A stretch of DNA of 64,000 nt from Macrostomum lignano (taxonomy: Eukaryota), in contig NIVC01001242.1 of the NCBI GenBank assembly GCA_002269645.1, positions 124,001 to 188,000 on the forward strand, read 5' to 3'. Position 1 is the first letter of the stretch. Every line of letters starts with the position of its first letter. The translations under genes and the position numbers were made by a program. Shown one piece after another: positions 1-64,000 of the stretch. The notes under the pieces were generated by a model that saw only the letters and a program-made list of their open reading frames with translations, was not told where the DNA came from and ran no database searches.

Positions 1-86
1 CCCTCCCCCTCGAGAGAAAGCATCAATATTTGCAAGTAGCTAGTAGCACTTATTTCGGCGCCAAAAGCGCTACATTTTAGCGCTTC

Positions 87-185
87 AGACACTCATTTTA
101 GCAACGCAGACACTCATTTTACCAACGCAGACACTCATTTTACCAACGCAGACACTCATTTTAGCAACGCGGACACTCATTTCGG
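87..185. repeat. 21-bp minisatellite, same family as the 28998-29372 MITE core (inverted)
   Basis: The unit GCAGACACTCATTTTAGCAAC is approximately the reverse complement of GCTAAAATGAGTGTCTGC. Confidence 0.85.
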
Positions 186-369
186 CACCATTCGCTAAAA
201 AAACTAAAAAAATTTCTAGGCGTTTGAATTGCCACAAAGTATGTTTATATGAGCGCATAAAAATGTATATTTGCATTACTGCAGTAAATTGCGAGCATGG
301 CCTGAAACGCAACATCTTTCATTTCTCTCAAGTTCGGATGCATTTAGAAAACTGGCATAGCAGACTCAC

Positions 370-466
370 CATCTGTTCGTCTGTCACGCAAAACCGAAGC
401 AGCCACAGCTGCTTGGTGCACAAAAATGAGCAAAATCAGATGCTGCAGCGAACACCACGACAGCAT
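370..466 (-). CDS. Gene Z, first coding exon (signal peptide) of an EGF-array paralogue that continues beyond the window's left edge
   Basis: ATG at 466 gives MLSWCSLQHLILLIFVHQAAVAASVLRDRRTD, then a phase-1 GTGAGT donor at 369. It is clearly paralogous to the gene A leader exon (5136-5226), and the upstream region is duplicated too. Confidence 0.75.
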
Positions 467-1782
467 AATTGTATTCGATGATAAACCGTTTTGAGCTGAT
501 TGCAAAGCTGGGCCAAGGCTCGATTGGAAGTTTTACAGTTTGATATACAGCTGAAAAGGGTTTATGAGGCTAAATATTCACTTTCGTTAACAGCTTCTCC
601 TAACAAAAAATGCTGCAAGAAGACACGAAGGTATGGTTTTCTAATCAAACTGCTCTTAGCTAACGATCAGATAGCAGAGCTCACTGCGTTTGAAACAAAT
701 CAACGATTTCCAGCTTTTCTGTAAAAATACTCCAAAAATGGTGGTCAATATTGCGGCTTCTAAACGTTCTTATGGTATTTCAAATTCTATAAACTCAAAC
801 AAAGGCAAACTTAAATTTAAATATTTTAAGCTTTAAATATTGCTATCCAAGGTTTCTTTAAATGGGTAAAATGTCCTTTTACAATGAAGCTCACAATGTC
901 TCACAAGCACAACAATCAGTGCTTATTTATACAGCTAAAATAAAAAATACAAAATAATCTGAATAACAACTTAAAATACGAATTGAATGTTTTGATTCGT
1001 GCACACGAGCTTGTATTTCTTGTTGCCTTTGTTGCTGTTGATCTCTGAAAAAATAATAAAATAATTTTGTGTGGGTGAAAAAAAATTATCAGTATATTTA
1101 TACTTAAAGTATCTTGAATAAAACTATTCTAAAGGACAATCAGCCATGATGATAAAACTTATTGAGATTTGTTTATCAGATGAGAATACTGGTACAACGG
1201 TTCGATCACAAAATATTTCAGTATTAGAAATATTAATCGAAACTGCAATTCGTGTATCAAGATATTAGCAGCAGTGCTACTTGTCTAGAAAGAATGATGG
1301 TATACTTTACTCAAAAACTTCAAAAACTAAAAAAATAACAAGGCAACATGATTTTTTAATAAATGGCATTGTTTATTGCGATATGTACAGTTATGAATTT
1401 TCCTGCATCTGCTTCGAACGAGAACGCAGTATTAAAATGACTGCCGTCCTTCGATCCGAGGACCGAAATAATGCTTCATAAAGTCATTAAATTTAACTAC
1501 CAACAAGATGTGGCCAAAGCGACTTGGGTATTGTAGTATAAACACAGATATCATCCAACCGACCACCACAACTACTATCTACAATATGCTCATCACAGTA
1601 CATGGTGATTTTAAAATAGAACAAAAAAGTGCAGGTACGCTCCTAGAAGGTTTTTGTTACTTTTATTTATCCTGTGATGATAAATTGTACAAAAAGCTAC
1701 GTTACTTGACACAGTTCTTTGACCATTTCAACATCCTAATTGGCTCATACAGACTCTACAATCCCAAGTAAAACACAGACAT

Positions 1783-4700
1783 TCACATTCCACAGCTGTC
1801 AAAATATTGAATTAAATTTTTCATTTGGCAAGTCGAAAGAAAGTACGAGATTAATACGAGACTACGAAGAGCCGGAGCCTTGCAGACGGCTCCGTTCTGA
1901 CACGGCTGTCCGAACCGCTCGCACTCGTTGATGTCGACTGAGCAGGTCGGGCCCTCGTAGCCGGGAAGGCAGTCGCAGGAAAAGCTCCTGACACCGTCGG
2001 TGCACCTGCCGCCGTGCTGGCACGGGCTCGATGCGCAGTCATCGATCTTGGAGCTGCAGGTGACGCCTTGGAAGTCGACACGGGAGCATTCGCAGGTGAA
2101 CCTGATTTAGAGTTGAAAAAGGCAGTTTGACACCGTAAATGTGTGTGATGATGATGTGAGAATCATAAAGAATTGACTGTTCGTTTCATTGCTTGATAAA
2201 CACCTGTTTCAGCTTTGCGTAGCTGTCAAAGGAAGATATTTGGTCTTCAATGTCTCTTTAGTAGGATTTTCCTAAAAACTGCTTACGGAATTCTACAATT
2301 ATTTATGTTACACGCACCACTGCGCAGGCATCTCTGAGGTTCAATATGAACCGAAACTTTTTTCTAGAATAAAATATTACGAGGCACCGAAACTTCACAG
2401 CTTTACAATCAAAGCTGTCTTTGTGAACCAAGATGGGAGAAAAGGACTAAGTCTAGAGAATTATCAAATCTCAAAATTTTGTTTGGGATAAATGTCTGCT
2501 AAAACGTCATTTTCGGAAGTGTTCTCAACCGCAACGTTGAAAACGTTAAGCATGTTAGGCAACGTTTCAAAAGTTTCCATTTTTAGAGTCGAATTCAATC
2601 TCAAAAAATTTGCAAACAAGTCTCGAAGTTACTTGAGCCGTTTCTGTTCCTGCCACTATTTTATCTTGTAGTGTCGGACCAAAACTTTGAACTGGCTTTG
2701 AACAGGGGCTTGGGGCATCCGGATAGGCTCGTAAGTTGGGAAGAAATCAAACTCGTGACGTTAACTATTTCTAAAAACTTAAGTTACATGTACTAGATGA
2801 CAAGAAAGCTGTTAGGGCATGTGAGAAAAGTCTAAACTAAATTCATTCTATCGTTAATATTGTCTAAATCAAAGACTTCTGAATCAGATGCAATTCAATG
2901 AAAAAAATGGTAGAAAATTCCAATCTGAGGCTTTGCGCATGCAAAAACACATCTGCAGCTACCTAATAGCTCAGAGCAACTCACGTGGAGTTTCCGTCGC
3001 TGCAGACACCGCTGTTCTGACAGGGCCCTGACAGGCAGTAGTCAGTGTCCACTGAGCAGTTCCTGCCCTCCCAGCCTGTGAAGCAGCTGCAGCTGTAGTC
3101 ATTCACCAAGTCTGAGCACACGGCGTTGGCGCAGGGCTTGCTGGCGCAGTCATCAATGTTGATCTCGCAGTCAGTGCCTGTGAAGTTAACAGAGAATTTC
3201 AAAAGTTTCAAGAAATCATCTTCTGCTTGCGCTCCGCTATTTAGCACAAATTTTGCAAAAAGGATCGAATTTCAAGCCGAGAATTATAAAAATACACAAA
3301 ATTTTGAAGATTTCTTATCGTCTTCCAGACAGTGCAGAACAGAAAACGGAAACCTGAACAATGCCATTAAAAGCAGCCTTTGAATTGAATGCTTCTGGCA
3401 ACCAGAGCACTGTGCACTAAAAGCATGTCTATCATACATGCATAGGCGTGCTAAAGATGAATAGCATTGTCTCAAACTGTCAAAAATTCTGACTGGTGGC
3501 AAAGCGATCAGCATCGATTTCTGGCCTGAAACATATTTCTTCCAAGGCTTGTGCGATGAACGGAAAGAGCTATCGAAACGTGACGATAGCGGAGTGGCGC
3601 CTCCGACTCTTAGGTGGGCGATCCTTTATCTGAGGTGGGCGCTCCTGTCTCTGAGGTGGGCGCTCCCGTCTCTGAGGTGGGCGTCCCTGTCTCTGAGGTG
3701 GGCGCTCCTGTCTCTGAGGTGGGCGTCCCTGTCACTGAGGTGGGCGTCCCTGTCTCTGAGGTGGGCGTCCCTGTCTCTGAGTTGGGCCCTCCTGTCGCTG
3801 AGGTGGGCGTCCCTGTCTCTGAGGTGGGCGCTCCTGTCTCTGAGGAGGGCGCCCCTGTCTCTGAGGTGGGCGTCCCTGTCACTGAGGTGGGCGTCCCTGC
3901 CTCTGAGGTGGCGCCCCTGCCTCTGAGGTGGGCGCTCCTGTCTCTGAGGTGGGCGTCCCTGTCTCTGAGGTGAGCGCCCCTGCCTCTGAGGTGAGCGCCC
4001 CTGTCTCTGAGGTGGCGCCCCTGTCTCTGAGGTGGGCGTCCCTGTCTCTGAGGTGAGCGCCCCTCCCTCTGAGGTGGCGCCCTAGTCCTAGCTACATGAA
4101 ATTCCACGGTCGGTGGTTGCCATTTCCAAGAGGTAGCAAAAGTTGAGCCCTTGTCATTTCGCGAGACTGTTTAAATATTTCATTCAGTTTTTAAGGAGAA
4201 GATTTTTGTTACGGTGCAATTCTTTTCCGTCCCATGCCTACCTGCGCCCTCTCTCTGCAGGTGTCTCTCTCTCTCCATTGAGTATTTTTAGCAATTCATT
4301 TGTTTGACTTGCATCCTTTCTGGCTGGGCATTTACCCCAAAATTTAAACGAGCAAAACAGAAAATCAATGTTTAATAATCGAAAATATTTCTATCATCAA
4401 CTCAATCTCGCAAGCAGTTACGCGTAGTTATACGGCGCTTCATTTTCAACTGGTTTTGCCCCACCTGGTCACCCACCTGTGTAGCCGGGAACGCAGCTGC
4501 AGTGATACCAGGGGCTTGTGTCTGTGTTGCTGCAGGTGCCTCCGTTTTGGCAGGGATTGCCTGATGTTGTAGTACAGTAGTTTATTCTATCAGTGCAATA
4601 AAAACCAGTGTACGCCTCAGTGCACAGACACGGAGGAGTGCTTGACGTCACAGCGCCCGGCCAGCAAACCCCGCCATTCTTGCAGTCGCCCTCGCTGCAG

Positions 4701-5226
4701 GCGGCTCGCCTCGTCCGCGCCAATTCGTTGGCGTTTCTGTCAATCTCTGCAAAACATACAAGCATACAAACAACTCATTTGTAGAATTTTTAAAAAATAT
4801 AAATAAAGCATATATGCTGATTAGTAAAAATAGCAATTATTTTTCCATAGTGCAGTTCAAGGCCGAAAAAGTTAGCCTAAGACTCAATGACATAAAGTAA
4901 GTTTTATTTTAACAAACTTATTCAGTTCGGCGGCAAAAACAATACAAATAAAAACTAAAAAGCACTTCTAGATTTTTGAATTGTCGCAAAGCATTTTTCG
5001 TTAGCTCATAAAATTATCAATTACATTACTTGAGTCAATTGAGACCATGGCCTGAAACGCCACATCTGGCACAGCTAATGCCTTTCACTTCTCTCAAGTT
5101 CGAATAGTTTTAGAAAACTGCCAGAGCGGACTCACCATCTGGTCGTCTGTCATGCGAAACCGAAGCAGCCACAGCTTGGTGCACAAAAACGAGCAAAACC
5201 AGCTGCTGTGGCCAACACCACATCAT
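1783..5226 (-). CDS. Gene A: signal peptide, furin site, 5 complete EGF repeats plus a truncated sixth, no TM (secreted form or truncated pseudogene), about 290 aa
   Basis: Exons 5226-5136 (MMWCWPQQLVLLVFVHQAVAAS), 4746-4477, 3177-2985 and 2101-1783. All introns are GT-AG with compatible phases 1/1/2. Ca-binding EGF motifs (IDDCASKPC, INEC) are present. The last exon runs out of an EGF (CQNGAVCK) into non-EGF sequence and stops at TGA 1785-1783. Confidence 0.7.
3612..4080. repeat. 21-bp minisatellite CTGTCTCTGAGGTGGGCG(T/C)CC in gene A intron 2
   Basis: About 22 units. The same family occurs at 22032-22268 and, inverted, at 62588-63108. Confidence 0.95.
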
Positions 5227-5884
5227 AATTGTATTTGATTAACTGTTTTAGTTTATTCCAAAGCTGGACCCAAGCTCGATTCGGAGTTTTATTGTTCGAT
5301 ATGTAGCTGAAACAAAGGTATGAGGTGAAATATTAATTTTTCCTAAAAGCGCGTTTCTAACAACGAATAATGCAAGACATGGAAAGCATTGCTTTTAAAT
5401 CACAAATACTCCTAGCATTTTGAACAAAACAATGCGTTTCAGGCCTTTCTTTGTATAAATATTCCAAAAACGTTGGTAAATCTGGGCTTCTAAAGGTTAC
5501 TGAGATGCTGAAATTCTATAAATTCAAACAAAACGTACAGATTTTAATATTCTGCCAACCAACATTTCTTAAAATTTGTAGAATTTTATTTTACAATGGA
5601 GCTAACAATGTCCCAGGAGCACAACAATCACTGATTACTTTTACGGCCATAAGTAAAAACACGAAAGAATCTGAATAAAGACTGATTTATTGAATTAAAA
5701 CTTTGATTTCGTGTACAAGAGTTTGTGCTTTTGATTGCTTTTGCTGCTATTGAACCGTGAAAAAAATCATGACGCAAAATATTGTAAAAGTGAAAAATAA
5801 CTGTAAAATTATCAAATAGTTCATAGTCAGAGTATCTTGAATAGATAAATTGTCAGAGGTGAGTTAGCGGAAATGATTAAAAGT

Positions 5885-6725
5885 TCTTTAGGTATACATT
5901 CTCATCCTTTTCCAGGTGTGGCTATGGAAAAGGAAGTCCAAGGATGCATTTCTCAGGCCGAGGCGAAGCCGAGGCCTTGAGAATATCATATCGAGAATAT
6001 CATCCAAGAATATTTGGAAAAAGGAGGAGAAAATATTTAACCTACTGAAAGCAAAAGACGCATCAATATCCAGTACATTTAGTCTGTGGCACAAGCTATG
6101 TGACTGACTGGCTAAAGTGCTGAGAACCCAACAGCAGTTCATCAATTTTTTTCGTCTCCTACATACATAACAGTAACATTTTACAATGCAAGACGACTTA
6201 GATCTAGTGTTAAGATATTTTGAAAGTAAAGAATCCGCAGCAACGAATCCTGCTACGAGTTGTCACCCGTCGGCCGCCACAGCTTGGACGGTTTTGTTCG
6301 TGAATTAACAACTCCCCTAACTGGAGTGACTGAAAGGTAATCAGTCTCTATACAAGACTTGCGCAAGTACTCTACACCGTGCTGGCTTCGATAGAGAGGA
6401 CATTGCTCGTGTTACAGGACACTCTTCGACAGCTATTGAGCGCTATATTCAGTTTCGCGTACAAGACCATGTTAAAGTATCGCATGCTCTTCTGGTGGTC
6501 AGTCATCAGTCATTTCTTACTATGTTAAACTTCCTGTTGTTGGATTTGTTAATTTACATTTGTTAAATGCAACTGTAGCAGGACTGAGAACCATTTCTCA
6601 GGCCTCGTTTGGGGACTGAGAAATGGTTCTCAGTCCTCCTACTACCGATAAATTACCATAGAAGTTGTTGTTCCTCGGGAAAAGGATGAGACTGGGAAAG
6701 AGGCGAGAAATACACTTTCTGTAGG
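5885..6725. mobile_element. Unclassified insertion upstream of gene A (absent from the paralogous region upstream of gene Z)
   Basis: The flanks 5227-5880 and 6730-7335 align with 467-1830 without this block. It contains CCGAGGCGAAGCCGAGG and a 27-bp-arm hairpin. Boundaries are approximate. Confidence 0.55.
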
Positions 6726-7639
6726 TTAAATTTACTTATTGGACAAAAATACCGGCACACCGGATGGACCGAAATGTATCACAGCATAAAAATGATTCAT
6801 AAAAACTGCAGCAATACAACTTGCTTAAAAGACATACAGGTATACTGTACTAAAAATAGTCTGAAGCAGGCTATATTCATTTTTATAATAAATGGCATTG
6901 TTTGTTTTATTGCGAGTATATACGAGTATTTAGTAGTTCACCTGCATCTGGTTTAAACGAGAACGCATTATTAAAATGACGTGTCGTCTTTCGATCCGAG
7001 GACCAAAATAATGCTTTAGAAAAGTCACTAAATTGAACTACCAACCAGATGTGACCACAGCAACTTGGGTATTGTAGAAAAAACACATATCATCCAACCT
7101 ATTTACAATACGCTCATAAACTTACGGAGCAATTTAAACATAGCACGGAAATAGTACACCTATAGGAGTTTCGTTGCCTTTATTTTAACCTGTGATGATC
7201 AATTGTACAAAAGACACAGCTGCTTGAACCATTTCAATATCCTAGAAGGCTCATACAGACCCTACACTCCCGAATTGCACACGGTCATTCAAATTCCACA
7301 GCTGTCAAAATATTATCTATAATTTTTCAATAGGCATAGCAGCATATCCTATGCTATAAATAACCTATGAAGGATTTCTTAACCGAGCTACGCTTTTGTA
7401 AGAAAGGGACTAAAAAAAATTGATTTGGAAAAATTTTAAACTAAAAAAAGCAAACACGAACGCTTTAAAAGTGCAAAAAAGTAAAAAAAGATTCGCAATA
7501 TAAAAAATTATCAGTTGGTCGAAAAAGCCAGCACTGGAGTAAAAAGCGACAAAAACTGATCAAACTCACACGGAATGTTTCAACGCTACGCTTTTAATAA
7601 ATATGGGATGTCTTCCGCAGAAAAAAAACTGTTGCATTC

Positions 7640-10600
7640 TCACTGAAAGCCTTGATTAGCGTAAATGGCAGGTGCGAAATCCGAGTTCTCATTTGCGTAT
7701 TCGCAACCTGCAGCTTCAGCAATGGAATCCAGCTGGACTGGTGGAAGCGGCAGGTTCTGTCGATTTTTCTGCAGGGGGCAAAGTAAAAACAATAAATATA
7801 TATACTTCGTATGATATTCACTCATTATCATCAACAAAAAACATGAAAGGTCTCGATTGATTTCTCTTCAGCGTTAGAATTTTGAAGGTCTACTCGGTAG
7901 TTTGTTCGTTAGTAATAACACACCGTTTTTTCTTTCAAAAGTTATACTCGTAACAAATGTCAAGGAAAGCGAACCGATATCTTACAATTGAAGCTTTGCA
8001 GAGCTCTTCAGTAGCTGAGGCATACTGATGCGCTGAGTCAGCATCCTGCACCTTGGCATTCTGTGTGGGCACCAATATTTTGAATATTATTGAGAATTAA
8101 AACCCACATCTCAAAATGTATTTCGAAATTCCACAGCAAAGCTTACACGTAAAATTTCATCAGTTGATGAAACTGTTGGTTCCGCATACTTGGCTGGCTT
8201 GGTTCGGGATAAATAGCCCTAAAATTGGCAAAACGATGATCGCAATTACAGTTCATGCGTCATTGTCGCAGATAGCACAATATTATAACAATCTCTGCAC
8301 TTACAAAACGGATTAAAAGACCCACCACGGCGACAGCGAGCGCAGCTGTGAAGACGACAGCCAGTGCACCCACAACTGCGCCTACAACTACTGAAGAGCT
8401 TCGTGATTCTAAAAAAATATAGAACTCATATTCAGTAAAACACCTCTGTAGGGCGTAGGCCGTGCGCTGCACTCTCTGCCCCACATTATTATTTATGACT
8501 CATTCTCTCGCCTAAACTTGTTTGTTAATTCTCGACCAATCGCGCATCGCTTCACCCCACCCCACAATATTAACTAAAAATATATAGTAAGTAAACAGAG
8601 CCATACAGAGGCCACCTTTTTTTCGGCACGCAAACCTAGACTTCACAACCTCACTCGAACATATAAAAAATAAAACGCTTAGCTACATGAAATTCGAAAG
8701 CGAGTTTTGCCATTTCCAAGAGGGGACAAAAATTGAGCCCTTTTCATTTAACGAGATTGTTTAAATCTTTTTTTTCAGTTTTTAGGGATAAAAATTTTGG
8801 TAAGGGTGCAATTTTATCCAACCCGCCTCCATTCGCTCTCTCTCAACCATTGAGTATTTGTAGCAATTCATTAGATTGGCTTACATCTTTTTTGCTATGC
8901 ATTTTGTCAAAAAGGTAAACCAACGAAACAAAAAATCAATATTTAACACTCAAATGGCTTTCTATTATTAATATATTTTCTCAGGCAATTCGCAGGTGCG
9001 TCAATTTCAACTGGCTTTGCCCCACCTGGTCACCCACCTGTGTAGCCGGGAACGCAGCTGCAGTGATACCAGGGGCTCGCGTCTGAGTTGCTGCAGGTGC
9101 CTCCGTTTTGGCAGGGATTGGTTCTTGTAGCGCCAGCGTCCGAAGATGTAGCACAGAAGTCTATTCTAACAGTGCAATAAATACCAGTGTACGCCTCAGG
9201 ACACAGACACGGAGGAACGCTTGACGTCACAGCACCCGGCCAGCAAATGCCTCCATTCTTGCAGTCGCCCTCGCTGCAGGCGGCTCGCCTCGTCCGCGCC
9301 AATTCGTTGGCGTCCTTGTCGAACTCTGCAAAACATTTTTGGGTTTATAATTATCAGAATTTATTTGATAGGTCAGATAATTCAGTAAAATCCGGTTTTT
9401 AGAAACCCAGCAACCAAAGCATGTTGTGCTAAAACTTCAATATCTATCATGCATATATGTATACTAGAGCTTGATAGTCGCAAGCTTGAAAGAAAATCTG
9501 GAGGATAACATTGATAGCTGCTGTGATGAACGCAGGAATTATAATTTGGGGGCTACCCTAAAGGGGAGACAATATTCGGATTAAAAAACTGAAATCTCGC
9601 TTGTATTGAAGATTACTCATGACATGATCAGCTGAGCACAATCAAAATTTGAATCGTTGCATCAGTGAGCAATGCGATTTGATTCGAGTACAATATGAGT
9701 AGATACGAGCTACGATAAAGAACCTGGACACGCAAGCATCCTAATAATGAAATAGAAATTCAAAACTTCCGAATGGTGGCAGAGCCAGTAGCAGCGGATC
9801 CTGAATTGAAACTGATTTCTTCTAAGACTTGTGCGATGAACAGAAGAAGCAATGGAAACGTGACGATAGCGTTTTGGCACCCCAAACACTTTGTTAGGCG
9901 CCCCTGTCTCTTGGTGGGCGCTCCGGACTCTTCAGTAGGAGCCCATATAAGAAACCGAAGACAGGACACACTACAAGATTTTTTAGTTTATAAAGCCAAA
10001 TTGATTTGATAGGGCATGCAGATTTGCTAATTAAGTCGCTTAAGCTTCATTGCCTCGGCTACATCAGCTAAAATTGTGACCTAAAAACTATTTTGTATCT
10101 AACAGTTGCGATTCTGAGAAAAACTGAGCAAATTTCATTTACGTTAGATTCATTTGGGGCTTGTGTGCACGGAAGTTGGCCCGGAGATTGTCGTGTGAAG
10201 CCAGCGCCACTGTACACCCTGTGCTCAGGAGTCGGTGGATTTGTCGTCAGCGCTGTCAGTGGGGGATGTCGTCAAAGGCGCTGCGCCAGGTTGCCTACAG
10301 TCCTAATTCAAATATTTTAGTTCGTATTTTATCAAAGCCTGACACATCAGGTGTGCGCGGGCTATGGAATCCATTGGATCCGGACAGACTGTCGCTCCGA
10401 TGAGCAGCCGAATATATTCTGGAATTGAAATGCTATCCAAAGACCAAGAGCTTTTCAGTGTCTGGATTTTAACAAGAACATGGCGTGTTATAGAGTTCAC
10501 ATCTGGGTCCTTCTCATGGGCTCTTAGGGTTATTTCGGTACTTTAATTGGCATTCGTATTATAAAAAAGCAAGCTTTACCGAAGAAAACATTAGCAAGCG

Positions 10601-10729
10601 TAAAAATCACGTCAACTCACCAGCTGATTGTAAATCCTTTGAAACGGACTTGGAAGAGACCAGAGATGCCAGGTTTAACATCAAGATTATTTCCAAAGTC
10701 AGTAGCAGCTGTGCTTTGCATGAAAACAT
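7640..10729 (-). CDS. Gene B: small type I membrane protein (signal peptide, RTRR furin site, 2 EGF, TM, 42-aa tail), about 209 aa
   Basis: Exons 10729-10621 (MFSCKAQLLLTLEIILMLNLASLVSS), 9325-9038 (two EGFs), 8408-8305 (TM VVVGAVVGALAVVFTAALAVAVVGLLI) and 7768-7640 (tail KNRQNLPLPP...EYANE...IYANQGFQ*). Splice sites are canonical and the 630-nt total is in frame. Confidence 0.8.
8455..8645 (+). repeat. Dispersed ~190-bp element (second copy at 55431-55623)
   Basis: GTAGGCCGTGCGCT...GACCAATCGCGCATCG...CGGCACGCAAA(C/T)CTAGACTTCAC is shared by both copies. Class unknown. Confidence 0.8.
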
Positions 10730-11479
10730 TGCGAATCAACGGTTATGTTTGATTGTGGTTTCTATTGAAGCTGCAATCAGTCTTGATCGACTTGGAGAAA
10801 TGTTCTCGAGGCATGAAGTATTAGTGCGATTTTTTATTTAGGATGCAACAAAGACCCAAGCCTCCAATTTCGAAGTTTTGAACTGATTAGAAAACATGAA
10901 GAACTAAAAACAGTGACGGCTTAAAAAATCATTAAAACTGTCGTCGTTACTAATTAATAATTATTTATTTATCGTGCAAATTACGAGCCACTAAAGACAT
11001 TTGCTTCATTTACAGCAAAATCTACGAAATAAATGAATTTGTTTTAATGCTTGGATAAATTGTATCGACGCTAAAACAGCGCAAAAATTGATTCACCGAT
11101 AACGTGGTCATGATTAGCGCCTTACTGATTACTGCCAAAAACTGGACAGTACTGGCTAATACTGTATTGTAAAGAACATGAAAGCTGTTCGCGAACTGAG
11201 TCTATGGAAAATACTCGTAATCAATTACTCGTGAGTATTGTGCTCAGAATCTAATGACATGCATTAAAATAAATATCATTTGTTTGTTTTAATCTAAGCG
11301 TCTAAAACTACAGAAAGTAGCAGCATTAAAATAATCGCAACCAACTGGAAAAATGAAATAAATAACAAATAAATCTAGATTAAACAGATGATACAAGTAA
11401 AGTAAGCTACAACTCTAAGCAATGTATGAATAAAAATGTTTTCGAAAATTGCGCGAAGTCTCATGAAATGGGATCGTCA

Positions 11480-14400
11480 TCACAAGTGGGTACTTTCAAG
11501 TGGCTGACAATTATGAGATGCGACATCGCCAGGTATGCCAGTTTCATCAGGTACCTAATTATGGTGTGTCATTTTAATTGGGGTATTTGAAATGTATGGC
11601 TTGTTGTATAGATAGCTGGCTTCTGTGAAATGGTGGCTGGGTTTTGTGAGATGGCTGCTGGCTTTTGTGAGATGGTGGCTGGCTTCTGTGAGATGGTGGC
11701 TGGGTTTTGTGAGATGGCTGCTGGCTTTTGTGAGATGGTGGCTGGGTTCTGTGAGATGGTGGCTGGGTTTTGCAAGATGGTGGCTGGCTTCTGTGAGATG
11801 GTGGCTGGGTTTTGTGAGATGGTGGCTGGCTTCTGTGAGATGGTGGCTGGGTTTTGCAAGATGGTGGCTGGCTTCTGTGAGATGGTGGCTGGGTTTTGTG
11901 AGATGGTGGCTGACTTTTGTGAGATGGTGGCTGACTTTTGTGAGATGGTGGCTGGGTTTTGTGAGATGGTGGCTGACTTTTGTGAGATGGTGGCTGACTT
12001 TTGTGAGATGGTGGCTGGGTTTTGTGAGATGGTGGCTGGGTTTTGTGAGATGGTGGCTGGGTTTTGTGAGATGGTGGCTGGGTTTTGTGAAATGGTGGCT
12101 GGGTTTTGTGAGATGATGGATGGGGCTGTGAGATGGTGTATGGGTTCTGTGACAAGATGCCTGGGTTCTAGGCTTCCTTGAATAAATGAATAAATAGTAT
12201 ATTTATCCTAATAATATAAATGAGATGTTACATTGAAATGTAGAGATTATTACCTGTTCTAATGATTGACCCTCGGGAAGACCGACGCCCTCATCTCTGG
12301 CAGTGGAAGGCAGGGCTCGACCAGTATTGGCTCTCTATAGCGCAACAAAAAATGCTAATTTGTGAAAAAAACATTCTTTAGGTTTTTTACGTTAACATGG
12401 TTAGTACAGAATTTTATTTCTTATTTATTTCCTTCGATCAAATCGGTCAATCGAGCTTTAAATTTGTGGTTTACGTGGTCTAAATAACTTGATCGTTAGA
12501 GTTAATCAGTTTAAACATAATTTTAAATGTTTTTTTGAAATTGTACATACCAGTTTGCCTACACAATTACACCTTTTCACGTTCAATCCTGAACAAAGTC
12601 CAGTTCCAAAAAAACTAGCGGAAATTCAATTCAGACAATTCAGACTGGGGACAATTTTGTCTATGGCTAAACCTCGCTTCCGTAGCAGAATGTTTTGAAC
12701 TGGGGTTTGTTGCCCCAGTCTGAATTGTCCGAATTGAATTTCCGCTAGTTTTTTTAGAACTGGACTTTGTTCAAAATTGAACGTGAAAAGGTGTAGTAAA
12801 TTTGAGATAATACACTAGAGCTTGAAATATTGTAGAAAGATAAATAAAAATTCCGTACCTGTCAAAGATGCTCGAGTCAAAGGACTATGGGTACATTTTA
12901 ATAAAAAAAGACTTGTTCATTGAGAATTTATAACACATAGTCGCACTTACTAAGCAAACGTAGCTAGCGTCCTGTCTACCATCAGTCTGCAGTGGATTTT
13001 CGTAAGTGTACATCTAAATTCGAAGAATTGATATACCATGTTAGTTATTTACTGCAACCACACATCGTGTGAAGTTATTACACAACTAAAGAAACTTACC
13101 GCGCTAGACTCTCTTTGATCAGGGGCAAGGTAGCCACTGCTAGGACGCAGCTCTACATTTGCGTCTGCCTGGGACACCGGCTGGCTTCCATTGGATTCTC
13201 TGTCAGAGGCAGCGCTTTGAGAAGTTGGACGACGATTCAGCTTCTTTTTTAAACAAACTGCTAGTAAAGATGCTGGAATGAAGTCATAGATGAATGGGTA
13301 TGTTATTTGGGGCATGTTGGGGTTCTGTGGGATGATGGATGGGTTCCGTGAGATGGTGGATGGGCTCTGTGATATAATAATAATAACTGATTTCACCTGC
13401 CCTAATGGACAGATGTGCAACCGACAGCTCAGCCGCAGCTATTGCGCGGCGCATCTGAAGTATGCTTAGGGCTGTTCAGTCTGTCGACTGTGGTTGGGGG
13501 TCGCCACACACCCTCAAATACCCCAGCTAATGCTGGTACCCATTTTACAGCTGGGTACTCAGGCACATTGTCTCATGAATGTATTTTTAGTAGCCGTAAA
13601 TAGTGATTTCGAAGCGTTGAATAATGAGCGTACAGCATGGGACAATGCTTATTTTTTACGGCTACGAGCCGGGCCGAAATATTTTGAGGGCATTATCTTC
13701 TTCTTATCTTTGAAGACCTCTTTATGATATGTATGTCTTTTAGTACTAACTATGTCTATGGGCAAGCCTGCGAGCTGAAGTTGAGCTGGATTAAAAGAGA
13801 GACAGTTCGCTAAGTTAGACGCTAACGCGCGAGAAATACACACGGCGTAAAAGCCAGAGCCTTGAGCTGACTAAACTTCTAAGTTGCTTTACTTAGTGAC
13901 TACGTGATTTGTGCAAAGACGTAACACTTTAGCACTCTAAACGGAGGCAAATACCTTACAAAACTTGATGCCACGCAGTCCTTTCTTCAGCTGGAGCTTG
14001 ATGAAGATTCTAAGAAATATATGGTACTCAACATGCTCAAGAGACTATATCAGTGTCGACAGTTGCATTATGGCTTGGCAAGCGGACAAGCTGTGTTCCA
14101 AATGGCAATGGACAAGATACTTCAAGGACTAAATCGTTTAATTGGCTTCATAGACGATATCATGGTGGTTTGCAAAAACTTCGAAGAGCATTTGAACAAC
14201 TTAACAACCGTGTAACAACGTTTCCGAGAACGTGGTGTAAGGCTAAAGAAATCAAAATGTAAATTTATGCTCGAATCCATAACGTTTATTGGATACAGAA
14301 TGGACAAGAATGGAATCTACCCCACTGAAGATAAGTGCAGGCCATTCGAGATGCACCTAGACCTCAGAGTATTTCGGAATTAAGAGCTTGGCTTTGTTTA

Positions 14401-17400
14401 GTCAACTAGTACGGGAAGTTGATTCAGAACCTTTCTGCATTAATGCATCCATTCTATAAACAATTGCAAAAGGATTGAAAAATACTTTGACTGGTCAAAT
14501 GATTGCGAGTCTGCTTTTGGAGAAATAAAGAAACAGCAAATGTCGAACAAAGTACTGATGTACTATGATTCGACGAAGAAGTTAAATTGGAGTGCGATGC
14601 TTCATCATATCGTCTTGGAGCAGTGATCTCACATGAAACACCGACAGGCGACAGTCTGATTGCATACGCATCAATGACTCTATCTTCTGCTGAAAAGAAC
14701 TACGCCCAAATCGATAAAAAGGCTTTGGCTATAATTTTTAGTCTAAAAAAGTTTCACGAGTATTTGTTAGGTCACTCATTAACATAAGTGACGACCACAA
14801 GCCTCTCGTACCAATATTTGATTCAAGAAGACCAATTCCGCCAGTTGCAGCCAGCCGATTGCAAAGATGAGCTATGTTTCTCGGTGCGCACTCGTAAGAC
14901 ATTGAAGTTAGAAACACTGACTGCCACTGCAATGCTAATGAGCTATCAAGACTCCCAGAAAACTTCGCCGACACGAAAGAAACTACGACGTAGCTCCAGC
15001 TTGATCCAGCAAGTCCTAATCAGTAGGCTTCCTGTACAGGCTAAGGTCATCGCAGAGGAAACTTTGAAGGATCCAGTACTCAAAAAAGTATTGACTCGAT
15101 CTAGACAAGAATGACAGGATTCTTCAAAACAACGCTGAGCGTCTCAGCTGACGCTGAGTTGAAGCCGCACACGAAAAAGACACGAGTTTGGTATAAAATC
15201 TGAGGTGATCCTGCTGGGAATGCGAGTAGTAATACTATATGCTCTACAGCACTTGGTTCTTGAAGAACTTCATGAGGGTCACCCGGGTATGGTCCTCACA
15301 AAATCAAGGGCCAGAATGTACTGCTGGTGGCCCCAGATAGACAAGGATATAGAAGCAGCGTGAGCCACTGCCGGAGGTGTCAATTGCATCGTTCAAATCC
15401 ACCTAAAGCACCCCTAAGCCCATTCTCGTGGCCTACTACTCTTTGGACGAGAATTTATGTAGACTTTGTGGAACCATTCAAGTCCTGGATGTTTTTGGGT
15501 GACGTTGATGCTACTAGTAAGTTCCCTGCACTCATTCACATGAAGAAAGCAACATCTAAGAATAAGATTGGGTCATTGAGAGAAATCTTTGTCCGATTTG
15601 GTTTGCTCAAGACCCAAGATCAAAGAAATTGTCCGAAAATATGGTAAAACAAATAAAAAATGCATTGAAAGCATCAGGCAAAGGTGACATGCGAAAACAA
15701 CTTTCAAATTTCTTATTCCGAGCCAAAAACAACACCTCACAGCACAACTGGAAAGACTCCAGCTGAACTTCTTTTTGGTAGAAATCTAGGAAAAAACTGC
15801 CATTTCTCTTTCCGGGCGCGGAATCGAAAGTTCTGTGTGTCCAGAACAAGAAAAATAGTATTATGATGACGCAAAAATAACTGCGTCTGTGGAATTTTCT
15901 TTCGGAGAGCGAGTCCAGATAAAATATTTACGACGAGGAAAAGCCAGATGGACTATATGGACTATACTGAGACGTACAGCCCATTAACACATACTCTGTT
16001 AGAGTCGGTGATCTACTTTGGAAGCGACATGCGAATTAGCTTCTGAAGACTAGACAACGACTACAAGCGACCATTGAACCAAAGCTGGAATGGAATGATT
16101 TCAAAGTAACTATTTCTTCAGAAACAGAGCAGGATGCTTCACATGCTACAGAAAAGTCAAATGCAAGCAGTGGTCAGTCTCCGAAGGAAATTGGATTGAA
16201 CCAACAACTTGGACGTGGTTACAATCTAAGGAATAGAGGATTGCTAAAGATGCCTGTACGATACCAGGCAGGAAAGGGAGAGGTGTAGTATCTATGGAAA
16301 TACTTATGCGTTGACTTGCTAAGTCAAGCTCGCTAGTAAAAAATTACACACACACACACACACACACGCACACCCCACTCCTTATTTTGTTACGGCTACA
16401 ACCAGGCCAAAATATACTGAGGGCATAATCTTCTTCTCTGTCAACCGATACCTCGCGTCTTTGCGTTCCTTACTTCAACTGTTCTGATTTAGGTCGAGGA
16501 TCGAACCTCGACCTTCCTGTCGTGAGTCCGACGCTCTAATCACTAGGCTACAACCCCCATATGAGTGCTGTGAGACGATGGATCGGGTCTTTGAAATAAT
16601 AGATGGGATCTGTGACATGGTGAATGATGTGATAATGATGATGAATTTTTATAGCATTTGTATCTTTTTACAAGTCTTAGGGTTAATACATGCTGTTACA
16701 GCTCACAGGAACTCCTCACCAATAAAGATGACAACAAGGGCGGCGCTGACCGCAACAACGATGGCTGTGGGAAAATCAGCGGGCGACGCTTCCTTGATGG
16801 AACACTCTTTGCCAAGAAACCCAGCAGGGCAGTCGCATTTGAAGTCGTTCCAAAGAGCCACACATTGGCCACCATTCAAGCAGACATTGGAACTTCCTTC
16901 GCTAGTTTTCTGGCAAACCGCGTCGCCATGACAACCAGGCAGGATTGACGACGCAGCCATCCAATTGAATCCCGAGTAGCCGCTTGGCAGGGAGCGATTA
17001 ACGAGTGGCACCAAGTAACCGTTGAGTCGCAAGTTGTCAAGGCAACCTTTAAATCCGGGGCCCCCAGCTGTAACCGTAGCAGAAGAATCCAGGATCAAAC
17101 CAGCTGGAATCGGCGTTGTGTCTGCCAACACCCGGAAATCGCTGGCATTGATTGACACACCAGCGGTCAAAAAGGTGCCCTCAGCACAACTAATACTAAA
17201 GTTAAATGGTAAACCAGTTGCTATGGAAACCGCCACCAATACTGTCCGGTCGTCAAGAGAGACTTTAAAGTGTCCGGACTCGCAACCAACTGACAACTGA
17301 TGACTGCCGCTGAGCACGGTCAGTAGATGGCAGTCTGACTGGCGAGTGCGGCCCCAGCCGGTAACCGCAGTCAGAGTTTCGTTGAGACCAGTCACCGATA

Positions 17401-20400
17401 ATGCAATCTGGCTGCTTGATGGCGATATCAGAGAGCTGCTGAATGTTGCAGCTGTGCGGCCTGAGTTTCAGAGGAAATTTAGCCACATGTCAAAATAGAA
17501 ATACAAGAGAGTGCTACTAACAGTAGTCTGTAACTTACACTCGAATCCGCCAGAGTCCAATTTAACGCACTCCGTTCCGTTAGGGCAGTATTGGTCAGCA
17601 AAATAGCAATGGTCTTTCATTGTACAATTGGGTCCGAGCCATCCCTCAGTGCAGTTGCACCTGTGAAAAGTTAGTTACACGGCAAGAAGATTATGATTCG
17701 TTGGCACGCACCTGGTCGATCTGAGAGAAACAGCTGCCCATGACTCACGTACTCACGTCGATCTCTCGGCTGCAGGTTAGGCCCTCGTAGCCAGGCAGGC
17801 AGTGGCAGGTGAATGAGGCCAGGCCGTCCGTGCAGCTCGACGCGTGAGCGCACACGCTGCGGTTGGTTGTCGGATCCAGACAGTCGTTCGGGTTGATTTC
17901 GCACGTGTCACCGTTGGTACCTGTTGTAGTTAAGTAGAAAAACAGATTGGAATCTATGCAGTCTTTGCGTACAAGATCTTCTCACCATTTTTGCAGAGGC
18001 AGACGAAACCGGCAGCCAGCGCGTAGCTGAAGCTGCCGTTGAACGGCGCTGGCATCGTCGGGTTTCCATACAGAGCCTGGTTGCTGCGCTCCAGACAGGC
18101 GCCACCGAACTGGCACGGATTCGGCGAGCAGTCCGGAATGTCATCGGAGCAGGTCTTTCCTGAGTAGCCGCTGAAGCAGCTGCAGCTGAAGTCTCTGAGC
18201 CCGTCAGTGCAGGTGGCGTTGTGGCTGCACGGGTTGCTGGCGCAGCCGTCAATGCGGCTCTGGCAGTTCGGTCCGTTGAAGTCGGTTGCAGAGCAGTCGC
18301 AAGTGAACCTGCATTTATTAGAATAATTTTATTTGATTACCTTCAAAAAACTACCAGATAACTACATTTGGAACTAAAATAAATGCTTGTATTCAGATGA
18401 GCCATCAATAATGGAAAAGTACCGTATGTACGCATTTTTTCGCTTTTTTGCACGTCCTGATTTGCCACTTTTCTGAGAAAGAAAAGCTTTTAGAATGTCA
18501 ATCAGAAGCCAGGAATACTCTCAGAATATCTTAGAACGTATTTTCAAGCAACAGATGCTTCAGTTTTACATGTTTTTTTAATTTACAGATTTTTAATCAG
18601 CAATCAGATTAGCAGGAGTGCTACAGGCGCTGACAAGTGGCAAAAAAGTTTCTTATTTTTCGACTTTAAAGTTTTCACTTTAAAGTTTGTACTCCCAAAT
18701 GGGCCGCTTCTCAATTAACAGGTAAAAAGTACCTGTTAACAGGCACTTTGCCAGAGTGTCTTGCGTCGTTCGAACAGGCATCCATCCGATAGGCTAAAAT
18801 TTGACACCACATTCGAAAAAATTCGCCCTGAAATAAAAAAATTTCCTTAACGACATCTGAAATCAAAAAATTTCCTTAACAACATCTGAATTTTGGGCGA
18901 GCCCCCGGCCTCTTTTTCCGCGATTTCCGGGCCTCTGCTCTGCACGGGCAGCGCCAAATTCTTAGTAACTCCAGGAAAACAAATTTCCATCTGTTTGACA
19001 CGTCGCGTTAAAGTCTCAACACTGTAGCATGAAAAACTTCCTAAAGTTCTGGGACTAAGTTTTTAACTACGTTATCAGGCACTTTTTGATACCTGGGCAA
19101 GTTATTAATGGCCCAATCAGCCAGGTCTCAGTTTTTCCGAATAGAAGACATCCATTTGAGTGATTTGGTGTAGAAAACATCAAAAATATAGTTTTCCATC
19201 TCGATGAGATGGGCCTCTCAAAAGCGCACTAAAAATGTGTACTTTTAAAGTGCAGACACGAGCGTAGGCAGCCATGTGAAAAGTACATTTTAGACCAAAA
19301 AACTATAGCGCATCAAACAGCCCCAGGTGTTGTTGACGCAAGGCAGCAGCTCAAAAGCCGCGCTGTTGCGCGTCCTTTTCGCTGCGGTAAGTCAAAGTTG
19401 AAAAAATGCCTAATTTTCGACCTCAAAAAACACGTTCTTTGTATTTTCAGCTTGAAAGTTAAAGTGCAATAAAAATCAATTTCGGATCGTTGTAGCGTTC
19501 AAATAGCCGCGTCTACTGAGCCCGCTCGCTAAGCGCTACCATATTCTCAATCCTTATTTTTTTAGATCAAAGTTTTTCAAAGTGTCGAAAAAAACGCGGT
19601 TTTCGGTTGCCATTGCAAACAAAACGCGCCGCCATGGCAACCAAACACTGCGGTCTTTGACACATTTTAGCGAAAACTGTTTGTAAATTGGTCAAGCCAT
19701 TCAAAATTGGCAGCGTTTAAAAGTTAAAAAACGTCATTTTTAGTGTCACATCTGTTGCGAATCTCATCACGGACGATATCGCATCAGAAAAATACCATAG
19801 AAAAAATACGAGCTCCATCGTCCCACAACTAGTTTTCCTATTTCTCTACATGGCGCCATAATTACACGACAGCTGCAGATAATTGGTTTGTTCATCGAGT
19901 TTGGTCTTCGAGTGCATCATCTAGGCTTTCATTGACTCGACATATTCGATTGTATTAGCTCTCCTTAACTATCAAACTATAATGCTCTTTTTTGTCCGAA
20001 ATAATTGAAAAATGATTTCTGGGTGGTGTCCTCAATTAAGTTTACGAAATTAACTTATTAACATATGGCTATCCTGATGTCCGAAAGTGTTAAAGCATTA
20101 CACTCTTTTAAAGACTCCAGTTACGAAATGCAGTGAAATCAATAAAAAATTCAATTTTGAGACTTTGCGAATATCAAAACGCATCTTAAGCCTCCCAATT
20201 TCAAAGAACTCACGTGGAGTTTCCGTCGCTGCAGATGCCGCCGTTCTGACAGGGCCCTGACAGGCAGTAGTCAGTGTCCACTGAGCAGCTCCTGCCTTCC
20301 CAGCCTGTGAAGCAGCTGCAGCTGTAGTTTTTCACCAGGTCCGTGCACAGGCCGTTGGTGCAGGGCTTGCTGGCGCAGTCATCAATGTTGTTTTGACACC

Positions 20401-23341
20401 TGTCACCTGTGAATCCCGTGTCTGTGCAGGCACAGGTGAATCTGAAAAACAAGCAGAAAATTCGGATCTCTGGCAATAGAAATGCTTAGAATATTTCTAG
20501 CGGTGATTTCTGGTGACAAATTTTATTACAGACGACTCTTAAAAAACTCGGATTAGGTTTTATAGCTTTTAACTCGTACTTAGACTGCATTTTAGTTACA
20601 GTAGCCACTACCGAAACAAACTTATGGATAGAAACAGGAATGCAATCAGCTCGTAACTTTACTAAAAAACTAGGATTTTTTGTGTACGATGTTTTGTCAG
20701 ACATCGCTGCGTCTGGGAATAAATCCCATTCTGCCTCTCCGGTGTTGAGAATGCGGAGCACTTTATCTGTGAAAGCCCCGCCTCCACGCAGGAAGGCTCT
20801 TCTACCTTAGCCCACATCCGGGTCTTTTCGATGTTTTCAGGCCCGAGATTTTCTGCCAGCTCGTCCGCTACCTGAAAGCTACCAGGCTAGAGTCTATCCA
20901 CCTCCTGGAATTCTCCAGAGAGGGACCGCGGTGCGGTCAGCGGCACCACCGGATCTCCCTGTTCGAAACCGCAGCAATAACTGCCCGTGGTGGCCAGGGC
21001 CAGGGCCTAGAGCCCCCTGCAGATGATTCAAGTCAATAAGGAGAACTCACGTGCCGTTGCCATCAATGCACCTGCCGCCATTGAGGCAGGCGTCTGTTGG
21101 ACAGTCATTGTGGTTGATGCTGCAGTTCCTGCCCTCCCAGCCTGTGAAGCAGCTGCAGTTGTAGTCAGTCGCCAAGTCTGAGCACAGGCCGTTGGCGCAG
21201 GGCTTGCTGGCGCAGTCATCAATGTTGATCTCGCAGTTGGTGCCTGTGTTAAAAAACTGGAAATGTCAAAACTAACAAAGAAGTCAAGCTTTCTTGCTCG
21301 CTCTGCTACCCATGATATTTAGCATACATTTCAGGCATCAGTGAAACCTAAAAATAAGGGAACCTTAGTGCGGAAGCGCTAAAGCATGCGCATTATGCAT
21401 ATGAGCGTAGACTAAGGCAGAGAGATGCGACTGAGAGTTTACGAAGCCTCTTGGCGTTTATTAGATCGATACGCAGGTTAAATACGATACAACGATTGTT
21501 ACATAACTGGATATAAAAGATAGAGACAGGGGTGGGTGAAAAGCACGTACATGCTGTACAATAGCAACCCCCAACCTCGCCCTAGCGACTGGCGCATAAA
21601 AGTACACTTGCAACTCACTACATGAGTACTCGTACCAGAGCCTTGTCTCAAGCGTCAAAGTCACTAGCAACCCCCAACCTCGCCCTAGCGACTGGCGCAT
21701 AAAAGTACACTTGCAACTCACTACATGAGTACTAGAGCTTGTCTCAAGCGTCAAAGTCACTCAAAGCAGCCACCGTATTGATCACAGTAATTATAATTGA
21801 GGTGGCTACACTATTGGCTACCTTAAGGGGCGCCAATATTTAATTCGATTTCGAGTACAATCTGAGTACAACTCGCGCACACAACCGTCCTAAAATGAAG
21901 TCGAAACTTAAAACTTTCTGAATGGTGACAGAGCGAGCATCATATCGGGTCCTGGCCAGGAGCAGAGTTCTACCAAGGCTTGTGCGATGAACGGAAAGAG
22001 CAATCCGATAGTGGGTTGGCGCCTCGGAAACTGAGGTGGGCGCCCCTGTCTGTGAGGTGGATGCCCCTGTCTGTGAGGTGGGCGCCCCTGTCTGTGAGGT
22101 GGATGCCCCTGTCTGTGATGTGGGTGCCCCTGTCTCTGAGGTGGGTGCCCCTGTCACTGAGGTGGGCGCCCCTGTCTGTGAGGTGGATGCCCCTGTCACT
22201 GAGGTGGGTGCCCCTGTCTCTGAGGTGGGTGCCCCTGTCTCTGAGGTGGATGCCCCTGTCTGTTAGGTGGCCTAGCCATGCATGAAACTCCAAGGACGGT
22301 AGAAAACTTATCCAAGATGTGGCAAAATTTAGGCTCTTGTCTTTCAACAAGATTGTTTAACGCTTTCATTCAGTTTTTAAGGTAAGAAGTTGGGGTGGGG
22401 TGCAAATATTTTGGCCTGTTGTTGGGTGGGGGGAAGCTACCCTCCCCTTATTAGCCCTCTCAGTGAATGTCATTGACTATTTGTAGTAAGCTATTAGTTT
22501 GCCTAAAATCTTATTCGGCTGTGAATTTAGCTAAAATTTTAAAGGAGCAAAACATAAAATCTGTATTTGATATTATTTCTTCTATTTCTTCAAATAGATT
22601 TTTACTACCCGTTTCAATTTCAACTGGCTTTGCCCCACCTGATCACCCACCTGTGTAGCCAGGAACGCAGCTGCAGTGATACCAGGGGCTCGCGTCTGTA
22701 TTGCTGCAGGTGCCTCCGTTTTGGCAGGGACTGCTTGAATTGGTGCTGCTATCCGAAGTTGAAGAACAGTAGTTTATTAAATGAGTAGTGCAATAAGGAC
22801 CAGTGTACGGCTCAAGACACAGACACGGAGTGTCTGACGTCACAGGACCCGGCCAGCAAACCCCGCCATTCTTGCAGTCGCCCTCGCTGCAGGCGGCTCG
22901 CCTCGTCCGAACCAACGTGTTGGCGTCCTTGTCAAACTCTACAAAAAATTTTTGTGTTGTTATAAAGTACATATGCGGGTCCTTCTCATGGGCTCTCGGG
23001 GTATTAAAATTGGGATAAAAAGTCAATTATGTCAATTGGATGAGGTCAACCTAAAGTTTTTTTCTTCAAATGAGCAACTTGGATGATGAGATGTCTCAGC
23101 GGCTGTAGTTGTCGATCGCAGTCTGGAGTTTCACCTCGGGTTTATTTCGGTACTTTAATTGGCATTCGTATTATAAAAAAGCAAGCTTTACCGAAGAAAA
23201 CATTAGCAAGCGTAAAAATCACGTCAACTCACCAGCTGACTGTAAATCCTTTGAAACGGACTTGGAAGAGACCAGAGATGCCAGGTTTAACATCAAGATT
23301 ATTTCCAAAGTCAGTAGCAGCTGTGCTTTGCATGAAAACAT
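11480..23341 (-). CDS. Gene D: Crumbs-like type I membrane protein (SP, furin site, 11 EGF plus a half EGF, 1 LamG, TM, tail ending STHL), about 834 aa
   Basis: 11 exons: 23341-23233, 22938-22651, 21243-21051, 20441-20214, 18308-17986, 17920-17749, 17660-17539, 17460-16720, 13272-13100, 12334-12254, 11554-11480. All are GT-AG and phase-consistent (2505 nt). It contains the Crumbs-type long-loop EGF (CLERSNQALYG...FSYALAAGFVCLC) and the LamG C-terminal motif FKGCLDNLRLNG. Confidence 0.8.
11612..12135. repeat. 21-bp minisatellite TGTGAGATGGTGGCTGGGTTT in the last intron of gene D
   Basis: About 24 units seen directly. Confidence 0.95.
12570..12793. mobile_element. MITE with ~85-bp terminal inverted repeats and TA target duplication (Tc1/mariner-like)
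   Basis: CACCTTTTCACGTTCAAT...CAGACTGGGG on the left is a near-perfect inverse of the right end. TA lies at 12568-69 and 12794-95. It is not seen in the paralogous intron of gene E. Confidence 0.85.
13374..13575 (-). mobile_element. 3' part of a tRNA/CORE SINE, split by the gypsy insertion
   Basis: Matches the SINE copies at 54331-54640 and 58800-59112 (GATGTGCAACCGACAGCTCAGCCGCAGCTATTGCGCGGCG, CCCCAGCTAATGCTGG). Confidence 0.85.
13735..16350 (+). mobile_element. Decayed Ty3/gypsy LTR retrotransposon (RT-RNaseH-integrase; gag and protease missing) inside a gene D intron
   Basis: RT fragment KLDATQSFLQLELDEDSK...FIDDIMV; RNase H CDASSYRLGAVISH...YAQIDKKALA; integrase HHCC (LHEGHPG...CRRC, IYVDF). 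Several stops and frameshifts. A polypurine tract at 16267-16283 is followed by TG at 16284. The putative LTRs are only weakly similar, so their limits are approximate. Confidence 0.85.
16480..16558 (-). mobile_element. 5' tRNA-like head of the same split SINE
   Basis: The reverse complement GGGGTTGTAGCCTAGTGATTAGAGCGTCGGACTCACGAC...GGTTCGATCC carries A/B-box-like motifs and matches the heads of the other copies. Confidence 0.8.
20715..21035 (+). mobile_element. 3' fragment of a related non-LTR retrotransposon in gene D intron 3
   Basis: PFCLSGVENAEHFICESPA (degenerate CCHC), frameshifted LVRYLKATRL, and an AAGTCAA tail like that at 52230-52250. Confidence 0.6.
21563..21762. repeat. Tandem duplication of a ~100-bp unit
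   Basis: AGCAACCCCCAACCTCGCCCTAGCGACTGGCGC...GCGTCAAAGTCACT occurs twice, head to tail. Confidence 0.9.
22032..22268. repeat. 21-bp minisatellite in gene D intron 2 (family of 3612-4080)
   Basis: Unit CTGTCTGTGAGGTGG(G/A)(C/T)GCCC. Confidence 0.95.
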
Positions 23342-24079
23342 TGCGAATCAACGGTTATGTTTGATTGTGGTTTCTATTGAACCTGCAATCAGTCTTGATC
23401 GACTTGGAGAAATGTTCTCGAGGCATAAAGTATTAGTGCGATTTTTTATTTAGGATGCAACAAAGACCCAAGCCTCTAATTTCGAAGTTTTGAACTGATT
23501 AGAAAACATGAAGAACTAAAAACAGTGACGGCTTTAAAAAATTAAAACTGTCGCATTTACTAACTAATAATTATTTATTTATCGTGCAAATTACGAGCCA
23601 CTAAAGACGTACGCTCCATTTAAAATAAAATCTACAAAATACATGTAATTGAATTTGTTTTAATGCTTGGATAAATTGTATCGACGCTAAAACAGACGCT
23701 TAATATGATTTACCGATCATGTCATCATAAGTAGGTCTTTACTGATTACTGCCAAAACACAGCGCACTGCTGGCTAACACTGTATTTTAGAAAGTCAGGG
23801 GGTCTAGAGTAACATTGTGCAATAAACAAACTAATCAGATTACACGTGAGTATTGCGTTCAGTGACTCGTGACATGCAATAGAATAAATTTCACTTGTTT
23901 GTTTTACTCTGAGCGTTTAAAACTACAGAAAGTAACAGCAGTGAAGTAATCGCAACCAGCTGGTAAGAAATGCAAAAAAATAACAAACAAAAATACATTT
24001 AACAGATAATACATGTAGAGTAAATTGCTAATTTATAAGTAATGTATGAAGACAGTGTTTTTGAAAATTGCGCAAAGTC

Positions 24080-27000
24080 TCATGAAATCGGAGCATCATA
24101 GGTATTATCAGGTTGCTGGCCATCATGAAATGCGACATCGCCAGGTGCGACAGCTTCATCAGGTACCTAATTGAGTATTTTAATTTGGGTATGCAAAATG
24201 TTCAGCTGGTTGTATAAATTTCAGGCTTCTGTGAGATGATGGATGCATTCTGTGAGATGATGGATGGGATCTGTGAGATTGTGGATGGATTCTGTGAGAT
24301 GGCGGATAGATTCTGTGAGATCGGGGATCGATTCTGTGAGATGATGGATGAATTCTGTGAGATGGGGGATCGATTCTGTGAGATGATGGATGAATTCTGT
24401 GAGATGATGAATGAATTCTGTGAGATGATGGATGAACTCTGTGAGATGGGGGGTCAATTCTGTGAGATGGGGATCGATTCTGTGAGATGATGGATGAATT
24501 CTGTGAGATAGGGGATCGATTCTGTGAGATGATGGATAACTTCTGTGAGATGATGGATGAATTCTGTGAGATGATGGATTCTGTGAGATGATGGATTCTG
24601 TGGGATGGTATATGGATTCTGTGTTTTCTTGAGTAAATCTATAAGTACATATATCCTAATAATTTAAGTGCAATGCACCTGCTCCAACGATTGATCCTCG
24701 GACAGATCGATGCCCTCATCGGTCGGAGTGGGTGGCAGGGCTCGACCAGCATTGGCTCCCTGGTAAAACATTAAATTTCCGTTTTTAAAAAATAATCATG
24801 TTTTATTGGTTCTTGACGTTAACATTGATTAAAACAAACTTTTGTTCATTACTTTTCAATCAAATCGGCAATGAACAGGTTTTTAATTTGTTTTATTTTT
24901 TTTCGTGATATACAAGATTTGATTGTTCTTTAGAACGAAAAACTTTAAGAAATGATTTGTAAACTTTTAATTTTAGATAAATTTACGAGTAGATAAATAG
25001 AACTTAAAGATCTTGTATATAGGTAAATATAAATTCCATACATGCAAGAGAGCTTGACTAAAGTGACCATTGGCACATTTTAACAAAAAAGTAAACTTGT
25101 TGATTTAAAATCCAGAACACAATTTCACACTTACTAAACAAACGTAGCTAAGAGAACCGGGCAAACCAGTATCCTGACTACCGTCCGCCTCGAGTGGATT
25201 TTCGTAAGTGTACACCTAAATTTGAAGAAAAAATATGCCAAGTTAGTTTTCTACTGCAACTACACATCGCGTGAAGTTATTAGTCTTATTACACAATTAA
25301 AGAAACTTACCGCGCTAGAGTCTCTTTGATCAGCGACAAGGTAGCCACTGCTAGGACGCAGCTCTACATTTGCGTCTGCATGAGGCACCGGCTGACTTCC
25401 ATTGGATTCGCTGTCAGAGGCAGCGCTTTGAGAAGTTGGACGACAATTCAGCTTCTTTTTTAAATAAACTGCTAGTAAAGATGCTGGAATGAAGTCATCG
25501 ATAAATGGGTGTCTTATTTGGGGCATGTTGGGGTTCTGTGGGATGATGGATGGGTTCTGTCAGATGGTGGATGGATTCTGTGAGATGATGGATGGGTTCT
25601 GTCAGATGGTGGATGGATTCTGTGAGATGGTGGATGGGTTCTGTCAGATGGTGGATGGGTTCTGTGAGATGATTGATGGATTCTGTCAGATGATGGATAG
25701 ATCCTGTGAGATGATGGATGGATTCTGTGAGATGGTGGATGGGTTCTGTGAGATGGTGGATGGGTTCTGTGAGATGGTGGATGGGTTCTGTGAGATGGTG
25801 GATGGGTTCTGTGAGATGGTGGATGGGTTCTGTGAGATGGTGGATGGGTTCTGTGAGATAGTGGATGGGTTCTGTGAGATGGTGGATGAGTTCTGTGAGA
25901 TGATGGATTGGGTCTTTGAAATAATAGATAGGTTCGGTGACATGGTGAATGATGTGATGATAATGAGTTTTTTCAGCACATGTATCTTTTCTACCCCTCA
26001 CCGATAGCAATCAAGATGACAACAACAAGCGCGGCGCCAACCGCAACAACAATAGCTGTGGGAAAATCAGCAGGTGACGCATCCTTGACGGAACACTCTT
26101 TGCCAAGAAATCCAGCAGGACAGTCGCATTTGAAGTCGTTCCAAAGAGCCACACATTGGCCACCATTTAAGCAGACATTGGAAGGAGTTTTCTGGCAAAC
26201 CACGTCGCCATGACAACCAGTCAGGATTGAAGACGCAGCCATCCAATTAAATCCCGAATAACCGCTTGGCAGGGAGCGATTGACGAGTGGCACCAAGTAA
26301 CCGTTGAGTCGCAAGTTGTCAAGGCAACCCTTGAATCCGGGGCCCCCAGCTGTAACCGTAGCAGAATAATCCAGGATCAAACCAGCTGGAATCGGCGTTG
26401 TGTCTGCCAACACCCGGAAATCGCTAGCATTGGTCGACACACCAGCGGTCAAAAAGCCACCCTCAGCACAACTAATACTGAAGTTAAATGGTAAACCTGT
26501 TGCTATGGAAACCGCCACCAATACTGTCCGGTCGTTAAGAGAGACTTTAAAGTGTCCGGACTCGCAACCAACTGACAGCTGATGACTGCCGCTGAGCACG
26601 GTCAGTAGATGGCAGTCTGACTGACGAGTGCGGGCCCAGCCGGTAACCGCAGTCAGAGTTTCGTTGAGACCAGTCACCGATAATGCAATCTGGCTGCTTG
26701 ATGGCGATATCAGAGAGCTGCCGAATGTTGCAGCTGTGCGGCCTGAGTTTCAGAGGAAATTTAGCCACATGTCAAAATAGAAATACAAGAGAGTGCTACT
26801 AAAAGTAGTCTATAACTCACACTCAAATCCGCCAGAGTCCAATTGTACGCACTTCGTTCCGTTAGGGCAGTATTGGTCAGCAAAATAACAATGGTCTTTC
26901 ATTGTACAATTGGGTCCGAACCATCCCTCAGTGCAGTTGCACCTGTGAAAACAGTTACACGGCAAGAAGATTTTAATTTATCGCCAACTGGTCAAGAAAC

Positions 27001-30000
27001 AGCTATCTACAACTCACGTATAGGAATTGTAGAAAGCATTAGTGCAAACAGCTCCGTTCTTGCAAGGCAAGAATGTCTGGCAAGCATTCTCCGTAGATAC
27101 GCCAGTGAGCACTGATGAGTAGCTAGCTGAGACAGCCTCTGGCAAGCTGTCAATCAAGCTGGAGGTTACAGGACCGAGAATCAGTGGCCGGTCACCGTTC
27201 AGTCTCGCAGATCCAACGATGCCACGAAACGCGGTGATGTTGTCTGGCAACAGAGATGCGACGCCGCTAGGAAGACTCGGCGCTGATCTCTTTGACCGAG
27301 AGACACCAGCCGAAGAATCAACAAGCGACGGAGCCGGGGCTGCCCGAAGACCGCTGAAGCCGCCGATGATGAGCTGGCCTGACAGCTGCGGCAGCGGACT
27401 CGCACTGCTCAGCGATGCCGACCTGACTGAAGATGACACTGACAGCGACAGCGAGCGACCCGATATCGACACGGAGATCTTCACGGAGACGAAGCTGCCG
27501 GTGGCCACCGAGTCTGAGGACGTCAGCGCTGCGATGAGGGACCCGTTGCTATGCAGTAACTGGGCGGACAGACGGCCATCGTGAACGATCTGAAAAGATG
27601 CAAACAAAACTGAAAACATTTGAAAAATAATTAAAACACATCAATAAAGACACTGACCCTAGCGAGCAGTCTCAGAGTGGTCGCCGAGTCGCTCGGGTCG
27701 CCCAGCAGCAGCAGAAACGCTCCTCGAGACAAAGTCACCAGCCTCAGCTCAATCGTCCACGAGTTATTAGCAGTGAAATTCGAGTCAGCAGGATTTAGGG
27801 ACGAAAAACTGGCTGATGAAGCGTTGCCATCCAGACCAAACGCAAAATCGGGAAGCTGGACCGAACAGTTGCGTCCAGCAAAGCTCCGCTCCAGGCTGCA
27901 CACGCACCGGTAGTCGTGAAGGGGAGTCGGGAACTCCTGCACAAGAATCGGCTCGCACGTGGCGCCGTTCTGGCACCAGTTGGAGTCGCAGCCGGTGAGG
28001 CTCACCGAGCACTTCCTGCCGCCCAGTCCGGCAGGGCAGTTCGCGCACTCGAAGTCCGCCAGCCGGTCGATGCAGGTCGCTCCGCTGGGACACGGCGGGG
28101 GCAGCGACCGACACTCGTCGATCTCTCGGCTGCAGTTTGAGCCCTCGTAGCCGGGCAGGCAGTGGCAGGTGAATGAGGCCAGGCCGTCCGTGCAGCTCGA
28201 CGCGTGAACGCACACGCTGCGGTTGGTGGCCGGATCCAGACAGTCGTTCGGGTTGATCTCGCAGTGGGTTCCATAGGCACCTGCACGAGAACTCGTAGAT
28301 GTATTTTACGTGTAAAATGCTTCTAGAACAATTCCAGATAAGGAAAGCAAATCAAAACAGTACCAGACGGGCACCAGCAGATGTAGCCGGCAGCCATCGA
28401 ATAGTTAAAGGTGCCATTGAACGGTGGCGGGTAACCAGCCAGTCCGTAGTACTTCTGGTTGCTGATCTCCAGACAACGACCCTCGTTTTTACACAGGTGC
28501 GGCGTGCAGTCCTCGTAGTCTATAGAGCAGTCTGGGCCGGAGAATCCATCGTAGCAGTTGCAGGTGTAATTTCTGAACCCGTCGATGCAGACCGCCCCGT
28601 TCTGGCACCGATTCGGCATGCAGTCGTCAATGCGGTTCTGGCAATTCGCGCCGTAAAAGTCCGTAGTGGAACAGTTGCAGGTGTAACTTCTCAAGCCGTC
28701 GGTGCATTTGCCACCATTTTGGCATGGGTTCGGTTGGCAATCGTTGATCCACGAGTTGCAATTTGTACCTTCGTAATCTGTGTCTTGACAATAGCACGTG
28801 TACCTGAGTAAGGGTAATTATTTACATGTATTTAACGATACTGATTGTCTTTTGTGCTGTATGTAAGCTGCATTGGAGTTGAACCAATGTCCTATGTTTT
28901 AGCTACTTCTCAATTAAAAAAGAAGCATATTCTTACTTGCATGCCAAGTGTATGCTTACAGTGTAACTCTTATGAACCATAACTACATTGTTAAAAGCAG
29001 GGCTCGCCACCGGGAGGACAAGGAGATGTCCCCGCCCAGTAAAAGCTATGTGGGGTCATGACAATGCTTTGTCCCCTTGTACCCCACGTGTCCCCACCCC
29101 ATCTTAATTGTGACCCGTTGTGGAAAGCAATAATTTTGTTTCAAAATGCTAAATATAGCACCTGTGGCGCTAAAATGAGTGTCTGCGGCGCTAAAATGAG
29201 TGCCTGTAGCGCTAAAATGAGTGTCTGCGGCGCTAAAATGAGTGCCTGTGGCGCTAAAATGAGCGCTGAAAACAGACTCAAAATAATGTACATACAGGAA
29301 TTTAGTCATGTACATGTACATTTAAAATTCTTGCTTTGTCCCCCCACCATAAAATCCATGGCGACGCCCCTGGTTAAAAGCGTTTAGACTTGATTAGAGT
29401 TGTGTTTAGTTGAGCTTGTTTGTGTTACATGCAGATTTATTTGATCGTGTAGATCCATGTAAATGTACACGCATTTTTTAGTTTTAATTGTTTTATTAAT
29501 TGGTTATACATGTACTCTATAGATGTAAGTGTAGTTAAGAAGAAACACAACTTCAAAAGTTATTAAAACACAAAAGACCAATCTTTTAGCTGTGTGAACA
29601 AACAACATTGGTGAATTTTGATTGATTGTTATGTAAATTTTCTATGTAAATTATGTAAATTATGTAAACAAACACTTTACATGTATATTTTAGTGTGTTA
29701 TTCTTGAATGCACACATTTTTTGCCACTTGGTCATGTTTAGAAGCGATGGTTAAGAGACTCTAAGCTATCGATTGTTTAGTTGCCAAGGCATTAGCAATT
29801 ATCTGCAATCTTGCTAGAGATGATCAACACTGTGCTCAAGCTGCAGGACTCACGTCGTCTCTCCACTGCTACACAAGCCGCCATTTTGACACGGCTTCGA
29901 TTGGCAATAGTCCACGCTAGATGCGGCTCGCCGCGATGCAGTCAGCTGCAGTTCTAAGCCCTGGCAACTGCCCAGCAACCAGCAGCAGTGGAAATAGTAA

Positions 30001-30050
30001 ACAAATAATATACTTTTGACAACCATAACTATCTGTAGACATTGTGCCAT
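24080..30050 (-). CDS. Gene E: Crumbs-like type I membrane protein (SP, 7 EGF, LamG, 2 EGF, LamG, EGF, TM, tail), about 1011 aa
   Basis: 9 exons: 30050-29854, 28803-28364, 28280-27658, 27589-27018, 26942-26821, 26742-26002, 25483-25311, 24759-24679, 24166-24080. All are GT-AG and phase-consistent (3036 nt). It has the Crumbs-type EGF (CLEISNQKYYG...FNYSMAAGYICWC) and two LamG domains, but the tail lacks the Crumbs FERM/ERLI motifs. Confidence 0.85.
24225..24620. repeat. 21-bp minisatellite TCTGTGAGATGATGGATGAAT in the last intron of gene E
   Basis: Tandem units, related to 11612-12135. Confidence 0.95.
25520..25915. repeat. 21-bp minisatellite TCTGTGAGATGGTGGATGGGT in gene E intron 6
   Basis: About 18 tandem units. 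Confidence 0.95.
28998..29372. mobile_element. hAT-like MITE with 8-bp TSD, carrying an internal 21-bp minisatellite
   Basis: GTTAAAAG at 28990-28997 and 29373-29380. The imperfect TIRs are CAGGGCTCGCCA and (reverse complement) CAGGGGCGTCGCCA. The internal unit is GCTAAAATGAGTGTCTGCGGC. Confidence 0.85.
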
Positions 30051-30553
30051 TGTGCCGTCTGAAGTATAAATTTGACAACTCAACAAATGCAAAAATGGTA
30101 AAACTCTGCAAACTCAAAAATTTAAATCAAAACAGCCAAAGTTCAACTAGTGCAACAAATTTGAAATTAATAATCATGAAAAAACCATACTTTACTTAAC
30201 TAAAAAGTTACTATATAAAAAGCATAAGTCCGTATTTATTGTCAATTGGTATTTTAATAAACGATATATATATATACTAAATGTCTAATTAAAAATTTCT
30301 TCAAGCAAAGTTAATTAGTGCGCAATATCTATTGTAGAATTTCTTGATAGAATTATATTTTGACATGATTAATTGAATAGATATAAAAAGAGAGAATGCT
30401 AGAGATTAAATAGAGCATAGTTAGAACACGCAAGTTACTAAAAAAATTATGAAGCAGATGCACTACAGATGTACTAAAATCATAGCAAGGAGAAAACTTG
30501 CAGTAGAATTTTCTTAGAAATGAACTAAGCTAAGTAAAGTGTGCTCTTATAGT

Positions 30554-30725
30554 GGGGTTGTAGCCCAGTGGTCAGAGCGTCGGACGCAAGACTGAAAGGT
30601 CGGAGGTTCGATTCTCGACCCACTTTGGAACAATGTGTCTTTGAGCAAGACACTTAACTCTGCGTTGCTTCAGTTCACTTAGTTCATATGCGCCGCGCTA
30701 TAGCTGCGGCTGAGCTGTTGGTTAA
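30554..30725 (+). mobile_element. tRNA-derived CORE-type SINE, internally deleted copy
   Basis: A box TAGCCCAGTGG and B box GGTTCGATTC, followed by GTGTCTTTGAGCAAGACACTTAACTC (MIR/CORE-like) and the family 3' segment. Confidence 0.8.
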
Positions 30726-30847
30726 TTAAACCAGTTTGACCATCTACTAGAGCAGATCGAGGTTGGCAAACTTCGGACGGGGAAGCCTCTCTATCCGGCC
30801 CTCGGGTCTTTTGAAACTTCGCAATAGCAATCCGGCCCACTCAATGT

Positions 30848-31295
30848 TTGTCTCTTTTCTCTCCTCTCTCCTATCCCCTCTCCCCCTACTCCCCTCTCTC
30901 TTCACTCCCCTCTCCTTTCTCCTCTCCCTCGCTCTTCTCTCTCCTCTATCCTCTCTCTCCACTCTCATCTCTCCTCTCTTCCCACTCCCCTCTTTCCTCT
31001 CTCCTTTCTCCCCAATCCCCTCTCTCTTCTTCCCCTATCTCTTCTCTCCCCTCTATCCTCTCTCTCCACTCTCATCTCTCCTCTCTTCCCACTTCCCTCC
31101 CTCTTCTCCTCCTCTCTCCTCTTACTCCTCTCTCTCCTCTATCTCCCCTCTTTCTCGCTCTTCTCTCCCCTCTCTCCTCTCTCTTCTCCCCCCTCTCTCC
31201 TCTGTCCCCTCTTTTCTCTCCCTTCTTTCGTCTGTCTCCTCTTCTCATCTTGTCTTGTTTCTTATCTCTTCTATTCCCCCTCCTTTTCTCACTCA
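30848..31295. repeat. CT-rich low-complexity tract
   Basis: Almost exclusively C and T on the + strand. Confidence 0.9.
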
Positions 31296-31471
31296 TCTAG
31301 CCTGCAGCCATGAGCTAAATTCTACATCCGCCCCTTGAGGTAAAAAAGTCTGCCGAGCCCTGTACTATAGAAATCGGACTTCTCTCAACCCAATTAGTCT
31401 ATGGAAAATCCTCATATACATTTCCTACTACTACATGCAGATAACAGGAATGCGAGCAGAATTCTGTCAAG

Positions 31472-32515
31472 TCAATCAGACTTTTTATCAGTAGCAGCGG
31501 CAGCCCGTTTGCCATCTCGCACCAGCTGGTACAGCGACTTGAGATAGACCAAACCGATGACACGGAACAGGCCACCCAAACCGCACTGGGCCATGGTATC
31601 CAACCAGCCAGTAGGCGGACTGAACCCTGCAGTCAGACAGCCAACCAGCCAACCATCCGAGCCGAAGCAGCTCAAAAACCTGCCATCAATCAAATCTTTA
31701 ACCAACTGCTCAGCAATCTGATCGGCAGAATACAGCGAGATATTGGCACTAATGCTAGCAGTGATAGCCGGCTTGCTGGCGTTCTCAGTCTGATAGCCGG
31801 GCGTGTCCGTGTCCGGTGGGAACGCCAGCACCAGTCTCACTTGGCTGCCTGCCAGCTCCATCTGAAGGGCTTCGGCCAGGCCGCGGAGAGCGAACTTGGC
31901 AGCCCCGTAGCCGGTGTAGCCGTAGACACCCAGCTGACCAGCCACACTGGACAGGAAGGCAATTCTAGCGGGCTGGCCTGATGCCAACAGCCTGGGCAGC
32001 AGGCAGTGAGTCAGCCGCATTGCAGCAGTATAATTAGTAGCCATCTGACTCTCGTGCTGAGCCAGACTCAGCTGTTCAAATTCTAACGGCAAAGCGTAGC
32101 CGGCGCAGTTGACAACGCCTAGCAACGGTTGCGTCACGGTTGCTAAGTGACTGTCAAGATCAGCTTGAAGCTTATCCGGATCGCCAGTTAAATCAATTGA
32201 TAACAGATAGATAGCAGCCTCGGATTCGCTCAGTTCAGGCGAATCGGCTAGCAATTCGGCCTTGGCAACCGCTAACTTCTTGGCGTCCCTAGCAACAATA
32301 GTCAGATGAGCTCCCAGACGGCGCAGACGCCGGCACAGAGCAAAACCAATTCCGCTAGAGCCACCCGACACCACAAAATGACCTCCGCGAGGATTCAACT
32401 TGTTGCTAGGGAGAATTCGGTTGAGAACTAGCCAGTAGCACAGGCTGAACAGAAGGCTGGCGGCTCCTAAGGCAGCCGCCACAATGCCTGACCAATAGCA
32501 GAGGGAGCAGTCCAT
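31472..32515 (-). CDS. KDSR: 3-ketodihydrosphingosine reductase (SDR family), single coding exon, 347 aa
   Basis: N-terminal hydrophobic anchor, Rossmann motif SGGSSGIG, VNCAG, SSVAGQLGVYGYTGYGAAKFALRGLAE (YxxxK) and the FPPDTDTPG motif typical of KDSR/FVT1. Confidence 0.92.
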   Translation of the reverse strand: MDCSLCYWSGIVAAALGAASLLFSLCYWLVLNRILPSNKLNPRGGHFVVSGGSSGIGFALCRRLRRLGAHLTIVARDAKKLAVAKAELLADSPELSESEAAIYLLSIDLTGDPDKLQADLDSHLATVTQPLLGVVNCAGYALPLEFEQLSLAQHESQMATNYTAAMRLTHCLLPRLLASGQPARIAFLSSVAGQLGVYGYTGYGAAKFALRGLAEALQMELAGSQVRLVLAFPPDTDTPGYQTENASKPAITASISANISLYSADQIAEQLVKDLIDGRFLSCFGSDGWLVGCLTAGFSPPTGWLDTMAQCGLGGLFRVIGLVYLKSLYQLVRDGKRAAAATDKKSD

Positions 32516-32611
32516 GAATATTAACGGTTTTGTCCTTTTTAGGGAGCTTTCTTACAAATATAAAGTACCTGAAATTAGGGCTAAAACATTTAAACTCTAA
32601 TTTGTGGCTTA

Positions 32612-33310
32612 CGGGGGAATTGATGAGATGCCAAAACGCTTAAGGGGGAATTTTGGAGATGTCAAACGCTTGAAGGGGAATTGCTGAGATGCTAAAGGCT
32701 TAATTAAAGGGGAATGGCTAAGATGCCAAAGGCTAACGGGGGAATTGCTGAGATGCCAAAGGCTAACGGGGAATTTTGGAGATGTCAAACGCTTGAAGGG
32801 GAATTGCTGAGATGCTAAAGGCTTAATTAAAGGGGAATGGCTAAGATGCCAAAGGCTAACGGGGGAATTGCTGAGATGCCAAAGGCTAACTGGGGGAATT
32901 GCTGAGATGCCAAAGGCTAACGGGGGAATTGCTGAGATGCCAAAGGCTAACTGGGGGAATTGCTGAGATGCCAAAGGCTAACGGGGGAATTGCTGAGATT
33001 CCAAAGGCTAACTGGGGGAATTGCTGAGATGCCAAAGGCTAACTGGGGGAATTGCTGAGATGCCAAAGGCTAACTGGGGGAATTGCTCAGATGCCAAAGG
33101 CTAACTGGGGGAATTGCTCAGATGCCAAAGGCTAACTGGGGGGATTGCTGAGATGCCAAAGGATAACTGGGGGAATTGCTCAGATGCCAAAGGCTAACTG
33201 GGGGAATTGCTGAGATGCCAAAGGCTAACTGGGGGAATTGCTGAGATGCCAAAGGCTAACTGGGGGAATTGCTGAGATTCCAAAGGCTTAAATGGGAATT
33301 TCTGAGATGC
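32612..33310. repeat. ~31-bp minisatellite GGGGGAATTGCTGAGATGCCAAAGGCTAACT
   Basis: Tandem units between ALG2 and KDSR. Confidence 0.95.
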
Positions 33311-34204
33311 TTACATAGTTTAACCGTTAATTCATAAATTATATTTAAGATTATTATAACACTACTTAAACAACTAAGCGTAAGTAGCATATGAAAGCAA
33401 ATCTTATATATTTCAAGAAAAAACTTTCAGAAAAACTTGACAAACTAATCTAAATTGTTTACTAATAAAACATTCGTGAGACTAATAAAAAAGATTGAAA
33501 AAAATGCATGTAGACTCAGATGAATTCAACCCAAATACCAAGCAGGCTTGCAGCCCTAGTGTCATAGTAAATACATTTATATTTGAAAAAAAAACTCAAT
33601 TTTTCTGTCACAATAGATTTGTAACACTCGCAGTCAAGATAAATATGCTTGCTATTAATTTGATAGGCTGGTGTTGGCTTCAAGCAAAACAAAATTGGGA
33701 TCTCTGCTTCTAGAGGCGATATGTATCGATTTTATATTAGATTTTCTCCGCTGGCAATTAAAAAGCTTCAAACACAATTAATACAGTTGAGTCTACACTG
33801 AACTTGAAGAACATAAGCTTTGAGCTGGAGAATAATACGGTACTAAGATTGAAAAGAGTAGGATTCTAAAAATAGATTGAGAAACGGAGACAGAGTGAGA
33901 GAGCAGAAAAAAAAAACATAATTATGTTTATTCATCATTAAGTGTCGCGCAAAGCAGAAATAGCCGTAGCATCCGGGATTCTACTAGGTATATATTGTAC
34001 GCTTGTAAACATCTTCTGTTGAATTATGCATGCCATACATTATTTATAAAGCTCAACTAAAGCACGAATAAGTATAAATGGATAATATCTGTTACAATCT
34101 GTGGTTAGCAATGATGTTACCGTCTACATGTATAAGCGTTATGGTGATGCAAAAGTTTAAAACTAATAAATTTAGTTATCGGGTTGCAATTAACACATTG
34201 GAGA

Positions 34205-35110
34205 GAGTTCAAGGACTCTTATAAGTGTTTAGATTGGGAGTCTAAGGACTCTTATAAGTGTTTAGATTGGGAGTCTAAGGACTCTTATAAGTATTTAGAT
34301 TGGGAGTCTAAGGACTCTTATAAGTGTTTAGATTGGGAGTCTAAGGACTCTTATAAGTGTTTAGATTGGGAGTCTAAGGACTCTTATAAGTGTTTAGATT
34401 GGGAGTCTAAGGACTCTTATAAGTGTTTAGATTGGGAGTCTAAGGACTCTTATAAGTGTTTAGATTGGGAGTCTAAGGACTCTTATAAGTGTTTAGATTG
34501 GGAGTCTAAGGACTCTTATAAGTGTTTAGATTGGGAGTCTAAGGACTCTTATAAGTGTTTAGATTGGGAGTCTAAGGACTCTTATAAGTGTTTAGATTGG
34601 GAGTCTAAGGACTCTTATAAGTGTTTAGATTGGGAGTCTAAGGACTCTTATAAGTGTTTAGATTGGGAGTCTAAGGACTCTTATAAGTGTTTAGATTGGG
34701 AGTCTAAGGACTCTTATAAGTATTTAGATTGGGAGTCTAAGGACTCTTATAAGTGTTTAGATTGGGAGTCTAAGGACTCTTATAAGTGTTTAGATTGGGA
34801 GTCTAAGGACTCTTATAAGTGTTTAGATTGGGAGTCTAAGGACTCTTATAAGTGTTTAGATTGGGAGTCTAAGGACTCTTATAAGTATTTAGATTGGGAG
34901 TCTAAGGACTCTTATAAGTATTTAGATTGGGAGTCTAAGGACTCTTATAAGTGTTTAGATTGGGAGTCTAAGGACTCTTATAAGTATTTAGATTGGGAGT
35001 CTAAGGACTCTTATAAGTTTTTAGATCGAAGAGCTTAAGGACTCTTAAATAGTGTTTAGATTGGAGAGTTTAAGGACACTTTATAGTGTTTAGACTGGGG
35101 AGTTCAAGGA
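34205..35110. repeat. Highly homogeneous 33-bp minisatellite AAGGACTCTTATAAGT(G/A)TTTAGATTGGGAGTCT
   Basis: About 25 near-identical units with no spacers. Confidence 0.97.
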
Positions 35111-35305
35111 CTCCTAAATAATGTTTAGATTGTGGGTTTTAAGGACTCAAATGTCATAAATTTCGGATTTAAAAAGTCAGCAAAAGTTTAGAACAGAAGC
35201 AATTTCTTTAACCATGATTTCAGTAGCTAATGACTAATTTAAATCAAATATTGACGCAATAAAAATCTTCAAGCAGACACAAAAGTCCTGACTTGATGTA
35301 AATTT

Positions 35306-37213
35306 TCAGTCACTAGAAGCAGCAGCAGAAGCCTCACTGTCCCTCTCCAGCACTCTGACCACAGCATCGGCAAAAGCGGCGTTAGAGAACTTGTCAGTCA
35401 CGTGACGCCTACCAGCCCGACCCATAGCGGTGCGCAGGCCCTCCTCATTAACCAGCCGACCCATTGCAGCGGCAAACTCAGACTCGCCAGGCTCGCACAA
35501 GAAACCAGTAGCTCCATGCAGTACAGTCTCCAATGGTCCGCCATTATTCACTGCCACCACGGGGCAGCCGAGATACTGAGCTTCAACTGGCACAATGCCA
35601 AAATGCTCACCAGATGGAGTATAGATCAGAGCAGTGGCGATCTTCAGTAGGGCCGCTTTAGCAGGTGAGCTGCAACTGCGCAGAAAGGTGACCCGATTCG
35701 ACACCTGCAACTCTTCAGCCAGCTGACGCAACTCTTCAAAGTGTTCCACATTCTCCAACAGTCTCGAATCGTAGCCACCAGCAATGACCAGATGAGCTGA
35801 AACCGCAGAGCCTCGTCCTTGATCGTTCAACAATCTTGCAAAGGCTTGCAAAGCCAATCCGACATTCTTTTTACGTTCGTAACGGTTCAATGACAGGAAC
35901 AGGCTCCGGCGAGTGGACGGCTCCGGCAGGCAGGCCTGAAGCTCTTCGTCACCAGACGGATCGGCAGCGGCAATGTCCAGCGAGGCGAAGTTGGGCACCG
36001 GGTAGACGATGTGCAGTTTGCGGCTGGCCAGGGCCGGGAAGGTGGATCTGACCACGCTGGCTGTAAACCGGCTGTTCACCATCAGCTTATCAGCCCGGCC
36101 GGTGGTCCAGGCTTCCAGAGCGTCTAGCGGGCGACGATACAGACGTTTCAGACGACCGGAGCGTTGAGTAGAGAGCAGCAGGTCCGGGTAGTGGCAGTAG
36201 AACAGGGTTCGCCGGGAGAACCAGCGTAGCAGAGGCACCGGGGCTGAGACCTGTGGACCAATGGTGAATCGCGGAGAGGGTACTATGGGGAAGGAAAAGA
36301 GGGAAAAGGCTGGATCTATAGGAGGCAAAGGGAGAAGATGCGAAAAGTATTAAAAAGACAGGGAACATGCGGAAAAGAGGGTAGTTTGGGAGGGGAAGAG
36401 CGGGATAGATAGTAGAGGGTGGAAATGGGGAAGAGGGGAAGAGAAAATCGAAGGGGCAGAGAGACAGTAGAGAGGAAAGAGGGGGAAGAGGGGAAGAGGG
36501 GGAAGAGGGGGAGAGAGGGTAGAGGGGGAAAAGTGGGAAGAGAGGGTAGAGGGGAAAGAGAGGGCAGAGGGGGCGAGAGGGTAGAGGGGGAAGAGGGGGA
36601 GAGAGGGTAGAGGGAAAGGGACGGGACGGAAGAGGGGGAAGAGGGAAAAGAGGGTCAAGGGGTGGAAGAGAGGGTAAGGACAGACAGGGGGATCTCTATC
36701 TCTATCTATCTACAGAAATAAAGTAGCCATAAGAGACAAAATACACTTGTAAGTGAAAAAATTCCGAACCTGATCCACAATAACCGCCCGAGGAAAATTG
36801 GCTCCCCTCCAGCCGATCAGCACGTACAGAGCTGCCCACAGCATACGCAGACAGGCACACAGAGCGATGCACCTGCCCATGAGAGACCTCGGCAGCCAGG
36901 ATGCGCTGACAAACACGTCCAGCTGGCCGTTGCGCGTCTCCTCAAAGCAGTGCGACTTATCGTGATGCGCCGTGATGAAGGAGACTGGATAGCCGCGATC
37001 TTTCAATGCCAGAGCCATGTCCACCATTGCTCGTTCGGCGCCGCCTATGCCCAGATCCGGGTGCAGAAAGAGCACAGGGCCCGGGGCCGGCTGCTCCCGG
37101 CATTGGCTTCGATTGGGTTCGCTATTTGAATGCGACATCTCCTCGTCACTGCTGACGTCATCGCCGCTGCTGACGTCATCGTCACTAATTGGCGGATTCT
37201 TTGAGCCCGACAT
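35306..37213 (-). CDS. ALG2: Alpha-1,3/1,6-mannosyltransferase ALG2 (GT4), 2 exons, about 462 aa
   Basis: Exon 1 is 37213-36770 (VLFLHPDLGIGGAER) and exon 2 is 36250-35306 (FYCHYPDLL, SLNRYERKKN, EHFGIVPVEA). A phase-0 intron joins ...VIVDQ to VSAPVP and contains a GA-rich tract. The start codon is uncertain. Confidence 0.93.
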
Positions 37214-37314
37214 GCAGAATAATTATATGAAATAGGTTAAGTAGATTATTTAGACAGCTGGTCTAAAGCGTTGAAGGTATGTGCGCCCTTTACAGCTAAG
37301 GGTGACTCTCATAC

Positions 37315-37765
37315 AGCCTACAGACATATTCTGTACAGTCAACAGTAAGACTCTATATACAGTCTACAGTAAGACTCTACAGTCTACAGTAGGACTATAC
37401 AGCCTACAGTAAGACTCTATACAGCCTACAGTAAAGACTCTATACAGTGTACAGTAAGACTCTACAGTCTACAGTAAAGACACTATACTGTGTACAGTAA
37501 AGACTCTATAGAGTCTACAGTATAAGCCTCTATACAGTCTACAGTAAGACTCTATACAGTCCACAGAAACTTTATACAGCCTACTGTAGGACTGTATACA
37601 GCCTACTGTAAGACTCTATACAGCCTACTGTAAGATTATACAGCCTACTGTAAGACTCTATACAGCCTACTGTAAGATTATACTGTCTACAGTAACTCTC
37701 TCTATACAGCCTGCTGTAAGATTATACAGTCTACAGTAACTCTCTATAAAAGCCTACAGTAAGAC
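37315..37765. repeat. Degenerate minisatellite (TACAGTAAGACTCTATACAGCC-like) upstream of ALG2
   Basis: Imperfect tandem units of about 20-22 bp. Confidence 0.85.
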
Positions 37766-38842
37766 GAGTTTTTTTATGAAAGTTTCTAAAAGTACATACA
37801 TAGATAGTTTAGGATTTAAAACTATGACTGTCATATTATTTCACACGTAGCCATAAGACTTCGCGAAGGTACAACTCATCTTCTTTCTACGATTTTACTA
37901 TTTCGTTTCTTAAATCTCTTTACTCAGCCAGCTTCACAAGAGAATAGCAAGTATACAAGAATACCTTAGATGCATCGAATTTAACATCTTGGATTTTAAC
38001 CAACTGTACAGAAAATAAACACACTAGCTAAGAACAATTGTGTTAGAAAATTGCCTGAGACCAGAGGTAGACTAAAAAAATTAAACGAGTACAGTAAGCA
38101 GAAACAAGGATCTCTATTTTTAGACTGTTCATTTAATCGTAGATCTACTCTTCTCTACAAATATTATTCTATAGCATTATTAAAAGTTGCCAAATGCACT
38201 GAATATTTTATTACGAATTTACTACTTGAGTCTCTGACAAAATGGAATGGAAGCTAGCGGAATTGATGCATTGGATTACACACTGACTAAGAAACAGTGG
38301 TGCCTTTCAACAGCTAACAAGGGACTTTTGTAAATAGAATTTTGGCCAGTGTCAACTCATGAAACCAGGATAAAATTTTCAGGCCCAAGGTTCTATACCC
38401 TAGCATGGAATTTTAAGGCCTTTGAGGACTTGGACTTTTAAGTTTTTGAGCAAATCAAGTAGTTTCTCAATTTCCCAATGCTTCAGAGCAAGGGTTCACC
38501 CCTACCTACCCACTAAAGGGCACCCAAAAATAAGTAAGCTTGACTCAATCAAGCATATATGCACAAATTTCACTATAGACCAGTACCTTATTGCAACCAA
38601 GGGTCAAATAGTGCCATATTGTTCTTATAGTGCACAAGAATAAATTAAAAAGTGCACTAAACAGAGATATGCCTTTTCTTTATTTGCTCAATCAGTTGTT
38701 GAATTGTACTGGAGTATTGCCATTTTCAAAAACACTTTTAGCTGCAATAGGGAAGGCAAAACAGGTGTCTTTAACCCAATAGGAAAAAGTTAAACTTTGG
38801 TAACTAGCTAATCTTTGTAGATTTTCATATCTAATAAGGTTT

Positions 38843-39167
38843 TAGCCTAGTAGCTAATGTCAGACTAATGACTTGAGGGTCAAGGGTTTATTTTCAACCC
38901 ACTTGGAACAATTTGTATCCTTGAGTAAGACATTTAACTCTACATTGCTTTAGTTCACCTAGCTGTACAATAAGTACTCAGCAGTAGCTGGGACTATTGA
39001 GGGTGTGTCTGACAACCTCCCCCCCCAGACTGTCCCAGTCCTTAGACTAAACAGCCATTTGAAACTTTTAGACATGCCATGAAATAGCTGCAACTAAGCT
39101 GTCAGTTGCACATCTGGTACAATTGGAGCAGGTATACTCAATGTTATTATTATTATTAGATAGTGCT
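38843..39167 (+). mobile_element. Full-length SINE copy, hypermutated (no CpG left)
   Basis: Colinear with the reverse complement of 54331-54640 from the tRNA head to the (TTA)n tail. The differences are dominated by C>T and G>A changes. Confidence 0.85.
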
Positions 39168-42100
39168 TCATGGGTTAAAGGCATAGGCTAAACTTTTTAC
39201 TTTTATATAGCAATATAGAATAACTGATCATGGTCATAAGCTAGGGGTATTTTCTTTAGCCAAAAATAAATATATCAATAAACTTTAAAGCAACTACAAA
39301 TCTATAAAATATATTTAGCTAAGTGAATTAGCAGTAATGTGGTATGTATACTATTATAGTAAGCTCAAATTAATGTTTCAAATAAAAATAAATGATATAT
39401 AAAAAAGCTAGAATTTATATTTTTAATAAATCAATATTTGTATTTAACTTTTCAAATCAATCAATGATGTATAAATTGTAGAAAAAATATCATATTATAT
39501 AAAAATAGTTATACTGCACTTCTTACAGTCATTAAGAATAAGAATAGGGGCTAAATCTTAATATGTAATGAAAAATCTGGCATACACAGTGTTGCATTGT
39601 TAAGTTTAATTAAGTGGCACAATAATTTGGTAGAATAAATGATGTCTCCATTTTTATAAATTATTCACAAATGATGCTAATAGAAATGATTCACAATATA
39701 TAATATTAAGGCATTGGAATGGTAGGCCATATGGGCACAAAATGGGATAGTAGGCACTAGGCACACAAGATATACAGTCAATAATTCAAGTCATTTAGTT
39801 AGATATTTAGTGACAAGTTCAGTGGTAGACTCCAGCATTATCTTATAGTTTTATGAACTGCCAAATAAAAAACAAATTTAGAAGTACTCTATATTAAAAT
39901 TTTCTTACTTTTGAGCATCCTTTAAAATATAAAAAAACAATTCTTAAACTGCTAAACTGAACTTTTATAATCTAGTTTCATTTTGAAATGATTTTTACTA
40001 TAATAAAAGTACATTTAAATTTGGAATATGGCTACGTAAGTTATTACAACAAAACAAGTCCTATTTAAATAAAAAGCTATAAGCACACAATTTCATCTCT
40101 AGGGCAAAGGCAAAGACAAGCAATGTGTTAGTATGAGCAAGTATAGTGAGGCAGGCCCAAAGCAATTATGGTCCATAAAGAAGCTTAAAGCAACCAAAGC
40201 TTAAAAATATTAAATTAGTTTAATAATAGCAACATACTATCTTGCTAAGGTAGACAATATATATAAAAACCTATGCAATACATAATATTAGGGATTAAAG
40301 ATAGTAAGTTAAAACACATGTATAGCATATAAAATGTAGATTGGAATTATAAGAAGGGAATTGAGATAGTAGGATAGAGTGCTTGACCAATAAAAGCAGT
40401 ATTATTTGCTAAGAAAGATGCAAATGAATGCTAAGGTATAGCATGATAAAGATAAGTGTTAAGCATAGAAAGGGGAAGGGTAATTTTTTGTATAGTTTTT
40501 AAGAAAATATTTTATATTAATTGGTTTTAAAATATATTTATTGGCAGTTGAAATAAGCATCTTAGACATGTATTGTTTCAATTATTTTTAGGGCCTATAT
40601 CCTAAAAAAGTTCTTTTTATAATTTTATTTTGTCTACATCTAATATATTTAATATAAAATATATTAAAGTAAATATTCCCTATTAGTATCTTTTTTTCAT
40701 TTACATAAACTAGTTTTAATCAAGTTATTTATTCTAGATATTTTTAAGCCAGTTGCTTTATTATTTATCAAATAAAATTAAGATTTTTTGCAATCAAACT
40801 TGAATTAGTGTTGTCTTTTACTTTTGTACTAATTTCTCATTTTAGACTTAAAAAATAAATTATAAATAATCTTTCAAAGCAAAGTATTATGAAGAGCATA
40901 GAAAAAAGAACCTTACTAATAAATTATGGCCTAAAAATTGATATAACTCAGACTAAGAGAAGGCTTACTACTCAAGATTAAATACATTAAAAAACAGGCC
41001 AAGCTGGTATATCTGCCATCTAATATGGCATCTGACAGAGTTGCTGCTGCTGCACCCTGTACAAATTTGTGTAAAATTGTGATTAAAATAATGCATAGAT
41101 TAGCTAGATTTTAGCACATTGAACTAGAGTGCTTCGTGCATGGCCATGCACTCGACTAAAAAAGTTAATTAAGCTAGGCCCAACAATATGTATAACAAAT
41201 CTGAAGAGTTGATAATTTTATCACTTCAAACAATATTTTATTACAAATACGAATTTAGGAAAGCGTTGATCGAATAAAATATGTCTTGAAGTAAATTTAA
41301 TTCAAGATTAAAACTTTGCTTGAGCTTTACGAAAAAAAGCTTACGCTCAAGACGGGGACCTGAACAGTTTGATCTCAATGAGAAGCTGCAGAATTTAAAA
41401 CTGCAGTCTAGCACGCTTGAGCAAATGTTAAAAATAAATTAGAAAACCTTCGTAGCTTAACAAATCTAAAGTAAATGGCACAACTCAGTAACTTTAAAAT
41501 CAATATATATCGCTATAAAACTATTTTGACTACAAACATAAAATAGATACATCAGATTTTAACTCATTGAGTATTTTAACGACGCTATGGTTGAGCAATT
41601 AACAATATTGCTCACTGTTAAAAGTAAAAAATGGTTATGTAATAAATTTGCACACGATGACGACATAGTTAACTTAAGTTAAATTTTAGTAAAATTTAGC
41701 TAAAAAACTATAATTTGTAAAAAAACTAATCTTGTCATTTGAAATGAAGGACTAGCTACTATAACTAAAAACAAAAAATCGGTTACTGCCCAAAGCAATC
41801 CTTAACTTTTGCACCGGTTGGGATTTTTGCCGGTTAGACAGCGGTGCATGAGTAGGTGAGATTTTTGTTGGCAGTCGTCGATACCCAGTTATATCTGTTC
41901 TTTAGCAATAGCACTATACATGTATAACACGTACACCATACGGGCGTAAATATAGGATGTGCAAAAACTTTGATGCCTGCGTTTCCTGCACTCCTTGCCT
42001 GGATATTTAGTTCAGACCTTAAATAAAGTCCACAAATGCCTGTATACATGTACATACGCACGTGTATCTGGCCCCTTGATTATGTGTACAAAAAGGCAAG

Positions 42101-43701
42101 TGCCAAAAATTTTGATGGGGGGCCGGGCATTTGTGTCCCTCCAAGCAGTTGCCTCTCTGTCGAGAAGTCTTCGCTTCATTTTCATGCACATTTAGATTGT
42201 ACATACATGTACAGCTGATACCACGGTATAGCTGGGGTATGCATATGTACATATACTCTTCTTGAAGTCAAGCCAGCGCCATGATGTACAGTACGACCGT
42301 TTCAACTTGTGGGATGTTTTGGACGAGTTGAACGCATCTTAGATCTCTATAGTAGTTGCAGTAAATCAGGATCAGCATTCTCAACAAATGACCTAGCTCC
42401 ATATCATGCTACCATCTGTAGCCTCTGACTGCTGTACCGAGACGTCCTCACAGAAAGAAATGCATGGTGTACAACATTATTCATGTCGAAAAACGATATT
42501 GTCGACGTCGATTTACTGTACGAGATACTGTACTGTACTGAAAGACACAAACTTCTGTGAAAATCCATAGCGGTTTTTACCGCCTTGAACGATTTTCTGA
42601 ATTGAAAACAAAATACGCATACGACCAAGAGACAAAAGGCTTGTACTTCATTTACGTTACGCGAGTCTGTTCAAAATCTCTTAAACTGATACATGTATAT
42701 ATAGTCGTGCAAGAAAATCAAATAAAACTTCTTAAGGTACTTCAATTACAGTACCTGGCTTTTAGTATTGTCTGACGCACTGCTTTTCATTTCGTTCTCT
42801 AACTTTAAGTGTGTAGCGGACACATGTACTTTTGACAGAGCCAGCCACTGCTGCTCAAACTGTCTATGGCCCAAATAAACTCGAGCCGTAAAAGGCCCAG
42901 CCGCAGCACTTTATTAAAAGACAAGCGGTCTTCATCCCGCCGCACGCGAGCCGCTTCAAGTGCCTAATTTGTACAGCATACGTAAGATATTCGATCTGCA
43001 AGTTTTGCAACTCAATTACTTTATATCATTAAATAGCATTTTCTTTTTTGGACTTTCCAAAATCTCATAGTCTACAAGTTGTATATATAGAGGTTCTTAA
43101 CCCTATACTCTAGCTGGCATGCAATTCTAGCTGCAGCTGTCTGTAATCACACGGATTTGCACAGTCATCAAATACTCTCATTAGCAAGCTGAAAGCAGCT
43201 CACTTCGAGCACGTGTGCGGACATTTATTGATTCCCCAATTATGGCTTTATAGCTATCCACAGCGTCACTAATAAACTCTGTTCCTAATTGCGCGGGTCT
43301 GCAAAATTCTGTACAATTACTGATTTATAAAAAGTATTGTCAGAAATCAGGACTTTTAAAATAGTTTCTTGCCTACTTTTTTTGATCCCGAGGTTACATT
43401 ACTGCAGAACATTGACATCAATGTCCCGCACACATTGATGTACGCCGTTAATAGTGAGAAGAGGCAAGTCTACCGAATGGGACAGCATAGGAAATCAAAT
43501 CAGTCGATCATGAACGCCAAAATGCAAAAAAATAGTTCACAAAGAACCGCTGCGAACGAAGACATTAAAGTTGGGTATAAATATTATTACAAGCCTAGTT
43601 GCTATAACGCGCTAAAACTGGCCTCATTTGATGGCAGTGTGAACATCCTTTAGACTCACGCAAACAAACAATTATCACTACGTACTCACCTCAATTTAAA
43701 A

Positions 43702-43750
<49 letters not shown>

Positions 43751-44153
43751 TCTAAAACGAATCAGTCCAGCAGTTGAAGTTTGCCCATTATTGGAGCTTA
43801 ATAAGAAAAATCTAACATAATAGCAACGGGATGTCCATAGTCACCTGGTGTCATCTGTTGAAGGTGCCGCCGGCGCCGGGATGATGACGGGGAATGCCTG
43901 AGAGACTAGCTAAGGATGTCCAGTAGTTGAGACTTGCACACTGTCGAGGCTTGATCAGTGAAACTAGATAAATTATAGCAACAGGGTGTGTGTGTGTGTC
44001 CAAATAGTCATCTCTGGTGCCACCTGTTAAACGTCCAGTAGCTCCAATTTGGTCGTACCAACGAATTCAGAGCCGATGCAGAGACATGTGCATCATCAAC
44101 GTGCTGATGAAATTTAGAGAGGCTTGGCAAAGGTAACTGTAGTACGTAGTAAT

Positions 44154-44578
<425 letters not shown>

Positions 44579-45401
44579 AAGAGACGATAAATGGTGAGAC
44601 AACTTCATGTAAACGAGCGCTGTGAGTTCATTAGCTTTAATGTCAATTTTAACATATTACCATTCTCTTGAAGTGTTTTTCAATAAATTAAAAGTGCAGC
44701 CACCCACTGACGTTCCGCTAAAGTTGAATTAAAGTTAATTACTAGTAACTAGTACCTTCCGCCCACTCGCATGTTGTTAAACTAATTAAGAAATTTCGAA
44801 CAGGGAAGGAACTGGAACTGGGAATGAATCGTTGACTAAAACAGTAAAATGGCACGTATGAATTTCACTTCGTTCTGGAACTACTTGTAGATAATTGGAC
44901 TTTTGTAGGCGGCATTTTGTAGGCGTACAACTCTGTAATTGGGCTTGTCCTAATCTCAATTAGCTCTCCTACCTAGCCTTGAAATCTTCATCACTTTGCC
45001 AATTAATACGAGCGTAACGACTAATGAGAACTGAGATTGAAAACTCTATTCTTCTCATGAGCCATCCCGATCGTGTCTCTCTTTAATGCACGGAGTAAAC
45101 GGAAAATAAAGGTGCAATTTTTAGGAGAAGACAAACGTTCGTTTCCTTTGAGTAACACTTTAAAGACGCTTTTTTATATTCAAATATTGCACGCGTAGGA
45201 TGAATTTTTTATGACATGTACCGTAGACCTATTTTAAACAGTGTAACAGATAGAGTATAAATTTTATTGCAAGAATTTTAATTATTAATGCAGTACTTTT
45301 ACATTTTTTTATGAGCTTGATTGATTCTGCGCCGGATCAAAATGCAGAATATGCACTGTCGTTTCCTTTTGGGATAATATTTAATATTCTAAGTGCATGC
45401 G

Positions 45402-46130
45402 TGTGCTGGCGCCTCTGGTGCTGGCGCCTCTGGTGCTGGCGCCTCTGGTGCTGGCGCCTCTGGTGCTGGCGCCTCTGGTGCTGGCGCCCCTGGTGCTGGC
45501 GCCTCTGGTGCTGGCGCCTCAGGTGCTGGCGCCTCTGGTGCTAAAGCCTCTGGTGCTGGCGCCTCTGGTGCTGGCGCCTCTGGTGCTGGCGCCTCTGGTG
45601 CTGGCGCCTCTGGTGCTGGCGTCTCTGGTGCTGGCGCCTCTGGTGCTGGCGCCTCTGGTGCTGGCGCCTCTGGTGCTGGCGCCTCTGGTGCTGGCGCCTC
45701 TGGTGCTGGCGCCTCTGGTGCTGGCGCCTCTGGTGCTGGCGCCTCTGGTGCTGGCGCCTCTGGTGCTGGCGCCTCTGGTGCTGGCGCCTCTGGTGCTGGC
45801 GCCTCTGGTGCTGGCGCCTCTGGTGCTGGCGCCTCTGGTGCTGGCGCCTCTGGTGCTGGCGCCTCTGGTGCTGGCGCCTCTGGTGCTGGCGCCTCTGGTG
45901 CTGGCGCCTCTGCTGCTAAAGCCTCTGCTGCTAAAGCCTCTGCTGCTAAAGCCTCTGGTGCTGGCGCCTCTGGTGCTGGCGCCTCTGCTGCTAAAGCCTC
46001 TGCTGCTAAAGCCTCTGCTGCTAAAGCCTCTGGTGCTAAAGCCTGTGGTGCTGGCGCATCTGGTGCTAAAGCCTCTGGTGCTAAAGCCTCTGGTGCTAAA
46101 GCCTGTGGTGCTAAAGCCTCTGGTGCCACT
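45402..46130. repeat. GC-rich 15-bp minisatellite GGTGCTGGCGCCTCT with a GCTGCTAAAGCCTCT variant block
   Basis: About 48 units; the variants cluster at the right end. Confidence 0.97.
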
Positions 46131-47199
46131 GCTGGTGCGCCTCCTCCTACAAACAACTTCTGGCTCCACCCCTGACTACGCATTTACTCGTACTTACAAA
46201 ATAATCTACAAAAGAATGTATACTTGCAAACAAGCTGCTCAGAGTTATTTCTGCATGTGCGTTAGACCACTTTTCTCAGACTTAACTCATAACTATTACA
46301 AGCACTTTACTGTATGCTTTTACGAGTATTAACGACTAAATTTTCCGCATTGTAAATCATTTAAACATCTGCTAGTAAACATATACGCAATAGGTAAACG
46401 GTAGATTATAACGTTCGAAGTGTTTAATGTTATTTTATATTTATATTTTATATTTTAAAAGCCGAATAAATACTAATGATGACCAATAAATGGAGGCCAA
46501 AGTGTTCTTATAAGAAGACACCTCTGTCCACTGTATATTCGCACTTGCTTTCGTCTCTAGCTAAAACCTAATTTATGAGTCATGTTATTCTCCCAGGCAT
46601 ATTATTTGCATTTCTCAACCGTTTGTCTCACATAATTGAACTGCAGGGTCAATATTCATAATACCTTATATATAGCGAATGCAAACTGTACGCTGAGGAA
46701 AGAATTGGTGGATGGACAGTTGAAATGCGTAGATGCGCTGCAATGCTTGCAGCTAAACTCGAAGTTTGCACAATAGGGCGTGTGTCGTTGTGTGTTTCTC
46801 GATGGTTGGTCATCACACAAAACTATATACAGCCTAAGAGCTGCCTTCTAAAGGCGTTGGCGATGGACTGCTGACTGCCTGTCTGACGCAGGTCTTAGTG
46901 CACAGGTGGGGTGAGGCAAAATAAACTATTCTCATTCATTCGAATATCTCTGCTTTTTCTACCCCCCTTACTCCAGCAGTAACCTGGCAACAGCGAGGAA
47001 CAGCAGAGAATGGGTGGACGAGAGGTAGATAGTGAGAAGAAACCAGAAAAAAACTACGGAGACAGCTCTGTCTCTGTCTTTCTCTCCACCTTTCTCTTTG
47101 CACAAAAATATTTTTAAGGCCGAACATCGCCATAAAGCTTTTTACAGGGTTTGTCAGTTTGATTGAAACCGATTTTGTCTTACAAATCGGATAGTCGAT

Positions 47200-48814
47200 A
47201 TGCAGTCACCTGTAGTTGGGTGCTTTCTGCTGCTTTTGCTTGGCTCTGGTAAGTTTTCAACCAATTTACACCCTTATCGTATTAATTTTCAGTCGAATAT
47301 GTAAGACCCAATGACAAGTTAAAAATTAGTACGGAAAACTTTGTTTCTAAGAATTTTTGAAGGCTCGAAAATGTAAAAATATATGTCACTGTCAAGACGT
47401 TTGATAGCGGAAGTGCAGATTAAGTAACATTAGCTGTCGTTTGTTAATGGCTCTACATGCTCAATAGAACCGCTAGATTTGAGGCATGTGTTGAATTTGT
47501 TGTCTCTAATTTGTTGAATACTCATAGAATTGTCAAACGAATTGCCCAGTTGCGATAAAAATTTCGACGTAGATATTCAAGTATAAGAAAATAACGAAAA
47601 TCTCAGTCCTCAGCCAAAATAAATGATGATTGACCAACAATTTAGCTTTTCTTGTAGCTTTTTATTTCTCAGCGTTTCGGTAATTTGTAGCTCTACTTGA
47701 TTTTAAGTATCAGAAATCAAAGTTCAACTTTTTTACCCACCAAATAGCTATTATTGTCTCTCTTTAAGTCCAGATTGTCTTATTCAAGTCAAGAAAAACA
47801 TTTCCTGCAGACGAACACGCTGTGTGAAACGTTAGTTTCGCGATATATATCGAAAAAGAATACTTTCGGTGTTGGTTACCGTGTAGCTGAGCGGCAACGC
47901 GTCCGACTTCTAAAGTACACACGCACCTTTTTCGATTCCGTACTTAATTGGTGACATTAATTTTCGCCATCGAAGCCGATGAGGGGTCAATCAACAAGTT
48001 TAGGAGGGTTGGTTGCTGGTGTGAAAGTATGGACTCCTGCACATCCCTTCACAGTTATCCTTTTGTACGTGCTCAGGGATGACTGCCAATTAATAATTTA
48101 TTTGTTTAATTTCCTCTTTGAAGTCGCGCTCGCCCAGACTCCGGTGAGTGTCCGACTTGTCGGCCCGTCTGGTCTGTCCGGAACAGAAGGCGTGGTCGAG
48201 GTGACCATGAGCGACGGCTCCGTTGGACGCTACTGCGACTCTGGCCTGGACAACAATGCCCCATCAGTGATCTGTGCCATGCTCGGCTACAGAGGCATTG
48301 TTGGTTACAGAATCCCAACGCCGATTGTAACAACTGGGAACACCAACTTTGTTATTGCCACGACTGGCGGCTGTCCGTCCTTTTTGGTGAGATGTGCTGA
48401 CTGACTGACCGACTGACTGACTGACTGACTGACTGACTGACTGACTGACTGACTGACTGACTGACTGACTGACTGACTGACTGACTGACTGACTGACTGA
48501 CTGACTGACTGACTGACTGACTGACTGACTGACTGACTGACTGACTGACTGACTGACTGACTGACTGACTGACTGACTGACTGACTGACTGACTGACTGA
48601 CTGACTGACTGACTGACTGACTGACTGACTGACTGACTGACTGACTGACTGACTGACTGACTGACTGACTGACTGACTGACTGACTGACTGACTGACTGA
48701 CTGACTGACTGACTGACTGACCGACCGACCGACCGACCGACCGACCGACCGACCGACCGACCGAACGACCGACCGAGCGACCGAACGACCGACCGAGCGA
48801 CTGATCGACCGACC

Positions 48815-48853
<39 letters not shown>

Positions 48854-50780
48854 TGACTGACTGACTGACTGACTGACTGACTGACTGACTGACTGACTGA
48901 CTGACTGACTGACTGACTGACTGCCTGCAAATTAATCGTATTACCACCTTCCAGCCAGGTTCCCCCAGCACGTGGGATCTGAATACAGCCTGCAGTTACG
49001 TTGTGCGCCCAAATCTGCCACCCACGTGTTACAATCGAAGCAACGACGTTGCTGTGATCTGTACGGGCAGGCTGACAACAGGCGCTCCTGCGTCTACTGT
49101 GACGCCGAACATGGCGACTGTGGCGCCAACCGTGTGCGACAGCAACGTCACCAACCTGCGGCTTGAGCCGGGGCCGACCGAGGGCATCGTGCTGATTCAG
49201 AACGCCACTGGTACCAACTTTGGCAGCGTTTGCGCAGCCGGATTCGGAGTGAACGAAGCAACCATGTTTTGTCGTATGCTCTGCCAGAATGCGTAAGCTT
49301 CTTTGAAGTTAAAATATGCTACTTTGCATGTACCAAAAACGGTGTTAAAATCCTTATTTTTTGTATAAACCGATGACACGCGGAAAGATAAAAGAGAATG
49401 GGGCAGTGTAGGACGTACAAGCTAAACATTCAGTACATTATAAACTCAGTCAGCTGGTCTGTCAGCCGATAGAGTTGATGGACTTAACAAAATAGAAACA
49501 AATTTACTGCAGCTAGCCCCGTGTGAAGCATGATTAAATTTGGAAGTTTTTTTTTACCCTCCAGCACGACGAATGCAATCGGGATGACGGGTCTGTACCG
49601 AACCGTGGCCCTAGCCTATCCGGTGATGCTGTCGGGGCTGTCTTGCCCGGCTGGTGCCACCAGCACCAACGACTGCACGCACAATGGCTGGGGCGTGGCA
49701 TCCGCCTCCTGCTCTCAGGCCAGAGCTGTCACGGTGCGTTGCGCTCCGGTTTCCCTCACTGCGCCTCCGGTGCCGCGGCCAACAGTTCAGTGCCGCAACT
49801 ACCAAGCTTTTGTGTACTTCTCCATTGCCGACGTACCCGCGTCGTGGCTGCTTAGCCTAGCTGGAACTTATAATGCAGCCACGTGCAACTTCACAGTCGG
49901 ACAAAATGGCTCCAATGTATGGGCAATCATACCATACATGGGATGCAACAGCGTACAATCCACAAACACAACCCACGTGACCTACACATCGAGTCTGTAC
50001 AAGAATGTCACCATGGTTGGCGGAGTGTATCTGGACACGCCCTACGTCATGCAAATCGTTTGCGCGATCCCAAAAGCCAGCGACGTGACGGCCGCACTCG
50101 TGCCAGACGCTCGGACGGTCCCACCAGTAGAGAGCGGTGACTCTTACACGTCCGAAGTTCGAATCTTCCGTGACTACATGAGCGGAAACTTTAGGAATGA
50201 GATAACGCCAGGCTCAAGGCTGGTCGTTGGCACCAAAGTCTATGTGAGAGTGCAAGTGACCAGCCCGCTGAATTTGCGCCTTGTGGTGAACAGCTGCTGG
50301 GCCACGAACAGGAACGATGGCACAGGTTCTACATATTTCCTAGTGAAGGACAAATGCGCAAGTACTGGGACAACGACCATCTTCCAGTGGGACTCAAAGA
50401 CTGTTGGAATAATCTTCCAAGTCATGTCGTTCACGCTCATACCCAGCAGTACGCCTATCTACGTGTACAGCAACGTGACAATCTGCTCGGAGGGCGACAC
50501 ATCAGACACCTGCGACCAGGTCTGCGGCAGTGCTGTTGGACGTCGTCGCAGGCGCGACCTATCAGCGCAGAAGCTGGGCGAAAGCAGTGCGCAGACATTC
50601 AACGGCCCGTTTCGGATGGAGATGCCGACTGAGGAGGAGTTGGCAGCCGCGGCGGAGAAGCGGAAGCCGGCCCCAGCGCCGGGCCCGGAGCCTGTTCTGG
50701 CTACTTCGACAGCGTCGGTCACGCTGGCGAGCAAGGCTTCTGCTGCGTTTTCAGTTTTACTGCTCTATAAACTGTTTTAG
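47200..50780 (+). CDS. DMBT1-like protein: signal peptide, 2 SRCR, ZP module, RRRR furin site, hydrophobic (GPI-like) C-terminus, about 621 aa
   Basis: Exons 47200-47248, 48124-48386, 48955-49292 and 49565-50780 with canonical sites and an in-frame total. SRCR hallmarks are VRLVG..EGVVEV..G.YCD..VICAMLGY and NDVAVIC; ZP hallmarks are the Cys pattern, LVVNSCWAT and FLVKDKC. Confidence 0.85.
48398..48922. repeat. (GACT)n/(GACC)n microsatellite in intron 2 of the SRCR-ZP gene
   Basis: A tetranucleotide array that interrupts SRCR domain 1 between exons. Confidence 0.97.
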
Positions 50781-51554
50781 CGCTTCATCTGGACTATTTA
50801 ATCAAAGTAAGTTTTATGCTGTAAAAATAGTTTCAAAAAACGAAGCGTAGTAAAATTGTACCTACTGGAGACCGGATCTACTTGAAAGAGCGTGTTTTAC
50901 ATTCAATATTGGCGCCAGATTATTGCGATGTCAGGAAGTTGATAATCATTAATGTCACTTCTTAAAAGTGAACTTCTTATATTTTTATTAATCTCTGACA
51001 ATTGAAAAATGTTTTAATATTAAATCACTGACCGTACACTGTTTAATGTCAATTAATAGCTTTCTAAATAGCGCGCCTTAAAACCTATTGAGGATTAATT
51101 TAAAAGGCTAAATAGATATTTGAAAACCTTCTAGCGAGCTACTGTAAAATGCCTCTACTTCATACAAATTGCACTACCGAAATGTAGTGTATTTTTGGCT
51201 CCAAAGCTCTGCGACACCAGCTGAAACTAAAATAAAAAGTTATTTCTTTAGAAGCAGCAGATTTCTATCGTTTGAAAATTCTAATCTGTATTTTAATCAC
51301 AAGAGAAAAAACTTGGATTTTGAGCTAACTTTCCTTTTGTCATAATGCTATGAAATACAGATTATTGGTAATATACTATCAACAGCAAATAATTATGTTA
51401 TTTGATATTCGAAGTCAATAAAATTAGAAAATTTTCAATAAGATCAAGAACTTGTTAAATCATTTGCTAGAATCGACCCACATAGCTGGACACTATAGTG
51501 ATTCCGAAATAAAACTTCTACGAAAAGATGGACAATTTTTTGATGGACTCCTCA

Positions 51555-52250
51555 AAATGTTGGGCTCCACCAACAAAATTACCCTTAAGTGGGAATGAGT
51601 TAGCTGACGCCCTTGTAAAAGTTGGCGCCTTCGGCTCCTCTCTCGAGCCTGAACCCATTGTCCCGATTCCCGGCTGTCATCGACTCGCGCATCAAGGCGT
51701 GGATCAGGACCCAGCACCGCTCAGCTTGGGCGAACTGCACTACCGGCAGGCAATCCAGAGGCGCTGTCCCTCAGCCCTCTCACCAGCTCCGGAAGCTCCT
51801 CCTGCGCCTCTCGCGAAGAGACATCCGGGCTGCTACCATGACCCTCTCGGGTCACGGCTGCTTCTCCAGGCACCAGTACCTGCAGGGCAATACCACCAGC
51901 GCCAACTGTAGTTTCTGAAACTCAGGTGACGAAACCGCTGAACATTTCGTCAGAATCTGTCCCGCCTTCATGCGAGCCAGACTCGAGCCACACACATCAA
52001 TTACTGAAGCGTCGAACCCGACAATTTTAATCAGCTCATGCGCTACCTCCGGGCCACCCGCAGGGCTGAACTCGCCCTTTCAGAGAGCACCATAGCTGCT
52101 GGCGACACTGGGGGACCTCCCTGGGCGGCGCCAACTCTTCGTCCATAGCGATCGACGCGTCGGCCGTTCAGGGATTAGCGGAATGGGCGCCCACGCCTTC
52201 ACGTTGCGTCCCTCCAGGACAGCCCTGAAGCTAAGTCAACTAAGTCAAGA
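51555..52250 (+). mobile_element. 5'-truncated non-LTR retrotransposon (RNase H end plus CCHC knuckle; I/LOA-like), decayed
   Basis: W.P....SGNELADALVKVGA (end of RNase H), TLSGHG, C-SF-[C]...ETAEHFVRICPAF, frameshifts, and a CTAAGTCAA tandem tail. Confidence 0.8.
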
Positions 52251-54330
52251 TGACTGAACTTGTGAACAACAGAATAACTAAAAAATGTATAGAAGTTGCA
52301 CTGAAAAAGGAATAAACGTTCTTTTACTAAAATTAAAAAAAAATTTTTTGATTTAATAATCAACTGAATCGAATAACACTCCAGTTAATTGACTGATCGC
52401 CTACGCTTGAGTAATTAATCAAGGATCTCAAGGCTATTTAAGTTACAGCATATCCTGAAAAAATCATTTTTATAAATCCATCAAATTTAATAAACTGGTT
52501 TGCTCTTTTAATAGGATGAACGAGTTTTTAAGGTAAAATGTGATACTAGAGTGCTTCCAAACAGTTTATTTATTAATCCTTTATACTTTATTCGCTTGTA
52601 AGCATTTACATGTACAAACATAAGACATAAAAACATTAGGAGCGTATTATTCTTTTTAATAAGTTGTCGTCAACTAGAAACCCTTTAGAACGCAGATCAG
52701 TTCTACTAATCAAGGTGTAAAACTGCAATAGTGTCCCAAAAAACAGAGGAGAATACTGGGCCCACTGGGAAATCAAACAGATAAGCTAAATCAGCTAAGA
52801 GATTTAAATTTGCGTATATTCCATTCATACCCAACGTCCAGTTTCGTTTGTCATCATTTATCCGCAAAGCGCTGCACTTAGTGTCTTGGGTAGGCATTTT
52901 CCTATAAACAAGATTTAGACAGAAGGATAAAGGCTACGCTGTAAATTGGAAATTTTCGTGCTCGCAATCGAGTGACTTTGACTAAGAAAAAACAAAAAAT
53001 TACAGTTTCCAGATTAAATAAAATGTTTTTTACACATGTAATCGTGTAGAATCACTCTCGTTAACTACCTTAGTAATTTTTTTCAAGGGATTGACAGCCA
53101 AAAGGAAATCAGTCATGGCATATAAACTCACTTTCGCATTTTTTTGTTGCAATAATATGCCGTGAACTGTCAGCAAAGGAGGCCACTTGAAAATAATCTA
53201 GTTTGTTATGATCAGAATTCTTCAAAAATGCTGAAAAATGCATTTTTTTATCGACTCGATAGGAGTTGATGTTCTTCAATTGTTCTTTAATTGGAATTGG
53301 TTAAAATACTAATTAATGATTTTTAGTCATCACGACCTTGAAATGCAGCGCTTAGAGTCATTTTAGATTTTCTTTGAAAAACTTGATTTGCATTGCTTTG
53401 ATGCGGATGCAAGTAAACGCGCTTTACGGAAAAGGGTGAACAGTTGTTTTCAGTCTCGTAAAAAGGCTACAGATTTCACCCTCCCCCCCCCAACACTATT
53501 AATCTTCTGGCCCAGGCAATTCTTAGTACTCAAATAAAAACAAAAAACAGCTAACCCTGACCTTCAGTTATATAGAACAGAATCAATAATATATCTTTTC
53601 TCTGAACTTAAAGATTGCAAATCATATACTTTCACTTGAAGGTTTCAGCCGATTCCATAGCAGGTGCACACACACGTGATGTGTCTGACCCTGATAAAAT
53701 ATATAATTTTTCGCAGGAAGTTTGTGAGCACCGTGCAACATCAGCGACATCGTCCAACAAACAGCGGTAAGGTACCGTTGACTCCTGACTACATACAACC
53801 GTCCCGGTACTGTACAGTGCTCCGATCATGTATTCACTTATTTTACCTTCCGCGGTTGATAATGAGTTAACGCGATAGGTCAATAGAAAAATATTAAAGT
53901 CGAAATTTTCACGTCAGTTGGGAGCGGGTAGTTGTTAAGTCTCTTAGGATCACACATAAGGTAAGAAAGGTAATAATTTTAGAAATGGCTTATGAATTCC
54001 AATAAAATCTTGATTGATAGATGAGATGATTGCATATTTAATGCGTGACGACTGTTACACGATGCCTAATTCGAGTCAAGGCTGCGTGATCAAAGTGAAT
54101 TTCGCCTTTACGACAATTTATGTCGCCTCAGACTTTTCAGTTCGACAAATTTATGTCGAAGCCAAGCATAAAAAGAGGAAATTTGCTCCCGCACAACGTC
54201 ACTAGCAGGTAGCGACGTTACTGCAAATTTACTGCAGTTATAATTGGCAAATATTAGTACTATTATTAGAATTTTAAGAAATCCAACTACTGAGGTATTT
54301 TCTATTTCTCGGACTATATTTAAGACCATA

Positions 54331-54640
54331 CTAATAATGATAAATAATATTTAATTACACCTGCTGTAATGGCCAGATGTGCAACCGACAGCTCAGCCGC
54401 AGCTATTGCGCGGCGCATCTGAAGGCTGCGTACGGCTGTTCCGTCCAAGGACTGGGAGGGTCGCCACACACCCTCAATTACCCCAGCTAATGCTGGCACC
54501 CATTTTACAGCTGGGTGAACTGAAGCAATGCAGAGTCAAGTGTCTTGCTCAATTGACACAAATTGTTCCGAGTGGGTCGAGAACCGAACCCCCGACCTAC
54601 AGTCATGAGTCCGATGCTCTAACCTCAAGGCTACAACCCC
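54331..54640 (-). mobile_element. tRNA/CORE SINE, near full-length
   Basis: tRNA-like head at the right end, CORE-like CACCCAGCTGTAAAATGGG on the minus strand, and an (TTA)n-like tail. Confidence 0.9.
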
Positions 54641-55219
54641 GGCATAAGACTGTAATACTCGTATTTCGTCGATGCTTTGAGTAGAGACAATTAAGCATAG
54701 AGTAAGTATAGTTCCGCAAGCAAATTTTTAGTGCAATCTAATTAGTAAAATCATAAATGAAAAATTGCCTACAGGCGGCGGTAGAGCGCTTGTCTGACTG
54801 AGTTCAAAAAGCGCATTCACGGAGGCGGAGCACGTGATTTTGAGAGCCCCGACGATCAGACTTGAGTTCAAAGAAAGGCCAACCTCTCGTCTGAGCTAAC
54901 AAAGGACTACGAGCGTACCGTCGCATTTTTCTACAATTGAAAGTTGCGTTTAGATTTTTAGATCTTTTTTCTAAGCCGAAATTCGTCGAGCCAAACTGCT
55001 CATCAAAGCCGAAAGCGCTTACAAAAGAGCATCCGCGAGTGCGTGTTCAACAACAGTCTGTTGCTGATACAAAACTGACAGATGCTTCGGCTCGTTTTAA
55101 TTCGACAGGAGTTTAAGTTCACCAAATATTCTAATTTAGTAAGTATTTTTAGTACATGGATCTACATGTAAATTTGAAACATGATAGCCGGCATTTGAAA
55201 AAGGTTTTGAACTAGAAAA

Positions 55220-56180
55220 TGGGGACACCAAATTCTGAAATGAAGACCTAATTAGGTAAATGGCACCAAATTAGTAAATGAACACAAATTAGGAACTGAA
55301 TACCAAATTACGTAATTATTACCAAATTGGGAAATTAATACCAAATTAAGAAATAAGGACACTAAATTAGAAAGTAAACAGCAAATTAGGAAGTTAGGAC
55401 ACCAAATTAGAAAATTGACACCAAGTTAGTGTAGGCCGTGCGCTACACTCTCTGCCCCAACATTATTATTCATGACTCATTCTCTCGCCTTTGAAACTTG
55501 TTTACCAGTTATCGACCAATCGCGCATCGATTCACCCCACCCCAAAATATTGAACAATAAATATATTGAGTTAACAAAGCCATACAGAGCCCACCTTTCT
55601 CGGCACGCAAATCTAGACTTCACAGTTGGGAAATTGACACCAAATTAAGAAAAAGGACTCCATATTCGGAAACGGACACCAAATTAGGAAATAGTCACAC
55701 CAAATTAGGAAATAGTCACACCAAATTAGGAAATAGTCACACCAAATTAGGAAATAGGGACACCAAATTAGGAAATAAGGACACCAAATTAGGAAATATG
55801 GACACCAAATTAGGAAATAAGGACACCAAATTAGGAAATAAGGACACCAAATTAGGAAATAAGGACACCAAATTAGCAAATAAACACCAAATTAGGAAAT
55901 AAGGACACCAAATTAGGAAATAGGGACACCAAATTAGGAAATAAGGACACCAAATTAGCAAATAAACACCAAATTAGGAAATAAGGACACCAAATTAGGA
56001 AATAGGGACACCAAATTAGGAAATAAGGACACCAAATTAGCAAATAAACACCAAATTAGGAAATAAACACCAAATTAGGAAATACGGACACCAAATTAAC
56101 AAATAAACACCAAATTAGGAAATACGGACACCAAATTAACAAATAAACACCAAATTAGGAAATGGATTCCAAATTAAGAA
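55220..56180. repeat. ~21-bp minisatellite ACACCAAATTAGGAAATAAGG
   Basis: Degenerate on the left and homogeneous at about 55670-56160. Confidence 0.95.
55431..55623 (+). repeat. Second copy of the ~190-bp element, inserted into a 21-bp minisatellite
   Basis: Aligns with 8455-8645 and interrupts the ACACCAAATTAGGAAAT array. Confidence 0.8.
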
Positions 56181-56569
56181 GTGAACACAGAATTAGGAAA
56201 TGGAAATTTTTTAAATCTCGGATTGCCCAACTACGCAACTACTTACAGTGTAATCACTGAAAAATGTGTGATGTTACAATACCAGCTACATCTATGCTCA
56301 ACAAATCTCATAACTGACCAGAATTTTCATGATCTTCACGAAATAAAAACTGCTCTCATAATTGGCACTTAGAAGCAAAGCATTGATAGGTATAAAATTC
56401 TCATCTAACAGACTAACTATGTCGTTGCATAGTTCAGAATATGGCCGGTTTGTCTTCAGATTGGTATCGGTTTTTCCTCATTCTTAGTTCATGCCTGAGT
56501 CAGGACTCTGCCTGCCTATCCCACTTCTCCACCTGACTCTCCTCTTAGCTGACTTTTGTGACTCTCTGG

Positions 56570-57160
<591 letters not shown>

Positions 57161-57559
57161 CTCCGTCACTCACTGAATCTCCGTAACTGACTGAGTCTTC
57201 ATCACTCTTTGAGTATCTGAAACTCTTTGAGTCTCCGTCACTCTCTGACTCTTCTCCGTCAGTCTCCATTTCTATGCAAACCTCTGACTCTCCGTTTCGA
57301 TTGAATTTCTGCTTCTTACTCAGTGGGTGTAAGCGAGTGTTAATGGTTTCAATAATTAACGTGCACCCTTTGCGCATACCCGGACGTACAGGGTACATGC
57401 GTTTGCACATGAACTTTAAACCAACTAATGACCCTTGAAGACCCATGCCAGGGAGCACAGGAGAACTTTAAGTTTAGGAGAATACTAATGCAATTTAAAC
57501 CATAGTTAAGTCTCGTAGACTAAACTATCGAATCAGGTATTCGCCGTCTCGGACGGAGC

Positions 57560-59656
57560 TCAATCGATATTGCGATCCAGTCGCTGTTCTTGAGTTAAAA
57601 TCTGCTGCCTGGCGTGGCAGAACAGCCGCTTAATCCGGGCTCTAAATGCCGTATTCAGACAGCAGTACAGACCGCCCGATGCGGCCGCGTGCAGGTAGAC
57701 CAGCAGGTTAAAGTACGGCAGCAACTTGATCAGCTGACTGGCAAGTTCCGGCTTACTCGGCAGCAGAAAATCGGCAAGAACCACCAGCAACTCTTTAGGT
57801 AGCCAGCAGATTATGAAACAGCCAACCAGCACAGCGACTGTTCTTAGCGCTTTGTTCCGTCTGACAATAGCCGTGTCTTGCACTGGCAGGACTATCTCCG
57901 GGCGAGTTCCCATCGCCATCAGGGGCACGTCCGGTTCTGTAAGCTGTTGGATCCGCTTAGCCACGAGGCTGTAGCTAATGCAGATGGCGGCCAGCGGCAG
58001 CAGCCCTGTGGCGGCTAGAAACGCCAGTGAAATGTACTTTTGCATGTGCTGATTTAGCCAAACTTCGACGCAGTGTGCGTACGGCGTTTGGAAGCTGGCC
58101 TCCGTGAGGTTGAGCGCCTCGGAGGCTGGGCGCTTCATTGAAACGGTGCGCAGCGAGTAGATAAACAGCATCGGGCTGGAAAACGTGACGGCTGCAACCC
58201 AGCAGATGGCCACCGGGCGGTTCCAAATGCTCTGGGTCTGTCCAGCTCTGGACCGAATAATTGCCATGGCAACCAGAGAGCAGATGTTGAGCAGAAGAGC
58301 AAAGGCTACAATTTTGACAGTCAAAAACAACAAAAATAGAATTTTATTTCAATGCGTTTGCGAACTTGACCGCTGACCCTTGATTTGTCTGGAAAATTAT
58401 ACTTCTTTTTCTGCTGGCATCTCTTTTATCTAATTCCATGTGTTGGATTTCTCTTTTTTGCTTTCTCATCCTAAAAAGCTGACCGCGAGCTTACATTCTG
58501 CACTGCCTTCTGCACTGCCGAGATACTCGTATTTTTGAGACACGCGAATTTTCTAAAATCATCAAATATTTTGCTGAGCCTAAATCTGACTAAATTCTGA
58601 CTGAAGTCTTCACTAATCCGAATGACTCTAATGGATTGATTTGCTAGGCTTTCCTAAAGTTTTCATTGTAAGTTTCAATCGGAGACATTAGGACATTAGA
58701 TTAGGACGCTCTGTCAGCACACTCGGGAAGGGTACCCTACCAGATTCTGTAGATTCAGCATCTCATCACTACGGCAAGACTTAAACTACCTACCATCCCT
58801 ACAATAATAATTAATAATGATAATCGATTAAACCTGCCCTAACAACCAGGTGTGCAACCGACAGCCCAGCCGCAGCTATTGCGCGGCGTATCTGAAGGCT
58901 GCGTACGGCTGTTCAGTCCAAGGACTGGGGGGGGGGGGGGCGGGTCGCCACACACACCCTCAATTACCCCAGCTAATGCTGGCACCCATTTTACAGCTGG
59001 GTGAACTAAATCAATGCAGAGTTAAAGTGTCTTGTTCAAGGACACAAAGGTGGATCGAGATTCGAACCCCGGACCTTTAAGTCGTGAGTGCGACGCTCTA
59101 ACCACTAGGCTAAATACAACATCCTATCAAATCTCTACCCTACAGTTTCTAAATAGAAATGCAGATCTAGCCACTCTTAGGCGTGAGGGTGAATCTCACA
59201 GATAAAACTAATTGGCACTAGTTAGAAACACTGGAAATTAATAATGAAAGCACTGAAAATACCCTACAGCATTGTGTGCAATACGAGTTAAGAGACTCAA
59301 ACACCTCAGCGCTCACCGTGAGAGAAGCCTGACAACTTGCAGCCAATGTTTCCCAGCAGCCAAGACTTATTGATGATGAGCGACAGCTTCAGCGGGATGC
59401 ACACCGAGCTCACTAGGAGGCTGGACGCGGCCAAGTTCAACATCAGACCGGGGACTCGGCGCCTCAGGCTGGGATACCAGGCCGTGACCGCCAGTACAAA
59501 ACCGTTGCCAAGTAGAGCCAGCGACATCAATAAAGTGTACAGGACTGTCTCCACCCAGTCAGCTGAGCTAAGCCTGTACAGGTTCGATCGCTCCAGCTCG
59601 ATAGCTGTCAGTATGGCCTCATCGGTGGTATTGGCCCACTGAAAAGTGTAGAGCAT
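57560..59656 (-). CDS. Rhodopsin-family (class A) peptide-receptor-like GPCR with atypical motifs, 2 exons, about 361 aa
   Basis: Exon 1 is 59656-59317 (alternative upstream ATG at 59788) and exon 2 is 58305-57560, joined by a phase-1 GT-AG intron. There are seven hydrophobic segments, TM1 GN, ECL1 WLLG..GCK, an ECL2 Cys (CVEVW) and TM6 FIICWLP. Confidence 0.85.
58800..59112 (-). mobile_element. tRNA/CORE SINE in the GPCR intron
   Basis: High similarity to 54331-54640, with an expanded G run in the middle. Confidence 0.9.
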
Positions 59657-60454
59657 CGGCGGGGGTGTGTCAGTGAGGAAGCGCAAGTACAAGCATGAAA
59701 GAGGCAAAGCAAAAAAATAGATTCGTGAGAATTTAAACAGCTGCGACTGAACGAAGGGGAAGAAAATGCCAGGCAAGAATGAATCCACTGTGTATTGGAA
59801 GAGACCTGCAGGCGTTTTTGTAAGCTCGTGGGTGATTTCCGCATTTCGCTGAGAGGAAACTCAATTGACACTTGCACTTTCTACTGAACAAAAGGCTCGA
59901 GATGCTGTCCTTCCGTTCGGCGATGAAAAAATGAATGCATGTATGCTGTAGTTATTTAGCTTTTTATGAAATGCATCCTTAAAGCTCTCTCAGCTTTTTT
60001 TCTAACATATTGCCCCGGACTGAGCCTCCAAATTTACACATCAGAAGCTTCGTTGCCATCGATCGTTCTGTTGGTTGGGCTTGAATTTATACTACTGGTA
60101 ATCATCCAATGTGTGTCATCTATATGAGCATTGGCCTCGAAATGACAAGTCAATTACTGATTGATACATATTAGTTAGGTTGATTATCTCAGTAGTGGCG
60201 TACATGAAATAAAGTCTCATTTACCTGAGTGTCAACAGAAATGGTGAAAACTTCCATTTTCGAGCGCTGTTTCTATCGGTAGCTGACAGTAGAGAACAGA
60301 GAACAGCTCACAGAAATTGCAGTGGACTATTTGTCATCTTGAGTCTAATATGCGAGCCACCCCTCAGCTGCACAGACGTTCGTAGCCAATGAGAGAGCAC
60401 AGCCATTGGGAACTGAGGTAAAACGGATTTAGTGTAATCAACTAGCAATCTAGT

Positions 60455-61195
60455 GCCCCCCCCCCCGATAGCAAGCGGCCCCCGATAGCAAGCATCCTCC
60501 GATAACAAGCATCCCCCGATAGCAAGCAGCGCTCAGCAAGCATCCCTAAATAGCAAGCATCCCCCAGATAGCATGCATCCCCCAGATAGCAAGCATCCCC
60601 CCAGACAACAAGCAACCCCCAGATAGCAAGCATCCCCCCTGATAACAAGCAACCCCCAGATAGCAAGCATCCCCCTGATAACAAGCAACCCCCAGATAGC
60701 AAGCATCCCCCCTGATAACAAGCAACCCCCAGATAGTAAGCATCCCCCAGATAGTAAGCATCCCCGATAGCAAGCATCCCCCAGACAGCAAGCATCCCCG
60801 ATAGCAAGCATCCCCCAGATAGCAAGCATCCCCCGATAGCAAGCATCCCCCAGACAGCAAGCATCCCCCAGATAGCAAGAATCCCCAGATAGCAAGCATC
60901 CCCCCCTGATAACAAGCAGCCCCCAGATAGCAAGCATCCCCCCCCTGATAACAAGCAACCCCCAGATAGCAAGCATCCCCCCTGATAACAAGCAACCCCC
61001 AGATAGCAAGCATCCCCCCCTGATAACAAGCAACCCCCAGATAGCAAGCATCCCCCCTGATAACAAGCAACCCCCAGATAGCAAGCATCCCCCCTGATAA
61101 CAAGCAACCCCCAGATAGCAAGCATCCCCCCTGATAACAAGCATCCCCCGATAGCAAGCATCCCCCAGATAGTAAGCATCCCCCAGATAGCAAGC
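60455..61195. repeat. Minisatellite of alternating GATAGCAAGCATCCCCC / GATAACAAGCAACCCCC units (~19-21 bp)
   Basis: Tandem array with a higher-order dimer structure. Confidence 0.95.
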
Positions 61196-62587
61196 CTTCA
61201 AATTTACAGCTTTAAATTGACGAGTTTGATGCACTATAATTGATATTTTGATCAGATCTTTGCTCAACGGTAAACCCTTTGAACGTTAAAACCACTGGTA
61301 CTTCGCGCCACCGCTGCCGGCGCCCCCTTACAAAGACACCGCTCCCCCAAGGACTCCCAAAAATTTTGGCCACAAAAAACCCCTGTCGACAACAGATATT
61401 CATTTTGGGATTTTTAACCTGCATATTAGGCTTACAATGACTACGCTAAAGTATATAATTCTATCTTCAATTATGAAGCCAGTTTTGCGTGATCCCGCAG
61501 CTTCTACTCCGCTTTGTGGTCATCTACGTCGGCAATGTAATTCGATGGCCATGCTTTTCAACATGCGATCCAGCCACGAATGCACATAAGTAAGCCTCTT
61601 AGTTCGATACATAATTTAAAGTTCACATTAGCCTATCACGCAGTTGTCGTGAGATTTCCTCACACCCTAGAATCACGCCAACGCGACCTAAAGGCTTTGT
61701 TTACTCGTATCTATTCGGAGTAATTTCCTGCATTCTTCATGAGCTAAATATCTTTCCGTCACAAGTGAAGCAGATGTATCGAGAATGGAGCTCAACTTCT
61801 ACCGGTAGTCTCAGATTTTGCCTATATGATGAGATTCATCAAACGAAGGTAAAGGAAACGGTTCATACTTAATTGGCACTGCTTAACGGTTAGGCAGGGC
61901 CAAGGCCAGGAAGACGGGCGCACCGCGGAGGCAGTGGTTCAGCAAGCATCTGACGGCGTTAGTTGGCAGACGCTTGATACTGAGCTACCTTCAGTGCGTG
62001 GCGCAGCAGTGATGGGTAGAGCGCGTCCAGTGCCCGCTCTCAATCGGCTCTTCGGCCGCGCGGAAATATCTGGCAAGTTCATGCTAAGGCTTAGGCTAAA
62101 AAAAAATCGCATTGCCTTTGGGAACAGAATACGCACGAAAATTAATCTTCCCCAATGATAAAGCTTCACTGATGAACCCGCGGTAATCTCGAGGCATCAG
62201 GTGCAGTGCTGAGCACGAGTCGCTCTTGTACTTATACAGAAGCGTGTCTGAAATTAGGTAACGTGACTGAAAAAAACAGGAAGATTTTTTTTTATTTAAT
62301 GCCGCAAGTTTCTTACCTCGACTAATTTTTAAACGATGGTACTTATATATTTATCATCAGTAAAGGTTTCGGTGGTAGAATTGAATACAATATTTCAGAG
62401 AATTAAGCAGCACGAAATAGGTTAGATGAATGAGTCACAGGCCCCCTGGTTCAGATAAAAGTTGCGCTACTCAAAAACTAATGTAAATCAAAGAGGCAAC
62501 CAACAAGCTCGTCGGATACCACGAGTTTAACTTTTGCTACCTCTTGAACGTGGCATCCACCAGGAGAAAGGGGTAGGGATTGCCAAC

Positions 62588-63108
62588 CAAGAGACAGGGG
62601 CGCCGACCGAGAGACAGGAGCGCCGACCGAGAGACAGGGGCGCCCACCGAGAGACAGGGGAGCCCAAAAATTGACAGGGGAGCCCAACAGGAGACAGGGG
62701 CGCCGACCGAGAGACAGGGGCGCCCAACAAAAGACAGGGGCGCCGACCGAGAGACAGGTGCGCCCACCGAGAGACAGCTAGGGGCGCCCAACAAGAGACA
62801 GGGGAGCCCAACAAGAGACAGAGCGCCCAAAATTGACAGGGGAGCCCAACATGAGACAGGGGCGCTCAACAAGAGACAGGGGAGCCCAACAAGAGACAGA
62901 GCGCCCAAAATTGACAGGGGAGCCCAACATGAGACAGGGGCACCCAACAAGAGACAGGGGCGCCCAACAGGAGACAGGGGCACCCAACAGGAGACAGGGG
63001 CGCTCAACAAGAGACAGGGGCGCTCAACAAGAGACAGGCGCGCCCATCAAGAGACAGGGGCGCCCATCAAGAGACAGGGGCGCCCATCAAGAGACAGGGG
63101 CGCCCTCT
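62588..63108. repeat. 21-bp minisatellite GAGACAGGGGCGCCCAACAA, inverted relative of 3612-4080
   Basis: The flank TTTTGCTACCTCTTG (62531-) is the reverse complement of CAAGAGGTAGCAAAA (~4127-4141), so the flank is shared as well. Confidence 0.9.
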
Positions 63109-63493
63109 AATTAATATTCCTGTGTACACCACTATTAATAGAGTCTGTGCCACCTTATTCAAAACCGATTTTGGCCGACATATAAATGTCAACGTTCATC
63201 GGTCCAATGTAAAAAACACCTTTTTGCCAGCCACAGAATGTCTTAACCTCGTTTGAACCTAGTTGTACTTACATGTACGTTTGCAATAAGCTCTTTAAAT
63301 TAGCACCTGCTGCAAGATTAAGTTCAGTTATAGCTAGGGCATGATTTACGCTTAAATGTGTATAAGCGCGTCTTAAAATCAGCCTAAAGGCAAGTGACCT
63401 AGAAGACAGTTCTGTCTGCAGCAATGAGCAGGTGGTTTTATCCGACTTGAACTAATCACTCGTATTCACCTTCATTTTCGTGTCCTCTACACT

Positions 63494-63780
<287 letters not shown>

Positions 63781-64000
63781 ATACATGTAGATGTATAAAG
63801 CGACCCATCAAGGTCAACCAAAATTGAAGTAACTGATCTGTGTGTGCATTAAGCAGTTTTTCATGCAACGTGAAGCTGTAGTTGACGTTTTTAGCTGTCT
63901 TGGAGTCCTAATTAGAGGCCTGCAGTTTTATATGATGGGGCGTTTATTCTTTGTGCCTTAAAGTTTCGTTTCTCCGCGTTTGGAAATAATTACAGTGTAA

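What the first reader, a model, noticed from the sequence alone, without database searches (positions are those of the whole stretch)
370..30050. Tandem array of mix-and-match Crumbs-derived EGF/LamG receptors: a candidate diversifying cell-surface recognition system
Seen: at least five co-oriented genes (Z, A, B, D, E) are built from a shared kit. The kit has three leader types (MxWC in Z/A, MFSCK in B/D, MAQCL in E), a furin-site EGF-pair exon (A, B, D), variable EGF runs, 0, 1 or 2 LamG domains, and different endings (two related long tails, one unrelated short tail, or no TM). Established: the long-loop EGF and EGF-LamG layout are Crumbs hallmarks, yet none of these proteins has the Crumbs cytoplasmic FERM-binding/ERLI tail. 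Inference: a Crumbs ectodomain was uncoupled from polarity function, fused to signalling-type tails, and is being diversified by unequal crossover, as in allorecognition, innate-immune, adhesion or gamete-recognition loci.
Basis: partly seen in the sequence, partly recalled or inferred. Interest (0 to 1): 0.85.

Follow-up and report, generated by a model that had tools for sequence, protein, structure and literature searches.

The report
Flatworm cluster of Crumbs-derived receptors
This stretch of the flatworm Macrostomum lignano genome holds a row of recently duplicated and reshuffled copies of the cell-polarity gene Crumbs that carry other intracellular tails in place of its usual one; the array is real and I found no report of it, but nothing yet shows that it is a recognition system.

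Summary
The window is Macrostomum lignano contig NIVC01001242.1, record 124,001-188,000. All genes lie on the minus strand, in this order:
- E: at least 8 exons, 2 LamG.
- D: 10 exons, 1 LamG, LamG1 lost in frame.
- B: 6 exons, two EGFs, a TM and a 107-aa tail (not a short tail).
- A: 4 exons, cut mid-EGF, no TM.
- Z: leader exon only.

All 24 introns are GT-AG.

The ectodomains are Crumbs-type: the best hits outside Macrostomum are Crumbs proteins ending in ERLI. No window gene has the Crumbs tail. The canonical Crumbs gene (..GTYGPS..PPPEERLI) lies on the same contig about 115 kb away, and E and D are its closest paralogues.

The cluster extends to about 150 kb. Near-identical but structurally different copies lie on other contigs. 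Mosaic identities, a deletion breakpoint at a 21-bp minisatellite and phase-compatible exons point to reshuffling by unequal recombination.

Exons are more conserved than introns. dN/dS is about 0.2 in LamG and 0.5 to above 1 in the N-terminal EGF pair.

The evidence supports a lineage-specific Crumbs-derived receptor family evolving by birth and death. A "recognition system" remains only a possibility. Expression is unverified.

The parts
24679..30050 (-). Gene E. Exons: 30050-29854, 28803-28364, 28280-27658, 27589-27018, 26942-26821, 26742-26002, 25483-25311, 24759-24679. Layout: signal peptide, EGFs including the Crumbs-type long-loop EGF, LamG, EGFs, LamG, EGF, TM, then a tail of at least 83 aa. 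The 3' end is open.
   Evidence: Splice sites and frames read. All introns GT-AG. Pfam EGF and Laminin_G_2. 94-96% identical to the E parts of ML2-assembly predictions P0121 and P0123.
26002..26742 (-). E exon encoding the LamG (Crumbs LamG3 type), the last EGF (WNDFKCDC) and the TM segment.
   Evidence: 89.5% nucleotide identity to the D exon. dN/dS 0.19 for the LamG part. About 50% identity to the canonical Crumbs-type protein P0247, whose 90% cluster holds P0388. The profile matches Crumbs LamG1-3.
12254..23341 (-). Gene D. Exons: 23341-23233, 22938-22651, 21243-21051, 20441-20214, 18308-17986, 17920-17749, 17660-17539, 17460-16720, 13272-13100, 12334-12254. Layout: MFSCK leader, RTRR plus EGF pair, EGFs, long-loop EGF, one LamG, EGF, TM, E-type tail.
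   Evidence: Relative to E, a 1.1-kb deletion removes about 2.5 EGFs plus LamG1. The frame is kept only if the second of two tandem GTGAGT donors is used. Exons 5-10 are 100% identical in protein to copy D' on contig NIVC01000114.1.
7640..10729 (-). Gene B. Exons: 10729-10621, 9325-9038, 8408-8305, 8218-8147, 8060-7986, 7768-7640 (the last includes the stop). This is an intact 258-aa mini-receptor: MFSCK leader, RTRR, two EGFs, TM, and a 107-aa tail ending ..CEYANENSDFAPAIYANQGFQ.
   Evidence: The leader, TM and tail match transcript-based P0127 (903 aa). B lacks all the internal exons of P0127. The breakpoint lies at the start of a 21-bp minisatellite.
1786..5226 (-). Gene A. Exons: 5226-5136, 4746-4477, 3177-2985, 2101-1786. 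Layout: MMWC leader, RTRR plus EGF pair, about 3.5 EGFs. Homology stops after ..CQNGAVCK (about 1878), and 31 unrelated codons run to a stop. No TM. It is a truncated remnant or a secreted fragment.
   Evidence: Its exons are a mosaic, each closest to a different paralogue on contig 114. Homology then jumps to DNA lying downstream of a gene. The same A sequence appears in ML2 prediction P0124.
370..466 (-). Leader exon of gene Z (MLSWCSLQHLILLIFVHQAAVAASVLRDRRTD, donor at 370). The rest of Z lies beyond the window start.
   Evidence: ML2 prediction P0124 continues this leader into a long EGF/LamG/TM protein.
22651..22938 (-). RTRR (furin-type consensus) plus EGF-pair exon of D. Paralogous exons are at 9038-9325 (B) and 4477-4746 (A). 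It is the fastest-evolving module.
   Evidence: Pairwise dN/dS is 0.48-0.85 within the window and 0.5-2.1 against other loci. LamG is 0.19. Fisher p = 0.003 for B-D furin exon against D-E LamG.
17986..18308 (-). D exon with the Crumbs-type long-loop EGF (CLERSNQALYGNPTMPAPFNGSFSYALAAGFVCLC). E's counterpart lies in 28364-28803.
   Evidence: Colinear alignment with Crumbs.
17749..17770 (-). Deletion junction in D, with two tandem donors (GAC|GTGAGTAC|GTGAGT).
   Evidence: D-E DNA alignment.
3596..4082 (.). 21-bp minisatellite (GGGCGCCCACCTCAGAGACAG family) in the intron after A's RTRR/EGF exon. The same family lies at 22032-22270 after D's exon. It is absent from B.
   Evidence: In the other array it starts at L002 12129, 3 bp from where B's homology ends.
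11615..12167 (.). Second 21-bp minisatellite family (GCTGGGTTTTGTGAGATGGTG), lying between D's tail and B's leader. Related arrays are at 24227-24596 and 25531-25951, in and after E's tail introns.
14021..15866 (+). Degenerate retroelement fragment (RT and RNase H, broken frames) inside D's TM-to-tail intron.
   Evidence: Pfam RVT_1 and RT_RNaseH. It is also present, essentially 100% identical, in copy D' on contig 114.

Best explanation
The window shows five members of a large family of Crumbs-derived single-pass membrane proteins specific to Macrostomum. The family sits in a gene cluster of about 150 kb on this contig.

Origin. The canonical Crumbs gene, with its FERM-binding and ERLI tail, is retained at one end of the contig. 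Repeated tandem duplication produced paralogues that keep the Crumbs-type EGF/LamG ectodomain. Their TM segments and cytoplasmic tails are unrelated to those of Crumbs.

Reshuffling (shown). The copies are continually reshuffled by unequal or ectopic recombination and by deletion within introns. Phase-compatible exons and intronic 21-bp minisatellites favour this. The three subgenomes of this neopolyploid supply near-identical templates. The outcomes are:
- E lost one LamG, and D lost two.
- B lost everything between the N-terminal EGF pair and the TM.
- A is a mosaic cut off in mid-EGF.

How the proteins work (inferred):
- A signal peptide is removed.
- In A, B and D a short propeptide is cut at RTRR by a furin-type convertase. 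This exposes the fast-evolving EGF pair at the tip.
- The EGF/LamG ectodomain binds partners at the cell surface.
- The tails cannot recruit PALS1/Stardust or FERM proteins as Crumbs does. They may instead dock SH2/SH3-type adaptors (YxN and YxxP motifs in B, RALPPTP in E).

My estimates of function: E and B are functional genes, about 0.6. D, about 0.5. A is a remnant, about 0.75.
For: Identity:
- The contig is M. lignano GCA_002269645.1 NIVC01001242.1, and window coordinate = record coordinate - 124000.

Crumbs derivation:
- The best non-Macrostomum hits are Crumbs proteins.
- 39 of the top 40 hits to E's LamG region end in ERLI.
- P0243 residues 72-1396 align with Lineus Crumbs 544-1875 at 32% identity and 608 bits.
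- The LamG profile matches Crumbs LamG1-3.

Canonical Crumbs is retained:
- P0388 ends ..RRKESGTYGPS..PPPEERLI and lies at record 4193-9463.
- A Crumbs-tail HMM scores P0388 at 27.5 bits. Window tails B and D score -0.3 or lower, and E gave no reportable match.
- In an NJ tree all M. lignano LamG3-type domains group together, with E and D sister to P0388.

Cluster extent:
- P0243, a 651-aa gene, a 186-aa gene, a further RTRR exon and a 713-aa EGF gene all lie on the same contig.

Reshuffling:
- Duplication blocks within the window.
- The in-frame LamG1 deletion in D.
- Window 19592-11615 matches contig 114 at 99.2% over 8 kb. Identity then falls to 96%, 94%, 85% and 82%.
- Copy D' lacks D's exon 4.
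- B lacks 10 kb of P0127's internal exons, and the breakpoint lies at the minisatellite start.
- A's four exons are each closest to a different paralogue.

Constraint:
- 24 of 24 introns are GT-AG.
- Exons are 85-99% identical against 59-88% for flanking non-coding DNA in seven paralogue comparisons.
- dN/dS is 0.19 for LamG, 0.2-0.5 for EGF exons and 0.13-0.3 for most of B's tail.
- The gene order E then D, and A then Z, recurs in predictions from the independent ML2 assembly.
Against: - No transcript evidence for any of the five window models was available. The GenBank annotation calls no gene in the stretch inspected (window 21472-31472, gene E), and none of the models appeared as an annotated protein. 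That annotation dropped transcripts overlapping repeats (PMC5730564).
- D stays in frame only if the second of two tandem donors is used.
- A is truncated.
- The 3' ends of D and E are unknown. Gene predictors fuse E to D in frame.
- dN/dS below 1 between paralogues may reflect selection before the deletions, or selection on only one copy.
- Exon homogenisation by gene conversion could imitate exon conservation.
- The tail motifs are short and occur often by chance.
- The NJ tree has no bootstrap support.
Confidence: 0.68

Rival explanations
1. Decay after polyploidy. The window array is one of three redundant subgenome copies, and its shortened members (D, B, A and perhaps E) are non-functional deletion derivatives on the way to loss. 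On this reading 'mix and match' is debris, not innovation.
For: - The DV1 genome has three paralogous subgenomes. They differ by about 2% in SNPs but are rich in indels (PMC10733133).
- Fuller versions exist elsewhere: P0127 (903 aa) against B, P0130 (1122 aa) against A, P0243 (three LamG) against E and D.
- A ends in mid-EGF.
- No gene models are deposited for these genes.
- D depends on a particular choice of donor.
Against: - B, D and E keep open frames through 6-10 exons, and every splice site is intact.
- B's deletion is exactly in frame and keeps a conserved tail, with dN/dS 0.13-0.3 for most tail exons.
- Exons are more conserved than introns.
- Annotated, transcript-based mini-members exist in the same cluster, such as the 186-aa EGF plus TM gene. 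Short forms are therefore normal in this family.
- D and D' have identical proteins. The two copies differ at only about 0.1% of sites there, so this carries little statistical power.
Confidence: 0.2
2. The array is a diversifying cell-surface recognition system (self/non-self, gamete or partner recognition, or immune). Its specificity comes from variable ectodomain composition and a rapidly evolving tip.
For: - The structure varies between near-identical copies.
- The membrane-distal RTRR/EGF-pair exon has the highest dN/dS (0.5-2.1) and a Ser/Thr-rich loop of variable length.
- Several tail types carry Tyr motifs.
- The family is large. Members were seen on at least nine contigs.
Against: - No module shows dN/dS significantly above 1. 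The counts are small, for example 7 non-synonymous against 1 synonymous.
- LamG and most EGF exons are under purifying selection.
- There are no polymorphism, expression or functional data.
- Structural variation between subgenome copies is general across this genome (PMC10733133).
Confidence: 0.12
3. E, D and B are not separate genes. They form one transcription unit, either a polycistronic precursor resolved by SL trans-splicing or a single fused multi-pass protein.
For: - The last known tail exons of E and D end in conserved GT donors rather than conserved stops.
- Gene predictors on the ML2 assembly splice E's tail in frame into D's leader or RTRR exon (P0121, P0123).
- Gaps between genes are short, about 1.3 kb from E's last known exon to D's ATG.
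- About 7% of M. lignano transcriptional units are precursors encoding two or more proteins (PMC5730564).
Against: - The transcript-based model P0127 starts at the MFSCK methionine, so that exon serves as a genuine first coding exon.
- The two fused predictions disagree on the junction.
- An in-frame join has a one-in-three chance.
Confidence: 0.15
4. Assembly artefact: collapsed or chimeric haplotypes create an apparent tandem array.
For: - Mlig_3_7 contains mis-represented paralogues and chimeric scaffolds (PMC10733133).
- An 8-kb stretch is 99.2% identical to another contig.
Against: - Copies within the window differ by 10-30% and have their own introns, so they are not haplotypes.
- The orders E then D and A then Z recur in predictions from the independent ML2 assembly.
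- The same gene order recurs on contig 114.
Confidence: 0.03

Closest known systems
Crumbs (Drosophila Crb; vertebrate CRB1/CRB2)
   Same: - Type I membrane protein.
- EGF repeats that include the long-loop EGF (C..SNQ.LY....FP..F.Y..AAGF.C.C).
- The CSV.LTGC EGF before the first LamG, and the alternating LamG/EGF order.
- The WNDF.C.C EGF after a LamG.
- Colinear alignment over about 1,300 aa for array member P0243.
   Different: - Window genes have 0-2 LamG domains, not 3.
- They lack the long EGF run after LamG3.
- A, B and D have an N-terminal RTRR plus EGF-pair module that the colinear alignment with Crumbs does not cover.
- Their TM and tails lack the GTY FERM-binding motif and the ERLI PDZ ligand.
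- They form a many-member tandem family, where other animals have 1-3 genes.
Canonical M. lignano Crumbs, BOX15_Mlig013136g1 (PAA70382.1), same contig, record 4193-9463
   Same: - Closest paralogue of E and D in the LamG3-EGF-TM region. E matches its cluster representative P0247 at about 50% identity, and E and D are its sister group in the NJ tree.
- It shares a 42-aa Ser-rich LamG stretch (SVSISGRSLSLSVSSSVRSASLSSASPLPQLSGQLIIGGFSG) identical to E's.
   Different: - It keeps the tail KYVQNRRKESGTYGPSKAESRSNAHAQAQPPVRPPPEERLI.
- It lies on the opposite strand, about 115 kb from the window start.
C. elegans Crumbs family (crb-1, eat-20, crb-3; PMC4359734)
   Same: A lineage with several Crumbs paralogues whose ectodomains are shortened to different degrees.
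   Different: There are only three genes, and all keep Crumbs-type tails. No tail replacement or tandem mosaic array is described there.
Eyes shut / EYS and Notch/Delta (UniProt's automatic names for the fused predictions are 'Delta-like', 'Notch' and 'Cubilin')
   Same: Multi-EGF proteins. EYS also has LamG domains.
   Different: - EYS and Notch rank at the bottom of the hits to E's LamG region.
- Pfam finds no LNR, NOD, ANK, DSL or CUB domains in E or P0243.
- EYS has no TM.
Clustered, rapidly reshuffled surface-receptor loci such as Hydractinia Alr or Botryllus fuhc allorecognition clusters and clustered protocadherins (from my own knowledge, not tested)
   Same: Tandem co-oriented paralogues with a modular ectodomain, variable domain number and several tail types.
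   Different: - No polymorphism or function is demonstrated here.
- Different domain families are involved.
- Here whole genes, not alternative first exons, carry the variation.

Membership tests
Crumbs family | EGF/LamG ectodomain colinear with Crumbs, including the long-loop EGF | tested here: met
   39 of the top 40 non-Macrostomum hits to E's LamG region are Crumbs proteins ending in ERLI. P0243 aligns colinearly with Lineus and Branchiostoma Crumbs. E and D align over 470-860 aa.
Crumbs family | Three LamG domains | tested here: not met
   E has 2, D has 1, A and B have 0. Array member P0243, outside the window, has 3.
Crumbs family | Short cytoplasmic tail with a FERM-binding motif (R..GTY.PS) and a C-terminal PDZ ligand ERLI | tested here: not met
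   An HMM built from 45 distinct Crumbs tails scores window B -0.3 and D -0.9 bits, and E gave no reportable match. Shuffled tails reach 7.4 bits. Positive control P0388 scores 27.5 bits. There is no E[RK][LI]I-stop exon on the gene strand in 1-32000. tblastn with the M. lignano Crumbs tail finds nothing in the window.
Crumbs family | Phylogenetic placement with canonical Crumbs | tested here: inconclusive
   In the NJ tree of the LamG3-type domain all M. lignano copies group together, with E and D sister to the ERLI-bearing P0388. They are therefore in-paralogues, not the orthologue. The tree has no bootstrap and uses a single domain.
Notch / Delta (names attached to the UniProt predictions) | LNR, NOD and ankyrin domains (Notch) or a DSL domain (Delta) | tested here: not met
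   Pfam finds only EGF-type and Laminin_G families in E and P0243. Notch proteins rank last against E's LamG region.
Furin-processed precursors | R-X-K/R-R site shortly after the signal peptide | tested here: met
   RTRR lies 10-14 residues after the leader exon in A, B and D, and in P0126, P0127, P0130 and P0243. Actual cleavage cannot be tested here.
Diversifying recognition loci | dN/dS above 1 concentrated in a binding module | tested here: inconclusive
   The RTRR/EGF-pair exon gives 0.48-0.85 within the window and 0.5-2.1 against other loci, on small counts. LamG gives 0.19. The module is significantly faster than LamG (p = 0.003) but not shown to exceed 1.
Diversifying recognition loci | High allelic or copy-number polymorphism among individuals, and expression at contact surfaces | not testable with these tools
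   Only structural differences between subgenome or paralogous copies of one inbred line could be seen.
Pseudogenes | Frameshifts, premature stops or lost splice sites (genes B, D, E) | tested here: not met
   The frames are open and 24 of 24 introns are GT-AG. D requires the second of two tandem donors.
Pseudogenes | Truncation of the coding region (gene A) | tested here: met
   Homology ends after CQNGAVCK, in the middle of an EGF. It then jumps to DNA that lies downstream of a gene in the other array.

The most novel reading that the evidence does not exclude
The Crumbs-derived cluster is a true diversifying surface-recognition system of a hermaphroditic, regenerating flatworm. It could serve tissue or self recognition, or sperm, egg or partner recognition. 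On this reading specificity lies in the furin-exposed, fast-evolving N-terminal EGF pair and in the variable EGF/LamG content. Alternative Tyr/Pro-motif tails would route the signal. New specificities would arise continually through minisatellite-assisted unequal recombination among three subgenomes.
Probability: 0.12. Interest if true: 0.8.

Novelty: new variant of a known kind. Interest (0 to 1): 0.55.

Why it matters
Crumbs is normally a gene of one to three copies. The role of its large extracellular domain remains poorly understood, while its short tail is well studied.

Here a single animal keeps the canonical gene and, next to it, dozens of natural variants. In these variants the ectodomain has been trimmed module by module and joined to unrelated tails.

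M. lignano supports transgenesis, RNAi and in situ hybridisation (PMC5730564). The cluster therefore offers a natural deletion and tail-swap series for asking what the Crumbs ectodomain does when freed from the polarity machinery.

It is also a clear example of how intronic minisatellites, phase-compatible exons and neopolyploidy together drive the birth and death of a receptor family.

I found no paper describing it.

Tried and rejected
1. The first homology search used the LamG-EGF-TM exon alone and found nothing. This was a false negative of the word index. The exhaustive search found 1,541 relatives.
2. By eye I took the tail ..GVRVGHLR..PQEVFF of P0243 and P0126 for a diverged Crumbs tail. 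The Crumbs-tail HMM scores it at -2 bits, below shuffled controls, so I dropped that reading.
3. I searched for a missed ERLI exon downstream of E and D and found none.
4. A single-sequence AlphaFold model of the LamG-EGF-TM exon was too poor to use (pLDDT 39.8), so no fold search was run.
5. A profile of that LamG against PDB sequences gave nothing significant. The best relevant hit was neurexin at E = 1.
6. A jackhmmer run on whole proteins timed out. Two rounds of hmmsearch with the LamG part replaced it.
7. I considered the absence of GenBank gene models as evidence against expression. I rejected this because the deposit excluded transcripts overlapping repeats (PMC5730564).
8. Literature searches for Crumbs in Macrostomum or flatworms found nothing relevant.
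9. I could not fetch record 99-124 kb, which holds the body of Z. No protein anchor was available.

Full report
**Where the window comes from**

- The intronless SDR gene at 31472-32515 (minus strand) matches a deposited protein from GCA_002269645.1, contig NIVC01001242.1 (279,953 bp).
- Later hits name the organism as Macrostomum lignano.
- An exact match of the fetched locus fixes window coordinate = record coordinate - 124000.
- This inbred DV1 genome is neopolyploid. It has three subgenomes that differ by about 2% in SNPs but by many indels (PMC10733133).

**Checking the observation**

Every stop-free segment with an EGF cysteine pattern in 1-32000 lies on the minus strand. I built spliced models by reading the junctions. 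All 24 introns are GT-AG.

- **E (30050-24679, 8 exons).** MAQCL signal peptide, EGFs, the long-loop EGF (CLEISNQKYYGLAGYPPPFNGTFNYSMAAGYICWC), more EGFs, a LamG that passes Pfam (32.9 bits), EGFs, a second LamG, one EGF, a TM and a tail.
- **D (23341-12254, 10 exons).** MFSCK leader, an RTRR plus two-EGF exon, EGF exons, the long-loop EGF, one LamG, an EGF, a TM and an E-type tail.
  - Relative to E, a 1.1-kb deletion removes about 2.5 EGFs and LamG1.
  - Two tandem GTGAGT donors lie at the junction. Only the second keeps the frame.
- **B (10729-7640, 6 exons).** An intact 258-aa protein with the same leader as D, RTRR, two EGFs and a TM.
- **A (5226-1786, 4 exons).** MMWC leader, the RTRR/EGF exon and about 3.5 EGFs. 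Homology stops in mid-EGF and 31 unrelated codons follow.
- **Z.** Only its leader exon (466-370) lies in the window.
- **D and E tails.** Each has a further exon (12334-12254 and 24759-24679) ending in a conserved donor. Their 3' ends are open.

Self-BLAST shows the shared kit as blocks of 70-90% identity. The observation therefore stands, with these corrections.

**Are the genes derived from Crumbs?**

- A search with the concatenated models returned M. lignano paralogues first. Crumbs proteins of echinoderms, hemichordates, nemerteans, molluscs and arthropods made up most of the remaining hits and outnumbered Notch.
- With only E's LamG-containing region as query, 39 of the top 40 non-Macrostomum proteins end in E[RK][LI]I. 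Notch and eyes-shut proteins came last.
- P0243 is a transcript-based model from this same contig. It aligns colinearly with Lineus Crumbs across residues 72-1396 against 544-1875, at 32% identity and 608 bits, covering three LamG domains.
- The LamG shared by D and E is below Pfam's threshold. A profile built from it matches all three LamG domains of canonical Crumbs proteins, the third best.
- The exhaustive search with that exon found CRB1 proteins aligned across the LamG part.

**The tail, and the true orthologue**

- I built an HMM from 45 distinct Crumbs tails.
  - It scores the tails of window genes B and D, and of P0243 and P0127, at -0.3 bits or lower.
  - E's tail gave no reportable match.
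  - Shuffled controls reach 7.4 bits.
- No ERLI-type terminal exon lies on the gene strand.
- M. lignano does have a canonical Crumbs. P0388 (BOX15_Mlig013136g1) ends KYVQNRRKESGTYGPSKAESRSNAHAQAQPPVRPPPEERLI and scores 27.5 bits with the same HMM.
- P0388 lies on this very contig at record 4193-9463, plus strand. An identical copy lies on NIVC01001923.1.
- In an NJ tree of the LamG3-type domain all M. lignano copies group together. E and D are sister to P0388. P0243 and P0126 branch next, then P0260 and P0419 (no bootstrap).
- E is therefore not a mis-modelled orthologue. The window genes are in-paralogues that lost the polarity tail.

**The array is larger than the window**

On the same contig, in transcription order after Z, lie:

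- a 651-aa EGF/TM gene with a long Tyr-rich tail;
- a 186-aa gene with one long-loop EGF plus a TM;
- P0243 (record 89034-66303);
- another RTRR exon;
- a 713-aa EGF gene near record 18.8 kb;
- Crumbs itself.

Family members also lie on at least eight other contigs.

**Evidence for reshuffling**

Contig NIVC01000114.1 carries a parallel array in the same order. It runs D', P0127 (B-type, 903 aa), an uncalled B-type gene, P0130 (A/Z-type) and one more gene.

- Window 19592-11615 matches this array at 99.2% over 7,984 bp, essentially 100% in the core. The match includes the retroelement in D's intron.
- Identity then falls to 96% and 94% through B's leader and RTRR exon.
- After that the match breaks.
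- B lacks the 10 kb that hold all the internal EGF/LamG exons of P0127.
- The break in the other array is at L002 12126. A 21-bp minisatellite starts there at 12129.
- A and D carry the same minisatellite after their RTRR exons, but B does not.
- B's TM and tail exons are only 82-86% identical to those of the contig-114 genes, so B is recombinant.
- D' lacks D's exon 4, itself a tandem duplicate of exon 3.
- A's leader, RTRR exon, exon 3 and exon 4 are each closest to a different contig-114 gene. Homology then jumps to DNA downstream of a gene.
- The RTRR exon and B's TM exon share intron phase 1. This explains why the deletion stays in frame.
- Predictions from the older ML2 assembly independently show E followed by D and A followed by Z. 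This argues against mis-assembly.

**Selection**

- In seven paralogue comparisons, exons are 80-99% identical against 59-88% for the flanking non-coding DNA.
- Nei-Gojobori dN/dS values:
  - 0.19 for the D-E LamG;
  - 0.2-0.5 for most EGF exons;
  - 0.13-0.3 for most of B's tail exons;
  - 0.5-2.1 for the RTRR/EGF-pair exon.
- The RTRR/EGF-pair exon is significantly faster than LamG (Fisher p = 0.003). It is not shown to exceed 1.
- D and D' encode identical proteins. The two copies differ at only about 0.1% of sites there, so this has little power.

**What I conclude**

- Shown: a Macrostomum-specific, Crumbs-derived family in a cluster of about 150 kb. The canonical gene is retained, and the paralogues have replaced tails. 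The family evolves by duplication, intronic deletion and ectopic exchange.
- Inferred: type I topology, furin-type removal of a short propeptide, surface binding by the ectodomain, and tails that dock adaptors other than PALS1 or FERM proteins. Candidate motifs are YAEP, YANE and YANQ in B and RALPPTP in E.
- Not shown: expression, and any role in recognition. The GenBank annotation excluded transcripts that overlap repeats, so its silence here says little (PMC5730564).
- The same paper reports that about 7% of transcriptional units are multi-gene precursors. Co-transcription of E, D and B therefore stays open, consistent with the conserved terminal donors.

**Verdict**

The finding is genuine and, as far as I could search, unreported. 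I class it as a new variant of a known kind, a lineage-specific expansion of Crumbs with tail replacement, and not as a new kind of system. Interest is moderate to good. The recognition-system reading is possible but unsupported.

Noticed in passing
window 3596-4082, 22032-22270; 11615-12167, 24227-24596, 25531-25951; also 62557-63110: Two families of 21-bp minisatellites occupy fixed intronic or intergenic positions in the array. One family coincides with the breakpoint of B's internal deletion. A related array lies far away at 62.5-63.1 kb.
   Followed up: partly
window 14021-15866 (+): A degenerate retroelement (RVT_1 and RNase H, broken frames) lies in D's 3.4-kb TM-to-tail intron. It is present and essentially identical in the copy on contig NIVC01000114.1.
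   Followed up: partly
window 13375-13556, 54343-54516, 58812-59002, 38957-39156: A dispersed repeat of about 180 bp (71-87% identity, one copy inverted). One copy lies about 100 bp upstream of D's first tail exon, and another lies inside the GPCR gene region.
   Followed up: no
window 27351-27764 (E LamG1 exon) and all family members: A Ser-rich 42-aa stretch (SVSISGRSLSLSVSSSVRSASLSSASPLPQLSGQLIIGGFSG) is identical or nearly so in E, canonical Crumbs P0388, P0127, P0130 and P0243, although the surrounding LamG sequence diverges. At the DNA level, the exon stretch that holds it (window 27764-27351) is 90% identical to one contig-114 copy, against about 80% for this exon against two other copies. 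This suggests gene conversion or strong constraint.
   Followed up: no
window 31472-32515 (-), 35306-37213 (-): An intronless 3-ketodihydrosphingosine reductase gene and an ALG2-like GT4 glycosyltransferase flank the array. Both are annotated in GenBank.
   Followed up: partly
window 47979-48404 and 49530-50780 (+): SRCR-domain and ZP-C-domain open frames, probably one SRCR-ZP membrane protein. A (GTCA)n-type microsatellite lies between them.
   Followed up: no
window 57560-59788 (-): A rhodopsin-family GPCR split over at least two exons (7tm_1, 54.8 bits).
   Followed up: no
window 34205-35148; 44139-44608; 45403-46126: Long, very regular tandem arrays: a 66-bp unit at about 95% identity, a pure trinucleotide run that reads as poly-Tyr, and a 15-bp unit array.
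   Followed up: no
L005 5852-9471 and 1-4769 (record 89.5-99 kb of the same contig): Annotated mini-members of the family. One is a 186-aa protein with a single long-loop EGF plus a TM. The other is a 651-aa protein with a few EGFs and a long tail carrying repeated Y-x-x-[PDM] motifs.
   Followed up: partly
protein P0260 (BOX15_Mlig002106g5, contig of 191 kb): A further paralogue keeps the FERM-binding half of the Crumbs tail (RNRRSETGQYRPS; 16.9 bits with the tail HMM) but ends ..NMQVARL instead of ERLI. It looks like an intermediate state of tail divergence.
   Followed up: partly
The word-indexed protein search returned no hit for an exon that has near-identical relatives in the same database. 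The exhaustive search found them. Negative results from the indexed tool should be treated with caution.
   Followed up: yes
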